Notes under the pieces: generated by a model
Seen by the model: only the letters and a program-made list of their open reading frames with translations
Databases searched by the model: none
What the model was told of the DNA's origin: nothing
In this document: positions 1-64,000 of the stretch, one piece after another
Layout of the letters: each line of letters opens with the position of its first letter
How positions within the stretch are numbered: position 1 is the stretch's first letter
Origin: Candidatus Bathyarchaeota archaeon
Lineage (GTDB): Archaea; Thermoproteota; Bathyarchaeia; Bathyarchaeales; Bathycorpusculaceae
Assembly: GCA_963768425.1 (NCBI GenBank)
Contig: CAVYHV010000017.1
Span: 192,001-256,000 of the forward strand
Reading direction: 5' to 3'
Length of the DNA: 64,000 nt
Translations under genes and position numbers: made by a program

Positions 1-1142
1 TGCATAGTTACACATACTTTTCTGCCCCATGTCGGTGGGATAGAGAAGGTTGTTAATGAACAGAGCAAACGGCTCATGAAACGAAACTTTAAGCCCATGG
101 TTGTCACAAACCGCATCGGCACTCCCAAAACCTACACGGTTGATGGCGTAAGTGTCGAGTGCTATGAATCACTAAACACAGGCTTTCGCCTCGGCATACC
201 CTACTCCATTCCAACGCCTACAAGCCTTGGAACCTTTCTTAAAACCGTAAACGCAAGCGACATAGTCCATGCACACGGTCACCCATATCTAACCTCGCTT
301 ATCGCCGCAAAACTCGCCAAAAGGTACGACAAACCCTTCGTTTTAACCCAGCATAACACATTCATCCAGTACGACAGCATGTTCGACAACGTTGAGCGAC
401 TCAACGACTTGTCAGTAGGGAAGGAGACGCTTAAAGACGCAGACAGAATAATCGCGGTAAGCAACGCAACCAAAGAGTACGTCCTCAGCTTAGGCGCAAA
501 ACCGAGAAAAAATCAAAGTCCTCCACAACGGCGTAGACTTCGATCATTTCAGGCATCTGCCGGGAAAACAGGAGGAAATGCGAGCCAAATTTGGGATCCC
601 AAAGAACGCAGCCGTGGCAATAACTGTGACGCAGGCTGGTTTACAAGAACGGGATTGACACTTTGATTGAAAGCGCAAACCTCGCGATCAAAAAGAACCC
701 GAACCTTGTTTTCCTTGTCGTTGGAAAGGGACCCGACCAAAACGGGGTTCAAGCCAGGATTCGAGAGTTAGGGATAGAGGACAACTTTCGGCTAGCGGGT
801 TTCGTCAGCGACCAGGATTTACCGTTTTGCTATAACGCGGCCGACTTCTTTGTGTTGCCGTCTAAATCTGGTGAAGGTTTGCCTTTGGTTGCGCTTGAAG
901 CCATGGCTTGCGGCTTGCCGGTTGTAGCGACAGACGTCGGGGGGATTAGGGAGATTCTGATGGAAGATCACGGTGAATTGGTGCCGCCTAACCAGCCGGA
1001 GCTGATGGCTAAGGCAATCTTAGAATATTCCTATGCTGATTTATCTGTTGGCATACTGGAGCTCCGTGCTGCGGTTGAAGAAAAGTTTAGTTGGGAAAGA
1101 AACGTTGAAGCTCTCGTGGGAATATACGAAGAGCTTATTTAA
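1..1142 (+). CDS. GT4 family glycosyltransferase (5'-truncated by window edge; frameshifted at ~505-660)
   Basis: Frame 1 is open from base 1 (CIVTHTFLPHVGGIEKVV). Motifs DIVHAH, (shifted) IKVLHNGVD, and in ORF 663-1142 FVLPSKSGEGLPLVALEAMACGLPVVATDVGG. Extra A in the homopolymer at ~507-512. Confidence 0.9.
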
Positions 1143-1184
1143 CCAGATGTGAAAACACTATAGCCTTCAAGATGAGAGTTAGCC

Positions 1185-1922
1185 ATGACATCAAAAGTTG
1201 AAATGGTTTCGGTCGTCATTCCGACACTTAACGAAGCAGGAAACATACTTGAAGCAGTCAACACTATCCACAAAGAGCTAGCGTACCCCAACGAAATCAT
1301 CGTCGTTGACGGCAACTCCACCGACGGAACAATGGAGCTTGTGAAAGACACAAGTTTTTGCCGGCTGATCATCGAGCCAAGACGCGGCTATGGAATAGCT
1401 TTGCGGACTGGCATGAAAAACGCGAAGGGAAACATCATCGTTATGGTTGACGGTGACGGAACCTACGAGGTAAAACACATCAACCGCCTAGTTGAAAGAA
1501 TGCTTGAGAAAGACGCGGACATGGTTTTAGCCACACGCATGTTTGACCCGAAAAAAGCCATGGGATTCACGAATTTCATCGGGAACAAAATCATTACCTT
1601 GGTTTACGACTTCTTTTACAGCCAACTGCTCAGCGACACGCAATCGGGGTTTCGGGCGATATCGCATGAATGCATCGACAACGTGCCTTTGGTGGAAGGG
1701 GACATGGCTTTTGCCACCGAAATGCTGGTGCAGTTCGCCAAGGTCGGGTACAACATGGTTGAAATCCCCACAACTTACAAACCGCGCAAATATGGGCAGA
1801 CTAAGCTTAAACCATTTAAGTCAGGTATCGAAATATTTAGCACCATATTCAAGGGATTTCTTGATGCGGATACTGTTAGAACGTGCCAAAAGCATTGGAG
1901 AGAAAATAGGCTTAAACGATGA
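1185..1922 (+). CDS. GT2 glycosyltransferase, DPM1/polyprenol-phosphate sugar synthase-like
   Basis: SVVIPTLNE, VVDGNSTDGT, GYG, DGDGTY, DTQSGFRAI motifs. Confidence 0.9.
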   Translation: MTSKVEMVSVVIPTLNEAGNILEAVNTIHKELAYPNEIIVVDGNSTDGTMELVKDTSFCRLIIEPRRGYGIALRTGMKNAKGNIIVMVDGDGTYEVKHINRLVERMLEKDADMVLATRMFDPKKAMGFTNFIGNKIITLVYDFFYSQLLSDTQSGFRAISHECIDNVPLVEGDMAFATEMLVQFAKVGYNMVEIPTTYKPRKYGQTKLKPFKSGIEIFSTIFKGFLDADTVRTCQKHWRENRLKR

Positions 1923-2397
1923 CAAAGGCTACTTAGTTGCTATCGCCCTTGCCTTAATCATTATATCATCGTTGCTTGCAGGGTACTACTTGCTCTATAA
2001 GCCGGTGCCTGAAGGCTTCAGCACGATTTATCTGCTTGATTCGCAGAACAAAGCAGAAAATTACCCGCAAACTTTAGTTTCTAACCAGAACAGCACCTTT
2101 ACCTTGCCAGTTACTGTCGTGAACAACATGGGATACACAATGAAATACGAGGTTTTAGTGAAAATCACTGATGACCTAACCTCCTTGCCGGTCAATGTAT
2201 TGCCTATTGACACATACAATTTCACCTTGGGCAATGGTAAAACCTACCAAAAATCAGTCACAGTTACAGAAAACCAAGCTGGAACCTACTCAGTGGTTTT
2301 TGAGCTTTGGCAATACAATTCTGCTTCAGGAACTTACCAGTTTACAAACAACAATGTGCAGAATTATTGTGTCTTAAACATTCAAGTTATAAGTTAA
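1864..2397 (+). CDS. DUF1616-like membrane-anchored protein
   Basis: 3' part of ORF 1543-2397; likely start ATG at 1864. One TM helix followed by EGFSTIYLLDSQNKAENYP and a beta-rich domain ending VVFELW...L.I.V. Confidence 0.7.
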   Translation: MRILLERAKSIGEKIGLNDDKGYLVAIALALIIISSLLAGYYLLYKPVPEGFSTIYLLDSQNKAENYPQTLVSNQNSTFTLPVTVVNNMGYTMKYEVLVKITDDLTSLPVNVLPIDTYNFTLGNGKTYQKSVTVTENQAGTYSVVFELWQYNSASGTYQFTNNNVQNYCVLNIQVIS

Positions 2398-3861
2398 GTT
2401 TTCTTGTGAGTTTCAGCGTATTGTTTTTCGATTGCGACTCTGTGGATGTTGTTGTAGGCGCAGAAAGGTATGATTTTCAAGTCAGGCGTAATGTAGTGGA
2501 CAACGCATCGTCGGACACGATTTACGTCAAAGTTGTATGAATCCATAAACGCCATGCAGCCGAGCAGAAAGATCCGTCTGCGGATTTTGCCAAGCGACTG
2601 ATACGAGGGCGAAAGATGCATTCGCATAATCGAATTCATCAGAGTAAGCATCCCCACTTCCTGAGTTACCAATAGCATATTCATCGAAAGCATAGACGCC
2701 ATAAACAGCGAAGAAAGCAAGGAGAGTTTGCCTTTAGAATCCGCGTTCTCAGCGGTTTTTCGGATGGTGGAGAAGAATCGATCAAAGTTGACGAAACGGT
2801 TAATCGGGAACATTTTGCCGTCTTTGGAAACGTAAATCCAGTTTACGATGCCGCATTGGGGACTGCATGAGAAGAGGGGCCATGGCTTCTGCATGAATTT
2901 ACGCATTATCTTGATCGGAGAAGTCATAACCGACATGGGGTACAAATCGGTCATTTTTATTTCGCCGCCTGTTTGTTTTTCAACGTCTTCTGCAAATGAC
3001 CATTCGCGGAAGTTTTCTCGGAATGGGTTCTCGGTGGCTCTGCCCGTGAAGGCGATAGGTTGGAAAATCAAGCCTCGCACGATATCTGTGTTTTTGGCGG
3101 CGAACCGTATCATGTCGCCGACTTCTTTATCGTTCAGGCTCTTCATCAATGTGTTAACTAGGATGATTTCCATGTCGTATTTGCGGCAAACTTCGATAGC
3201 TTTGAGTTTTTCCTCTAGCAGCGCTTTTCCCCGAATCTTCTTGTTAAAATCGTCATGGAAACTGTCAAACGACAAATAAACAATGTTTAAGCCGTTAGCC
3301 TTTAGCTTCTTCGCCAGACCCGGGGTATCAACCAAATGTGTTCCGTTGGTTGCCAGAATAGTCATGAATTTCAACTTGTGGGCCGCCCCGATGATTTCAG
3401 GCATGTCCTCCCGTTCCAGGGGTTCTCCGCCTGAGAAAAGAATGGCTGGTGGCTTGGGGTTAGCTTGGCTAACGAACTCCAGCATTTTAATTAAGTGCTC
3501 TTTGGTTGGTTCATAATCGGTTCCTTGTTCCGGAAAAGTTGAGAAGCAGATGGCGCATCTGAAGGTTGCAGCGTTTCGTTACGTCGATTACGCCGATAAC
3601 CGTGCCTGAAGCGTGTTTGTTGCAGGTTTCGCATTTGTAGGGGCAGCCTTCTGGGTTTTTAGGGGCGTTCAAGTCGCCGAGGTATTGGAATTGATCATAA
3701 GTTTGCATGTGGTTGAAGACGGGTGTGCTTTGCCAGTGGGTGGCTTCGAATTCGCCGTGCTCTGGGCATTGCTTGGCGATTTTTATTTTGCCGTTAGCTT
3801 GAGTTAGTTGGGCGTCAATTTTCTTTTGGCATTCTGGACAGATGCTTTTTGTGTCGCTCAA
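2394..3861 (-). CDS. tes: Tetraether lipid synthase (Tes / GDGT-MAS, MJ0619-like) family radical SAM enzyme; one frameshift at ~3562
   Basis: N-terminal CPEC...CPEHG metal site; CPYKCETCNKH auxiliary cluster motif; removing one base restores CNLRCAIC; SGGEP; C-terminal CSPQCG...MAFMDSYNFDVNRVRRCVVHY...IPFCAYN. Confidence 0.82.
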
Positions 3862-4754
3862 CTTACAGCCCTCCTACCATGTGGGATAGCCGCTTGTAGT
3901 ATTAAAGCCAACGGAAGCAGAATCATCGACATTGTTACTATACGTTCGTATTTCCGCACACTCGCGATATTTGAAGCTGTAGTTGCCAGGCGAACTGAAG
4001 AATAAATCAATAGGGCGCTCCAAACAAGAATGGGAGCCAAATAGTAAAAGTTAAAGTGGCGCTACGAAAAAGGGAAATGGTGCAAGTAACCCTGTTAAGA
4101 AAAAGAACCCAGCCGCGGCTTTCGATGAGTCTCCGATACCGATTTTCTGCGGAAGCGTGGGATACCCCGTTTTTGAGTCGCCGTCAAGGCTCAGCACGTC
4201 GCGCAGCACGTTGCCGCCTATAGTTCCCAAAGCTATTGGGTAGAGACTGAGAGAAATGATGCTGATGGTCGGCGGGACTAGAGATTGTTGCTTCTCCGTA
4301 GAGAAAAGCGGTTCCTGTTAAGATTCCGACCAAAACGTTGGCTGCAAACCCTGACTTACGTTTTACAAACAGTAGAGTAAACCAGCAGCAAAGCTGAGTC
4401 GGCAGCGATAATCGCGAAACTTAACCAGTTAATGAAGAAAGCCAGAGCTAAACCCGCTGCGAAAAGCACACTTGAAATAGCCACGACCTGCTTCAAGGAC
4501 AGGGAACCTGAGGGTATGGGTCGTTTAGGCTTTATAACTGCGTCACTTTCTCTGTCGAAGTAGTCGTTTATTGCGAAGCCTGCGGAGGTTATGAAAGCCA
4601 TGGAAAAGAAAATCAGCAAAACCGTTTGGACGCTGAGGTCGGCGGGATTTTTTGTGATAGCAAAAGCTGTCAGGAGGGATAAACCGCCAGTCATCAACCA
4701 GTATGGAAGACGCAACAGAGCGATTAGTCCTCTGGCTGGGGCTGGAGCAGCCAT
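3858..4754 (-). CDS. UbiA family prenyltransferase, DGGGP synthase-like (frameshifted)
   Basis: AINDYFDRESDAVIKPKRPIPSG motif; after a frameshift at ~4365 the frame continues KRKSGFAANVLVG...RDVLSLDGDSKTGYPTLP (second Asp-rich motif, divergent); multiple TM helices. Confidence 0.82.
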
Positions 4755-5683
4755 TAAATTTTCCTGTCAGCGATGACTTCTTTAATGCTCTCCTCAAGGC
4801 TTACTTTGGGGCTCCAGTTTAACTCCTTTTTTGCTTTGCTGTTATCGAACCATATGGTGGTAACGTCGCCCTGCCAGGAGACGCCTGTGGTTGTTACGAC
4901 TGTTTTGTCCTGAAGATTAAGGATTTGAAGCATGAGTTTGGCGAGGTCAATTATTTTTATGGTCGTCCCGTAACCTAAATTGTAGGTTCTGCCGTTTGTG
5001 AACTCTTCCGAGCCTACGGTTATCAGCGCGTCAACCACGTCTGAAACATGCACGAAATCGCGTGACTGCAAGCCTGTGCCGATTATTTCAAGTTTGGCCG
5101 GGTTCTTGGCGATTTTGTCTAAAAAGTCATGGATAACCCCGTGGCACCTTAAACCGTATACGTTGGCGAACCTCATGATGGTGACGTCTAATCCGTATTG
5201 GTCGCGGTACATTTCACAGTATTCTTCACCGACAACCTTGGATAACCCGTAACATGAGAAAGGATGAAAACCATAGGTCTCAGGAGTTGGGAAGACAGTT
5301 GGGTTACCGTAGACTGCGGCGCTGGACGCAAAAACCAGTTTGGCATCGTCTTTACGGGCTTTTTCCAGCACATGAACGGTTCCTTTAGCGTTAGTTTCAA
5401 AATCTATCAGCGGATTCTCCATGGAGTATGGAACAACAACTTGAGCGGCTAAATGGTATATTAGGTCGGCTTTTTCCACGGAAAGCAGCTTCTTGGGGTC
5501 GAGGATGTCACCTTTCACAAGTTTTGCTTTGCCGACATCTTTTACATTTTCCATTTTGCCGCTTGACAAGTTATCGTAAATCGTCAAATCGGAAGTTAAG
5601 CCGGCAAGGCGCTTGCACAAATGGAACCCGATGAAGCCTGCGCCGCCCGTTACAAGAATCTTTTTCCCCTTAAGTTCTCCCAT
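4754..5683 (-). CDS. NAD-dependent sugar epimerase/dehydratase (GalE-like extended SDR)
   Basis: TGGAGFIG, SSAAVYG, YGLSK, RDFVHVSD; likely start ATG at 5683. Confidence 0.92.
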   Translation of the reverse strand: MGELKGKKILVTGGAGFIGFHLCKRLAGLTSDLTIYDNLSSGKMENVKDVGKAKLVKGDILDPKKLLSVEKADLIYHLAAQVVVPYSMENPLIDFETNAKGTVHVLEKARKDDAKLVFASSAAVYGNPTVFPTPETYGFHPFSCYGLSKVVGEEYCEMYRDQYGLDVTIMRFANVYGLRCHGVIHDFLDKIAKNPAKLEIIGTGLQSRDFVHVSDVVDALITVGSEEFTNGRTYNLGYGTTIKIIDLAKLMLQILNLQDKTVVTTTGVSWQGDVTTIWFDNSKAKKELNWSPKVSLEESIKEVIADRKI

Positions 5684-5730
5684 AACTATCACGACAAAGT
5701 CTATATTCCATTTCAATTAGTGTAGGGTAT

Positions 5731-6560
5731 ATGTCGCCTGAGAAAGCTATAAAAACTTTTAGGGATTTGCTGGCTTTCCTAACAATAATCCCCGCGGGCG
5801 GAAAAGAAGATTTCATATTCACAACGGCGGAGCACGTTTACCTTTTCCCCGTCATCGGCGGCTTAATCGGCGTGCTTGCAGGAGCCTACTTTCTCGGCGC
5901 AAACTTTATTGTCCACTTTTTGCTCGGGGCAGTTAACACGTTAATCGCCTTGCCAGTCGACACGCTGTCGAAGCTTGCTGTTGCGGCTATGACAGTGGCG
6001 TTCCTACTGGTCATAACTGGACTCCAACATTTTGACGGCTTAATAGACTTAGGAAACGCGTTTGGCTCAAGAAACCTGCACGACCGCAAGATGGTCGCCC
6101 ACGCTTGGACTGTTACTTATTGGGGAGCATTGCTGGCAATGATTGTCGAGTTTGCAGCATTCGCAGGGTTGTTTTTGATTAACCCGCTCTACGCTTTCGG
6201 AGCCATTTTGCCGCTGAACTTTCAGCGAAACTATCTATGGTCACAATCGTCTGGGTAGGCAAACCCACACATAAGGGGTTAGGCTCAATTTTCCTGCAAA
6301 AAGCAAAAATCAAACTTAACATAATCGCTTACGCACTCTCTATCATTCTTGTATATCCTTTCTTCGCCTTGATAGGCAAACCTTACTTGGGCTTAATCGC
6401 AGTTGGGCTGGTTCTGGTCAGCATCCCAGTGGCGTTGGCGATGGAGAAAGTTGCAGAAAACATCTTTGGCGGAGTCTCAGGGGACGTAATAGGCGCAACA
6501 AATGAGGTTTCTCGTGCAGTTGCGCTTATTTTATTTGCAGGCGTGTTGATTCTTCTATGA
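5731..6560 (+). CDS. cobS: Adenosylcobinamide-GDP ribazoletransferase (cobalamin synthase); frameshift at ~6207
   Basis: FLTIIP, FPVIGGLIG, TGLQHFDGLID, GLG, FGGVSGDVIGATNE across ORFs 5731-6258 and 6237-6560. Confidence 0.88.
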
Positions 6561-7174
6561 AAGTTCCCGCGTTGATTATGGCTGGCGGCAAAGGCAAACG
6601 CATCGGGTTACCTATAGAGAAGCCGCTTCTGCCTTTTCTAGGCAAGCCACTACTTGACTGGGTTGCAGAGGCAGTGAGTTGTGCAACGAAGGTTTCTGAA
6701 TTTTACGTTGTGACGAGCTCGAACACTCCCGAAACTGAGAAGCATAGTTTAAGCATGGGATGGAAGGTTCTACGAACGGATGCCAAGGGGTACCATAACG
6801 ATTTGAAGCAGGCAGCCTTGCAAGCGAACCTTTCAGGTCCCATTTTGACCATTCCAGCGGATTCCCCGGCTATAACAGGCAAGTTCCTCGACAAAATAGT
6901 GGACCAGTTTGAACGGTGTGGGAAAGACTTCTACGCGGTTTTCGTACCCATCCCGGCCCGCGAAAAGTTGGGGCTGTCCGTCGATTCCACCGATGAGTAC
7001 AAAGGAGAATGGTATGCTGTATCGGGAGTCAATATCATTGATGGCACCAAAAGTCAGACGGAAGGAAAAATTGAGACAAATGCCTTCATCACGGAAGAAA
7101 TCGAAGTGCTACTTAACATTAACACACTAAGAGACTTGGAAACAGCGGAAAAAGTCATGAAAAGCAAACTTTAA
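6557..7174 (+). CDS. cobY: Adenosylcobinamide-phosphate guanylyltransferase (archaeal CobY)
   Basis: ALIMAGGKGKR...EKPL...GKPL NTP-transferase motif, GY..DL, NINT.DL; ATGA overlap with cobS. Confidence 0.88.
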   Translation: MKVPALIMAGGKGKRIGLPIEKPLLPFLGKPLLDWVAEAVSCATKVSEFYVVTSSNTPETEKHSLSMGWKVLRTDAKGYHNDLKQAALQANLSGPILTIPADSPAITGKFLDKIVDQFERCGKDFYAVFVPIPAREKLGLSVDSTDEYKGEWYAVSGVNIIDGTKSQTEGKIETNAFITEEIEVLLNINTLRDLETAEKVMKSKL

Positions 7175-7247
7175 CGTTTAGGGAAATATTTAACATCCGC
7201 ACATAACCTACTCTAAACCTGTTGTTGTTTCAGGAGACCTGCTTTGG

Positions 7248-8681
7248 ATGAGTCTGCTTAGCCATGATAGCTTCTGGAATGCAGTGATAACACTGCCTGT
7301 GACTAAGCGGATGCTCAAGCTGTCACTAAAAAAGTGTCCAGCGTGCGGCAGAACTGTTCTTGAAGCAGCATTGGATTCTTACGCGAGAAAAACTGATCGG
7401 GACTGCCCAAAATGCAGCGCTCTTTATTCGCAGATTATTGGTTTCTGGGTCGAGTTTCTCAGGCGCAGTTTAAATATTAAACGGGAAAAAGTTGAGAAAC
7501 TCCTCGCTGACCCATATGCACGTCGCGCGGTTTTAAATTTGACGAAAAGCTTCGGCACTTTGGGCATCAAAAAACCGATTTCTCTTTGCGCGCCTTTCCT
7601 CATTGTCTGGGACTTCACACATAAATGCAACCTGAACTGCAAACACTGCTATTCGAACAGCGGCGTCGTCAAAGAGGAAGAGCTTTCAACGGAGCAGGCT
7701 AAGGCGGTGGTTGACCAGCTTGCAGATGCGGGAGTGACTGCATTGGCTTTTTCAGGCGGCGAGCCCCTGACGCGGAAGGACTTCTTTGAGGTTGCGAAGC
7801 ATGCGGCAGACCGGGGGCTTTACGTGTCGGTAGCCACAAATGGAACTTTGCTTACTAAGGAGAACGTGACGAAGCTCAAACAAGCCAAGGTCAACTACCT
7901 TGACATAAGCATTGACGGGGCATCAGCCAAGACGCATGATGAGTTTCGCGGTGTGCCAGGCGCGTTTGACAAGGCGGTTACTGGGCTGAAAAACTGCGTG
8001 GAAGCCGACCTATGTGTTTGCATTGCTTCAACGGCAACAAAAACCAACTTTGAAGAGTTCCCTAAAATTGTCGATTTAGCCGAGGAAGTGGGCGCCGAAC
8101 GGTTCACTTACTTCAATTTCATCCCCACAGGCAGAGGCAAAGCGCACTACGACCAAGACCTCTCGCCCGAAGAACGTGAAAAACTGATGCGATACCTGCT
8201 CGCGCGAATGTCAAAGGGCTGCAAAACTACCATTCTCACTACGGCGCCGCAGCTCGCCCGGGTTGGCTTGCAATGTCAGGGGCCAGAGGGCACAGGTGAA
8301 GTCACTATGTCCATGGCACATATGCAAACCGTCAAAGTAACCAAGAAAGCCGTGCCGCTGGCAGACTTCATCGGCGGCTGCGGAGCAGGCAGACTCTACT
8401 GTTCTTTGTCGCCCCAAGGAGACGTACACCCATGCGTCTTTCTGCCAGTGAACGTCGGTAACCTAAAAAACGAAAATTTTCAGGAAATCTGGCTCAATGC
8501 TCCCCTCTTCAAATCTTTGCGGAACAGAGGCAACATTAAAGGAGCCTGCGGAAAATGCACGTACAAGTACATTTGCGGCGGATGCAGGGCACGTTCAGCG
8601 GCTTACCATAACGGCGACATGCTCAACTCAGACCCAGGCTGCATAATGGGAAAATATGCGGAGGCTGCCAAAAACGCCTGA
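7248..8681 (+). CDS. Radical SAM/SPASM protein with N-terminal Cys-rich extension
   Basis: APFLIVWDFTHKCNLNCKHC, FSGGEPL, SPASM GCGAG...PC...CGKCTYKYICGGCRAR...DPGC; N-terminal CPAC and CPKC. Confidence 0.92.
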   Translation: MSLLSHDSFWNAVITLPVTKRMLKLSLKKCPACGRTVLEAALDSYARKTDRDCPKCSALYSQIIGFWVEFLRRSLNIKREKVEKLLADPYARRAVLNLTKSFGTLGIKKPISLCAPFLIVWDFTHKCNLNCKHCYSNSGVVKEEELSTEQAKAVVDQLADAGVTALAFSGGEPLTRKDFFEVAKHAADRGLYVSVATNGTLLTKENVTKLKQAKVNYLDISIDGASAKTHDEFRGVPGAFDKAVTGLKNCVEADLCVCIASTATKTNFEEFPKIVDLAEEVGAERFTYFNFIPTGRGKAHYDQDLSPEEREKLMRYLLARMSKGCKTTILTTAPQLARVGLQCQGPEGTGEVTMSMAHMQTVKVTKKAVPLADFIGGCGAGRLYCSLSPQGDVHPCVFLPVNVGNLKNENFQEIWLNAPLFKSLRNRGNIKGACGKCTYKYICGGCRARSAAYHNGDMLNSDPGCIMGKYAEAAKNA

Positions 8682-9633
8682 GCAAAAAAGTGTTAAAATC
8701 TTAAGAGCACATGGCGGCGTAAGCGACATTTTGAAACAAGCCGTCGCAGACTCGGGATTGCGCGGAAAACGCAAAATTTACGTGAAACCCAACATGAGCC
8801 ATCCTGAGTACGTTCCGGGTGTGGTAACTTGCCCCCAGATGCTGGGTGAACTGGTGGGTTTGCTGCGAGACGGCAACAGCGAAGTCGTGGTTGGAGAATC
8901 AAATGGGTTCAATTACCCCTGCAACTCCGCTTTTGAAAAAACAGGAATAGAAGCGGCAGTGAAGCAAGCAGGCGGCAGCGTCATTAACCTGTCAGAAGAT
9001 AAAGTCGTAAAAGTAAAATTTTCTGATGGCAACACCTCGGTCAAGGAGCTGTTTTTGCCAAAAACCATCTTGGAAGCAGACGCCGTGGTCGATTTGCCGT
9101 TGATGAAGACACATGAAATCGCGATGTACAGCGGCGCAATAAAAAACCTGTTCGGCTGCATCCCCAGCAACAGGCGGATATACCTTCACCCTTACCTCCC
9201 AGAAGTCTTCCACCGGCTTTACACTGTTTTGAAACCTCAGCTGACCATAATGGACGCGAGAATCGGGATCGAGGGCAACGGACCCACAAAAGGAAAACCC
9301 GTCAAAATGGACCTGATGCTGATTAGCAATGACGCCTTAGCCATCGACATCACAGCCGCGAAAATAATGCAGCTAAATTGGGAAGAAACCTACCTGGGTT
9401 TCATCGCCAAAAAGACGGGCTTGAAAGAAAACGCGGTAAGTGTGCAGGGGTTGCAAATTAAGGAGGTCTCCCGCAAATTTGAACAGCCCAGAATCGATTT
9501 GCCAGTTAAAGCCCAAATGGAAATTTATCAACACGAATACTTGACGAAGCTGCTGTTCTGCTCGTTGGATGTGGTTAAGCTTTTCCAGAAAGTTACAATG
9601 GCTTGGAGACGCGAACCAGTTCAAATCGCTTAG
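8656..9633 (+). CDS. DUF362 domain (putative Fe-S) protein
   Basis: VKPN, VTCP, VGES, P.MKTH, GAIKNLFG, H, D...GIEGNGP, D.LAID motifs. Confidence 0.85.
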   Translation: MRRLPKTPEQKSVKILRAHGGVSDILKQAVADSGLRGKRKIYVKPNMSHPEYVPGVVTCPQMLGELVGLLRDGNSEVVVGESNGFNYPCNSAFEKTGIEAAVKQAGGSVINLSEDKVVKVKFSDGNTSVKELFLPKTILEADAVVDLPLMKTHEIAMYSGAIKNLFGCIPSNRRIYLHPYLPEVFHRLYTVLKPQLTIMDARIGIEGNGPTKGKPVKMDLMLISNDALAIDITAAKIMQLNWEETYLGFIAKKTGLKENAVSVQGLQIKEVSRKFEQPRIDLPVKAQMEIYQHEYLTKLLFCSLDVVKLFQKVTMAWRREPVQIA

Positions 9634-10829
9634 CGTAGCGCTTCATCATATACTTTGATTGCGTCTTTAACTACTATACGCCAATCAAACCTTTCTAAAA
9701 TCGTTTTTCGTGCAACCATACCCATTTCCTGAGCATCAACTGGATGCTCAAGCAGGTACAAGATCTTGTCAGCGAATTGTTCAGGGTGAAATGGCTCAAC
9801 CATAAAACCGTCTTTGCCATTGTCGATGGTTTCAGGGATTCCACCAACTCTTGTTGTTACGACTGGCAACCCTGTTGAGAGCGCTTCCAGAACAGCGAAG
9901 GGATGGTGCTCGTAGAAAGTGCTGAAGGCGAAGACGTCGGCGGCCTGATAGAGCTTGGGCAGTTCTTTGTCGGGTGTGTAGCCTGTAAAGACGATGCTGT
10001 CTTTGACGCCTAGGCGCTGGGCATGGGCGATGAGTTTGGACATTTCGTCGCTTTGCCCCTTGCCTGAAACGATGAACTTCGCCCTTGGAAACCGCTTCAC
10101 TACGGCTGGCACGCTTTCTATCAGCGTGAACAAGCCCTTGCGGGCATAGAGCCTGCCCACGGACACGATTGCTGGGTCGTCCGGGCTGAAGCCGAGTTCC
10201 CGTTTGATTCTGCGTTTGTCGACGACTGGCTGGAATTTGCTTGTGTCGACGCCGTTGTGGATGACCCTGATTTTCCCCGCGGGGATCTTGTAGTAATTTG
10301 TCAACTCGCGCTTTGTGAAGTGGCTGACCGCTATTATTCTGCGCGCCCGACGCAGCATGCCCTCCTCAAAATACCTCAAAAACCAGTTAAAGCTCACGAG
10401 GAATTTTTCGTTGGCGTTGAGGCGGCTGTAAGGTTCGCTGCTGATGGCTTCAGCCTCGCCCTTCCAAGTGGAGTGAACGGTGCATACAAGGGTTTTGCCG
10501 AAGCGGGGTGGAACCGCAAAGTTGGGCGTCAGTGGCAACTGGGGATGAGTAATGTCGATGGCTGCGGCGTCGCGGACGCTTTGGAGTTTGCGGTAGCTTG
10601 CGCCCGCAAGCATAAACGACTTAATTATCGGCATCTTTGGAATTTTGAGGAAGGACACGTCCAGTTGAGAGTTGACTTTGACGTCTTGGGCTTGGTTGCC
10701 TCCGGTGACCACGTAAATTTTGTAGCCGTTCCTGAGCAGTTCGCAGGACAGGTAGTACACGTAGGATCCTGTGCCTCCCGTGAGGGGCCAGTACTCGGGC
10801 GAGATGAAGCAGACCTTGGGCGGCATCAC
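9630..10829 (-). CDS. GT4 family glycosyltransferase
   Basis: PEYWPLTGG, IHNGVD, VGRLYARKG, EHHPFAVLEALSTGLPVV. Confidence 0.92.
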   Translation of the reverse strand: MMPPKVCFISPEYWPLTGGTGSYVYYLSCELLRNGYKIYVVTGGNQAQDVKVNSQLDVSFLKIPKMPIIKSFMLAGASYRKLQSVRDAAAIDITHPQLPLTPNFAVPPRFGKTLVCTVHSTWKGEAEAISSEPYSRLNANEKFLVSFNWFLRYFEEGMLRRARRIIAVSHFTKRELTNYYKIPAGKIRVIHNGVDTSKFQPVVDKRRIKRELGFSPDDPAIVSVGRLYARKGLFTLIESVPAVVKRFPRAKFIVSGKGQSDEMSKLIAHAQRLGVKDSIVFTGYTPDKELPKLYQAADVFAFSTFYEHHPFAVLEALSTGLPVVTTRVGGIPETIDNGKDGFMVEPFHPEQFADKILYLLEHPVDAQEMGMVARKTILERFDWRIVVKDAIKVYDEALR

Positions 10830-11821
10830 CTGCGCCTCCTATTCAGGTACCTTAGAGTAGTTGCCGTTGCGCCGACAAACCAAGCCGCCGCCCGCACGTA
10901 GTAAAGCACAACCAGACGAAAAGCGGAGCTGTCATGGAATTTCGCCGCGGTATTGGCGGCGCTGTAGACGAAGTAGAGAAGCATGAAAGCCAAAATCAAG
11001 CCTGAGCCGACCCAAAATAGCCTGACTGCGGGGATGATTCCGACAAAGAAAAAGATGATGGCTGCCAAAAGCAGAATCGGTTGGATGTTCATTCCAAGAT
11101 CGGTGATTTCGTCGCCCCGCGCCAAGCCGCCGTGTTTGAAGTAAAGCTTAAGCGTGTTTTTGCCGTATTCCCGCTGCTGCCGATAATAAGCCTTCAACGT
11201 CGGCCTGTTGTAATGGTAGCAGACGGCTGTGGGCTCGTAGGCGATCTTGTAGCCTTTGGCGCTAACGCGGAACCCCAAATCCGTGTCGTACTGGCTCGGC
11301 AGATTCTCGTCCCATCCGCCCGCCTCCTCGATGACTGCTTTTTTGAGGAGCAGGTTCATTGTTGCGATGCGTCCCGTGTACTTGCCGATGCGGCTGTAGC
11401 GGCTTTTGATTTCGTAGCCGATGCTTCTTGCCCACGGGTTCTCGGGGTTCCATGTTTCGATGCTTCCGCTGACCCCTACTACCTGCGGCTCGTTCAAGCG
11501 TGGAACCAGTTTTCGAAGCCATCGCGGCTCGACTTTTGCGTCGGAGTCGATGAAGCCCAAAATTTCATGCGACGTGACGTTTTTCATCGCATAGTTGTAG
11601 GCTGCGGGGCAATTCAATCGAATAGAGATGACTTTGACTGGAAACTGCTGTGCCTTCTTAACAGTGGCGTCTTTTGATTCGCCGTCCATAACTATGAGTT
11701 CCACGTAGCCCTCGGGGTAATCAAGCGCCAAAATCGATCGGAGACATTCCTCTATGGTCTGCTCGTTGTTGTAGGAGGCAACAATGATTGAAACCTTGGG
11801 CAAAGTTGCATCGTCGGCCAC
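10826..11821 (-). CDS. GT2 family glycosyltransferase with C-terminal TM helices
   Basis: VSIIVASYN, MDGESKD, FIDSD, GGWDE; hydrophobic C-terminus. Confidence 0.9.
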   Translation of the reverse strand: MADDATLPKVSIIVASYNNEQTIEECLRSILALDYPEGYVELIVMDGESKDATVKKAQQFPVKVISIRLNCPAAYNYAMKNVTSHEILGFIDSDAKVEPRWLRKLVPRLNEPQVVGVSGSIETWNPENPWARSIGYEIKSRYSRIGKYTGRIATMNLLLKKAVIEEAGGWDENLPSQYDTDLGFRVSAKGYKIAYEPTAVCYHYNRPTLKAYYRQQREYGKNTLKLYFKHGGLARGDEITDLGMNIQPILLLAAIIFFFVGIIPAVRLFWVGSGLILAFMLLYFVYSAANTAAKFHDSSAFRLVVLYYVRAAAWFVGATATTLRYLNRRRR

Positions 11822-11823
11822 GG

Positions 11824-12540
11824 CTACCTCTCCACGCTTGCCAATATAATCCAGAACAGAATTTTGGAGCCATCAAGCAGCGGATCAACCCCTGACCTGC
11901 CATAGGTGCGCTGCTCAAAACTGATTGGGACCTCAGCAATGCGGAATTTGCGTCGGGCGGTTTTCACGAGCATTTCAGATTCTATCTCGTACTCGCCTGA
12001 GTAGAGTTTTTGGCTTTGCAGAACCTCCCGCTTCATGGCTCGGTAGCCTGACTGGCTGTCAGTGATGGCGACGCCGGTGAACAGCTCGATAAAGTAGTTG
12101 AACATGCGTACGCCGAAAGCGTTTAGTCTACGGGTGGCGACGCGCTTATGATTCATGTATCGGCTGCCGATGACGAGGTCTGCTTCGTCGCAGAGGATCG
12201 GTGCTAAAACTTCCGATAGTTCTTCGGGCATGTGGCTGCCGTCGGAGTCAATGGTGACGATGACGTCGCCTTGCGCCTTGGCGAAGCCAGCCCGCAACGC
12301 ATAGCCTTTGCCAAGATGCTGATTAAGCGAGTAAAGTTTGACGCCGCGTTTTTCCGCCACGAGAAGCGATTTATCGTAGGAGTGGTCGTCTACAACGATG
12401 ATTTCCGTCGGCAAACCTGTCCGTTCTACGGCTGCCTTCACGCGGTCAATGATGTTGCCTACTGTTAATTCCTCATTGTACATGGGAATTATGATGGAAA
12501 GCAGCATTTCCCCCCGGCTCATCTGATTCTTAGATGCCAA
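11824..12540 (-). CDS. GT2 glycosyltransferase, DPM1-like
   Basis: IIIPMYNEE, VDDHSYD, GKG, DSDGSH, DSQSGYRA. Confidence 0.9.
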   Translation of the reverse strand: MASKNQMSRGEMLLSIIIPMYNEELTVGNIIDRVKAAVERTGLPTEIIVVDDHSYDKSLLVAEKRGVKLYSLNQHLGKGYALRAGFAKAQGDVIVTIDSDGSHMPEELSEVLAPILCDEADLVIGSRYMNHKRVATRRLNAFGVRMFNYFIELFTGVAITDSQSGYRAMKREVLQSQKLYSGEYEIESEMLVKTARRKFRIAEVPISFEQRTYGRSGVDPLLDGSKILFWIILASVER

Positions 12541-12604
12541 TGGAAGACCTTATAAAGTTTGGGTGCTCCAACCTTGTAAGCAGCCAAACGGAAAGTAACT
12601 CAAA

Positions 12605-13159
12605 ATGGAAACCGCATTGCAAAGCAAAGTTGACGGTGACAGGAAAGTTTGGTTTTCCATGTGGTTTTTGTCGGCAATCGTGACTTTCGGAGTGGCTTTT
12701 TTCCCGATGTTCTACCGTGTGGTTGAGGGCAGGAACAGGCATTTCAGCCGTGAAGCAGACTTGGAAGAGCAGGTTACTGGTTACCTGAAAAGCAAGGGGC
12801 GGCAGGCTCCTGCTGCAAGTGCGGTTTTCCCTGAAAGAAATGAGAAGGCTTGGGCTGCCAGTATCATACTGATTATCCCAGCTTTCATCATCACTTACCT
12901 GTTGTCAAAGGATTTGGTGGCGCATGAACGGAGCCAAGATGCTTTTTTAGCTTCTGCTTTTCCAGAGCGGGTTTTTATGCCACAGACGATACCGATAAAA
13001 ACTTATGTTTTAATAACGATTGTTACGCTCGGCGTGGGTGGAATTTACTGGCTGTACAAGGTTGTTAACTTGTATAACGCTCACTTTAAGGCTCATGTTC
13101 AGTTTGAAAAGGAAATCGCTCGGTTGATGGAGGAAGGGAAAGTTGCAGGGTCAATGTAG
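12605..13159 (+). CDS. DUF4234-like membrane protein (internal duplication)
   Basis: Two repeats of (L/I)xIVT(F/L)G...Y....N.HF; overlaps the cobD start. Confidence 0.6.
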   Translation: METALQSKVDGDRKVWFSMWFLSAIVTFGVAFFPMFYRVVEGRNRHFSREADLEEQVTGYLKSKGRQAPAASAVFPERNEKAWAASIILIIPAFIITYLLSKDLVAHERSQDAFLASAFPERVFMPQTIPIKTYVLITIVTLGVGGIYWLYKVVNLYNAHFKAHVQFEKEIARLMEEGKVAGSM

Positions 13160-14264
13160 GGAACGCAGATTTGTTAGTCACGGAGGAGACATCTGGGGCT
13201 TTAGCCGAAAATACAAGGTGCCACTAGAGGAAGTGCTGGAGTTCAGCGGGCCAATCAATTTCCTCGGACCCTCACCTAAAGCTGTTGAAGCCGTGAAGCA
13301 ACAGGCGAAACTGATAAAGTTCTATCCTGACCCAAACCCAGTTGAATTCAAAGCGGCAATCGCCAAGTACGTCGGACACGGCGTCGATGAAGAAAACGTC
13401 GTTTTAGGAGACGGCTCAATCGAGCTCATCTACGCCATCACTGAAATTCTGCCCCGAGGATTCAAGGCGCTGATTCCGATTCCATCTTTCAGCGAATACG
13501 AGAAGGCAGCGCTGCGGGTAGGAAGCGACGTCACGTTCCAACAGTTGCCAGACGGATTCGCCATGGACAACGAAAAAATAAAGCAAGCAATCACCCCCGA
13601 AACAAAAATCCTCTCCATCTGCAACCCACACAGCCCCTCAGGAAGACTGTACAGTAAAGAGGAAGTTCTTGAACTGGTTGATTTCTGCCACAGAAAAGAT
13701 GTCATCTTCAGCGTCGACGAAAACTACATTGAATTTGCTGACAAAGGCGATGAAACCACTTTGGCGGGCATGGTGAAAGAATACGAGAACTTGTTTGTGA
13801 TTAGGTCGGTCACGAAGTTTTACGGCATGGCTGGCATACGCTTGGGCTACGGGTTAGCCTCGCCGAACATGGTTGGGAAACTGGAGAACGTCAGGTTGCC
13901 TTGGAGCATCAACAGCCTCGCAAGCTGTGCGACGCTGGCGGCTTTTGGCGACACGGAATTCATCGAGAACACTAAGAGAACTATTGCAAAGGAAAGAGAG
14001 GCACTTGCCAAGAGTCTAGGCGAAATCGAAAGCTTACACGTTTATCCGTCAGTGACAAACTTCTTCCTAGTGAAAATCCAGGATCGAAAAACCACTTCCA
14101 CCAAACTCAAAGAAGCGCTGGCTAAGGAACGCATGCTTATCCGAGACTGCTGCACTTTTGCCGGCATGGACGACAGCTACTTTAGAATCACGGTACGTTC
14201 ATCTAAAGACAACCAAAAACTCGTACAAGCAATAAAACAAGTATTTGAAAGCAGCAAAAACTAG
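13143..14264 (+). CDS. cobD: Threonine-phosphate decarboxylase (PLP aminotransferase class I/II)
   Basis: HGGD, FSGPINFLGP, YPDP, CNPHSPSG, DENY, RSVTKFYGMAGIRLGY, LIRDC..F; cob gene context. Confidence 0.85.
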   Translation: MQGQCRERRFVSHGGDIWGFSRKYKVPLEEVLEFSGPINFLGPSPKAVEAVKQQAKLIKFYPDPNPVEFKAAIAKYVGHGVDEENVVLGDGSIELIYAITEILPRGFKALIPIPSFSEYEKAALRVGSDVTFQQLPDGFAMDNEKIKQAITPETKILSICNPHSPSGRLYSKEEVLELVDFCHRKDVIFSVDENYIEFADKGDETTLAGMVKEYENLFVIRSVTKFYGMAGIRLGYGLASPNMVGKLENVRLPWSINSLASCATLAAFGDTEFIENTKRTIAKEREALAKSLGEIESLHVYPSVTNFFLVKIQDRKTTSTKLKEALAKERMLIRDCCTFAGMDDSYFRITVRSSKDNQKLVQAIKQVFESSKN

Positions 14265-14574
14265 GTTGAGCAAGCGGTCACAAATTCAATTCCATAAACT
14301 TGTTTTGGTTTATGAGACAACTGTACCTTGATTTGCAGTTAAGGTTTTTTCAAAAATTGTCCTGCTTTGCCTTCAAAGCTGATGAAATATCGTCTACGAC
14401 GCTATTCAAGAATTATGAACACACCCCCGCCACAAGAAGACCCAGGAACATGCTAAAATCCATCAAAGGCAAAAATCGAAGGTCACTGAATCGGTTTCCA
14501 AAAAACACTTATTAGGTCACTGATGTTTATCCATCAGCCAATTAATCCCGAATATACAATGGTGTTGATTTGGT

Positions 14575-15306
14575 ATGAAGGTTATCGTTCATTGGAGCGG
14601 CGGGAAAGATTGCTGCACGGCTCTTCACAAGGTTGTAGAACAGGGACATGAAGTAGCTTGCCTAGTCACCTACATTTACATGGAACCCTACGTTTTCCAC
14701 AGCTTCAAAGTCATCGAACAACAAGTCAAAGCCCTCGGCATGCCCCATCAATTTGTCAAAATCACTGATAACCGCTACGATGACATCATGGGAACTCTGG
14801 AACGGCTACATAAAGAAGAAGGCGCCAAAGCCATAGTAACAGGCGATATCGACAATGTGCATCATCGCCGCGTTTGGAAGGATGCTTGCAGGAAACTGGG
14901 TGTTGAGCTGATTATGCCTCTTTGGGACCGCCCCTTCAACCTCATTCCGGGGAATCGCCGCCGCAAGCGAATCATGGAAATGGAACAAACAACTGGAGTA
15001 AAAGCGATCCTCAGCTGTGTCGATCAAAGGTATTTCACGGAAGATTGGTTAGGAAGGCAAATTGATAGGAAGTGCATCGAAGACATGCAGCCCTTGGTGG
15101 GTCCAGCAGGCAAAGGAATAGATGTTTCAGGTGAACCGGGAGAATACCATTCCACATCTCTTGATGCGCCATTGTTCAAGCAAAAGGTAGAAATAAACAA
15201 GTTCACTAAGAGAAGCAAAGTCGTCGATTTCGGAGGTTCCCCCTTCCGCGAAGGAAACTTCCTCTACATGGACATCGAAGAAGCCGAACTCAAATCCAAA
15301 GAATAG
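14575..15306 (+). CDS. Dph6/DUF71 family ATP pyrophosphatase (paralog 1)
   Basis: WSGGKD PP-loop, TGDI, MPLW, WLGR, GEPGEYHS..LDAPLF. Confidence 0.88.
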   Translation: MKVIVHWSGGKDCCTALHKVVEQGHEVACLVTYIYMEPYVFHSFKVIEQQVKALGMPHQFVKITDNRYDDIMGTLERLHKEEGAKAIVTGDIDNVHHRRVWKDACRKLGVELIMPLWDRPFNLIPGNRRRKRIMEMEQTTGVKAILSCVDQRYFTEDWLGRQIDRKCIEDMQPLVGPAGKGIDVSGEPGEYHSTSLDAPLFKQKVEINKFTKRSKVVDFGGSPFREGNFLYMDIEEAELKSKE

Positions 15307-15392
15307 CAGAATTTTTTAAAAGCTGCATTTTTTAGCCGTTTTATGGCAATGTTGATTAAGTAAACCTACGCCTAAAATAGCAAAGGCTGGAG

Positions 15393-15695
15393 TTGAAGCG
15401 GATGGTTGAAAAAGAAGTTGTCGGTAACCTCCATGTTATTTGGCTCTGCGGTGGAACAACTGCGGACATAACTCCAGTGCAACCTTTGAAGTTCAACATG
15501 AACGATGCATGTGACAGAATCAAAAAAAGTTGCAAAGTCCGCGTGAAGTCGCCGATGGTTTTAATGTTCGACTATGCGAAGCTGGATGTGAGTCTCTTTG
15601 ACGGGGGGCGGATGCTGATTAAGGGCGTGCATGACAAAGAAACGCCGCTTAAAGCCTATCGTGACATCTTAAAAGCAATAAACCTGATCATTTAG
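15393..15695 (+). CDS. Small protein resembling the C-terminal domain of long ThiF/MoeB proteins
   Basis: LCGG...I.P...VSLFDGGRMLIKGV pattern; GGAG RBS-like upstream. Confidence 0.55.
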   Translation: MKRMVEKEVVGNLHVIWLCGGTTADITPVQPLKFNMNDACDRIKKSCKVRVKSPMVLMFDYAKLDVSLFDGGRMLIKGVHDKETPLKAYRDILKAINLII

Positions 15696-15761
15696 AGACA
15701 GCATTCCAGGAAGCAAGATTTTTTCCTTATCTGAAAATGAAAGAAAAAAATAGTTGCGCAC

Positions 15762-17194
15762 TTAGAAGTGGCTTTTTGATGGTGGCTTGGGCGGCACTCG
15801 GTTGGGTTGAAGTGCTATTCTGAGGTCTATAATCCTGTAAGTAACGGCTGCTTTCATTGCGGCTAAACCGTAGATGACCCCCTTTTTGAACATGGCCCTT
15901 ATGTAGCTTGGTCGTTCGTAGAAGCTCGACCACGCTTTTGCACGGAGCTTGCGGAGTTCCTGGATTGACATCGTTGGTGTTTCGAAGGTTGGTGTGGCGG
16001 TGTCGTAGTGGTCAAAGTTTGTGTCTTTTAGCCAACCCTTCTCTTTAACCAAGTAGTAGAGGGGTGTGCCGGGGTAGGGTGTGGCTATTGTGTAGGAAGC
16101 CATGTAAGTGGGTGCAATCTTCTGGCAGAGCTTTATGGTGGCCCACGCGGATTCTTTGGTTTCGCCTGGGAAGCCGAGGACAACGTTGGGGTCGGGTTTC
16201 ATCCCTGCCTCCACAGTCCACTGGAAGGCTTTGACTGTTTGCTCCAAAGTGATGCCTTTTCGCATTTCGTTGAGAACGTTTTGTGCGCCGGATTCGACAC
16301 CGTACCACATGGATTTGCAACCTGCCTGAGCCATTTTCTGCAGCAGTTCTTTGGTTACCATGTCAACTCGGGTTCCAGCCACCCAGTTAACGTTGAGGTT
16401 TCGCTTGATAATTTCGTCGCATAAATCAGCGGTGAATTTTTGGTCTACTGTGAAGGCTGCGTCGACAAAGGAGAACCATGTTGCGCCAAAGGTTTTCTTG
16501 CATTCTTCAAGTTCGTCGCAAACATTTTGGACGCTGCGCTTGCGGAATTTTTGCCCATGCATTCGGACTTCTATGCAGAAGTCGCACCAATACGAGCATC
16601 CGCGGCTTGCGATGATGTCGAACATTATCTTGCCGTACTTTGACGTGGCTTCTAGAGGCCACAGGTGGCGAGCTGGAAAGGGAAGTTATCAAGGTTCTCT
16701 ATGTAAGCTCTCTTGGGGTTCTTCACGATCTTACCGTCTTTTTGAGTCGTTGTCCCGATCACATCGTGCCAATCTTTGCCCTCTTCTACGCGTTGAGCAA
16801 GTTCGAGCATCGTGTATTCGCCTTCGTTTCTAATGACGGCGTCAAGAGTCGGGAGGTCTTTGAAGGCTTGTTCGTCCTCAAAGGTAACGTGGTGTCCACC
16901 GATAATGGTTATGCAGTTGGGAAGCGCTTCTTTGGTAACCTTGAGGATTTGCAGCGCAGACTTGTACGTTAGGGTGTTGCATGTTACTCCGACAATGTCT
17001 GGTTTGCGTTTGCCGATTTCTTCCCTGAAACTTTCATAATTTAAATTGTAGGTTAAGCAGTCAACAACATCAATAACGAATTTGTTCTGCTCCAAAACAG
17101 CGGCAACATAGCCTAAACCCAGCGGCGGGAAGGGAGGATGCGGAAAAGATTGACCAGGGTACGGCGGGTTCACAAGAGTAATGTGAGTTTTCAT
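15762..17194 (-). CDS. Cobalamin-binding radical SAM protein #1 (frameshift at ~16685)
   Basis: B12-binding N-domain (LVNPP...PLGLGY...GGHH...EGE); adding one C restores DNLPFPARHL; SRGCSYWCDFC; GVESG; GFPGET; TPYPGT. Confidence 0.92.
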
Positions 17195-17349
17195 TTTTCT
17201 CCCCGAAATCGGTAATATTTTAGTTAAATTAAGTCTCGATGTTAATATAGTTGTCTAGTTTCCCAGAAAAGTCCTCATATTTGCCTGCAAAAGCTAAAAA
17301 CGAAGAGTCAACGCTCAACATTAAACTAAAAGCGAAGAGACCGAACTGG

Positions 17350-18717
17350 TTAACGACGGAAAACCATTGACGCGCTCTTCTTAACTGCGCTACTTAAGCC
17401 GTCCTGCTTTACCACACGCATAAACTTGGAAGTGGCTGATTTCTGGCAACTACGCTGAAACTCTCTTTGAATCTTCTCCAGCATATCATGGTCGAATTCT
17501 TTGGTTTTGACTCTCGCCAAATAGTCATACATTTGGTCGTAGAGACCTTTGCTTATCACTTCATCGTACAGTTGGCTGCCGGGGCAAGCTATGTAAATGT
17601 TGAATTGGCACCAATCCGCCTTCAGCTTTTTGGAAAAGTTGAAGGTTTCGTTCATGTCATCCACCGTTTCGCCTGGAATCCCCAGCATGAAAGAAGTGAC
17701 TGTCTGTATACCCGCTTGCCTGCAAAGCTCAAAGGCTTTTACAACATCCTTCAAATCAATGCCTTTGTTGAGTTTCTGCTGGATTCTGGGTGAGCCTGAC
17801 TCGACACCGAAGAACATTGTTTGGCAGCCTGCGGATTTCATTTCGGATAGTAGTTCTTTGTTAATAAGGTCGGCTCGAGTTTCGCAGGTCCATTTCAAAT
17901 CGACTTTGTTGCTTTTGATTAGGCGGCACAGTTCGCTTGTACGTCTTTTGTTTATGGTGAAGTTGTCGCCGACGAAGTAAATGCCTTTTGTGCCGTAGAT
18001 TTCGGTCATGTGCTTTATCTCGTCTATGACGCGTTGAGGCGAGAAAGCTCGGCACGCTGAACCCCAAAGCTCTCTGGTTTCGCAGTATGCGCATCTGTAG
18101 GGGCAACCCCTGTGCACACTCATCGTGTCAACGGGTTTCACAGTTAGGTAGCTGAGTTCACGGTGGTACATGCGCATCGGCAGCAAATGGCGGGCGGGAA
18201 AGGGAACTTCATCGAGGTTGTTGATAAATTGGGGCGGGGTTTTGATAGTTTCGCCGTTGATTTTGCATGAAACCCCGGGAATCTGCGCTGCCGCTTGGGA
18301 GGTTTCGCCTTTTGCGAGACAGGAAGCCAGAGAAGCCATTGCCCGTTCGCCTTCGCCGACGACTACATAGTCTATCTCGGGGTGCTCAAGCAAGGTTTGA
18401 GGCATGTAGGAGGCATGTGGGCCGCCGACTACGACCTGTGAGTATGGGGAGACTTCTTTGACTGCTTTTGCCAGCTCGATACAGCGTCCGTATGAGAGGG
18501 AGTTGCAGGTTATGCCGACAATTTGCGGCGACCTCTTCTTTATTTCTGATTTGACTTCTTCGATGGGTCTTTCAAGCAGGTAATTGTCGTAGATTTCAAC
18601 TTGGAAGCCGTCTTTCTCCAATACCGCAGCCACGTAAGCCAAGCCTAAAGGCGGAAGTCTGCCCGCCATGCCCCAAGGCGACTTTTCAGGCGCAGCCGCA
18701 GTCATAAGCAAAATCAA
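17350..18717 (-). CDS. Cobalamin-binding radical SAM protein #2
   Basis: PPLGLAY, GGPH, GEGE, PFPARHL, RGCPYRCAYC, GVESGS. Confidence 0.93.
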   Translation of the reverse strand: MILLMTAAAPEKSPWGMAGRLPPLGLAYVAAVLEKDGFQVEIYDNYLLERPIEEVKSEIKKRSPQIVGITCNSLSYGRCIELAKAVKEVSPYSQVVVGGPHASYMPQTLLEHPEIDYVVVGEGERAMASLASCLAKGETSQAAAQIPGVSCKINGETIKTPPQFINNLDEVPFPARHLLPMRMYHRELSYLTVKPVDTMSVHRGCPYRCAYCETRELWGSACRAFSPQRVIDEIKHMTEIYGTKGIYFVGDNFTINKRRTSELCRLIKSNKVDLKWTCETRADLINKELLSEMKSAGCQTMFFGVESGSPRIQQKLNKGIDLKDVVKAFELCRQAGIQTVTSFMLGIPGETVDDMNETFNFSKKLKADWCQFNIYIACPGSQLYDEVISKGLYDQMYDYLARVKTKEFDHDMLEKIQREFQRSCQKSATSKFMRVVKQDGLSSAVKKSASMVFRR

Positions 18718-18742
18718 ATGAGTTTTTTCTCCCGTAAGTTTC

Positions 18743-20155
18743 CTAATTGAGGATGCTGTTTGCTCTTGCCCGAACTGCTCGTCTTGCGTGGGCGAGTATC
18801 AGTCGGGTTGCACCTAGTCCCCACATTTTTCCTTGTTTGAACATGCTCAAAGCGCTGACAAAGTATGCTGGGCTAAGGTAGAAGCTTTGGAACGCTTGTT
18901 CCCGGATTTGTGAGAGTTCCTGCATGGTGAAATTGGGAATCTCAAAGGTCGGCGTTGCAGTGTCGTATTTGTCAAAGTCAGTCACCTTCAGCCTCCCACT
19001 AGCTTTCACCTCTTCATATAGCGGTGTCCCAGGGTAAGGCGTCGCAATATAGAAGCCGACGTCGTTGGGATTCAACTCCTTCACGAAGCGAATTGTTTCC
19101 CAAACGGTTTCTTTGGTTTCGCCGGGGAAACCCAAAATGACGCCTGCAACCGTCATCAAGCCAGCTTCTTTCGCCCATTTGAAAGCCCGTCTTGTCTGCG
19201 TTATCGAGAAGCCCTTTCCCATGCTAGTAAGAAGCGTCTTTGAACCTGACTCTACACCGAACCAAACAGCGATGCAGCCAGCTTCCCGCATCTTAACAAA
19301 TAATTCTTTGGAAACCATATCCACCCGGGTTTCACAGTCCCACTTGATTTTGAGTCCTCTGCTCATGATTTCGTCGCATATCTCCATCGTCCGTTCTTGG
19401 TTAACTGTGAAGGCGTCATCGTAAAACGTAAATTGTGTCGCATAGTAATTTTTGTGCAGAAACTCTAATTCGTCAACCACGTTTTTTGTGCTTCGCATGC
19501 GGTATTTTCTGCCGAACATCCGTACGGTTGTGCAGAAGTTGCACCAGTAAACGCAGCCGCGGCTAGTCATAACTGGGTAAGGTATGGTTCCGTATTTGCG
19601 CAAGTTCGCTGTGTGCTGCCAAAGATGCAGCGCGGGAAATGGTAAGCTGTCAAGGTTCTCCAAAGGTGGTCTGTCGGCGTTCCTTTGTACCCCCGATCCA
19701 TCTCTACAGGTAGTGCCGATGAGATCGTGGTACGATTCGCCGTTTTCGAGTCGTTGCGCGAGTTCAAGAATGGTGGTCTCCCCTTCGCCTCTGACTATAA
19801 TGTCGATTTCGGGGCATTCTCGAAGGGCGTTTTCGTCCCAAAAGGTGACGTGGGGTCCTCCAACGGCAGTTAGGCAGTTTGGCCAAACCTGCTTAGCTAT
19901 CTTCACTATACATAGCGCTGACTTGTAAGTGAGAGTGGTACAGGTGACTCCAACCATGTCAGGTTGAACCTTGCGGATTTCCTCTTTGAATTGGCTGTGA
20001 GTAAGTTTTTGCGCTTGGCAATCAATCACGTTAACATTAAAGTGGTTCTTGTACAACACGGCGCCCAAGTACCCGAGTCCAAGCGGCATGAAAGGCGGAT
20101 GTTGATGGGAACCAGCAGGGTACGGTGGATTGACAAGAGTTATGCGAGTTTTCAT
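18743..20155 (-). CDS. Cobalamin-binding radical SAM protein #3
   Basis: Start ATG at 20155 after GGGGAG; LVNPP, PLGLGY, GGPH, SRGCVYWCNFC, GVESGS, TPYPGT. Confidence 0.93.
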   Translation of the reverse strand: MKTRITLVNPPYPAGSHQHPPFMPLGLGYLGAVLYKNHFNVNVIDCQAQKLTHSQFKEEIRKVQPDMVGVTCTTLTYKSALCIVKIAKQVWPNCLTAVGGPHVTFWDENALRECPEIDIIVRGEGETTILELAQRLENGESYHDLIGTTCRDGSGVQRNADRPPLENLDSLPFPALHLWQHTANLRKYGTIPYPVMTSRGCVYWCNFCTTVRMFGRKYRMRSTKNVVDELEFLHKNYYATQFTFYDDAFTVNQERTMEICDEIMSRGLKIKWDCETRVDMVSKELFVKMREAGCIAVWFGVESGSKTLLTSMGKGFSITQTRRAFKWAKEAGLMTVAGVILGFPGETKETVWETIRFVKELNPNDVGFYIATPYPGTPLYEEVKASGRLKVTDFDKYDTATPTFEIPNFTMQELSQIREQAFQSFYLSPAYFVSALSMFKQGKMWGLGATRLILAHARRAVRARANSILN

Positions 20156-20283
20156 GTTCTCCCCTAAAGCAATAGAGTTTATGCCTTGTGCTTCATTTAC
20201 TTTATGCAATACCACATATTTTCCGGCCAGACATCCAAAACATCAGAGAAAATGCAGTGCGGGCGTCAAAAGCGACGGGATTT

Positions 20284-20991
20284 TTACTTGGGCGTTTCTT
20301 TGGGTTTTAGGTGGCATTCTTTTATGTCCATGTAGAGCCAGTTTCGTTTCCAATTTTTGGATTTTTCCTTCTTTTTCTTAGTTTTGAATTTGTCTATGCT
20401 CAAAGAATCTTTAAACAGAGGCGCTTCGACCACGGTGCTGTGGTAGCCTTGTCCGTCTTCGCTGGCTACGTCGATGCCTTTTTCGTCGGCTAAGGATTTG
20501 AGTTCCTTGACGGATTCTGGGTCAAGTTTTCTTCCCAGCCATTCTTCGCCGAAAAAGTTGGTGTTGATACAGTTTAAGACCGGTCTTAGGCCTGTGACCA
20601 CAGCATCTTTAAGCACTTCGTATGTGTCGCCCTCGTTAGGCATCAAGAAGGCTAACCCCAACTGTTTGGCCATACTCTCATAGTAGCTTGAGTGTACAAT
20701 GGCGCAGCCTGCACCAGCTATGTCTCCTGTAACGATGCCTTCGATGCCCGCCTCGTCCTTCAGTTTGCTTAGGGCGCCAAGGATGTCTTCGTACGGCTTT
20801 TTGATTCTGACAACTTTAAGGGGTGTGCCCAGTGTTTGGGATTGGAGCTGCATCATCTGGAAACTGTGGAATACGTAGGGACGCTGGTATTCGAAGCTGA
20901 GCAGACAAGCGACTTGGTGCCCCTGCGCTATGACTTTGTGGTAGGCTAAGCAGCATTCTTTACCTCCGCTCCAGTGGACGACAACTTTCAT
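20284..20991 (-). CDS. Dph6/DUF71 family ATP pyrophosphatase (paralog 2, divergent)
   Basis: WSGGKEC, TGDI, WLGR, SEDGQGYHS..VEAPLF. Confidence 0.85.
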   Translation of the reverse strand: MKVVVHWSGGKECCLAYHKVIAQGHQVACLLSFEYQRPYVFHSFQMMQLQSQTLGTPLKVVRIKKPYEDILGALSKLKDEAGIEGIVTGDIAGAGCAIVHSSYYESMAKQLGLAFLMPNEGDTYEVLKDAVVTGLRPVLNCINTNFFGEEWLGRKLDPESVKELKSLADEKGIDVASEDGQGYHSTVVEAPLFKDSLSIDKFKTKKKKEKSKNWKRNWLYMDIKECHLKPKETPK

Positions 20992-21180
20992 ACTTTACCC
21001 CTCTCCAGTCTGGAAAAGGCACTTGAAAGGGCTATAAACCTTTTCGTAAACATAATCTGCGGCTTCCACCACAGGCGAAAACAGCAAAAACAAACAATAA
21101 CATCGGCCCAAGCATTGGTTCAGTTAAAGCTATTAACTCGCGAATAATCAAAGATAGCAAAAGTTCACGGGAGACGCAAC

Positions 21181-22579
21181 GTGCCAAACCAAGAAAAACA
21201 TTTGATTCTTTTAATGACTACAGCGCCACCAGAAAACAGCGCATGGTACCTAGGCAAGCGGTTGCCTCCAATCGGCTTAATGTACGTTGCAGCAGCACTT
21301 GAAAAAGCAGGCTTTGACGTGCAAATGCTCGACAACTACCTCATGAAAAAGCCAGTAAGTGAACTCAAACAGTTAGTTACAAGTCTTAACCCGAAAATCG
21401 TGGGGATTACATGCGGTTCAGCAACCTACAGACGCTGCATAGAAACTGCAAAAGCAATCAAAGAGGTTCTTCCCGGTTGCAAAATAGTTGTAGGAGGATG
21501 GCATGCCTCGTACGTGCCTGATAGCCTACTTGAAAACCCAGAAATCGACTATGTAGTCATGGGCGAAGGAGAACGTGCGGTTACCCAACTTGCTACTTGC
21601 ATCGTGAACGACAATGAACCTCAAGCAATGACACTTGCTGGTGTTGCATGCAGACGCCAAGGCAAAAACATCAAGAACCCGCCAAAATTCATTGAGAACA
21701 TGGATGAAATTCCATACCCCGCCAGACATCTGCTACCGCTTGAACTCTACGACCGAACAATAGAGTACCTAAACGTTAAACCATCCGACGTCATGAGTAT
21801 CGCGAGAGGATGCGTCTACAACTGTGGTTTCTGTGAAACACGCAAACTGTGGGGTAACATTTGCCGAGCTTTCACTCCCCAAAGGGTTATCGGCGAAATC
21901 AAAGACTTGCAGAGCAGATACGGCACAAAAGGAATCTACTTCATCAACGACAACTTCACTCTTAGAAAAAAAGAAACTCTTGAACTCTGCAACCTAATGG
22001 TAAAGGAAAAACTCGACTTAGAATGGGTATGCGACACCAGGGTCGATTTAGTCGATCAGGAACTTCTGGAGGCCATGAACAAAGCAGGATGCAAAACCAT
22101 TTGGTTCGGGGTCGAATCAGGCTCTCAAAGGATTCTTCAGCGCATCGGCAGAAACACAACCCTTGGAGCAGATTGAAACCGCATTCAAACTCTGCCGCAA
22201 AAACGGAATGCAGACAGCTTGCTCTTTCATGCTTGGCGTTCCAGACGAAACACTCAAAGAAATGGAAGCGTCACTTAAGTTCGCCAAGAAACTTGATCCT
22301 GACTGGTGCATATTTAACATCTTCATTGCTAATCCAGACAGCCGACTCTACCAAGAAGTCTTAGACTCAAAAAACTACACACAACTCGACGACTTTTTGC
22401 TCGCCGTAAAAACCAAAGAGTGGGACTACAACTCGTTGCTGGCGGTTCAACGCAGGTTCTTCAGGGACTTTCACCGTTCTCCCAAACAAATCATGAAGAG
22501 AATCAGGCGTGAAGGCGTCGTGAACTTTGCAAAGCGAAGATTAAATCCCAAAGCACACCAAAACGTTGGAATCGCATAG
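21181..22579 (+). CDS. Cobalamin-binding radical SAM protein #4 (frameshift at ~22165)
   Basis: PPIGLMY, GGWH, GEGE, RGCVYNCGFC, GVESGS; ORF 22163-22579 continues the homology to #2. Confidence 0.92.
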
Positions 22580-23399
22580 CTATTTTTTAGCTATCCAACA
22601 ACTCATCTCAGGGCTGCAGAGAAGACGATAAAATGACTGCAAGCGGGCTGGGAATCCACGTGCTTGTTTCGTAGTAGTCTGATACGCTTAGAAAACAGAT
22701 AGTTTTCATTTTTGAACACGCGCCCTATGCTATCATGGTCTAGAGCGTGCTCTTTTTTGTGCCAGTAATCAGACAACTCATAATCGATTGAAGGAACTTT
22801 CAGCCCAGTGATTTGAAAATACAAACTGTTTAACAGCGGGTTCGAGTGCAAATAGATTCCTTTCACAATGGTTGATAGGCTGCTTGGTTCATTTTTCCAG
22901 TAGAAAGGGGAGGCTTCGTGGTCAAGGTACATTACGCCGCCTTTCTTTAGAAAAACGGAGAGGCAATGGAGAGCGCCGACATAGTCGGGCAGATGATGAA
23001 GCACGGAGTAGCATGTCACTAAGTCAAATTTTCCCTCTTCAAAAGACAACTCTTCAATGGGCGAACAAATCACGGTTAACTTGTTGTTTTGCAGGTACCC
23101 GGGGTATTTTCTTTTAAGAATCGCGCACATTTCCTGCGAGATATCCACAGCTGTTACGGTGTAGCCCATCTGCAAAAGTTTGCCTGTTAGGTTGCCGGTG
23201 CCTGCTCCAACATCCAAGAGCTACTTTGTGGTTTTCCGTTACAAGCTTGTCGATCTTCTTGCAGTTTAGCAGCTGTTCTTTTCTGTTCTTGTTTTGAGTA
23301 CACTTCTGGGTGAAGCAGTTCATAGTATTGTGCTTCAAGATGGTGGACAGTTATGTTTGCTTGATGAATTTTTTCTTTAAGCGTTGGGTCTTGAAGCAA
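22580..23399 (-). CDS. Class I SAM-dependent methyltransferase (frameshifted)
   Basis: LDVGAGTG, VDIS, FDLVTCYSVLHHL, LKKGG; ORF pieces 23187-23399, 23114-23338, 22603-23217; reconstructed end EMSCWIAKK* at 22580. Confidence 0.8.
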
Positions 23400-23526
23400 C
23401 GTGTACTCCCCACTTTAGCGGGTTAGTCTTGCCAATAAACGCTTTTCAACATTTAAAGAATTTGAAAAATGCTGGTTTAATAGTTAAATAAAAAAGAAGG
23501 GGGAAATGGTTTTTCCCTTGGTTGTT

Positions 23527-26297
23527 TTATGCGTGTTTTCTCATCATAAGAAGCGCTAATACTGCGCCGATTATGATTATCACGATGATGATTGCGATGC
23601 CTACGTATTCGACTGTTGATTCACTTGCTACTCCGGTAAGTGGTGTTGCAGTTGGTGCTTCGGTTGCATGTGCTCCGGTTGCGTACGAAGCTTGTTTCTG
23701 CAGATGATGGCCAGTAGCCGTTGGTGCCTGCGAAAGTGGCGAATACTGTGAAGTTGCCTGCGATTGTTGGTGTGTATGATAGGGTGTACATGCCGCTTGC
23801 GTCAGTTGTTGCTGTTCCGACTGGGTAGTGGTTTCCGTTAGAGTCTAAGACTGCGATTTGCACTTTAACGCCTGTGAAGTTGGTTGGCATATGCCTGTTG
23901 CTGGTAGACGTAGCCCATCCATGCTTGCATGCTTGCGTCAGAGGCGCATGGGACACCGTTTGGAAAGTCGCCTTTCTGCTGTGTTCCCTGTGTGCCAGTT
24001 GCAGTATCCACGACTGAACCGCGTATCACTACTGGTACTCCGACTGTTGTTGCAACGTTTGGTGCGTCGACGGTTGTTTGGCTGGGTCCTCTGCCTACGA
24101 CGTAGATTGAGTTGTCGTAGCCGTTGAACCAGGTGTTATAGCCGTCTGCCATAGCATATGAAGTTGTGAAGAATTCGCCTGTGTAGCCTGAAAGACTCCA
24201 TATTTCTTGTCCGGTTGTAGCGTTAATAGCGACGTTCACTCCGCCCTTGAAAAGCGGTGTTTCGATAGTGTGCTCTGTGGTTACCATGTATACTACGCCG
24301 TTGCCGATTGCGTTGATCTGCATTGGGTAAACACCGAATGGAGTGTTAAAGCCAGCGTATGAACTGTTGGTAGAGCCTGTTGCGCCATTACCCCAAGTCC
24401 ACAGTAGGTTTCCAGTAGTCAAGTCCCAAGCAGTAGAGTATTCCTGCGTAGCCTGTGCTGTAGAGTTTTCCGTTAGCTGCGACTCCTCCGATGATTGGAA
24501 TTGCTGGGTTGCCGTAGTAGTCAAGAGCCGCCATTGACGCGGTTGGACCCCAAAGCTTCTGACCTGTCGACATGCTGTAGCCTACCCATTGCATGGTTTC
24601 TTTGTATGCTTCTGTGAAGACGCCGTGACCGCCGTTAGCTGTTATATCTGCCGGACCTGGTTCTACTGTGATGTTTCCTGCTGGTGCTTGTAACCGTGTT
24701 AGTCCACAGAACAGTGCCAACGCTGCCTGGTGCCATGTTTATGCCATAGTATGTGTAAGGTGTCCAGACTATCGGATGGAGAATGTCTGCAAAAGGGCCA
24801 CCTGGGAAAGTGCCAGTTGATCACAATCAGCTTCCTTGTTGTAGAAAGCATCTTGTATCGTAGGTGCGGCTGGTAAGGGTCGGCATCGAAATGTTAAAGT
24901 CTAACAAGGCTTGGGATTGCTTCCGTTGAGTATAGTGTCGGACCGGACTTAGGCTTGGCACTGTTGAAGCACCGGAATATGTATTGTCCCATAGTTTGGA
25001 TGAGTTCCATTCTTGCAAGTACACTTTTAGAGGTCCTGAAGGAACGGTAACCGGAATGGGATAGTCATTGTGAGTTGGTCCGTAGTTTACGAAGGATATG
25101 TGACGAGATATTCGCCTGATGGACCCGAGCATCGTTGTGCCGGCGGGAACATTGGTTATGTTGAAAATCGATGTTCCTGTGAAGGCATCATAGGCATACC
25201 AGTTGCCTGGAGCACCGGCTCCGAAGAGTACCACCGTTGAGGCAGTTGAAGATATTAGCACTGGTGGCCAGACGCCGTGTTGGTTAGGGTCTTCAGCATC
25301 ATATATGTATGCGAAGCTGATATGCTTTCATGTTTGGGTTAGTCCAAAGTGTCTGTCCTGTTTGCAGGTCAACGCAGGTTGTTGCTCCGTATCCTTGTGC
25401 AACCGGTTCCTCCTGCGACACCAGACCAGCCTATCTGGTTGGTGTAGATGAGCATTCCGTCGACGATTATTGGGTTGGTGTATCTTTGGCTGTATGCTGA
25501 TCCTTCGAAGTAGGTGTTTCCTGGAATAGCAACTGTGTTTCCTCCGACGACTCCGCCGCTTTGAATCTGTTTAGTCCACATGACATGGCTGGTTAGTGAT
25601 CCGACTGCATCGCCTGGGAATGATTGCTGGTTTGAAGTTCCGCCCCAGCCTGCGTAGCCTGGGCTTCCGGTGCCTAGCCAGTTTGACGAGAGGGTGTACC
25701 AATAGGTGTTTTCGCCGTAGATTGGTCGAGTCCAGTATGCCGTTGGTAGTGGGCCGCTTGCCGTCGCTCCAGCAATGGGTGAAGATTGCACAGTGAGAGT
25801 TGTTGATGCGGTGCTTGGTGCATAGGTATCATTGATATATGCGTTCGGAAAGTTGGTGGACCAAAAAGTGTGGCCTCAGATTAGCATCGTTGGCGAGCGT
25901 TAGTGTCTGTCCTGGGAATATGAATGTTAACTTGTAGGTGCCAACTGTATTTGGAGTGAAGGCGTAGTCTTGTGCGGATGTCGTGTCTTGAACCACTGGG
26001 AAAGTTTCTGTTGTGTTTGTGCCGTCTGGAGCCGTAATAACCAGCTGGTAATCATGGAATCGATAGTTGTTAATTGTATAGCGTGTTGTCATAGAGCTTG
26101 TCAAGCCACATGATAACGTACGCTTGCTGGCCGACGCCGATTGGGTTAGGTGATACAGTGATAAAAGCGTATGTTGGAATAGTCCATGCGGGTGTATGTG
26201 CATTTGCGGAGGGTATAAGCATCATTGAAGCTGTCATTGAAAATATGAATAGTATCGAAATTGCAATAGAGATTGTTTTGTTTTTTCCAATTTGCAT
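23527..26297 (-). CDS. Large secreted, C-terminally anchored PQQ-like beta-propeller surface protein (many frameshifts)
   Basis: Signal peptide (MQIGKNKTISIAIS...SANA), PLPTAYWTRPI, W/TG repeats, GYDNSIYVVGRGPS, C-terminal Ig-like domain, TM helix and basic tail (RKHA*); split into at least 7 ORFs. Confidence 0.75.
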
Positions 26298-26808
26298 TTT
26301 TTCTTTTCTCCTTAAAATTGGTAGGTTATACTACGGAGAAGTTTACTTATAAGTTTATTGCTGGGCATTCAAATTAGCGCTTCTTTTGTTATCTAAAAGT
26401 TTTCTTTTTAAACCTTTCAGTTCCAAAGTTTACACTAAGAAATTGACTGCAAAGCAAAGTTTCAGTTGAAGCTAGCTTGATTTGAAGAATCTGAATCGCT
26501 CAGGTTACTATTTATTGCCGTTTAGTTAACGAATGGTTACGTTTAACTCGTACGCACAAGATTAATTGAATTAAGCGTTTGAAAACCAAGCAACCCCGTT
26601 TATCTACCTCTTAGTTAACAAGATAGCCGAAAAGAAGAATATTTTGTCTTCAAGCAACATTTGAAACTTGCCATTTGTTGCTCATTCAGAAAGATGGACC
26701 TTCAAACCAAAAAGGCAACCGTATTTTAAACATTGTGAAGAGAAATTTTATATAAAACGCTCATATGTTTGGCTGTTATATCTTTCAACATCTAAGGGTT
26801 AATGGAGT

Positions 26809-27831
26809 TTGGCGGCAAAGATAGATGAAATCGATGCGAAAATTATTAAAATCCTACTTTTAGAATCGCGGACAAGCTTCACCGACATAGCTGCTGAATG
26901 CAAAATAACCGTGACCGCGGTTCGGATGCGTTATAAACGTTTATGGAGAGACGGCGTAATTAACGGTGAAAAAATGCTTGTCAATCCCCACTGCCTGGGT
27001 TATCCGCATATTGCAGATTTGGGAATGATAACTTCGGTTGAAAACGAGGAAGAAGTCAAAAAATTTCTTGAAAGCAAACCTTACATAGGCGAATTGATCG
27101 GTCCCTTGGGGCATTACAGTTTTTGGGGAAAAGTCGCCTTACGTGAACTAAACAAACTTCATGACATAATCGAGGATTTAGAGTCAAACAGCAACATCAA
27201 GCATGTTGACGCGTTTATCTGGGCAGAAGCCATAAACGTTGAGTTCCCGCAAAACCTGATTATCAACCCGTTAGATCGGGAGAACCCTCAGAAAATCGTG
27301 GAGCAACCACCCTTAATTAACCTAAACCAAGCAGCATGTGCCTTTGACGAAGTCGACAAGAAAATTGCGTTAATTCTCACGCAGAACTCCCGCACCCCTT
27401 TCAAAAGCATCGCGGCAGAATTGAAGATTTCAAGCAAAACCGTAATTCAACGATACAAGAAGCTCCGGGAAACCCTGTTGACCCGTTCAACCATAACCAT
27501 CAACCTACATAAGCTCGGGTACAACGCACTCGCTAACGTTTTCATAAAAGTTTCGAACCGCAGCAAAATGCCCGACCTATACTCTCAGCTGCTTCAAATT
27601 CCCAACGTAATAGTTATCATGCGGCAGATAGGAGCCTACGACTTGTACTGCGCGATTCCCTTGGAAGATTTCGAGAAACTGTTTGAAGCCAACGAGAAAA
27701 TTCTGAGGATCGCCGGAGTTGAAACAGCAGAAGTTTACCTTACACCAGTTCCGCCTGCTTGGCCGCTGAATTTGTTCCCTTCGCTGATTGAAAGCGAATA
27801 CATGAAGCCGAAGTATTGGCCTGGCAAATAA
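26809..27831 (+). CDS. Lrp/AsnC family regulator with two tandem HTH-RAM units
   Basis: IDEIDAKIIKILLLESRTSFTDIA and FDEVDKKIALILTQNSRTPFKSIA, each followed by a RAM-like domain (GAYDL). Confidence 0.88.
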   Translation: MAAKIDEIDAKIIKILLLESRTSFTDIAAECKITVTAVRMRYKRLWRDGVINGEKMLVNPHCLGYPHIADLGMITSVENEEEVKKFLESKPYIGELIGPLGHYSFWGKVALRELNKLHDIIEDLESNSNIKHVDAFIWAEAINVEFPQNLIINPLDRENPQKIVEQPPLINLNQAACAFDEVDKKIALILTQNSRTPFKSIAAELKISSKTVIQRYKKLRETLLTRSTITINLHKLGYNALANVFIKVSNRSKMPDLYSQLLQIPNVIVIMRQIGAYDLYCAIPLEDFEKLFEANEKILRIAGVETAEVYLTPVPPAWPLNLFPSLIESEYMKPKYWPGK

Positions 27832-27928
27832 CGAATTCCGTCAAAAGTTTCTTACTTTGCGTTTTTTTCCCAAAATGCGAAATGTTTAAGCATCAAACGG
27901 ACATTTTTGAGGGGTAAACAGTGAAGCT

Positions 27929-29323
27929 GTGAACCACAAAATGAAGCCTCATGTTACTCTCGTTAACCCAGCGGCTCCAGCTATGGCTGTGATGCACCTG
28001 CCGTTCGCTCTTTTAGGCCTAGGGTATTTGGGCGCGGTTTTGGAGCAAAACCAGTTCCCAGTCGATGTAATTGATTGCCAGGTACTCAAGTTATCTTTTG
28101 AAGATTTCAGAGCCGAGATATCTAAACGTCAGCCAGATATCGTAGGGTTCACCTCATCCACATTGACGTACAATACCGCGATGAAGCTAGTTAAGATCGC
28201 AAAAGAGGCTTGCCCCAAATGCATAACAGTTGCCGGCGGCGCCCACGTTACGTTTTGGGATGACAAGGCCCTTGAAGAATGCCCGCAGCTCGACGTCGTT
28301 GTAAGGAAAGAGGGAGAGTACACGTTGTTGGAGCTGGCGCAGAGAGTTGAAGCAGACAAAAGCTTCGATGACGTGATCGGGACAACCTGCAGAAAGGACG
28401 GAAAAATAATCAGGAACCCCGATCGACCATACATCGAAGATTTAGATTCGTTACCGTTTCCGGCGCGGCATCTTTGGCCAATGGAGCGTTTCCGTGAATT
28501 GGAAGATATACTTTACCTTGCAACGAGTCGAGGATGTGTGTATTGGTGCGAATTCTGCTCAACAGTGAGAATGCACGGCCGCAAATACCGAATGAGAAGC
28601 CCAAAAAACGTCGTTGACGAAATCGAACTTCTGCATAAAACTTATGGCATCAGCAAATTCACGTTCTGTGACGACGCTTTCACCGTTGACCAGCCCAGAG
28701 CCGAGGAGTTATGCAACGAAATCATGAAGCGCGGCTTGAAGATCGAGTGGAACTGCGGAACAAGAGTTGACATGCTCACCAAAGACTTGCTTTTGAAAAT
28801 GAAGAATTCGGGCTGCATAACAGTGTGGTTCGGCGTTGAATCAGGTTCCCAGCAAGTCTTAGACGCCATGAAAAAAGGCATCACCCCCGAATTAACCATG
28901 AAAGTTCTCGGTTGGCTAAGCGAACTGGGCATGACGCCTATCCCCAACGTTATCTTAGGCTTCCCAGGAGAAACCAAGGAAAGCGCATGGAAAACCATCA
29001 GGTTTGTTGAAAAAATATCTCCTCACGACACCGGCTTCTACAATGTTGCGACGCCGTTTCCAGGAACGCCGATGTATGACATGGTGAAGGAGAAAGGCTG
29101 GCTTAAAGTGACTGATTTTGACATGTACGACACCTGCCACCCCATCTTTGAAACTCCGACAATGAGTATGAAAGAGCTTGGGAAACTGCGACAAGCCGCG
29201 TACATGCACTTCTACCTTCGCAGAGGATACTACTTTGACAAAAGAAGAAGATTCAAACTGAATACAGCGCTGGTTGTTGGGTACAATCTTGTTGCGTACA
29301 TCAAGCTAAAACTTAGGAAATAG
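27929..29323 (+). CDS. Cobalamin-binding radical SAM protein #5
   Basis: LVNPA, LGLGY, GGAH, EGE, SRGCVYWCEFC, GVESGS, TPFPGT. Confidence 0.93.
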   Translation: MNHKMKPHVTLVNPAAPAMAVMHLPFALLGLGYLGAVLEQNQFPVDVIDCQVLKLSFEDFRAEISKRQPDIVGFTSSTLTYNTAMKLVKIAKEACPKCITVAGGAHVTFWDDKALEECPQLDVVVRKEGEYTLLELAQRVEADKSFDDVIGTTCRKDGKIIRNPDRPYIEDLDSLPFPARHLWPMERFRELEDILYLATSRGCVYWCEFCSTVRMHGRKYRMRSPKNVVDEIELLHKTYGISKFTFCDDAFTVDQPRAEELCNEIMKRGLKIEWNCGTRVDMLTKDLLLKMKNSGCITVWFGVESGSQQVLDAMKKGITPELTMKVLGWLSELGMTPIPNVILGFPGETKESAWKTIRFVEKISPHDTGFYNVATPFPGTPMYDMVKEKGWLKVTDFDMYDTCHPIFETPTMSMKELGKLRQAAYMHFYLRRGYYFDKRRRFKLNTALVVGYNLVAYIKLKLRK

Positions 29324-29425
29324 AAACACAAAAAAGTCTCAGAGGAAACGCAGGGAAACAATTCTTTTTCCTTCTTGACCGTAATTGATATTAGTTTTTG
29401 CCACAATGTTTAGCGTAAACCTTGG

Positions 29426-30421
29426 TTGGTGTCAAACGTTCCGCTCCTTACCATATTGGTCGCCGTCGCCGTCATGACTTTAGCAATTGCCTTAGATTTG
29501 GCTGTGGGAGACCCTTCTCCGAATTACCCTGACAAGTGGGTCTTCAAGCTTCACCCAACCGTAGTCATGGGTAAATACACCAAGAAAATTGAGCCATACT
29601 TCAAGAACCCAGACCCGAAAGTGGAAAAGTTCCTCGGCGCCCTCTTGGCGCTGACGGTAATAGCCACCTTCGCGGTCCCAGCCTATTTTGGCTTATGGGC
29701 AATCTACACTTACATAAGCATCTTCGTTTACGCGTTCGTCGGCATAATACTGGTGAAAATGACCATTTGCATCAAGCTTGAAACTGATTGGGCAAAAGCA
29801 GTAGCCAAAGCGATTCAGGCGGACGAGATTGCAGAAGCCAAGAAGTACAGTCACTTCTCGAGGAGAGACTCAACAGATCTCAACGGTCCACAGATGGGCA
29901 GCGCAGTAATCGAGTCCATGGCTGAAAATCTGATCGACTTCAAACTCTCGCCCATGATGTCCTTCGCCCTGTTCGGTGTTACAGGCGCAATCGCTTTTAG
30001 AGCAATCAACACGCTTGACGGAATGGTAGGCTTCAAAGACAAAGAGCACATCAACACAGGATGGTTCAGCGCAAACCTTGACACCGTCGTCAACTACATA
30101 CCAACAAGGCTTACTGCCTTGCTAATGATTGTGGCAGCAGCTATATTGCGGAAAGACGCTAGGAACGCTTGGAGAATCGCTTGCAGAGACCACAAGAAAA
30201 CGCCAAGCAGAAACCATGGTTGGCCAATGGCTGCGATGGCTGGTGCTTTGCGGATTCAGTTGGAGAAGCCTGGGCAGTACGTTTTGGGGGACAGTCAAGA
30301 GCCTTTGACGGGTGAGAAGATTTTGGGTGCCCTGCGGATTAGGGACGTGACGATTGTTCTTTGGGGGCTGATTTGCGTTGGGGTCATTGTGGGTGTGCGC
30401 TTGTACTTTTTGCCGATTTAG
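29426..30421 (+). CDS. cbiB: Adenosylcobinamide-phosphate synthase CbiB
   Basis: GDP...HP, ESMAEN, FRAINTLDGMVG, NYIPTRL, SRNHGWPMAAMAGAL; TM helices. Confidence 0.92.
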   Translation: MVSNVPLLTILVAVAVMTLAIALDLAVGDPSPNYPDKWVFKLHPTVVMGKYTKKIEPYFKNPDPKVEKFLGALLALTVIATFAVPAYFGLWAIYTYISIFVYAFVGIILVKMTICIKLETDWAKAVAKAIQADEIAEAKKYSHFSRRDSTDLNGPQMGSAVIESMAENLIDFKLSPMMSFALFGVTGAIAFRAINTLDGMVGFKDKEHINTGWFSANLDTVVNYIPTRLTALLMIVAAAILRKDARNAWRIACRDHKKTPSRNHGWPMAAMAGALRIQLEKPGQYVLGDSQEPLTGEKILGALRIRDVTIVLWGLICVGVIVGVRLYFLPI

Positions 30422-30458
30422 TGCAAAGTTTTAATCAAAGCGCCAATGGTATTATGGC

Positions 30459-31922
30459 TTGAGAAGTACGTGCATGCGAGTTTGCTTGATTAATCCGCCT
30501 CGAATCCAGCCTAAAGCATGGGGAAAACCAAACGTGTTCCCACCTATAGTTTTGGCTTCGGTTGCCGCCGTCCTCGAGAAAAAGCATGCTGCATCTATCA
30601 TCGACGCGCCAACCGAAGGCTGGAGAGACGTCACGGAGCTGGATGAAACCAAGTACCGGGTCGGCTTAAGCGATCAAACCATAGCTGAACGCATCAAACA
30701 ATGGAAACCCGACGTTGTCGTCATGGAGATTCCTTTCTCTGGTTGGTCAACCACTGCGTTCGCGGTTATCCACGCGGTAAAAGCAGCAAACAAAAAAATT
30801 GTTACAGTGTTAATGGGTCAGCATCCTTCGGCTCGACCCGAGGCTTGCCTTTCGGATTCGGATATCGATTTTGTCGTTGTGGGTGAACCTGAAAATACGG
30901 TTTTCGAGCTAATCGAAAAGCTAGAGGAAGGTAAACGGGATTTCAGCGGCATAGAAGGGTTAGTCTTCTTGGAGAATGGGAAACCGACTTACACGAAACC
31001 ACGCGCAATTATTGCCGATTTGGATTCGCTGCCGTTTCCCGCTAGGCATCTGCTTCCTATGAAGGTTTACAATGAAGCCGTTAAGGAAAACCCGTTGAGG
31101 GGTGAGATTAGCATGCCTTGGACTATCATGACGACCAGCAGAGGCTGCCCATACAGATGCGTTTTCTGCACGAACTTCATCGTTTGGGGTAGAACCTGGC
31201 GTGGCAGAAGCCCCAAAAACGTAGTGGACGAGCTTGAATCGGTTGTGAAGACTTACGGGGTAAAGCAGATTGACTTCTACGACGAGAACATGACTTTTGA
31301 CAAGAAACGCATGGCAGAAATCTGCGACCAAATAGTTGAGCGAGGCTTACACATAGAGTGGTTCACACCTAACGGCATTCGAGCAGACACGCTTGATGAA
31401 ACCCTTCTGCGAAAGATGAAACAAGCGGGCTGCAAGAAAATCCGCGTTGCCCCAGAATCAGGAGTCCAACGGATCGTCAACGAAGTTATCGGGAAAAGCT
31501 CAGATTTGAAGGCTGTCGAGAACGCCGTTGTTTTGTGCAAAAAGGTCGGGATCAAAGTAGGCTGCTTTTTCGTCTTAGGATTAATCGGGGAAACCAAAGC
31601 TGACATCGAAGAAACCATAAAATTCGCCTACAAACTCAGACGCCTAGGCGCTGATAGCCTCATATTCAGCATAGCAATGCCCATTTACGGCACGGCGCTC
31701 TATGATCAGGCAAAGCAAGGCGGCTACCTAAAAGAAGGCTTCTGCGACTACGCATTAGCAGCCACAGAACCCTTGATTGAAACCCCTGAATTCACAGCGC
31801 AAGACCTACAGGTTCTCTGCATGAAGGCAAACATGGCAAACCCAACTTTCACTAAAGCAAAAATCGCAAGAGCACTGCGCCACCCAAAGAAAACCGCCAA
31901 GATACTGCTCAAAATGAAATAA
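30459..31922 (+). CDS. Cobalamin-binding radical SAM protein #6 (most divergent)
   Basis: LINPP, GQHPS, GEPE, PFPARHL, SRGCPYRCVFC, APESG, GET. Confidence 0.92.
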   Translation: MRSTCMRVCLINPPRIQPKAWGKPNVFPPIVLASVAAVLEKKHAASIIDAPTEGWRDVTELDETKYRVGLSDQTIAERIKQWKPDVVVMEIPFSGWSTTAFAVIHAVKAANKKIVTVLMGQHPSARPEACLSDSDIDFVVVGEPENTVFELIEKLEEGKRDFSGIEGLVFLENGKPTYTKPRAIIADLDSLPFPARHLLPMKVYNEAVKENPLRGEISMPWTIMTTSRGCPYRCVFCTNFIVWGRTWRGRSPKNVVDELESVVKTYGVKQIDFYDENMTFDKKRMAEICDQIVERGLHIEWFTPNGIRADTLDETLLRKMKQAGCKKIRVAPESGVQRIVNEVIGKSSDLKAVENAVVLCKKVGIKVGCFFVLGLIGETKADIEETIKFAYKLRRLGADSLIFSIAMPIYGTALYDQAKQGGYLKEGFCDYALAATEPLIETPEFTAQDLQVLCMKANMANPTFTKAKIARALRHPKKTAKILLKMK

Positions 31923-32358
31923 CGAAAAGAGCCTGTGCTTTGATTTTATTTGTGTTTTTTTCACAAATATTGGATTTTTGGTTAAATTGAACCTGCAGGT
32001 TCAAAAAGTTGGTCCATTTGCAGTTGAATGATGGTTAGATTGGGCTTAAAATTGGAAATGCCGCACGAAAATGACTTTTAGGGGTTGGAAAAATTGAACT
32101 ATTTTGATGTTGAAGTGGATCTTGTTTGAACTAAGTACATGTTGTAATCAAGCAACTTCTCAGTGGTCTTGATTTTGTGTTAGCATCTATGCCGTGAACT
32201 GGCATAGCAGGCCTAAAACAGCGTTGTATTTCGCGGTAAATTTTTTCTCGCAGTTCTAACTGTTTTGCCCAAAAAAGTATTCGAATAGACAAGCAGTAAA
32301 GCGCTAAGGGTAGAGTTCTCGCAAGTTTTATAATCCTCTCTCGGGTTCAACCTTAAAC

Positions 32359-32625
32359 ATGAGCGGTTCTTCCAGCAGATCACTGCTTGTTATCAAGGTT
32401 GTTGGGGAGATGCTGTTCTTCTTTGGTTTCCTCGCCTGGCTAGATGGCGTGGTTATACAGGTTACCCACCCTGATTGGCTGCCATTGCCTGTTTCCCATT
32501 TCTTGAATGTTAGAACAGATACTTTCACGATCGCCATGTTTTTTGTCAGCGCCCTTGGATTTTTCATTTGGAGAGTTGTCGCTGAACTAACCAAAGCTGA
32601 ACAAAGCAAACCCCAAATCGACTAG
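32359..32625 (+). CDS. Small two-TM membrane protein
   Basis: 88 aa, two hydrophobic segments, TATA-like TTTATAA upstream. Confidence 0.6.
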   Translation: MSGSSSRSLLVIKVVGEMLFFFGFLAWLDGVVIQVTHPDWLPLPVSHFLNVRTDTFTIAMFFVSALGFFIWRVVAELTKAEQSKPQID

Positions 32626-34190
32626 CGGTTTAATGACCGGCTGAAAACCATTTTTCCGTTAATAACGGTCAATTGAATGCCGATGTCCCGAATTTTTTCA
32701 ACGGCAGATGTGAATGGGTCGTCTGATAAAACTGTCAAATCCGCAACTTTGCCCTCTTCAATTATACCTTTAAGGTTTTCCTCACCTGAACAGTAGGCTG
32801 CATCGACGGTGTACATCCGTAGGGCTTCTTCCAAGGTTAACCGTTGTTCGGGAAAGCTGGCTCTTTGCAGTGCTTCTTGAATGCCTAGTAGTGGGCTAAG
32901 AGGTTCCATTGGACAGTCTGAGCCGCCTGCAACCTTAACGCCTGCATCCAGCAAGGTTTTGAGCGGATGAAGTAATTTTGCTCTTTCCAACCCAAGCCGT
33001 GCCTCAGCCGACCAAACCGCGAATTCAGTCGAAATGACTGTGGGCTGAACCGTTACGATGACTTTGCAAGCTTTCAGACGCTTGATTAATTCCTTCTTCA
33101 GGACTGCCGCCTGCTCCATCCGAAAACGAAACCTCTCTGCGGGTTTGGTTTGCTCGATCACCTGAAGAGCCATGTCAATTGCCTTGTCTCCCATGGCATG
33201 TATCACGGGTTGAAGACCCATTCCTAAAACCCTGTCAACCGAAGAAGCCAATTCTTGTTGAGTTAAAAGCATTTTACCGCTGTTTGCTGGATCGTCACTG
33301 TAGGGCTGCGAGAGAGCAGCTGTTTTGGAGTCTAGGTATCCATCGGTTGTGATGAAAACTCCGCCGACATGAATCATCGAAGTGTCGTTTGACTTGAACA
33401 CGTCTGTTTCTTTAAGGAACTCGTATGGAACGATAACGTTGACTCTCAAGGGAAGCTTCCCCTCCGCCTCGAGCCTTTGAACTATAGCGAGTTCGCCCTG
33501 CGAGATCAATATCCAATGTATGCTGGTTATTCCTGCTTGTGCGATTTTTTGGCAGGCAAAACCCGACGCATCTACAAGCTCGTCGACGGTTGGTTCCGGA
33601 ACTGCTTGCCAAATCAGATTAGTTGCGGTGTCTCGAAAAATGCCTGTTAGCGCGCCTTTCTCAGTGTCTTTGTCGATAGTTCCGCCTACAGGAACATCCG
33701 TTTGCTCCGTAATACCAGCCAAAGTTATGGCTCTACTGTTTGAGGCGCAGATCATTGCGGATTCACGGTACAGGATGACGGGGTTCTCCGGTGCAGCTCG
33801 GTTTAGGTCTTGTAAATTTGGCAAGCGTTTTTCTTTGAATCGGGTTTCATTCCAGCCGCGACCAATAATCCATTTTCCAGCATTTGTTTGTTTGGCTTTC
33901 TCTCCCAACAGGCGCTGCAGTTCACCTATTGAATCCGCCTGTGTCAGGTCGAGCCAGAGCAGACATCGGCCAAAGTCCGCCACGTGAACGTGAGTGTCAA
34001 TAAAGCCAGGAACAACCGCTTTCCCGTTGAGGTCTATGAGTTTGGTGTGTTTATCAATCAGTTGCTTTACCTCTTTGTCGCTTCCTACCTTGGCTATGTG
34101 GTTCCCTCTTACTGCCACTGCTTGAGCAAGAGGTTGATGAGGGTTCATGGTTCTGACTTTTGCATTGAGGAATACTAAATCTGCTGACAA
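32622..34190 (-). CDS. Amidohydrolase family 3 (YtcJ-like) metal-dependent hydrolase
   Basis: PGFIDTHVH, GRGW, DG.LDS.TAAL..PY, IHAMGD, GSDCP, GKVADL. Confidence 0.9.
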   Translation of the reverse strand: MSADLVFLNAKVRTMNPHQPLAQAVAVRGNHIAKVGSDKEVKQLIDKHTKLIDLNGKAVVPGFIDTHVHVADFGRCLLWLDLTQADSIGELQRLLGEKAKQTNAGKWIIGRGWNETRFKEKRLPNLQDLNRAAPENPVILYRESAMICASNSRAITLAGITEQTDVPVGGTIDKDTEKGALTGIFRDTATNLIWQAVPEPTVDELVDASGFACQKIAQAGITSIHWILISQGELAIVQRLEAEGKLPLRVNVIVPYEFLKETDVFKSNDTSMIHVGGVFITTDGYLDSKTAALSQPYSDDPANSGKMLLTQQELASSVDRVLGMGLQPVIHAMGDKAIDMALQVIEQTKPAERFRFRMEQAAVLKKELIKRLKACKVIVTVQPTVISTEFAVWSAEARLGLERAKLLHPLKTLLDAGVKVAGGSDCPMEPLSPLLGIQEALQRASFPEQRLTLEEALRMYTVDAAYCSGEENLKGIIEEGKVADLTVLSDDPFTSAVEKIRDIGIQLTVINGKMVFSRSLNR

Positions 34191-34440
34191 ACTTCACATT
34201 ACCTTTTAGTGTCTATGACTCTCGCTATTGTGCAATTGGCATAAAACCCTTTTGCACCTGCCCTCATGCGGCGGTTTTTCTAAGCAGGCATACAAATGGA
34301 AGCTTCAACTTCTGCAAGCATCAAGGTCGCTTGGTTGAAATTTTCGAGTGAAAACCACTTCCATCAATAGTATCACATTGTCTGTGGTTTTACTAAATAT
34401 TGTAGGAAAAAAATAGTTTTCTAAGTAAGATTACAACTAT

Positions 34441-34620
34441 TCAAGTTGTGGGTACTATTTTCAAGAATGAATGCTCACTGTAGCCGCAGTTTCTGCATTG
34501 CAATAATGACCAGAACGGAGGTATGCCCTGAGCCCAGAACACATCGGATGAACCACATTTTGGACAGAACTTAACTGGAAATTTGCTCTTCTTATCTTGT
34601 CTCGTTGATTTATCCGTCAA
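34441..34620 (-). CDS. Small zinc-ribbon protein (59 aa, below the ORF-track cutoff)
   Basis: Manual translation: MTDKSTRQDKKSKFPVKFCPKCGSSDVFWAQGIPPFWSLLQCRNCGYSEHSFLKIVPTT; TTG start with GTGATG upstream. Confidence 0.7.
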   Translation of the reverse strand: MTDKSTRQDKKSKFPVKFCPKCGSSDVFWAQGIPPFWSLLQCRNCGYSEHSFLKIVPTT

Positions 34621-34742
34621 AAAGCATCACGGTATCCAATTAATGTAAATATCATCTTGTTTGTTAGTTTGAGTGTGTTAATAATTTTTTATTCCTGAAA
34701 ATCTTTTTTAGCCATACAACTACTAATAATTGGTTTGAACTG

Positions 34743-35507
34743 ATGAAAATAGTTGAGCTCAATGAGGATCTGGAGAAGAACTTTGGGAAATACACGCACA
34801 GGGATCCTCTTGACTGTTATTTTTTCATTCATGATTACAATCAACATAAAGCACTAAGTGAGTTCCACTTAGTCATAAACGAAAGAGAAGAAATTCTGGG
34901 TATATCCCTGAACTATATGAGCCACGTTATGCAACTGAGAGGAACAGAAGCAGCTATTCGTCTAATGCTGGAGGAACTTAACATCGGGAACGCCTTCCTT
35001 CAAATACCCGTAGAGTACGAAAAAGTTGCTCTGTGCAAACATCCTTCATTCAGCTCCAAAGTGACTATAACACTAATGTCCATCAAGAAAGGACAAGAAA
35101 ACATAAAAATATCAACAACACCTGAAAAACTATCTGTTGAAGACTCAACGGAAATATTTAACCTACTAAACCAGACAAATCTTGCGTCATGGCATAGGGC
35201 TGCTGAAGAGGTAAGGTCACGTTTCGAAGACTCCTTATGGGTTGGTGTAAGAGAAAGCGGGAAACTCGTTTCGGCTGGTGCAGTTAGGTTGAACGATTAC
35301 GGAAGTTTAATCGGTCCCATTGTCACACTTGAATCATATAGAAACCGAGGTTATGCAACATCTGTTGTTTCAGACTTGGTCAGAGAAGCATTGAAAATAT
35401 CATCAACACCCGCTATATCGGTCAAGAGCGACAACTTACCAGCTATCCGCATTTATTCATCAGTTGGTTTTGAACCTTACAAATCATATCTTTTCCTAGG
35501 CGCATAA
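34743..35507 (+). CDS. GNAT family acetyltransferase
   Basis: C-terminal VTLESYRNRGYAT, NLPAIRIYSSVGF. Confidence 0.85.
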   Translation: MKIVELNEDLEKNFGKYTHRDPLDCYFFIHDYNQHKALSEFHLVINEREEILGISLNYMSHVMQLRGTEAAIRLMLEELNIGNAFLQIPVEYEKVALCKHPSFSSKVTITLMSIKKGQENIKISTTPEKLSVEDSTEIFNLLNQTNLASWHRAAEEVRSRFEDSLWVGVRESGKLVSAGAVRLNDYGSLIGPIVTLESYRNRGYATSVVSDLVREALKISSTPAISVKSDNLPAIRIYSSVGFEPYKSYLFLGA

Positions 35508-35549
35508 CCATCTTTTCACATGTTCTCTTCCGTATTCTCTCCGGAAAAG

Positions 35550-35672
35550 CTATGGCTCTGTTTTCCTGCACGGACAGTAAAAGCTGTGGTTTGATTGTTT
35601 GTGTTTGTAAACTGTTTTGTCGCCAACTGCACTAACAACCCAAACAAGGTACCCGCAATTCTTACATTTCAT
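35550..35672 (-). CDS. Putative 40-aa Cys/His metal-binding microprotein
   Basis: Manual translation: MKCKNCGYLVWVVSAVGDKTVYKHKQSNHSFYCPCRKTEP; AAGGATG and TTATAA upstream. Confidence 0.5.
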   Translation of the reverse strand: MKCKNCGYLVWVVSAVGDKTVYKHKQSNHSFYCPCRKTEP

Positions 35673-35815
35673 AGTTAGTATTCATCCTTAGAATTTGTTA
35701 TAAGTCCAATGGGAAAAACCAAGTTGCTCCGAGTGAGATAGATATCAACGACGAGGGAAGACGTCCCCACGACATAACGAAAAGCTTTTAATAAGTCGTA
35801 AGACACAATAAATAT

Positions 35816-36085
35816 GTGTATGTGAAGAGACGTAGCAGGCTTGAAATTTACTTAGAAATTTTGGGTATTTTAAATCAAACAAGCCCAATAAAGCTAACGC
35901 ACATCATGTGTAAAGTTAGTATTAATTGCGGCATCCTAAAAGAATACATAAACTCCATGTTAAAACAAGGCTTAATTGAAGAGCGTACCGCTGGTAAGCG
36001 GCAATTTTATGCGATTACACAAAAAGGCATTGAAGTTCTTGAGAATTTCCAAGAGCTTAAACAAATTCTACCAATCATTCAATAA
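35816..36085 (+). CDS. Archaeal winged-helix DNA-binding protein
   Basis: RRSRLEIYLEIL...LTHIM.K...L..GLI...Y.IT.KG pattern. Confidence 0.85.
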   Translation: MYVKRRSRLEIYLEILGILNQTSPIKLTHIMCKVSINCGILKEYINSMLKQGLIEERTAGKRQFYAITQKGIEVLENFQELKQILPIIQ

Positions 36086-36147
36086 ACTCAGCAATCCACA
36101 ATCTTATATAACTTGGTTCGTGTTTCTTCCGTCAAGGTCTAATCAGC

Positions 36148-36558
36148 TTGGACATGAGGCTACAAGTTTTCGAGTATTATACGAATGACGATAATGGGCG
36201 AAAAAGTTTTCGCCTCGCTGTTGTTAACTCTATTAAGTCTAAGAGTTATCCTCAGAATTTCGTTTGTATGCTCCCTTCACAGTTCGGGAAAGGAAAAGTA
36301 GATAGTGCTTTCCTTAAATTATTCAAAGAAAAAAGTTTGGAACAAGCTAAAGCTTTGTTGAAAACTGCTTTGGAGCGGGAGGATGATCCTGAAGTCAAAG
36401 CTGAAATTGAGAGAAGACTCAAACTGCTTGAGCCTAAGGGAGTTAACCAGATAAAGTGTAGCAGGTGCGGGAAACTTTTTCAATCCAGAGGAGTAAGAAA
36501 GTTCAAGAAGAGTTTTTGTGAAGAATGCATGAAGAAAAGGTTTGGAAGCCAAGAATAG
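36148..36558 (+). CDS. Hypothetical protein with C-terminal zinc finger
   Basis: CSRCGK...FCEEC. Confidence 0.7.
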   Translation: MDMRLQVFEYYTNDDNGRKSFRLAVVNSIKSKSYPQNFVCMLPSQFGKGKVDSAFLKLFKEKSLEQAKALLKTALEREDDPEVKAEIERRLKLLEPKGVNQIKCSRCGKLFQSRGVRKFKKSFCEECMKKRFGSQE

Positions 36559-36562
36559 AGTT

Positions 36563-36772
36563 CTAAGCCTCGGAAATAACCATATAGTCTTTGTTTTTTT
36601 CCACTGAGAATTTGTTGTTAAGAAATAGCTTCACTGCTTGAAGGTCATAATCGCCTTTAATCTTCAGCTGGTAGATATCTGGTAAGCTATGTTCAATACT
36701 GACAACAACAGGGCTAACAAGCTGATGAGCACCTAACTCTCTTAGAAGAGCAACCGACTGTTCTCTATTCAC
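36563..36772 (-). CDS. Small hypothetical protein
   Basis: 69-aa ORF, GGGGAAG upstream, convergent with the neighbouring gene. Confidence 0.55.
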   Translation of the reverse strand: MNREQSVALLRELGAHQLVSPVVVSIEHSLPDIYQLKIKGDYDLQAVKLFLNNKFSVEKNKDYMVISEA

Positions 36773-37398
36773 TTGCTTCCCCTAACTCGCTTAATGGACG
36801 TACAAAGCTAATAACACTTTGCTGAAGAATTGTGTATATAAACTCGAAGTTTTTATTCAAATTTGCGCTGTAAAACGCCTGACCTCAAACCAAAAAATCT
36901 ATGCTGGAACGGCTTTATCGCCCCTATTTACTTATTCCATCCCTCTAGTTTCCAGCAACTAACTCGGAGTTTCCAGAAGAATCCATGAGACGAAGCCCAG
37001 AACCAAAACAAAATCACCAAATCATTTCACAACAAACACCTAACTTGATTTGTAAATCCAAAAACGTAAACAGTTAAAGCAGATCCAAAATGGGTTATAG
37101 CACAGAAAAACAGTTCAAGATTAAAGAAAGGATTCTGCTTTAACTTCATCTTGGGTAATGTACGACTTTCTTAGAAAGAAAACAAGTTGCTGTACAAGAA
37201 AGGGTTTTGAATGGACAAAGAAAAAAACGCCCTGAATCATCCATTGGGAACTTAGCCCGTTACAGGATTATTCAACTTTTCTATGCGAGAGGTTGATGGA
37301 ACTTGAACTGGTTAATTGTTTCTTTCTATTGGGATATTTACCCGTAACTCGCAAATCTTAAATATATGTAAATACTTTAGTGTTTACTCGACCCTGAA

Positions 37399-37881
37399 AT
37401 GTCACCAACCTGCACTCTAACCTCTCCACTTAGCCAAAAACAAAAAACCGTCTGGTCACTGATAAGCAGAGGCTCATCTATCGCTGCCATCGCAGACAAG
37501 CTAAACACCACCAGACAATTTGTAAACCAAACTAAACTAGTCGCAGAAGCCAAACTATCCACAACCCTCCTAAACGTAGCCCAAGCCAACGACCTCCAAA
37601 TCACAAAACTATACCCAAAAGAAGGCATACTGCTAGGCTATCATCCATCTCTAAAACGCAAAGCCATTGTAACCTACAGCACTAACCACGGCTTAAAAGT
37701 GTGGTACTGGCACGACAACCCCGAAGAAGTAACCAACCAACAATTCCTAAAACAAACCCAAACCTACCTGCTTGACCTCGCCAAAGAAAAGGGCATAGAA
37801 ATCCCCAACGCAGCAACAATTCACCCAGCAAGGCTGGCGCACTTCGTTTTTTGTAAACTTGCACCGGAGATAGAAACATGA
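37399..37881 (+). CDS. HTH-containing putative regulator
   Basis: LSQKQKTVW...SIAAIADKLNTTRQFV HTH-like segment; TTAAATA upstream. Confidence 0.7.
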   Translation: MSPTCTLTSPLSQKQKTVWSLISRGSSIAAIADKLNTTRQFVNQTKLVAEAKLSTTLLNVAQANDLQITKLYPKEGILLGYHPSLKRKAIVTYSTNHGLKVWYWHDNPEEVTNQQFLKQTQTYLLDLAKEKGIEIPNAATIHPARLAHFVFCKLAPEIET

Positions 37882-38699
37882 ACCCACTATACTACTTGAG
37901 AGAGCGTATTCGAGGCTGGCTTCCCCAAGAGCCTCAACAACCCGAAAAAAGAGTCAATATAAATCTTGTAAACCCTACTCCAAAAGCGCCAATGGTCTTC
38001 CGTGTTAGCGGTCTGCTGTTATCCGCAGTTGGAGTCTTCCTACTAGCTATGGTTGGTTTTAACGCCTTAGTATTCGTTTCGGGCTACAACCTCAGTAACA
38101 TTGTGAATTTGCTTCCAATATCGTTCGTTGCAAGCATTGCTTTGATGGTGGCTGGTATGACATTGAGTGCCCATTCAGAACAATTTAATGGCAGATTTCT
38201 GAGAAGACCTTGCCTGACTGCCGGATTAATATTGCTAACTATTAGCATTTCCGCCATCCTCTCTGAATATTTATTGTCAACGCGAATGGGACCATATCAA
38301 TATGGTTTACTCGTTGAGCCTTACGCAACATTTTTTTGGTTTTTGGCTTTTGCAGGGGGGCTCATACTGTTTCTAGGTCTTTCGAAATGGTCAGCATTAC
38401 CCAGCTTAGCTAAAAAGTCATTTTGTGTCTTGGCTTTCGGCGCAGCCACCAGCCTAACGTTAGCTCTTATTCTCCAGTTTAAACCTACTCCTCCAGCTGT
38501 TCCTCTGTCTTTAATTTCTGTGTGGAGTAGTCCCTATCTGCTGTTTAGCTCTATTCTGAGCCCTGTTGGACTTATATGCTTAGTTTTGGGGTGGGCTGGT
38601 CTGTTTTCAATTAGCATGAAAAAGCGACCGTTCTTGCTTCCAAGCCTATTCACCTTAATGTTAGCTATTGGAATATTCTTGTCAGTAGTTCTTATTTAG
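37878..38699 (+). CDS. Multi-pass membrane protein with N-terminal RIRGWLPQEP motif
   Basis: About 7 TM segments; ATGA overlap with the HTH gene. Confidence 0.75.
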   Translation: MNPLYYLRERIRGWLPQEPQQPEKRVNINLVNPTPKAPMVFRVSGLLLSAVGVFLLAMVGFNALVFVSGYNLSNIVNLLPISFVASIALMVAGMTLSAHSEQFNGRFLRRPCLTAGLILLTISISAILSEYLLSTRMGPYQYGLLVEPYATFFWFLAFAGGLILFLGLSKWSALPSLAKKSFCVLAFGAATSLTLALILQFKPTPPAVPLSLISVWSSPYLLFSSILSPVGLICLVLGWAGLFSISMKKRPFLLPSLFTLMLAIGIFLSVVLI

Positions 38700-38930
38700 A
38701 CTTTGAGCTTTCTTCGAATTCGAAATAACTAGACAGAGATTGAAAACTAAGCCGACGAGTAAGCATCTAAAAACAGATAACACGAATAAGTAGACCTTTT
38801 CTGCGGCTACGAGTACCCACACTTGTGATTAAAAGTTGTCTGAGCGGAAACAATAGGCAAAAGCACATAAGAAAAAGTTAAATCTGCATTGATATAAAGA
38901 GCATAAATAAGGAAATATAGGAACCAATTA

Positions 38931-39347
38931 ATGCCGAAGAAAAAAATCATAGCGGTTGTTTTAGTAGTGGCAATCGTCGTCATAGCCATTGTTGGATATG
39001 AATTTTTTATAGTTAATTCCCTTTCTGGTTATACCAAAGTCTCTCTTACATATGCTCAGACCTATTCTATAAAATTTGGAAGCACTGTTTATTATATAAC
39101 GTATAATGATGTTCAAAATGGATTTGTCTCATCAATGCCTGTTTTTCAAGTAACGGCGCAGACGCTCATTAATAACTCAAGCCAAAGTTTCGGAGCAAAT
39201 CAAGGAGAGAGACCCAGTTTCTCAGGGCTTCAAATGGTGGTGGGCAATGTAAATTCTAACCAAATGATTCTATATGTCAAGTCTACAATCTCAAGCTCTA
39301 AGCCAATAATTTCTACGCCAAACTTACCAACAGATTGGTGGAAATGA
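38931..39347 (+). CDS. Membrane-anchored secreted hypothetical protein
   Basis: MPKKK followed by a hydrophobic anchor and a S/T/N-rich domain. Confidence 0.65.
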   Translation: MPKKKIIAVVLVVAIVVIAIVGYEFFIVNSLSGYTKVSLTYAQTYSIKFGSTVYYITYNDVQNGFVSSMPVFQVTAQTLINNSSQSFGANQGERPSFSGLQMVVGNVNSNQMILYVKSTISSSKPIISTPNLPTDWWK

Positions 39348-39510
39348 TAGTTGTCATGTTAGGCATCGAAAAACCATCAACTTGAGGTACCCAGTACCGC
39401 TCTTAAAGGTACCTGTGTACCTAAGCTTTACTTCAGAAACTTTGACTAAAATCAGTCAAGAATCCTTTACGAACAGCCTTTTATCTTTTTGAGTACGCTT
39501 AGAGTTACTA

Positions 39511-39810
39511 TTGAATAGAAGGGACAAACGTTTTGCCTTAATTAGTTTAGCGTTAGCAATCATAGCAGTTGTTGTAGTTGCTATTTTTGTTCCCCCAAAT
39601 ACTGAAATGTCAGCATCTAACCATTTTGCGTCTCAGATTAACACAGAATTGTCATCATCCAATGTCGGGGATTTGGCTGGAAGTAACGTTATTTACTTTT
39701 ACTACAATAGTGCTTGATATGAGCATACATAGCAAAAGTAGATTTGGCATTTAGAACAGTGTTTACCAGCTCCACCTACACTCTTACCGCAACTGTCACA
39801 AGGTCTTGAT
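39511..39810 (+). pseudogene. Probable remnant of a secreted-protein gene
   Basis: Signal-anchor ORF stops at 39717; a downstream frame reads YIAKVDLAFRTVFTSSTYTLTATVTRS*. Confidence 0.35.
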
Positions 39811-39974
39811 AAATCAACCATAGAATACGGTAAGTTCTCAAACGGTTTTTAAAGCAAGTGATGAAACTACTTTGTAGCACAGTAGAGACCATTTTGAAAG
39901 TGATTATTCAAACAACAAACGAAATTTTTTGGGGATAATAAGTCTTAAATCTGCACAGGTGGAAGCAATAATTT

Positions 39975-40196
39975 ATGAATAAAATAAACATGAAAACACG
40001 TTTGTATCTGACACTTATCGGTGTAAATCTAAACTTTTTGGCATTATTTTTCTTCATAATAGGCTTGCTGAAACTTTATGGAGAAAGCTCTGATTCACTA
40101 ATAGCGGAAATTTTCACCGTACTTATTGGCAGTCTCATGATTTTTGTTGGGTTAAAAAGCTTTAATCGAAATAACCCCAAAAAGACTGTTAGGTAG
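39975..40196 (+). CDS. Small two-TM membrane protein
   Basis: 73 aa, two hydrophobic helices, basic tail. Confidence 0.5.
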   Translation: MNKINMKTRLYLTLIGVNLNFLALFFFIIGLLKLYGESSDSLIAEIFTVLIGSLMIFVGLKSFNRNNPKKTVR

Positions 40197-40331
40197 GCTA
40201 TTTGACGGTAAAAAATCTTAAATCTGTAAAGCGTAGAAATAGCCTAATTCTTAGGCAAGAAACATTGACTTGAGCCAGTCAAAAATCTTTTACGGGAAGC
40301 CTTTTAACGTAAACAGGTTCCAAGAGTAAGT

Positions 40332-41255
40332 ATGGGAAGCACAAGCAAGAGTTTGGCTTTAATTCTGATTATAATCATATTTGTATCAAGCCCTAGTCTT
40401 ATTGCGATTAAACCTGTCTGTGCTCAGTCAAACTCTACGCCATCTGTTCCAGAATTCACTGTGAATTACGTGGATGACTCATATTATTCATCGCCGACCT
40501 ACACTCCAAACCCTTTTACAGGCAATACACCATCTGGCGACGTTAATTTTTATGAAAACAAATCTCTAGTACTAACAATCCAAAATCAAGCATTTGAGAG
40601 CTCTAATTCTTTTATAAGTTTACATTATAGTGTTCAGTGGAAAGGTCACTTTGAGACGACATGGAATCTTTTCAATGTTGATATTAACCCTGATGCATTG
40701 TCTGACGTTACCGTTTTTCCTATAGGTTTTAGCGGAGACAACGGTACTTTTGGTTCTCCAGCCACAGTGCCTGATGTTCCCAATGGTGGAAAAATAGATT
40801 TTCAAGTGGAAGCAGCAATAGGATCTTGGTATACAGTTCCCTATTATCCCCATGGATATGATAGCAATGGTAATCCTATAGGAATGCCTTTTGGAACGAC
40901 TCCGGTTTTTAATGGGACAACAAGCGGTTGGAGCAACATAGCAACTATAAGCATACCAGATGGTTCAGTAACTTCATACCCAAATACAGGAACTCCACCA
41001 ATATCTACTCAAGAAACTCCCATTCCAAACCCCACTCCCACACCTACAGTGTCGCCTTCAACTACTAGTGCAACTTCTGAATCTAGCCCTGCCGTCCCAG
41101 AGTTTCCTACTTGGATAATTCTGGCACTTTTTGCAGCAGTACTGCTATCAACTGTATTTGCCAGAAAGAGAATAACCAAAACATCGTCCTTCAAACAGAA
41201 ACACTGGTTGAGCCTGTTTTGCATAACACATAATAGTTTGCAGAGCCGATTTTAG
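40332..41255 (+). CDS. Secreted surface protein with PEF-CTERM-like sorting signal
   Basis: Signal peptide, PSVPEFT, Pro/Thr linker, VPEFP + TM + RKR. Confidence 0.75.
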   Translation: MGSTSKSLALILIIIIFVSSPSLIAIKPVCAQSNSTPSVPEFTVNYVDDSYYSSPTYTPNPFTGNTPSGDVNFYENKSLVLTIQNQAFESSNSFISLHYSVQWKGHFETTWNLFNVDINPDALSDVTVFPIGFSGDNGTFGSPATVPDVPNGGKIDFQVEAAIGSWYTVPYYPHGYDSNGNPIGMPFGTTPVFNGTTSGWSNIATISIPDGSVTSYPNTGTPPISTQETPIPNPTPTPTVSPSTTSATSESSPAVPEFPTWIILALFAAVLLSTVFARKRITKTSSFKQKHWLSLFCITHNSLQSRF

Positions 41256-41276
41256 CATCAAAGTCGGGGAAACAGC

Positions 41277-42743
41277 GTGAAAGCTCACGTAGTACTTGCT
41301 AATCCACCTTATCCTGAAGATGTGCCGCAAGCCGTCTTCATTCCGCTAGGCATCAGCTACCTTGTCGCTGTCCTCGAGCAGAACGGGTACGAAGTAGACG
41401 TCGTTGATTGCCAAGTAGCTAAACTCAGCCAAAAGGACCTGGAATACAAGTTCCGAAGCCTCAAACCCGACATAGTCGGGGCAACAGCCGCAACCGTAAC
41501 TTACTATCCAGCGTTGCAGGTCCTCAAAGCAGCCAAAGCCGCCGTGCCCAACTGCTTAACCCTCATCGGTGGCCCCCACGTTACCGTTCTGGACGAGCGC
41601 ACCTTCACCGACAGCCCAGACGTAGACATCGTCGTGCGGGGCGAAGGAGAACAAACCATGCTCGATCTCGCACGCTTAGCATCAGAGGGCAACCTGAAAA
41701 GTCTTGGCGAAGTTTTAGGCATCACATTCAAGAGAAACGGACAAGTCATCCGCACAGCCGACCGACCCTTCCTTGAAGACATCGATACGCTTCCTTACCC
41801 GGCGCACAAGCACTTTGACGTAACCAGATACAGAATCAACGGCAAGCTCTACATGCCCATAATAACCAGCCGCGGATGCCCGTTTAACTGTGCTTTCTGC
41901 TTAGCATCAAAGATGTGTGGAAAAGGCTTCAGGGCACGAAAACCCAAAAAAGTGGTGGATGAACTCGAGTGGCTCAGAGATACTTTTGGGGCAGGAGCCT
42001 TCGCCTTCTATGATGATACATTCACTTCTGACGTTCCGCGGGCAATCGCTATCTGCGACGAAATGAAAGCAAGAGGGTTCGACATGCCGTGGGACTGCCG
42101 AACAAGAGTTGATAAAGTCTCTAAACCTCTGCTGGACAAGCTTCAGAGCACAAACTGCCAGCTCATCCATTTCGGGGTCGAATCAGGCAACCAACAACTG
42201 CTCAACACTATGCGGAAGGGCACAACAGTTGAGCAAAACGCAAATGCAATTAAACTGGCGAAGGAAGCAGACATTTTGGTCGCGATATCGCTTGTGATTG
42301 GATACCCAGGCGAAACCCCGGAGATGCTTAAGCAAACCGTGGATTTCATCCGCAAAACTAAGCCTGACTATGTCTACATGTGTGAGGCCGTTCCCTATCC
42401 AGGCACCCAGCTTTATGATTACGTGAAGGAGTTGGGATTGGAGTTTTCAGAGAACTGGAATCTTTACCATGAACAGATGCAGGTTTTCAAGAACACGTTG
42501 CTGCCGCTGGAGAAGCTAGAGCAGACCAAAAAGCGGGTTTACGACGGCGTCTTCACGCCAACATATTATTTGCGGATGAGGCGAAGAGGAGACTTCCACA
42601 GCCAAATCATGGCTCGCATGGCCCTAAACCATCTCGTTTGGAAGTACAAGGCTACAAGATGGGGATTTAGGCAACTGGGCAAGGTCAGACACGTCAAACA
42701 GAGTCCAGGCGGGCACAGTACCCCAAGCAAAGATCAAGAATAA
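41277..42743 (+). CDS. Cobalamin-binding radical SAM protein #7
   Basis: LANPPYP, PLGISY, GGPH, RGEGE, SRGCPFNCAFC, GVESG, PYPGT. Confidence 0.93.
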   Translation: MKAHVVLANPPYPEDVPQAVFIPLGISYLVAVLEQNGYEVDVVDCQVAKLSQKDLEYKFRSLKPDIVGATAATVTYYPALQVLKAAKAAVPNCLTLIGGPHVTVLDERTFTDSPDVDIVVRGEGEQTMLDLARLASEGNLKSLGEVLGITFKRNGQVIRTADRPFLEDIDTLPYPAHKHFDVTRYRINGKLYMPIITSRGCPFNCAFCLASKMCGKGFRARKPKKVVDELEWLRDTFGAGAFAFYDDTFTSDVPRAIAICDEMKARGFDMPWDCRTRVDKVSKPLLDKLQSTNCQLIHFGVESGNQQLLNTMRKGTTVEQNANAIKLAKEADILVAISLVIGYPGETPEMLKQTVDFIRKTKPDYVYMCEAVPYPGTQLYDYVKELGLEFSENWNLYHEQMQVFKNTLLPLEKLEQTKKRVYDGVFTPTYYLRMRRRGDFHSQIMARMALNHLVWKYKATRWGFRQLGKVRHVKQSPGGHSTPSKDQE

Positions 42744-42749
42744 AAAAGC

Positions 42750-45392
42750 TTAAGACGGCTTAACAGCCGACGGTTTTTCAGTTTTCTTTTTGTTTGCGTA
42801 GCTAGCCGTGAATAGCGCGATGATGGCAACCGTGGCGATACCGACAACTCCTAGGACTAAGTCATGTCCAACTGCAACGTTGTTTGATGAAGTGGCGCTT
42901 GAAGGTTGCTCAGTGATGCCTTCGGTGAAGCAGTAAATGTTCCAGTCGTTGCATCCGATGTAAAGCATTCCGTTGGCAATTGCTGGCGATGACCAGCTGC
43001 TTGATGGACTGTAGCCTGTTGCGATTTTTTCACCGTTTTTGGTTGTGTCTAAGATGAGGATGTGGCGTTCGCTGGTTGCCATGTAGATTTTGCCATCAGC
43101 GTAGGATGGAGAAACGTATAGTTCGTCGCCTGTGTAGGCGCTCCAGAGTTCATGTCCGTTGGCTGCGTTGAGGCAGGCGATGTTGAATATGTCGAGTATG
43201 TAGAGGTTGCCGTTTTCGTAAATTGGGGAGGAAACGATGAATTCGGTGGCTCTGGTGTTGATGAAATCCCATACGAGCTCGCCGGTTTCAGCGTTAACGG
43301 CGTAGTATGCTCCGAAGTCTGAGGCTGCAAAAACCATGCCTGCTGCAACGCACGGGGATCCAAGCATCTCTGTGCCGCCGAGGAACGAGTGCATATAGGG
43401 AATAGTGAAGTTCCACGCCATGTTCCCAGTGGTAGCGTCCAGTTTGTATAGCATGCCTGCTGAGGGCAGCTGAGAAGTGAAGTAGACTGCGCCGTCTGAG
43501 TAGGCTGGAGAACACTCGATGGGTCCACCCGCAGGGGTTTTCCATACCACCGCACCTGTGTTTGCGTTAAGAGCATAAAGGTTCCCGTCCAAAGAGCCAA
43601 TGAACACTATACCGCCAGATACCACTGGCGACGATGTAAGCATCAGGTTCGCGTAGGTGAAGTGTAAGTTGCTGCCGACCGAGGTTTGCCAGTTCAATGC
43701 GCCAGTTTGAGCGTTGAGGCAGTAGAGGTAGCCATCGTCACTCTCAATGTAGAGCATCCCATCTGCAACTGCAGGAGAATCTTCAATTGAGCCGCCTGTG
43801 GCGTATTTCCAGACGAGTTTGCCGCTGTATGCGTCGAGGGCATAGACGTTTTTGTCCTGCGAACCAGCGTAGACTATCCCGTTCACGACAGCAGGCGAAG
43901 AGATAACTGAACCATCAGTGGTGAATTTCCAAGCTATCGTAAGGTTTGATGGACCTTGAGCGGCAGTGGAAGAGTGAGCTGGGTCAGCACGGAACATAGT
44001 CCAGTTACTTGCGGCTGAACTTATAATCGGCGTCAAAGCTGGAGTCGGCGTTGGCGTAGCTGCCGGGGTTGGGGTGTTTGAGGGAGTGGGTGCTTGGGCT
44101 GAGCCACCTATCGCCCATAGTTCATTATTCGTCGAGTACTCTGTACCCGATGTTGTGTCCACAGCCGCCGTTACGTTCCCTGGAATAATGTACAAGTTCC
44201 CATATGCTACAATCGCGGATTCGCGAGGAGCTAGCGCTTCAATAGGAAGCGTCCATATGGTTTGTCCGTTGTAAGCGTTAATACAAGCGTACTGAGAAAT
44301 CTGCGCAGGTCCGTTGTACGCTGCGTATTGGCCTGTCGTTACATATATTTTTCCGTCTGCAACAGTTGGCATTCCCGGCCACAGAAAGTCGTTGTCTGGG
44401 CTCTTATACTTCCAGATGAGTGCACCAGTTTTTTCATTTAGGGCGTAGAGGTAGCCGTCTTTGTTCATTTCGTAAACTGTGCCGTAAGCGATTGCTGGCC
44501 CCGTAGTGAAGTACCCGTCAGGATCTGAAGGAGGTGTGTAAGTCCATACGATTTTTCCAGTAAGCGCGTCGAAACAGTACATCGTGTTGTCATCTGTTCC
44601 GCCTCGGAAGAAGAGACCGTCCGAGTAGGCGCCGTCAAAAATCATGGGTCCTTTCGTGAGTGTATCCCAGATGATTTTTCCCGTCGTCGCGTTGAGCCCC
44701 AACTGCTGGTTTTCAAATGAACCCGCAAAGACCATGCCGTCACCGTAGGTTGTTCCGATGCCTGCTTGTCCTCCGCCTGGAATGTAGGTTGTCCAAGCCA
44801 CGGTCGGCGGTTTCGAGGGGTCAGCAAAGTTCCAAGCGACGATGTATGAGTTGGCTTTTACGTAGAACATTTTAGTTTCTGGGCTGTACACGTTGGAGGT
44901 GAAGATTCCTGTATCAGCGCAAAATGATGTGCTGGTCCACAGGATTTTGCCGGTGGATGGGTCAAGGCAGCTGCCTTCCGTAACCAAGTGGGAAGAATCT
45001 ATTTCATAGGCTATTGGCCAAGTCTTATTCAAAGGAATTACGGTGCTCCAAGCAATCTGGCCAGCCTGATTTACAGCAACCATTGAAGTGTTCGTGCCCA
45101 CGAATATGAGCCCATCGAAGGCTGCTAGGTCGGGTTGGATTCCTGGCACGTTAGTTTTCCAAAGTATGCTTGGCATGTTAGGTGCCGGTCCTGCTGAGAA
45201 GCGGGTAAATGATTCATCTCCCTGGAATTGGGGCCAATCATACTGATTCAAGTTTGTTGAAGTTGTGCCACTAGTCGACTGAGCCCTTGCATTCAGTTGG
45301 AGGGTTGATATTGAGGCGAAAAACGAGGAAACAAGAAGCAGACTTAGAATGGATATGACTAGGATTTTTTTGCGGATCAATAGCACCTCCAA
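42750..45392 (-). CDS. Secreted double PQQ-like beta-propeller surface protein
   Basis: Signal peptide; two propeller domains, each starting with a W..F.(G/A)D strand, joined by a PT linker; C-terminal TM. Confidence 0.88.
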   Translation of the reverse strand: MEVLLIRKKILVISILSLLLVSSFFASISTLQLNARAQSTSGTTSTNLNQYDWPQFQGDESFTRFSAGPAPNMPSILWKTNVPGIQPDLAAFDGLIFVGTNTSMVAVNQAGQIAWSTVIPLNKTWPIAYEIDSSHLVTEGSCLDPSTGKILWTSTSFCADTGIFTSNVYSPETKMFYVKANSYIVAWNFADPSKPPTVAWTTYIPGGGQAGIGTTYGDGMVFAGSFENQQLGLNATTGKIIWDTLTKGPMIFDGAYSDGLFFRGGTDDNTMYCFDALTGKIVWTYTPPSDPDGYFTTGPAIAYGTVYEMNKDGYLYALNEKTGALIWKYKSPDNDFLWPGMPTVADGKIYVTTGQYAAYNGPAQISQYACINAYNGQTIWTLPIEALAPRESAIVAYGNLYIIPGNVTAAVDTTSGTEYSTNNELWAIGGSAQAPTPSNTPTPAATPTPTPALTPIISSAASNWTMFRADPAHSSTAAQGPSNLTIAWKFTTDGSVISSPAVVNGIVYAGSQDKNVYALDAYSGKLVWKYATGGSIEDSPAVADGMLYIESDDGYLYCLNAQTGALNWQTSVGSNLHFTYANLMLTSSPVVSGGIVFIGSLDGNLYALNANTGAVVWKTPAGGPIECSPAYSDGAVYFTSQLPSAGMLYKLDATTGNMAWNFTIPYMHSFLGGTEMLGSPCVAAGMVFAASDFGAYYAVNAETGELVWDFINTRATEFIVSSPIYENGNLYILDIFNIACLNAANGHELWSAYTGDELYVSPSYADGKIYMATSERHILILDTTKNGEKIATGYSPSSSWSSPAIANGMLYIGCNDWNIYCFTEGITEQPSSATSSNNVAVGHDLVLGVVGIATVAIIALFTASYANKKKTEKPSAVKPS

Positions 45393-45606
45393 TTGTTAAT
45401 TACTTGCGCATCTCTGATTAAGAGGTTAACGCTTTGGCACACGTCTCTTTATGTTTGGTTTCACTATAAACTTTACGGAAACACCTTTGCTTGCATCTTT
45501 CCGCTGCAAAATTGCAGAAAAATGCTGTTTCAGCGAAAAATGCAAACTTGAGAGGTTACCGCACAATCTTTTTTAAGTTGAAACGAAACCTTAACTTAAA
45601 TAATGA

Positions 45607-46704
45607 ATGGGCGAGAGGGTGGATTTTGGCTTGACGAATAAGGGTCCTTTACTTATGACTTCTTGGAGGGCAACTGGCGCATGTAACGCCCGCTGCAGAT
45701 ACTGCAACGTTGACGCCACAGGCGCCAAAGCCCCCAGGGAACTCACAACTCAAGAAGCCTTCCACCTTGTGGATGAAGTGACAAAATTCGGCGTTCGCTG
45801 GTTCGGCATCAAAGGCGGCGAACCACTCACACGCCCAGACATCTTTGAAATCACCAAATACGCCAAAAGCAAAGGCCTCAACGTCTGTCTCCTCACCAAC
45901 GGCGCCTTCGTCGACGGCTCTATCTACGACAATCTGGTCAGAGACCAAATCTGGACCAGCGTCAGCATTGACGGACCAGAAGAAATCAACGATCAACTCC
46001 GAGGCAAAGGCAGCTACCGCAAGGCGTTAGCCGCCATCGATAAACTTAGCAAGGGCAAAATCCTCAACGGCTTAGCCTGCGCCATAACCACCATAAATTA
46101 CCAGCATCTCGACCACGTTTGCGAGTTGGCTGAGAAGTATCACGCGAACTTTGTCTGGTTCAACCACCTTGTCCCCAGCGGAAGAGCCAAGGAAATGGAG
46201 GACCTTACCCCCTCGCCCGAACAGTACGAGTGGGTACTTAACCATATTTGGGACCTCACCGAAAAATATGAGGGCAAATTCGAAATCCACGTCCACTGCC
46301 CCCACTTCGCCCGAGTCGTCAAAATGCGCGGCATCCCAAACTTCGATGAATGGTACGAACATAAGTTCCACGGCAAATGCACCTACTTCGCTTTCGGCGG
46401 CTACGTGTCCGTCACGGAGAACGGCGACCTCATCCCATGCTTCTACACCGATCTCACACCAACCGAACACCAGCGGCTAGGCAACATCCGAAACAAATCG
46501 TTGCAGGACGCCTGGAAAGAAGTTAAAGCCTCACCGTTCTACAGCAGCTTCCAAGACCGCAACCTACTCAAGGGCAAATGCGGAGTATGCGAGTACCGTG
46601 ACCTCTGCGGAGGATGCAGAAACCGCGCGTACGCTTATACAGGCGACATGTATGCTGAAGACCCCGCTTGCGCTTATATCCCTGAAAGCCTCCGTAAGAA
46701 GTAG
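45607..46704 (+). CDS. Radical SAM/SPASM protein (AhbC/AhbD/PqqE-like architecture)
   Basis: CNARCRYC, GGEPL, PSGRA, SPASM C...PC...CGVCEYRDLCGGCRNRA...DPAC. Confidence 0.92.
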   Translation: MGERVDFGLTNKGPLLMTSWRATGACNARCRYCNVDATGAKAPRELTTQEAFHLVDEVTKFGVRWFGIKGGEPLTRPDIFEITKYAKSKGLNVCLLTNGAFVDGSIYDNLVRDQIWTSVSIDGPEEINDQLRGKGSYRKALAAIDKLSKGKILNGLACAITTINYQHLDHVCELAEKYHANFVWFNHLVPSGRAKEMEDLTPSPEQYEWVLNHIWDLTEKYEGKFEIHVHCPHFARVVKMRGIPNFDEWYEHKFHGKCTYFAFGGYVSVTENGDLIPCFYTDLTPTEHQRLGNIRNKSLQDAWKEVKASPFYSSFQDRNLLKGKCGVCEYRDLCGGCRNRAYAYTGDMYAEDPACAYIPESLRKK

Positions 46705-46773
46705 CCCCGACTTTTCCCACATTTAAAAGAAAACCTCTTTATTCCATAAGACCCGAGTTAAATAGGAGCAGAA

Positions 46774-49050
46774 ATGAAAGCAGCAGCCTTTATTTTGACT
46801 GTGCTGTTTTTGGTTTGTGCCGTTTTGGGAAGCGCCGCTTCTGCAAGCCAACAAAGTCCCATTGCTTGGCCGATGTTTCATGGCGACCTCACCCATTCAG
46901 GCAGTTCCAACTCGGCGGCTCCGACGACGAATGCGACTTTGTGGAAATTCAATACGGGCGGGCAGGTGGATTCGCCAACGGTTGTCGGCGGAGTAGTTTA
47001 CGTGGGTTCGTTTGACCATAAAATCTACGCTTTCAACGCGTCAGATGGCTCAACCATTTGGAGTTACAAAACGGGCGGAGTAGTGATTTCCCGTCCCGCT
47101 GTCGTCAACGGCGTCGTCTACGTGGGTTCAGAAGACCACAACCTCTATGCCCTAAACGCCGCAACAGGCGCAAAACTTTGGAATTACACAACTGGATACT
47201 ACGTTGACTGCGATCCAGCTGTCGCCAACGGGATAGTTTACTTTGGGTCTGAAGACCACAACGTCTACGCCCTAAGCGCTGTTACAGGAACATACTTATG
47301 GAACTACACAACTGGAAACAAAATTATGTTGTCCTCACCAGCGGTGAGCAACGGAATAGTTTACATAGGATCAGAAGATGACAAAATCTACGCCTTGAAC
47401 GCCTATAACGGCAACTACATATGGAGTTATGCGACAGGCAACCAAGTCGTTTCTTCACCATCTTTAAGCGGCGGGGCAGTTTACATAGGTTCAGATGACG
47501 GCACAGTCTATGCTTTGGACGCGGTTAGCGGCAAACCGATTTGGAAATTTTCATCTGGTGCGGCAGTCTACTCATCACCTTACGTAAGTAATGGGATAGT
47601 TTACGTGGGTTCAACAAACAGCAAAGTGTATGCGCTGAACGCTTTAAACGGAAAGATTGTTTGGGATTTTATAACGGGCGGTGCAGTTGCTTCTTCCCCA
47701 ACATGCGTCGGAGGAACTGTTTACGTTGGGTCGGAAGATAGCAGGGTTTACGCTTTGAACGCTGCAAACGGAGGATTGCTTTGGAACTACACGACTGGCG
47801 ACATTGTGATTTCACATCCAGCTTTGGCGCAAGATCTGATTTATGTTGGCGGATGGGATGGCAAACTTTACGCTTTAAACGCTGCGGACGGCAAACTCGT
47901 TTGGAGCTTTGCAACTGGAGGGGAGATCGATTCGTCCCCGACTGTCTCCGGGGGTTTAGTGTATGTAGGTTCGCATGATGGCTCAGTATACGCTTTGAAT
48001 GCTTCCACGGGAATGGTTGGTTACAACTTGGAAATGCACAACAACGTTGTCTGGAGCTACACGACCCAAGGCATGATTCTGTTTTCATCTCCAGCGGTGG
48101 CCGACGGCATGGTTTTCGTGGGTTCCTACGATGATAACGTTTATGCATTAAACGCTACGACAGGTGCTTTCATTTGGAGCTTCAAAACTGGCGACCCCGT
48201 GGTTTCTTCGCCCGCCGTAGAAAAAGGCGTGGTCTACTTTGGCTCAGAAGATCACAAAGTCTATGCATTAAATGCTTCTAACGGCTCGTTGGTTTGGCAG
48301 TTCGCTACCCTCGGTCAGATAACCGTGTCTTCAGCTGCAATCAACGATGGCAAAGTTTACATCGGCTCTAACGATGGAAACGTCTACTGTTTGGATGCTT
48401 CAAATGGAGCTATAGTCTGGAAATATGCAACTGAGGGATACGTGGTTTCTTCCCCTGCGATCGCGAATGGTGTGCTTTACGTTGGTTCATACGACAATGA
48501 AATTTACGCCCTAAATGCATCAAGCGGGAAGCTTATTTGGAAATACGCCACAGGAGGCAGCATTGCATCGTCGCCTGCAATAGCAAACGGCTTAGTCATT
48601 GTAGGGTCAGGGGACAACAAGGTTTACGCGCTGGATGCATCCGACGGCAAACTCGTCTGGACCTATACAACTGGCGGGCAAGTTGCCTCTTCCCCAGCGG
48701 TGTCAAATGGAGTGGTCTACGTTGGCTCCTATGACGGCAATATTTACGCTCTTAACGCCAAGACAGGCGCATACATTTGGAGCTTTGCAACAGGGGAAAT
48801 GGTGGTTTCGTCACCCGCCATAGCCGACAACGCGGTTTACGTCGGCTCATATAATAACATGCTCTACGCGTTCGGTTCATCATCAACCGGTGCACCAACC
48901 AAATCGGAGACCTTGCAGCCAACAATTGTTTTGTTAGTTTTTGTGATAATAGTGATAATTCTCGCTTTAATCCTGCTGCAGGTAATCGGTCCTTTTAGAA
49001 AGAAGAAAAAGCGGCTTATTTTTCGACGAGTTCAGCTTTGGCTATGTTGA
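46774..49050 (+). CDS. Secreted PQQ-like repeat protein, 16 repeats of about 40 aa
   Basis: Repeats of W.(Y/F).TG..V.SSPAV.NG.VYVGS.D..VYALNA.TG; signal peptide and C-terminal TM. Confidence 0.92.
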   Translation: MKAAAFILTVLFLVCAVLGSAASASQQSPIAWPMFHGDLTHSGSSNSAAPTTNATLWKFNTGGQVDSPTVVGGVVYVGSFDHKIYAFNASDGSTIWSYKTGGVVISRPAVVNGVVYVGSEDHNLYALNAATGAKLWNYTTGYYVDCDPAVANGIVYFGSEDHNVYALSAVTGTYLWNYTTGNKIMLSSPAVSNGIVYIGSEDDKIYALNAYNGNYIWSYATGNQVVSSPSLSGGAVYIGSDDGTVYALDAVSGKPIWKFSSGAAVYSSPYVSNGIVYVGSTNSKVYALNALNGKIVWDFITGGAVASSPTCVGGTVYVGSEDSRVYALNAANGGLLWNYTTGDIVISHPALAQDLIYVGGWDGKLYALNAADGKLVWSFATGGEIDSSPTVSGGLVYVGSHDGSVYALNASTGMVGYNLEMHNNVVWSYTTQGMILFSSPAVADGMVFVGSYDDNVYALNATTGAFIWSFKTGDPVVSSPAVEKGVVYFGSEDHKVYALNASNGSLVWQFATLGQITVSSAAINDGKVYIGSNDGNVYCLDASNGAIVWKYATEGYVVSSPAIANGVLYVGSYDNEIYALNASSGKLIWKYATGGSIASSPAIANGLVIVGSGDNKVYALDASDGKLVWTYTTGGQVASSPAVSNGVVYVGSYDGNIYALNAKTGAYIWSFATGEMVVSSPAIADNAVYVGSYNNMLYAFGSSSTGAPTKSETLQPTIVLLVFVIIVIILALILLQVIGPFRKKKKRLIFRRVQLWLC

Positions 49051-49786
49051 GAACCGCGAATCCTTTCCTGTGGATCACGTTGCTCTTAAGCACTTTGAGG
49101 CGTTTCTTGAACAGCGGAGCGTCGTTGACAAGCGTGTGAAACTCGATGTTGCTTATGGCAGTGCCCGTTTCCTTGCTCTTGTTTCGAATTGCCTGCAAGA
49201 ATTCAGCGTCGACTTTTCGGCCCAACCATTCTTCGCCCAGAAAGTCAGTGTCCACGACAATGATTGTTGCTTCGTAGCCTTTTTGTGTGAAATCCGCCAG
49301 GTTCTGGTCTTCCCCCTTTCCTTTCAGCGGGAAAATCATTTTGACCTTTAGCTCTTCGCATATTGGAGTAAGCATAGACATGTGGACGGCGGCTTGGTCT
49401 TCTTCAGCGCCCCAAGCGATTCCTTCGACAGGAGGGTTTAGCTTGCTGATTGTTGCTTTGAATTGGTCCACAAACCCTGCCATGGAGATTTCGGGTTGAA
49501 CAAGTGGAAGACCCATTGCCTTTGCCTGCAACGCGATAATTTCAGGGTTGACTTCGTGTGGGACATCCTTGTAAGGCTTCATCTTTGACAGCTTCATTAG
49601 AACCGAACCCGCTAGGCTCTTGATCCTATTTGGTTTGGGTCGTTCGGCTTCTTTGAATACGAAGTTAATCAGCGAAGTAACGTCGTTTCCTTCTGAGATA
49701 GCGCCTTGACATGCAAGGTAGCTGTCTTTACCCCCAGTCCACATTGAGGCAACTCTCAAAATCTTCCCCGAAGAAGCGTCACCCAC
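49016..49786 (-). CDS. Dph6/DUF71 family ATP pyrophosphatase (paralog 3, divergent)
   Basis: WTGGKDS, QAKAMGLP, FPL, WLGR, EFHTLVNDAPLF; true start may be TTG at 49759. Confidence 0.85.
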   Translation of the reverse strand: MGDASSGKILRVASMWTGGKDSYLACQGAISEGNDVTSLINFVFKEAERPKPNRIKSLAGSVLMKLSKMKPYKDVPHEVNPEIIALQAKAMGLPLVQPEISMAGFVDQFKATISKLNPPVEGIAWGAEEDQAAVHMSMLTPICEELKVKMIFPLKGKGEDQNLADFTQKGYEATIIVVDTDFLGEEWLGRKVDAEFLQAIRNKSKETGTAISNIEFHTLVNDAPLFKKRLKVLKSNVIHRKGFAVLNIAKAELVEK

Positions 49787-49866
49787 ACCTTATAAAAATG
49801 TAACGGTTAACGTTAATCATAAGTTGAAAGCTTTAGCTAAACCTCATCGCGCCTGTATCAATCAAC

Positions 49867-49902
49867 TGTATATGCAAAGTGTATATGCAAAATGTATATG
49901 CA
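49867..49902. repeat. Three tandem copies of TGTATATGCA with 13-bp period
   Basis: tgtatatgcaaag-tgtatatgcaaaa-tgtatatgca. Confidence 0.85.
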
Positions 49903-49997
49903 TTGACCCGACCGGGTAGGCTTGTACACACAAGAGGTGACCCCCTACCTACCGGACCTAAGCGCCTAGTTTTTTTAAGGTGACTGGGTCATTTCGT

Positions 49998-50046
49998 TTT
50001 GACCAAAGTATGTGCAGGTTTTAGAATTTAATAGTCTTTGGTCAAA
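49998..50046. promoter_or_regulatory. 11-bp perfect inverted repeat, putative operator
   Basis: TTTGACCAAAG (49998-50008), 27-nt spacer containing TTTAATA, CTTTGGTCAAA (50036-50046). Confidence 0.5.
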
Positions 50047-50199
50047 GTGTCGTTGGAAAGCAGGTTAAGGTGCTCAGTTTTCTTTCTTTAACCTAACCCG
50101 CGCGTTTAGCAAAAGGTTAAAATCCAGAAAATAATATGCTTAAGAACTATATTCCAGTCAGAACGAAAATCATTCTATTAACGCAGCCAAACGTGTATC

Positions 50200-51607
50200 G
50201 TGATGAAAACAACTAAAACAAAGATAGCCCTCGTGAACACCCCGCTCCTTGAAGGAGCCGGCGACCACCCGCTTTTCCCACCTCTTGGCTTAGCATACAT
50301 GGCGGCTGTGCTGGAACAAAACGGCTTTGAAATAAAAGTTTTCGACTGCCCCATCTATGGGATAGACCATGAGAAGCTTAAGGCGGAGTTAAGCGTTTTC
50401 CAGCCGACCATAGTGGGAGTAGGCGCCATGACGCAAACGTTTGAGTCAGCTCTAAAGACCGCGTACGCTGCGAAGGAAGCTTGTCCCGACGCCAAAGTAG
50501 TGATGGGCGGACCACATGCGACGTTTCAAGACAAAGAAATCCTCTCTCAAGAAAAAGTAGTCGACATAATCGTGAGAGGCGAAGGCGAAGAAACCCTTCT
50601 GGAACTCGCGAAGCAACCTGAACTGCAAAACATCAGCGAGATTAAGGGCGTAACTTTCCGAAAGGACAACCAGATTGTCCAAACGCCAACCCGACCCTTC
50701 ATCCAAAACCTAGATGCTCTGCCACGCCCTGCATACAAGCAGATTCCGATCGAAAAATACCGAATCAACGGAAAAAGGATTCTTCCAGTAATTTCAAGCA
50801 GAGGATGCCCATTCCAATGCTCCTTCTGCGTTGCGTCCGAAATGTTCGGTCGAACGTTCCGCGCAAGAAGCCCAAACAATGTGCTTGACGAGATTGAATG
50901 GCTCAAAAACGAGTTTGGAGCGGAAGGAATACAGTTCCAAGATGACACGTTGACTTTCGACAAGAAAAGAGCCATCGACATCTGCGACGGAATGATTGCA
51001 AGAAAAATCAATCTGAAGTGGGGCTGCGGAACCAGAGCGGACGTGACCACCAAAGAGCTCTTAGCCAAGATGCATAAGGCTGGCTGCGAGGAAATCTGCT
51101 TCGGCGTCGAATCGGGATGCCAAAGAATCCGCGACTCTTTGAAGAAGAAGGTTACGACGGAGCAGTGCGTAAACGCCATCAAATGGGCTAAGGAAGCAGG
51201 CATATTCGTTACTGTATCCATTATCTTGGGTTACCCAGGGGAGACAAAGGAGACGCTCAAGGAAAGCTTGGATTTTGTCCGAAAAGTGGAGCCCGACAGC
51301 GTTTGGCTAAACATCCCAACACCTTACCCAGGAACGGAACTACGTGCCCTGGTGCAGAGTCACGGCTGGAAGATGACGGACGACTGGAACCGATACAACA
51401 CGATGAACCCCATTTTTGAAGACCCCGACCTGCCATCAGAAGTAGTAACCAAGGCTAGGCAGGACTTTTACAATCAATTCTATTCAGTAAAGTACTTCAT
51501 GCGTCAAGCAGTGAAAGGATACCTGCAAAGGCAGCGTATACAGTAAGATCATGGCTCGAACCGCAGCAAACTACATTCTTATGAGAACCAAAAGAAGCAA
51601 AGTCTAA
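50200..51607 (+). CDS. Cobalamin-binding radical SAM protein #8 (C-terminal frameshift at ~51527)
   Basis: PPLGLAY, GGPH, RGEGE, SRGCPFQCSFC, GVESG, TPYPGT; corrected tail GSVYSKIMARTAANY matches GDFHSQIMARMALNH of #7. Confidence 0.92.
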
Positions 51608-51737
51608 GGCGCTTGGTAACCAATAGCTTGCCGAATCAAATTGTGCTTTTTTCGGAGACCTACGGTGCACAAGCACTTTTTACATAACATTTATTATGTT
51701 ATCGAACCGTTTTAAAGGTAAAATCGAGGGGACTTGG

Positions 51738-53040
51738 ATGTCAAAAGCCGCTGCGCTTAAAAGTAGCACGTCGGAAGTTTACGATTCACGGGAAAACTGG
51801 CCACCTTACACTTACAGAGATTACCCAGGCATTAAACCTGAAATGTACCACGCCTTCATGGATTTCCTTAATACTGAGAATAAATCAGGCAGATTGATGG
51901 AGTTGCAACCGTGGATCTCTGTCTGCGACTCAAGATGCGCATTTTGTTATTTTCCAACCACAGCCACGAGCAAGGTGAAGATAGAGCCATATCTTGAACT
52001 GCTCAAGAAAGAACTAGAAATGTATGCTAAGACCAAATATGTGAAGACCAGCGTTTTTGACGAAATAGTTTTAGGTGGCGGAACACCAAGCGTTTTGGCT
52101 GCTGAGCAGATGATTGACCTCATCGACTTCTGCAAGGCGAACTTCAACATAAACAAGGAATATTTCATCAAAGTAACTGGTTCATCAAAGACTCTTGCGC
52201 TTCCAAAAATCGAAAAACTCGCCAAATACGGTGTCTACCAAATGGATATGGGTGCGCAAACATTCGACGACAAACTCCGCAAAATGCTTTGTTTACCCGA
52301 TTCTGCGGCGGACGTTGAAAAAGCTATTCGGTATGCACGTAAACTGGGCTTATGCGTGTGTGCAGATTTAATGTATAATCTTCCGGGACAAACCATGGAA
52401 AGTTGGATAGATACCCTGAAGAAAACAATTGAGCTTGATGTGGAAGTTGATGCTTACTCGTTGCATGTAGACCCCGGCACGACACTTGAAAAAATGATTA
52501 AAACAGGCGTTTCGCCGCCCACAGGAGATGCCGAATATGAGAAGCAAATGTATCTAACAGCCTATCAGATGCTTACAGGCGCTGGGTACAAGGCAGTGGG
52601 GCACGACCGATACAGCAGAGTAGAGTGGCACATGCGGGAAAACTGCCTGAACGGTTGGCCGTGGGGCGGAATTTTGACGACAGGCGCGGGCTGCTTCATG
52701 GGATACTTGCAAAAGTTTAGTTACTCTAACATCGAAAACATAAACGATTACATGGCAACGGTCAAAGAGGGAAAACTGCCAATAAGTAGAGTTATCCGAA
52801 TCCACAAACGAGGACATGATGAGGCGAACGATGACTCGGCTGTACTTACGGTTACCAGTCAGCAAGAAAGAGTTTATGGAAAAATTCGGAACAACACCTG
52901 AAAAAGTCTTCCCGAAACAGCTTCAAAAACTCAAAGACAAGGGACTCATAGAAATCAACGACAAAGAAATCAGGATAACGAAGTTGGGTGAAATCTGGAA
53001 AGGCAACATAGCTTGGGAATTCGCACCTAACCAAACCTGA
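51738..53040 (+). CDS. HemN/coproporphyrinogen III oxidase-like radical SAM protein (frameshift at ~52790)
   Basis: CDSRCAFCYF, GGGTPS, GAQTF, DLMYNLPGQT, GAG; HemN_C-like tail in ORF 52816-53040. Confidence 0.88.
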
Positions 53041-53399
53041 TTTTCACTTGCACTTTCGCGTTTATCTTTTTCAATCAAATTGTTTTTCAAGCTCTCAGCC
53101 AAAAAACAATTGAAACAACCCTGCGGTACGGGACCTAGTTTGATAACATCGTCGATTCAGGTGCGAAATGGTCTACACCTATTTTTACGTGGTTCTTTTT
53201 TTTTCTGAATGGGCATTGGAAATCTCTTGAGCTTAATTTCGGCTACAAGCCAAAAAGCAATCAGACCCAAGTACTTTTGATAACAACTTACCCCACAATG
53301 GGAAGCCAGTATTTGTGACAAAAACCACCCAAAACTGAAGCCAGAACTGAGGGTTCCAAAAATTTCGGAAATTAAAAAAGAAAGGGAAATAGGGATTTT

Positions 53400-54068
53400 T
53401 TATTGATGCCTTACTGGCTGAAGTCCATACCACGACATTACTTTAGCAAGAATCGGGATGATTGCTCCTAAAGCAATGTTCGGAATGAATTGCAACACGA
53501 AGCCATACAAGCCAGGTACGAGATACGTTGTGGATGCCCACATCTGATGATTCATTGTCCGCGCTGGTGAGAGTGAAATAGTGTAGTTGAAGTACGCTTG
53601 AATTGAAGCGGTGATGACAGCTGCTGTCATTCCTGCCCCGAGTAACCGCTTGAAGTTCATGGAGCCGTTAGACAAAGAGCCCGCCATGTAACCGATGATT
53701 ACAGCCATGACGAGATAAGACAGCATACTCAAGTCGCCGTAGAAGTTGTTAGCGAAAGAGCTATAGACCGCATAAGATCCGTTAGAATAGCCTGCTTCAG
53801 CTAAATAATACATGCCTCCTGTAATGAAGCCAGCCGCGCCGCCTGCCCATTTGTTCCACAGTAAACCCAATATCATTGGGATACCGAGAATGATCATTTG
53901 CGCAAAGCCCTGAGTGAGAATAATGCCGATCGTACTGGATTTTCCGATTACGTGTGAAGCTCCGTTGGGGTTAATGTATATTGCCAGAAAATAGATCAAG
54001 AATACAAGGATTAGCGGTATCATGATGCCGGTGAATATGTCAGCTAGTTTGAATCTTGGTGTTTCCAA
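53400..54068 (-). CDS. Conserved-looking membrane protein of unknown function
   Basis: 222 aa, about 6 TM segments, Gly-rich WNKWAGGAAGF. Confidence 0.8.
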   Translation of the reverse strand: METPRFKLADIFTGIMIPLILVFLIYFLAIYINPNGASHVIGKSSTIGIILTQGFAQMIILGIPMILGLLWNKWAGGAAGFITGGMYYLAEAGYSNGSYAVYSSFANNFYGDLSMLSYLVMAVIIGYMAGSLSNGSMNFKRLLGAGMTAAVITASIQAYFNYTISLSPARTMNHQMWASTTYLVPGLYGFVLQFIPNIALGAIIPILAKVMSWYGLQPVRHQ

Positions 54069-54247
54069 TTTTTATCCCTTGACTTATTTACGTTGTGGCA
54101 TGTTTATAAGCTTAATGCTTGGAAGGTTGGCATGTTAAAAAGCAAAGGTTACAACGCGGGAAACAGGCGCTAAAACGGCAACCTGTCAAGTGGCAACATA
54201 GGTTTTGGGGTTGAAGAAAATAAAAGAAAAGATTAAGGAAATGGGGT

Positions 54248-55642
54248 TTATTGTTGCTGTCTTAGCATTGCTTTTGATCGGAGAACAGCGCCTTTAAGGT
54301 CTATTCTTGATGGGCAAACGTAGCTGCAGTGTCCGCATCCAGTGCAATAATCCGCATTTAACTTACTCATGGCGTCGAAATTCATCTTGTCAAAGGCCTG
54401 CTTAATTAATATTGGGCTTAATCCGTGGCAACAAACTCTCATACACGCGCCACATCTCATGCATTGGTATTCTTTGACTTTATCAGGGGTAAATGCTTTG
54501 GCTTTAGGCAGTTTAGGCTCTTTAGATTCGGTTGAAGGCTTCCGTCGACCAACTTTGTCAAGTGCAGGCACTGTTAAGTTCATTATGACTAGCGCTACGA
54601 AAGAGGCTCCGAAGAACTGCATGTACGTAATCATAAGCACTGTTAATATCGCAGTTCCCACTCCGAAGATTATCTGTCCCATGTATGTTAACGGGGTTGT
54701 TGCAGGATCTGTTGCCATAAAGAACGCCAAGAACACTGAACTGCCGATGAACATTAAGAACAGAAACCGCACAAGGTAACCTGCACCACCTGAGTCACCA
54801 TAAACAGCAGAGAAAATCACTGAAAGCACAGCGACAGCGACAAAGTAGCTAATGGTAATTCTCCATTTAACGTATCTGCGTGCGACAACAAAGAAGCCTA
54901 TGCCGACTATGAGAACTGCAATTGTCGATGCTCCACCAGGCCATCCGTGAAACTTGTCTAAAAACATTTGCTGAATCAGGCTGTTTATATTTACCGTTGC
55001 GAGCTTCGTGATGTTCGAATTAGAGAAACAACTCCACATATATGAGCCGAATCCAGGATATCCTGGACCGCCTCCATTGCCGTTTACTACGTTGGTTAAC
55101 CCTAATGGACCTGCAAGCGAGGGAACTTTCAGTAGACCGCTTTTCATGTGATCAATTGCCAATAGCAACGCGTTGATGAATGGTATCATTACAACGATTT
55201 TTGCAGCTGCAGCGGGATTAACGTATTTTCTGCCAGTGGTACCGACTAGTTTCTTGAAGACAATCAAGCCTACTGCGGACATCGCAGCGACAAAGATGAA
55301 GCATTGAGGTGCCTCAAGAGGGAACAGCTCAAAACCCACTGTAGTCATACTTGGGACACCGAGTACATAGCAGTCAGTGACAATTAAACCGAAAACAGCG
55401 GCAGACATCAGGTTGAGCGGACTATCCTCAGCAACTGAATGCAGAAAAGCATCAAGCCCAACAGCGATACCGACAGCGATTATTGCGTTAATGGCTAATG
55501 TGAGACCAAGATTCCATTTCGACGGTGTCGTCTCTTGTGACCAAATAACGGCCGTTATAACGGTGAGTATTAGCAACGCGAAAAAGGTGTAAGTCATTAG
55601 CTTATCTTTAGTCATCCATGAATATTCTTTAGGTTTAGACAT
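54248..55642 (-). CDS. RnfD/NqrB-family membrane protein fused to an RnfC-like 2x[4Fe-4S] ferredoxin domain
   Basis: K.L.G..GR..VNPA, G.PGGAS, AFFMATDPATTP; C-terminal CMRCGACMRVC and CTGCGHCSYVCPSRIDL. Confidence 0.85.
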   Translation of the reverse strand: MSKPKEYSWMTKDKLMTYTFFALLILTVITAVIWSQETTPSKWNLGLTLAINAIIAVGIAVGLDAFLHSVAEDSPLNLMSAAVFGLIVTDCYVLGVPSMTTVGFELFPLEAPQCFIFVAAMSAVGLIVFKKLVGTTGRKYVNPAAAAKIVVMIPFINALLLAIDHMKSGLLKVPSLAGPLGLTNVVNGNGGGPGYPGFGSYMWSCFSNSNITKLATVNINSLIQQMFLDKFHGWPGGASTIAVLIVGIGFFVVARRYVKWRITISYFVAVAVLSVIFSAVYGDSGGAGYLVRFLFLMFIGSSVFLAFFMATDPATTPLTYMGQIIFGVGTAILTVLMITYMQFFGASFVALVIMNLTVPALDKVGRRKPSTESKEPKLPKAKAFTPDKVKEYQCMRCGACMRVCCHGLSPILIKQAFDKMNFDAMSKLNADYCTGCGHCSYVCPSRIDLKGAVLRSKAMLRQQQ

Positions 55643-55911
55643 TATTCAACTTCTTCTCCTTTTAATTTCTAAGTTCAATTTAGCGCTGGTTAGTTTAATA
55701 AGACTTTCTAAACATATGATGAAAGCTTGATACTTTTAATGGATTATACGCTCATCCATAAGGGGAATGAGAATTATTGCGCAAAATTGTGTGTGAACAT
55801 TATTTCCGTTTGAAATACGTTTAGGAGTGAATGACCTAAAAGAAACGGCGCACTCTGTAAAGGAGCTAACACGGATAAACTTTTACTCTCGTTTTACGTA
55901 GAGGCTTAACT

Positions 55912-56478
55912 ATGAATAAAGCGGGTAAAGAGGAGTTAGAGGGCATTACTTTAGACGTTTACTTGCAAGTTTTAAAGATAGGCAAACCCGTCGGACCAAG
56001 AGAAGTCATGAAAGCCGCCAACCTCAGCAGCCCAAGCGTGGCGTATAGACACCTACAAAAACTCGAAGACTTTGGCTACCTGCAAAAAAACACGTACGGA
56101 GAATATATTACAAAAGATAAAGCACACATTTCCGGGTACATTTGGATTAGCAATCGCTTGATTCCAAAGATGTGGCGGTACTCAATCGTTTTCCTAGCCA
56201 TTCTCGCCGCTGAAGCAGTGATCTTAGCTGTGCATTACGCCGTTGAAACTTACGAATTCAAAGTTTTCTTTCTACTAATAATTCTCATAACTGTGCTAGC
56301 TTTCAGCGTTTTCACTATTGAAGGATTTCTTCAAGTTAGACGAACCCACTACAGCAAACATGAAAAAACCAGCCCTAAGAACAACTCTGACCCGATAAAC
56401 GGGAATATGCCCCAAACAATGCATCAGCCAAGTTGCTTTCTGCAATCTATTTCATTCGAAACAAACATTGTGTTCTAG
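55912..56478 (+). CDS. Winged-HTH protein with two C-terminal TM helices
   Basis: PVGPREVMKAANLSSPSVAYRHLQKL followed by two hydrophobic helices. Confidence 0.8.
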   Translation: MNKAGKEELEGITLDVYLQVLKIGKPVGPREVMKAANLSSPSVAYRHLQKLEDFGYLQKNTYGEYITKDKAHISGYIWISNRLIPKMWRYSIVFLAILAAEAVILAVHYAVETYEFKVFFLLIILITVLAFSVFTIEGFLQVRRTHYSKHEKTSPKNNSDPINGNMPQTMHQPSCFLQSISFETNIVF

Positions 56479-56525
56479 GAGCAAGTTTTATATCGCATCG
56501 GCGAATTTAATTTGACTGTTGGGAT

Positions 56526-57608
56526 TTGATGGCTTCAAACAAGTCACCACTATTCATGGTGGTTTGGCGCTGTACAAGGAACTGTGTCGGCAATTGCATG
56601 TACTGTAGCTACACAAAGGATTATGCAGCTGAAACGGAACTGGATACTAAAGGCGCCAAGAAAATGGTTGACGAAATTCACGATTTTGGTTCGCCCTGGT
56701 TCGGAATCAGCGGTGGAGAACCTTTGGTTCGAAACGACGTTTTCGACGTTATTGCCTACGCCGAAGAAAAATACGACATGAAAGTCAGCCTTATAACAAG
56801 CGGTTTCGCGTGGGATGAAGAACGATTTGACAAACTCAGAAAGTACAATGTCCACACCGCAATCAGCCTGGATGGAAACAGGGAATCAAACGAAATAATT
56901 CGACGAAAAGGCAGCTATGACAAAGCATTACATGCCATGAAAAAGTTATCTGAAGTTGGATTACTCGATTGCATTGTTACAACCATGACCAAATACAACA
57001 TTAAACACATGGCGCATCCAGCTGCACTCGCAGAGGAATACAAAGCGCGCATGGTAGTTTATCACAATCTAGTTCCCGTTGGGAGAGCAGGAAGTAACAT
57101 GCCTGACTTAGCACCTACCCCACAACAATACGAGGAAGCTTTTGACGAAATTTATGATATTCAACGGAAACTGTATGGCAAAGTTAAGGTCAATGTTTAT
57201 TCGCCTTTCTATGCAAGGATTGTGCGCCAGAAAAACCCAGTGGACTTCTGGGACTGGTACCATGAAGGCTACCTTGGCAGATGCACCATCGGCGGTAACT
57301 ACATTGGCATAACCGAAAACGGCGACTACCGAAGCTGCGGATTCCACGAAGGCTACCGTTTAGGCAACGTCAAAGACAAGAAATTAACCAAGGTTTGGGA
57401 TGATCTACAGCACAGTGAATTGCATCTTAAACTGCGGGACAAAAGCAACATCAAAGGCCGATGCGGAGTTTGCGAGTACCGAGAAATCTGCGGCGGATGT
57501 AGAACTAGAGCCGAATACTACACGGGCGACCTATTTGAGTCAGATCCAGCCTGCAGTTATATTCCGAAAGTTCTGCGAGAAGATCCCAACTACTTAAAAA
57601 AGCAGTAA
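56526..57608 (+). CDS. Radical SAM/SPASM protein (paralog of 45607-46704)
   Basis: CVGNCMYC, SGGEPL, PVGRA, SPASM CGVCEYREICGGCRTRA...DPAC. Confidence 0.92.
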   Translation: MMASNKSPLFMVVWRCTRNCVGNCMYCSYTKDYAAETELDTKGAKKMVDEIHDFGSPWFGISGGEPLVRNDVFDVIAYAEEKYDMKVSLITSGFAWDEERFDKLRKYNVHTAISLDGNRESNEIIRRKGSYDKALHAMKKLSEVGLLDCIVTTMTKYNIKHMAHPAALAEEYKARMVVYHNLVPVGRAGSNMPDLAPTPQQYEEAFDEIYDIQRKLYGKVKVNVYSPFYARIVRQKNPVDFWDWYHEGYLGRCTIGGNYIGITENGDYRSCGFHEGYRLGNVKDKKLTKVWDDLQHSELHLKLRDKSNIKGRCGVCEYREICGGCRTRAEYYTGDLFESDPACSYIPKVLREDPNYLKKQ

Positions 57609-57792
57609 ATTTCTTTCTTCAGTTCCCTTTTTGAATCGAGAAAACAAGAAAGGGCAGCATTTTCGATTAATTACTTTCGGCAGTTTGGCACTTATTATTA
57701 GAATATTAACAAGATGCTTTCCGACTACTTTTCAAGAAAAACAGAAAATCAACTTATAGAAACGGGACTGCCCGTTGCCTTAGACATTTTTG

Positions 57793-60204
57793 CTATTGTG
57801 TTTGGTTGTAGTTATTTAGTATTTTGAAAATAACGTATCGGTCATTTGAGTAGATTTGCTGGAGAAATTTCAAATGGACTATGTTAGGGTCAAGCTGATT
57901 TTTGTCGTAAACTATGAATTCAATGTTGTTCTGGGCTATGTAGTCTTTGTAGCTACTAGTGTATATTGTGAAGGGGTCAGATTTGAAGCTAAATAGGCTT
58001 TCAAGATTGCTGGGCGACAACGCTGTAAAGTTGCTTTTTGAAAGACAGAGAATTTGGTATTGCCGGTTAACAATCTGGTCAGTGTTGATTTCACTGAATT
58101 GATACTGGTACCTTATTGCATCAATTTGCCCCCCGCCCAGTGCCCCAATGTTCCCCCAGTCTGGTGGATCGGTGAAGTTGAATGCACAGGCGACTTGGTC
58201 TTTGTCGTCATAAACTCCGACGTAGATGTCGGAAGTTGAATTTGGCAAATTAACTACTGCCCAGAGATTCCCGTCGGTCGTTTTTGAAGTTACATTCCAA
58301 GGGCTTACCCAATTCATAATCTGCGGAATTTGAGCCTTGTCGAAATCGAGACCAAAGTAGTTGGTAAAGTAGAGCGTTACATTTGAAATATCACCGTTCA
58401 AAGGAGTTAAAGCCCAAGAAATGTCGGCCGGGTAAGAATAGTTTTGAACAAGCATTGTCTCCGTTAAGGCTACATATTCGTTGGAAAACCGAATCTCTAA
58501 TTGTGTGGGATTAATTTGCTGGTCAAAGTAAATGTCCCGTGTCAAATTGGTGAAGGGAAAATTGTAATTCTTGCCGTTTTGGGTGAAAGAAATAAAATCC
58601 CCTGCGGTGGAGGAAGACAAGACTTGATACCAAATTCCGTTGATGGAAATGTAGCTTTCGAAGAAAGTATTTCCATAGGCTTCGTAAGCTCGAAACAGGT
58701 TCTGAGGGTCCTGAATATCGTATGATAGACTCAAAACTGACCATGCGACGTCATTTGTCTCCACAGTTGCTGAAGTTTGAGCAATAACATTTTTGCCAGA
58801 AAACGCGGAAAACCAAAAACCAGGGATTTCAGTATCAACGACCGTCGCGTTATTCGGGTAGTTCTGCTGGAGCCAAATGCCTGCATCAAGTGCTTTCACA
58901 TCTGTTGTCGAGTAGAAAACGCTCGCCTGTATTATTTTGCCGTAAACCGTGTCGGAACGAAAAACGAGCACCAAACACATCAACACTATTAAAGAAACCG
59001 TTAGAATCTTTAGCCAGTTCCCGCGAACAGAACCAAGAATCGGCTTGCTAAAGGTCCTTACAAACTTCGCTGAAAAGCCGTTGCCAGCTTTTTGCCCCTT
59101 GACTCCAACTACATCAGATTGAGGAATGCCCTGATAAATAGAGAGGCTTTTGCTGTTCTTCGAGTAGAATATGACAAATTTTTCTTGAATGAAAACTACA
59201 GAAACAGCAGCGAAAATAGCCATCGCAGGAGTAAGATAATAAACGAACCATTGAAATGGCATGAAAAATCCGAAAAGGTAGGACTCAGCGAAAAAAAGTG
59301 GAACAAAGAAACTGATCATCAATATTGCATAGGAAAAAAGTTTTTTTTCTTTTCTCAGGAGAAAGAAGGAAATGACAATGCCGCCTATGGCAAAAAAGAA
59401 AATGAAGCCGAAATTAACCATAAACGCCTTAAAGCTGACAGAGGGAATCTGGAAAGCGTAGGTTTTTACGGCAAAAAACACGTATTCAATGACAAGCCCA
59501 ATGTAACCGAACACAGCTTTAAAATAATAGAGAAAAGCTATTCCGCCGCCCACAATCAAGGCTAATACAACTTTAAGGGAGGCCCCTCTTGAGTTTATCA
59601 GCATATAAATTAGAATTGGAGGCAACATAAATGCCGCGAGGAAAGCGGCAAGCTGATGGGACAAAACTAGTGCGAAAGCCGCAAGAAAAGTAACCACAAG
59701 GTAACCGAACTCCCCTGTGGCTTTAGTTAAGTAAAGAAGCATAAAAAGAATAAAGGCTATGCCAAGTACTGTGGTGTAGCCGCCAAACTGATTAGCTTCA
59801 AAAACAGGAAAACACATCAAAAGTAAAACGGCTCCTACAGCTCCGACTTTCTTACCAAAAAACTTGCTACCAATCAGATAAACAGCCATGAAAAGTAGCC
59901 AATCAGCCACTGCTGCAAGAGCTTTAACCAAGAAAATCATCTGCCCGATGCCAGCTGCACCAGTGAAAGAAATAAGCATGGAAAGCAGAAGCTCGTAAAG
60001 CGGAGGCGTCCAACCTAAGTTTTCTAAGGGTATTCTACCTGTATTTAGAAAAATCTGTGCTTTCACAAGATGAACAGCAGGGTCATTTCCGAGTACTACC
60101 CCGTTCATTGATACAACAGTGTAGAAGATGAGTAAAACAAGCACAGAGAAAATTGTTATGAAGGCAACTTCAAGCTGTTTCTCATTTGCCATTTTACCCA
60201 TCAA
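57793..60204 (-). CDS. GT-C fold-like multi-TM glycosyltransferase with large extracellular domain
   Basis: GNDPAVH in the first external loop, about 12 TM segments, C-terminal I.FIV...Y.N.....IFKI; many NxS/T sequons. Confidence 0.65.
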   Translation of the reverse strand: MMGKMANEKQLEVAFITIFSVLVLLIFYTVVSMNGVVLGNDPAVHLVKAQIFLNTGRIPLENLGWTPPLYELLLSMLISFTGAAGIGQMIFLVKALAAVADWLLFMAVYLIGSKFFGKKVGAVGAVLLLMCFPVFEANQFGGYTTVLGIAFILFMLLYLTKATGEFGYLVVTFLAAFALVLSHQLAAFLAAFMLPPILIYMLINSRGASLKVVLALIVGGGIAFLYYFKAVFGYIGLVIEYVFFAVKTYAFQIPSVSFKAFMVNFGFIFFFAIGGIVISFFLLRKEKKLFSYAILMISFFVPLFFAESYLFGFFMPFQWFVYYLTPAMAIFAAVSVVFIQEKFVIFYSKNSKSLSIYQGIPQSDVVGVKGQKAGNGFSAKFVRTFSKPILGSVRGNWLKILTVSLIVLMCLVLVFRSDTVYGKIIQASVFYSTTDVKALDAGIWLQQNYPNNATVVDTEIPGFWFSAFSGKNVIAQTSATVETNDVAWSVLSLSYDIQDPQNLFRAYEAYGNTFFESYISINGIWYQVLSSSTAGDFISFTQNGKNYNFPFTNLTRDIYFDQQINPTQLEIRFSNEYVALTETMLVQNYSYPADISWALTPLNGDISNVTLYFTNYFGLDFDKAQIPQIMNWVSPWNVTSKTTDGNLWAVVNLPNSTSDIYVGVYDDKDQVACAFNFTDPPDWGNIGALGGGQIDAIRYQYQFSEINTDQIVNRQYQILCLSKSNFTALSPSNLESLFSFKSDPFTIYTSSYKDYIAQNNIEFIVYDKNQLDPNIVHLKFLQQIYSNDRYVIFKILNNYNQTQ

Positions 60205-60212
60205 GAAGCCAG

Positions 60213-62522
60213 TTATCCTCCATTCTGATTGACGTTCGTCCTGACTTTAAAGATGGCAACTTCATTGTTAATAAATACCAAGCTAAATTCTGGGTCGTCA
60301 GCAAATTTTGTGTTCACCCCAAAATCACGGTTTGCAATGTAAGAAACCGAGTTTGCTTGCAACTCCGCTTTATAATCAAATGTAGTTAAGGGCAAACTCA
60401 CATCTGGTTTTTGCGCGTTTTGAGCGTCAGAAATTAATGTTTGGTTCAAGCTATTTGTGTTTAATATCTCATTTTCCGTAACTGGGTAAATGCCTACAAA
60501 AATTTGTATTTCTGCAGAGGACTTGCCTTGTAAGTTGTAAGAAAGCTGGGTTATGCAGGGATTTTGTGAGTTAAACGCCTTCACTTGTGGCTGATTTTCC
60601 TCAAAAACAAGTTGGCCGACCTCTTTCAGACCAGTATCTAACATTGCTACAGTGTTATTGGACGGCTGCAAGAATTGACCTTGGGCATTTATTATGAAAT
60701 TGATCCAGTCTAAAGAAACGTTCTGATTGATGCTCTGAAGTACTATAGTCATGTTTGCGAATGCCACCCCTTGAGAGACAGTTAAAATTTCGGAGTAACT
60801 GAAGTCATTGTTTGCTTTGTCTACGATAATGGATGGGCTGTTGCTTTGTGCACCATCTAGCTGCATATTGACTACCGGCATTTGCGTTACGTCAGTGGAC
60901 TGCCTGGATCCAACGCTCTGTGAGAGCAAAGTAATCTCACTGTTGTTGAACTGGAAGAAAGGAACGGGAAAAGGTGTCCAGCTAAGGTCGGCGAGAAATT
61001 CAGGGTTATGTCTTCCGATGTACCCGCCGTCTTCTCGGACCTGAATGTAGCCGTTATCGATCATGTAATCAGTATCAAGCAGATTAGAAGCAAAAGTTGC
61101 TGGCGCTAACTCACTGTCAACCGTTAAGTATTGCGGTTGAACCGCGCTCAAGGTAGGCCGTTGTGCAAAACCGCCAAGCCACCATCCGTAAAGAGCGTCA
61201 GAAACAAAAACTGACCCGGGTGCAGTGTTTTGCTCAGCCCAGTGAATTGCTTGGTATCCGGGTTTGTCCATAGTTTGGTAGAAGCTTTGAATAGTCACGC
61301 CTTGCCAAGGAGTGAGAAAGATAGGAAGGGTAACGAGAAAGATAAGTATGAAGCCTAACGTGAAGATGGAGTAAACTCTCTTGTGGGTTATGACAGCGGA
61401 GATTCTGGTAGCCCACTTGTCTGCGGTCCTCGTTGTTTTCTGCATTTGGCGTGTCAGGTTGTGGTAAGGGACTGTTAGGTGTGCAAAATAGGTTGAACCG
61501 TGATCAATCATCATGGCGAAAAGTATGATAACGGGTAAAACCAGGAAATAGAGAAAACGATTGTAATCGACTAAAAGCCCGAACAAGTAGCCTTGTGTCA
61601 GGATCAGCGGAACGAAAAGCCACATTATTACCAGGAAAGTTGGAAGCGAAATGAATCGGCGTTTATATTTTTTAGATAATAGAAGCAGTGGGAGAAGGCA
61701 GGCGAAGAGCGCTAAGACTTCATCCATAGGAAGCACTCTTGTCGCAATTATCGCTTGATCAATAGCGCTAACAGCGGAAAACGACGAGTTAGCGCTCAAG
61801 TAAGCAGGAACCGCCTTTACAAGAAACGGTGAAACAAGAATTGCGCCTCCTACCAGTGGAAGTAACCAACTTAGAACGTTTTTTCGTGTTGTTCCGAACG
61901 TTCTAGGCGCTACAAGCGCAAAAAACACAGTGGCGGCTGTTATTCCTAAGAAAACGGCAGCGCTTAACGAATGAGTCAAGAATATGGATCCGACCAAGAT
62001 TGAACCCGAAACAAGAAAAGGACTCATCGAAAACCTTTCTCTTCGAAGAAACAGGTAAAAAGTCAAAGGAATTAAAAGCAGTGTTATCACGTTGGGGTAG
62101 CCCGCCCACATCAACATTTCGATATCAAAACGTGAAACTGCGACTAAAAACGCAACAATAAAAGCTGCTGACTCAGACCATACTGTTCTAGTTATCAAAA
62201 AAGCGGCTAAAACAATAAGGGAAGAAAATAGTGCAACAATTAGAGCCTGTGCCACATAGTCTGTTAAGCCCGTCATGAGCATTACGGCTGAAGCAAAAAT
62301 GTGGTACCCCGGAAAGGTTAAGGATTGGCCTCCACCCATCTGGAAGTAGTCGTAGAGGAAATTGGTATTGCCTGAACCCGTTATAGAGTTGATGACGCTT
62401 GCGTGTAACCCTATGTCAGCGCCAGGCGGGAACCCTTGCCAAAACATTAGAACGATACGGTAAATAAAAGAGAAAACGAAAATCAAAAGCAGCAGAACAT
62501 ATTTCTTGTTTGCATTGAACAC
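60213..62522 (-). CDS. GT-C fold-like multi-TM glycosyltransferase (paralog)
   Basis: GADIGLH, FPGYH, THSLS, RFLYF, SDALYGWW; about 12 TM segments plus extracellular domain. Confidence 0.65.
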   Translation of the reverse strand: MFNANKKYVLLLLIFVFSFIYRIVLMFWQGFPPGADIGLHASVINSITGSGNTNFLYDYFQMGGGQSLTFPGYHIFASAVMLMTGLTDYVAQALIVALFSSLIVLAAFLITRTVWSESAAFIVAFLVAVSRFDIEMLMWAGYPNVITLLLIPLTFYLFLRRERFSMSPFLVSGSILVGSIFLTHSLSAAVFLGITAATVFFALVAPRTFGTTRKNVLSWLLPLVGGAILVSPFLVKAVPAYLSANSSFSAVSAIDQAIIATRVLPMDEVLALFACLLPLLLLSKKYKRRFISLPTFLVIMWLFVPLILTQGYLFGLLVDYNRFLYFLVLPVIILFAMMIDHGSTYFAHLTVPYHNLTRQMQKTTRTADKWATRISAVITHKRVYSIFTLGFILIFLVTLPIFLTPWQGVTIQSFYQTMDKPGYQAIHWAEQNTAPGSVFVSDALYGWWLGGFAQRPTLSAVQPQYLTVDSELAPATFASNLLDTDYMIDNGYIQVREDGGYIGRHNPEFLADLSWTPFPVPFFQFNNSEITLLSQSVGSRQSTDVTQMPVVNMQLDGAQSNSPSIIVDKANNDFSYSEILTVSQGVAFANMTIVLQSINQNVSLDWINFIINAQGQFLQPSNNTVAMLDTGLKEVGQLVFEENQPQVKAFNSQNPCITQLSYNLQGKSSAEIQIFVGIYPVTENEILNTNSLNQTLISDAQNAQKPDVSLPLTTFDYKAELQANSVSYIANRDFGVNTKFADDPEFSLVFINNEVAIFKVRTNVNQNGG

Positions 62523-62640
62523 TTGCGCCCCTCCCTTTCCGTGAAATTCTTTTGTGTTTGATGAAATTGTTAGTCAAAGCTTAAATATGAAAATCGAGTA
62601 TAAAAAGCCCAGAGTAATAAAAAAGGAAAAAGGTGTTTAA

Positions 62641-63069
62641 ATGTCGTGGCTTAAATCTATGATGGAAAAAGAGCCTCCAGAACCAGAGAATCCAATCGGC
62701 ATAGTCGTTATAGGCAATATTGAACCGGACATGCATGACACAGCAAAAGAAGCAGTTAGGCGATCACTAAAACGCGCTGGATTCAAAACAATCGACGTAG
62801 GAAAAAGCGTTGCTCCACAAGTTTTCGTTGACAAGGCAAAAGAGAACAATGCGAACTTGATTGCTATTTCAGTGAACACTGTTCCAGCAAAGAACAATCT
62901 TGCAAAACTTGATGAAGCATTGAAGGCAGCTGGCCTCAAAGGAAAAATCGCCATAATAATGGGCGGTGCTGCAGTCAAGAAAGAAGACGCTGACGCTATG
63001 GGTGCACTCTTCGGCAAAAACAAAGAAGAAGCTCCTGAACTTGCAAAGAAAGCAATAGGCAAAAAATAG
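62641..63069 (+). CDS. Stand-alone corrinoid (B12-binding) protein
   Basis: DMHDTAK (DxHxxG variant), AGF..IDVG..V, MGGAAV; no N-terminal cap domain. Confidence 0.85.
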   Translation: MSWLKSMMEKEPPEPENPIGIVVIGNIEPDMHDTAKEAVRRSLKRAGFKTIDVGKSVAPQVFVDKAKENNANLIAISVNTVPAKNNLAKLDEALKAAGLKGKIAIIMGGAAVKKEDADAMGALFGKNKEEAPELAKKAIGKK

Positions 63070-63087
63070 TCCTTCAGATGAGGAAAA

Positions 63088-63999
63088 ATGTCCTTTAAAT
63101 TCAACACGAAACAAAATATTTACACGGTTGGAAAAGCTAAAGTAGGCGGTCAGCCAGGAGAACTACCGACTTTTCTGATTGGTTCCATCTTTTGGCTCGG
63201 CCAGAAAATGGTTCAAGACGCAAACAAGGGTATTTTTGATGCAAAGGCAGCAGAAGACATAATCAACACTATGCAGACGCAAAGCGACATTACTGGTGTA
63301 CAGTTCGCTTTTGACATTGTAGGAACTACTGATATGGCCTTTGAAAAATACATCGATTTCGTTGCAAAACACAGCGACGCACCTCTTATGCTCGATGCTA
63401 TGAGCCCAAAGACACGTATGACGGCAGCTACTATCGCAAAGAAGATGGGCCTTGCAGACCGGTGTCTCTACAACTCAGTCTACAAAGGTGTGACTGATGC
63501 GGAACTGGCGAATTTGAAAGAAAGCGGCGTCAAAATGTCTATAGTGCTTGCTGATGACCCTAAAGATACCACAATGGAAGGTAAAATGAAGGTCATCCAG
63601 GAAGCATTAGCGTTGGCAGAAAAAGGCGGAATCACTAAGCCTTTGATTGACACGGCTATTCCCGCCTTCGCTCCAGACATGGGTACTGCGGTTAGAACAA
63701 TACCGATCATGAAAGAGAAGTACGGTCACCCAGTAGGCTTAGGCAGCGGAAACGTTGTCACAACCATGGGTTGGGTTAAAGCAAACGTCGCGAAAGAATT
63801 CCGCCCCGGGTGCAGAACCTCAACCAACTCTATCATGCAGACAGTAGGCGCTAACTGGCTTATGATTGGACCCGCAGAGCAAGCAGAATGGATTTTCCCC
63901 GCCGTTGCAATAACTGACACATACATTGCTTCAGCCGCAGGCGACCTTGGAACTAGACCAATAGACGAGACTCATCCAATCTACAAAATGTTCATGTAG
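63088..63999 (+). CDS. MtrH/MtgA-like pterin-dependent methyltransferase
   Basis: VGGQPGELPTFLIGSIF, P.MLDA, YNS, PLIDTA, G.P.G.G.GN, GAN.LM.GP. Confidence 0.88.
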   Translation: MSFKFNTKQNIYTVGKAKVGGQPGELPTFLIGSIFWLGQKMVQDANKGIFDAKAAEDIINTMQTQSDITGVQFAFDIVGTTDMAFEKYIDFVAKHSDAPLMLDAMSPKTRMTAATIAKKMGLADRCLYNSVYKGVTDAELANLKESGVKMSIVLADDPKDTTMEGKMKVIQEALALAEKGGITKPLIDTAIPAFAPDMGTAVRTIPIMKEKYGHPVGLGSGNVVTTMGWVKANVAKEFRPGCRTSTNSIMQTVGANWLMIGPAEQAEWIFPAVAITDTYIASAAGDLGTRPIDETHPIYKMFM

Positions 64000-64000
64000 A

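Follow-up and report, generated by a model that had tools for sequence, protein, structure and literature searches.

The 64-kb window, the whole stretch of DNA analysed here, contains 13 radical SAM genes identified by Pfam (eight B12-binding, three SPASM, one HemN-like and one Tes-like), and the motif CX3CX2C is present in all 13. Thirteen of the 47 PF04055 matches in the genome fall inside the window, with one more just beyond it (C17:256.4-257.9 kb), giving 14 of 47 within 66 kb of 2.96 Mb where about 1.05 would be expected (Poisson P(>=14) = 8e-12, counting PF04055 matches, which are not exactly genes). The same 66-kb stretch holds 10 of the genome's 18 B12-binding matches. A gene island of some 75 kb, of which the window forms the core, is conserved in two families (here f1 and f7) of one Bathyarchaeia order, relatives of Bathy-6 and Ca. 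Bathyarchaeum. Pfam recovered every item listed by the first-pass annotation except a pair of GT-C proteins, as well as two PQQ-type propeller surface proteins, an Amidohydro_3 protein and an AsnC-type regulator beyond that list; also missing from it are frameshifts that break at least nine window genes and are most likely assembly indels. A strain-specific insert occupies about 34.7-41.2 kb of the window. The host is a peat-soil archaeon, and about one third of its radical SAM enzymes are encoded in the island.

Tes2 (2394..3861, - strand), a second, diverged tetraether-synthase paralog, contains an HMPTM zinc ribbon and a Radical_SAM domain, with the frame broken at about 3558-3569. Its C-terminal piece scores 319.6 bits with NF045702, and with 465.6 bits the intact ortholog in the closed genome G003, from the same genus, exceeds the equivalog threshold for Tes (450); in relatives the island copy reaches 457-494 bits, and Tes1, encoded elsewhere, 668-681. 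UbiA2 (3861..4754, -; PF01040 on 4356-4754), the second copy of a prenyltransferase, is broken by four 1-base indels (3892, 4059/60, 4279 and 4370); the 294-aa ortholog in G003 reaches 171-173 bits where the cut-offs are 269-296, and a second UbiA is found elsewhere in the genomes of relatives. Like the CobS, CobY, CobD and CbiB of the island, these two are second, diverged copies, the canonical ones being located on the flanks or elsewhere. The first-pass annotation had proposed core lipid synthesis by UbiA and Tes; both genes are there, but as second copies, with a much better Tes and another UbiA elsewhere in relatives, so that the island copies may have a role different from core making, which counts against a lipid function of the island.

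SPASM1 (7248..8681, +) is a Gms-type (GMGT-synthase-like) radical SAM, in which residues 118-467 align to positions 1-337 of the AhbD model (315 bits) and a 117-aa N-extension carries four invariant cysteines; an AhbD-like core with such an extension matches the published Gms architecture (PMC11214058). Homologs 39-49% identical occur in Archaeoglobus, Thermococcus sp., Methanococci and others, and among the three SPASM proteins SPASM1 is the nearest to the match in all 80 fetched loci. It overlaps by 26 nt with the gene of a DUF362 protein (8656..9633, +; PF04015, 162.9 bits), which follows SPASM1 in all 15 f1-type loci, while CobS-CobY is directly upstream in 12 of the 14 informative f1 loci. 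CobS2, CobY2, SPASM1 and DUF362 are on one strand, overlapping or abutting. As Gms has no need of B12, cofactor supply fails to explain CobS2 and CobY2 in the SPASM1 operon, a second point against the lipid reading. SPASM2 (45607..46704, +), which is AhbD-like with no N-extension, the AhbD-like SPASM3 (56526..57608, +) and a HemN/ChuW-like radical SAM (51696..53037, +; frame broken at 52792), all assigned by Pfam, have no testable lipid precedent, which also weighs against it; the 433-aa G003 ortholog of the HemN/ChuW-like enzyme reaches 180 bits, the cut-off being 400.

The eight B12-binding radical SAMs of the window are r1 (15762..17194, -; frame broken by an indel at 16687), r2 (17350..18717, -), r3 (18743..20215, -), r4 (21181..22579, +; frame broken at about 22160), r5 (27929..29323, +), r6 (30459..31922, +), r7 (41277..42743, +) and r8 (50200..51546, +). 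The array comprises five order-level orthogroups plus genus-level duplicates, such as r2 within the r4 clade. In a 79-row tree the clades r4, r6, r8 and r3/r5 each have f1 and f7 members and appear to be old paralogs, while the r7 clade is confined to f1; no ortholog of r1 occurs in the fetched regions of relatives, where its best matches are r3/r5 orthologs. A B12 radical SAM is directly beside a Gms homolog in 8 of 63 distant loci, and five of nine B12 enzymes (r3, r5, r7, r8 and r9) resemble, as judged by sequence, these Gms-adjacent enzymes of other archaea, r3, r5, r8 and r9 at 37-40% identity (E 1e-102 to 1e-111) and r7 at 35-37%; the label Gmm-like is based on position beside Gms homologs and not on comparison with characterised Gms, Gmm, Ted, Grs or Cds sequences. 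The clades of the five lie on the same side as the Gms-adjacent enzymes in a 39-row tree, with weak support (SH-aLRT 87). Against the lipid reading, the deep nodes are weak, r2, r4 and r6 (31-35%) resemble the Gms-adjacent enzymes no more than the genome's B12 radical SAMs from outside the island do (30-36%), and no B12 enzyme of the island directly adjoins SPASM1. As for the possibility, raised by the first-pass annotation, that the radical SAMs belong to unrelated characterised families, none reaches the cut-off of any such NCBIfam family.

CobS2 (5731..6560, +), a diverged cobamide-synthase paralog, shows PF02654 in two frames, broken at about 6209, and its G003 ortholog scores 108.7 bits against a cut-off of 110; CobS1 is at C17:189.0-189.7 kb. 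CobY2 (6557..7174, +) is a MobA-like nucleotidyltransferase (PF12804; CobY model 94.6 against a cut-off of 250), to which CobY1 (C17:188.4-189.0 kb) is 36-37% identical. CobD2 (13143..14264, +), a threonine-phosphate-decarboxylase-like enzyme (TIGR01140 285.1 against 290.55), is 36% identical to CobD1 (C6:267.3-268.4 kb), and CbiB2 (29426..30421, +), a second adenosylcobinamide-phosphate synthase (NF002281 274.3 against 273; TIGR00380 231.2 against 165.9), is 44% identical to CbiB1 on C6, CbiB identities being bimodal across 301 genomes. The island therefore has its own cobamide-completion genes as first annotated, but all are second copies, and canonical salvage genes are on both flanks (an ECF CbiO/Q transporter, DUF71-B12, CobT-CobS1-CobY1 and CbiZ). 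Neither HemB nor CbiC was found in G000, the closed G003 or G192, all three of which hold the island, so de novo corrin synthesis is impossible in at least these three island genomes. The window also encodes three DUF71 PP-loop proteins, DUF71a (14575..15306, +; PF01902, motif EPGEYH), DUF71b (20284..20991, -) and DUF71c (49016..49786, -; signature motif lost), an Amidohydro_3 metal hydrolase (32622..34190, -) and a tandem AsnC/Lrp-type regulator (26809..27831, +), all identified by Pfam.

These genes could instead serve cobamide remodelling, in which the second CobD, CbiB, CobY and CobS, the Amidohydro_3 protein and the DUF71 paralogs turn salvaged corrinoids into a different cobamide and some radical SAMs modify its lower ligand or corrin. 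The loop-assembly set is complete, CbiB2 passing the CbiB equivalog cut-offs and CobD2 being 5 bits short; the amidohydrolase adjoins CbiB2 in 5 of 10 loci, the DUF71 copies have YH motifs like that described for the B12 subgroup (PMC3541065), and the hosts are corrin auxotrophs. The single CobY of f7 adjoins CobS2, which means that this CobY must serve ordinary cobamide synthesis too. On the other side, the seven full-length B12 enzymes score 98-142 bits with the BzaD model against a cut-off of 450, Pfam detects neither a ThiC-like Bza enzyme nor a second CobT in the window, and Tes2, UbiA2, Gms and the glycosyltransferases are left unexplained. No natural corrinoid is known to us to carry C-methylations made by radical SAMs, and remodelling is quite improbable. 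The Bza/Ahb/HemN tetrapyrrole chemistry suggested earlier as an alternative is likewise weakened, both by those BzaD scores and by the AsnC-type protein, which scores 35-36 bits with the AhbA/B models (cut-offs 125-140), and Ahb/heme-type chemistry by the lack of HemB and CbiC in the three genomes.

Five soluble glycosyltransferases are encoded in the window. The GT4 enzyme (1..1142, +) has Glyco_transf_4 and Glycos_transf_1 in two frames, broken by a 1-base indel at 629 relative to short-read contigs, and its orthologs are intact (363-394 aa); GT2a (1185..1922, +; PF00535, 93 bits) is followed by a DUF1616 membrane protein with an unsure 5' limit (1543..2397, +; PF07760, 46.5 bits), and the GT4b-GT2b-GT2c operon (9630..12540, -; Pfam) is conserved with the island. 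An SDR sugar epimerase/dehydratase (4754..5716, -; PF16363/PF01370) scores 168.8 with the GalE model against a cut-off of 262. Pfam further identifies a DUF4234-like membrane protein (12605..13159, +), a class I methyltransferase (22583..23399, -; two frame breaks, G003 ortholog 276 aa) and two PQQ-type beta-propeller surface proteins (42750..45392, - and 46774..49050, +). Two large polytopic proteins (57793..62522, -) each combine an N-terminal part of 9-10 hydrophobic segments with a soluble second half. They may be GT-C/GT39-like, as first annotated, since the nearest ESM-Atlas clusters of the first are auto-named GT39 and more distant ones carry PMT_2, but neither has a Pfam match, even at E<=1, and their GT-C identity is possibly correct, as a lead. 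A 188-aa protein (hyp188; 55912..56478, +) has a single hydrophobic segment and weakly matches winged-helix proteins.

Such genes might build a surface glycan, with the B12 and SPASM enzymes methylating or cross-linking sugars, a peptide or the adjacent propellers. Besides the five glycosyltransferases, two possible GT-C proteins and epimerase, this reading can draw on SPASM2 lying between two secreted propellers in f1, on B12 enzymes scoring 125-236 bits with RiPP models such as ApyD, and on the reported 31% identity of Gmm to the moenomycin methylase MoeK5 (PMC11214058). Every RiPP model is nevertheless far under its cut-off, conservation within the island is lowest for the propellers and GT-C genes, and no candidate precursor peptide was met among the annotated genes, hyp188 being regulator-like; surface glycan or protein or peptide maturation is very improbable.

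A fusion of an RnfD-like membrane protein with a 2x[4Fe-4S] ferredoxin (54248..55642, -; Pfam) is present in 8 of 10 loci, is the only RnfD found in the genome by tblastn, and adjoins in relatives a no-family protein with four hydrophobic segments (53400..54068, -). At the right end are a corrinoid protein and an MtrH-like methyltransferase (62641..63999, +; MtrH 263.6 against a cut-off of 271.4). G003 is collinear with the window from MtrH to GT4, four more genomes of the genus (G001, G012, G014 and G016) keep most genes, and the island recurs, rearranged, in six other f1 genera and in f7, which includes Ca. Bathyarchaeum. With linkage so conserved, the scattering of orthologs that would have spoken against the first-pass proposal is not found. 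G192, of another genus, has a compact 35-kb version from GT4 to RnfD-Fd (GT4, Tes2, UbiA2, CobS2, CobY2, SPASM1, glycosyltransferases, CobD2, 4-5 B12 enzymes, CbiB2, SPASM2, rSAM401, RnfD-Fd). Family f7 keeps CbiB2 with r3-r6, r8, SPASM1-3, rSAM401 and RnfD-Fd; the positions in the closed f7 genome G115 are 431 kb for CobS1, 454 kb for CbiB2 and 478-483 kb for CobY-CobS2-Tes2-UbiA2. Of 10 loci from other genera, five have r6 no more than 1.6 kb from CbiB2 and two more have it at a distance of 5.7-5.9 kb.

The island may also have no common product, with genes that need or make cobamides grouped for co-regulation or co-inheritance and the radical SAMs having various substrates unrelated to one another, such as aromatics that are methoxylated or derived from lignin, in line with the proposal for Bathy-6 (PMC11697101). 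Salvage genes on both flanks, B12 enzymes in three deep clades and CbiB in 30 of 30 genomes with CobY2 fit this explanation, as do the interleaved corrinoid/MtrH pair and PQQ propeller surface proteins, which count against the lipid reading. The available text of PMC11697101 counts 7-20 B12 radical SAMs in each Bathy-6 MAG and proposes a part in lignin metabolism, but gives no specific evidence for it. Moreover, Tes2, UbiA2, the Gms-type enzyme and the glycosyltransferases are B12-independent yet form the most tightly linked part, and the resemblance of five of nine B12 enzymes to Gms-adjacent ones is unaccounted for, which makes an assemblage without common product unlikely.

In favour of the lipid reading, Bathyarchaeota are reported to have numerous Gms homologs and several copies from the Gmm2 clade (PMC11214058), and a bathyarchaeal B12 radical SAM is described as a tetraether desaturase (10.1101/2025.10.20.683597). 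No published account of the island or its cobamide paralogs was found in the literature, so the claim that the system is undescribed holds for these, but not for the multiplicity of the Gmm clade or of Bathy-6 B12 radical SAMs, which are in print (PMC11214058 and PMC11697101). For backbone-methylated tetraethers, a possible product named by the first-pass annotation, one check for a link to Methanomassiliicoccus found none.

The best explanation, to which we give about an even chance (roughly 0.5), is the tailoring and glycosylation of tetraether lipids, combined in one island with cobamide salvage and loop assembly. The lipid or glycolipid function first proposed is supported by the Tes2 ortholog above the Tes cut-off, the Gms architecture of SPASM1 and the five B12 enzymes, and weakened where it relied on core-synthesis genes that are second copies. 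Tes2 and UbiA2 would provide or modify a membrane-spanning isoprenoid core, in which the Gms-type SPASM1 may join two chains by a cross-link, as in GMGT-type lipids, and the B12 radical SAM array may carry out methylation, perhaps desaturation or cyclisation, at unactivated chain or backbone carbons. The SDR epimerase, the five GT2/GT4 enzymes and perhaps the two GT-C-like proteins would add sugar head groups, and the membrane RnfD-ferredoxin fusion is a candidate source of low-potential electrons. In these organisms CobD2, CbiB2, CobY2 and CobS2, together with the flanking salvage genes, would finish salvaged corrinoids for the B12 enzymes.

The gene inventory of the window was compiled by listing its ORFs and scanning 60 frames with Pfam. 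All eight genes claimed by the first-pass annotation to combine B12-binding and radical SAM domains are present (r1 to r8; PF02310 plus PF04055 in each), as are the three SPASM enzymes, one HemN/ChuW-like and one Tes-like radical SAM, and the motif CX3CX2C is found in all 13 window radical SAMs. CobS, a CobY-like protein, a CobD-like aminotransferase, CbiB, three DUF71 proteins, UbiA and an SDR epimerase were likewise identified by Pfam, together with five GT2/GT4 glycosyltransferases, a class I methyltransferase, DUF362, an RnfD-ferredoxin fusion and a corrinoid protein with MtrH. The two proteins put forward as GT-C enzymes are indeed polytopic, with 9–10 hydrophobic segments followed by a soluble C-terminal half, but lack a Pfam match at E ≤ 1 beyond the weak zinc-ribbon or HTH hints that were all this threshold gave for hyp188, hyp222, hyp100, the extension of SPASM1 (the Gms-type SPASM enzyme), the insert genes and the pair itself. 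The first of the pair has ESM-Atlas neighbours automatically named GT39, with PMT_2 in 12–57% of the members of more distant clusters, and a PDB sequence search returned no relative for it; the same search returned only two uncharacterised hydrolases for the amidohydrolase. The assignment of this pair as GT-C glycosyltransferases is, on such sequence likeness, a lead only.

The source genome (G000; 2.96 Mb, 33 contigs, 91% complete) contains 47 PF04055 matches, 13 of them in the window and a fourteenth, the B12 radical SAM r9, just outside it at C17:256.4–257.9 kb, where about 1.05 would be expected (Poisson P = 8e-12 for 14). The window-plus-r9 stretch also holds 10 of the 18 B12-binding matches of the genome, and no tRNA gene was found in the window.

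The linkage of these genes is conserved in two families of Bathyarchaeia. The closed genome G003 of the same genus is collinear with the entire window except for an insert at about 34.7–41.2 kb, which carries a GNAT gene and hypothetical genes; four other genus members (G001, G012, G014 and G016) retain most window genes with local inversions, and the more distant G008 and G017 have a compact core with one B12 enzyme. The linkage recurs in other genera of the same family (f1) and in a second family (f7) that includes Ca. Bathyarchaeum. Among ten loci from six other f1 genera and f7, the radical SAM rSAM401 and the RnfD-ferredoxin fusion occur in eight, orthologs of r6 and of SPASM2 (at least 55% identity) each in seven, and the amidohydrolase in five. 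G192, from another f1 genus, has nearly the full island set within 35 kb. Two loci of genus g17 (G254 and G239) run from Tes2 through CobD2 and also have CbiB2 (the suffix 2 marks the island's second copies), with no B12 enzyme in the region compared; in g17 genomes, 6–12 B12-binding matches lie beside CbiB2 or in other places. The island pieces of G115, a closed f7 genome, are spread over C1:431–483 kb. Within the regions compared, orthologs of r1, r2 and the three DUF71 copies were found only in the genus. A search with seven aligned SPASM1 orthologs gave as named relatives MAGs assigned to Ca. Bathyarchaeia or Bathyarchaeota, among them Ca. Bathycorpusculum soli, a complete MAG called 'Bathy6' and, at 56% identity, Ca. 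Bathyarchaeum sp. The island linkage is real and old.

The insert (window 34743–41255), with GNAT and five hypothetical genes, has the lowest G+C of the window (0.39–0.43) and no counterpart in the island regions of the relatives compared, apart from one match of hyp160 in G012; it may be an insertion specific to this strain. Paralogs of two of its genes are found elsewhere in the source genome, hyp136 with five matches and hyp160 with a copy 68% identical at C17:15775–16251. A surface protein of about 924 residues with Ig-like (Big) domains is encoded at window 23621–26312 (minus strand); its gene is split over at least five frames, the G003 copy being intact, and its pieces have 6–30 tblastn matches elsewhere in the genome. 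The tandem AsnC/Lrp regulator (window 26809–27831) has a 74% identical paralog at C11:522–1478, on a 13-kb contig, and weaker ones elsewhere. A weak match to a DDE transposase of IS240 type lies at C17:182283–183167 (minus strand), about 9 kb left of the window and before CbiO/CbiQ.

As compared with intact orthologs in four relatives, the window copies of GT4, Tes, CobS, r4 and the HemN-like gene are frame-changed, the methyltransferase is broken twice and the 924-residue surface protein several times; UbiA and r1 are also frame-broken. Window 1–20000 was checked against short-read contigs from two peat DNA runs and two RNA-library runs, which are 92–99% alike to it and differ by single-base indels at 629 (GT4), 3558/3560 (Tes), 6209 (CobS), 16687 (r1) and, in UbiA, at 3892, 4059/4060, 4279 and 4370, coinciding exactly with the frame breaks. 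CobS1, outside the window, is likewise split, and long-ORF cover in the window (0.65) is no lower than in the rest of the genome (0.38–0.62); the orthologous regions of relatives reach 0.61–0.84, with at least 0.70 in 15 of 18. For these reasons the breaks most likely are assembly indels rather than decay of the island. The argument that the frameshifts had to be errors because the window UbiA was the only DGGGP synthase found by tblastn was abandoned, since other UbiA genes exist. Contigs of the two peat DNA runs leave window 14008–15341 uncovered, and peat metagenome runs contain 21–25% of the words sampled from window 1–9000. RNA-library contigs overlap parts of GT2a, Tes, CobY, SPASM1, DUF362, GT4b, CobD, r1 and r3, a weak hint of island expression.

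Tes joins two archaeol molecules into GDGT. The enzyme was recognised by a full-length NF045702 score of at least 450 bits, a zinc ribbon at the N-terminus and a radical SAM core with CX3CX2C. The window copy, Tes2, is split, with its zinc ribbon (PF23545) and its radical SAM core (motif CPYKCETC) in two frames; the split copy scores 346.5 + 99.6 bits (319.6 for the C-terminal piece alone), and its intact G003 ortholog scores 465.6 bits. As to the claim that the locus provides lipid core synthesis, a Tes family member is present, but Tes2 and UbiA2 are second copies. Island Tes copies score 457–494 bits in G003, G192, G115 and G221, and each of these four genomes has a stronger Tes elsewhere (668–681 bits); of the two UbiA genes that G003 has in all, one is inside the island. 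In the 91% complete source genome only the island Tes was found, and the high-scoring one may sit in an assembly gap.

Gms, the GMGT synthase, is a homolog of AhbD with an N-terminal extension of about 100 residues and a hydrophobic tunnel (Garcia et al. 2024, PMC11214058). SPASM1 has this architecture, an AhbD-like radical SAM/SPASM core behind an N-terminal extension: residues 118–467 align to positions 1–337 of the AhbD model, at 315 bits against a cut-off of 500, and four cysteines of the 117-residue extension (C30, C33, C53 and C56) are invariant in all seven orthologs. Homologs 39–49% identical, most of them with the extension, are spread over Archaeoglobus, Thermococcus sp., Methanococci, Methanosuratincola and other lineages; those that span most of the extension include one from Methanomassiliicoccus. 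In all 80 loci compared, the matches are closer to SPASM1 (39–92%) than to the AhbD-like SPASM2 or SPASM3. On one strand, the genes of CobS2, CobY2, SPASM1 and DUF362 overlap or adjoin each other, and they face an operon of the epimerase, UbiA2 and Tes2. Of 14 informative f1 loci, 12 have CobS-CobY immediately upstream of SPASM1, and DUF362 follows SPASM1 in 15 of 15. Because Gms-type enzymes do without B12, the CobS2-CobY2-SPASM1 operon is not accounted for by cofactor supply.

The cobamide-completion genes credited to the island (CobS, CobY, CobD and CbiB) are all present, but all are second copies, the canonical set being on the flank or elsewhere. The left flank encodes CbiO-CbiO-CbiQ, CobY1, CobS1, a CobT-like protein and a DUF71 protein with the motif EGGEYH; the right flank encodes r9, CbiZ, a nitrilase-family protein, an asparagine-synthase-like protein, acetyl-CoA synthetases and a SAM synthetase of bacterial type. 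The last (C17:270648–272006, minus strand; PF00438/PF02772/PF02773), about 15 kb right of the island, has an N-terminal extension of about 115 residues; archaea usually use another MAT family. CobS1 and CobY1 (C17:188.4–189.8 kb) are 33–40% and 36–37% identical to the window copies, and CbiB1 and CobD1, on contig C6, 44% and 36%. CbiB2 passes the equivalog cut-offs (NF002281, 274.3 vs 273; TIGR00380, 231.2 vs 165.9). CobD2 scores 285.1 bits against 290.55 for TIGR01140, and the G003 ortholog of CobS2 108.7 against 110 for TIGR00317; CobY2 is under its cut-offs (NF045495, 94.6 vs 250; TIGR00454, 115.1 vs 174.7). CobS2-type copies score 85–96 bits with PF02654 and CobS1-type copies 128–147. Among 301 class genomes, CbiB identities are bimodal: 36 genomes, all f1 or f7, have a CbiB2-type copy (52–86% identical), and other matches are at most 48% identical. 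CobY2 (at least 50% identity) occurs in 30 genomes, all f1 and each also with CbiB, and two CobS were found in each of G003, G192, G115 and G221. No CobT belongs to the second set. In f7 the single CobY lies beside CobS2, which points to one kind of activated donor shared by the two CobS enzymes, whose acceptors may differ. For one DUF71 subgroup, DUF71-B12, a role in B12 salvage was predicted by de Crecy-Lagard et al. 2012 (PMC3541065), and its members are told apart by the motif ENGEF/YH in place of the Dph6 motif EGGE/DxE. The window copies have EPGEYH (DUF71a) and EDGQGYH (DUF71b), DUF71c has lost the motif, and a copy on contig C30 has EGGEIE, of Dph6 type.

The concern that the radical SAMs belong to unrelated characterised families is not borne out for the B12 enzymes, none of which reaches any NCBIfam cut-off. 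The best full-length scores, with the BchE, HpnJ, ApyD and Sden_1168 P-methyltransferase models, are 200–265 bits against cut-offs of 481–750, and the PDB sequences matched by r5 (AprD4, OxsB and TokK, E 1e-13 to 1e-25) were uninformative. A FastTree of 79 rows, all kept, resolved the clades r4 (with r2), r6, r7, r8 and r3/r5/r9 with support of 96–100; f1 and f7 members are both found in the r4, r6, r8 and r3/r5 clades, and the r7 clade is of f1 only. The six other B12 radical SAMs of the source genome form separate long branches in that tree.

All eight window enzymes have the domains of Gmm, the GMGT methylase (B12-binding plus radical SAM core), but none adjoins the Gms-type gene, as SPASM1 is flanked by CobY2 and DUF362 and about 7 kb separate it from the start of the nearest B12 enzyme. 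Of 63 distant loci, eight have a B12 radical SAM as immediate neighbour of the Gms homolog, and a ninth has a fragment. Likeness to Gmm was measured against six of these Gms-adjacent enzymes rather than a characterised Gmm (L094, 92% identical to L092, was omitted), the similarity threshold in the Gmm papers being E below about 1e-70 to Gmm itself. On this measure r3, r5, r8 and r9 are 37–40% identical (E 1e-102 to 1e-111), r7 35–37% (E to 1e-94), and r2, r4 and r6 31–35% (E 1e-68 to 1e-83); B12 radical SAMs outside the island are 30–36% identical. In a quick IQ-TREE of 39 rows (all 15 from the source genome, those of G192, G115 and G274, one of G003 and seven Gms-adjacent enzymes), which omits the other 47 rows of the first tree, the r3/r5/r7/r8/r9 clade shares a side of the tree with the Gms-adjacent enzymes at a weak SH-aLRT of 87. 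Chemistry besides methylation is possible for the island enzymes, since a bathyarchaeal Gmm homolog was shown to be a tetraether desaturase (Garcia et al. 2025, preprint, 10.1101/2025.10.20.683597). TIGR04190 was dropped as a stand-in for the GDGT ring synthase, as no genome, the Sulfolobus control included, reached its cut-off. A lead from butanetriol tetraethers is unsupported, the three B12 radical SAMs of a Methanomassiliicoccus MAG being only 26–32% identical to any of the island enzymes.

The alternative that the island remodels a cobamide or tetrapyrrole by chemistry of the Bza, Ahb or HemN kind is weakened by scores far under the Ahb and BzaD cut-offs and by the lack of HemB and CbiC in three island genomes. 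Searches for HemB (PF00490) and CbiC (PF02570) found neither of them in G000, in G192 or in the closed G003; the island thus works in corrin auxotrophs, and siroheme-derived chemistry is excluded there. BzaD/BzaE (TIGR04385) was rejected at 98–142 bits on seven full-length enzymes and 84–123 on two fragments (cut-off 450), and the tandem AsnC protein, tried as siroheme decarboxylase AhbA/B, scored 35–36 bits against cut-offs of 125–140 and is of regulator type. Both HemB and CbiC are present in G014 (C1:2553–2559 kb) and G115 (C1:1480–1510 kb). Within a single genus they occur in some genomes and are absent from others, a closed one among them. De novo corrin synthesis comes and goes between close relatives, with the island persisting.

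The closest described system is the Gms-Gmm-Grs cluster of Thermococcus guaymasensis (PMC11214058), which shares with the island an AhbD-like SPASM enzyme with an N-terminal extension of about 100 residues and B12 radical SAMs in the same region. The island differs in having nine B12 enzymes from several old clades, in placing none of them directly beside the Gms-type gene, which instead shares an operon with CobS/CobY paralogs and DUF362, and in linking Tes/UbiA paralogs, glycosyltransferases and a full second cobamide loop set. In the same source, Bathyarchaeota account for 188 Gms and 307 Gmm sequences, and many have several copies of the Gmm2 clade. Ted and Cgm/Pgm are B12 radical SAMs acting on GDGT chains, one of them from a bathyarchaeal MAG, which indicates that Gmm homologs need not be methylases (10.1101/2025.10.20.683597); no AttH-like hydratase, relative to the Ted system, was found by Pfam in the window. 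The cobamide genes belong to the families of archaeal salvage and loop assembly (CbiZ, CbiB, CobD, CobY, CobS, CobT; DUF71-B12, PMC3541065). The canonical DUF71-CobT-CobS1-CobY1 operon and CbiZ lie on the island flanks, whereas the window set is a second one, 33–44% identical to the first, with diverged CobS2 and CobY2, without CobT and embedded in lipid, glycosyltransferase and radical SAM operons. Expansions of B12 radical SAMs and PQQ proteins in Bathy-6 concern the same lineage and gene families, with 7–20 B12 radical SAMs per MAG and a suggested role in lignin metabolism (PMC11697101); the accessible text of that study counts genes and is silent on a single conserved island, on a link of Tes with Gms and on paralogs of the cobamide genes. 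In the literature searched, no paper among the matches listed describes the island.

The island is a variant of the tetraether-tailoring clusters, with an unexplained tie to paralogs of cobamide loop assembly. The lipid interpretation is the best supported, and to it we assign a probability of roughly one half, judging from family resemblance and gene position. The second CobD/CbiB/CobY/CobS set may not be a spare one: as CobS2 shares the Gms-type operon, stands back to back with Tes2/UbiA2 and has no CobT, it may join activated cobinamide to an unusual acceptor, and the product may be a dedicated cobamide for membrane-bound B12 radical SAMs or a lipid- or glycolipid-tethered corrinoid. We consider it quite improbable that the CobS2 set uses an acceptor other than alpha-ribazole phosphate; if it does, the island would be a combined lipid and cofactor pathway of an undescribed kind. 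As a separate matter, an uncharacterised B12 orthogroup of the island could be the enzyme that methylates the glycerol backbone for butanetriol and pentanetriol tetraethers, which we rate as similarly improbable.

Cross-linked and extra-methylated archaeal tetraethers are abundant in peat and sediment and serve as climate proxies, and Bathyarchaeia, barely cultured, are thought to be major producers of tetraethers. The conserved candidates that the island provides are Tes2, the Gms-type enzyme, five old orthogroups of B12 enzymes, two SPASM enzymes and a HemN-like one. A full second cobamide loop set is also wired into the lipid operons of organisms unable to make corrin, a tie that matters for how membrane enzymes dependent on B12 come by their cofactor.
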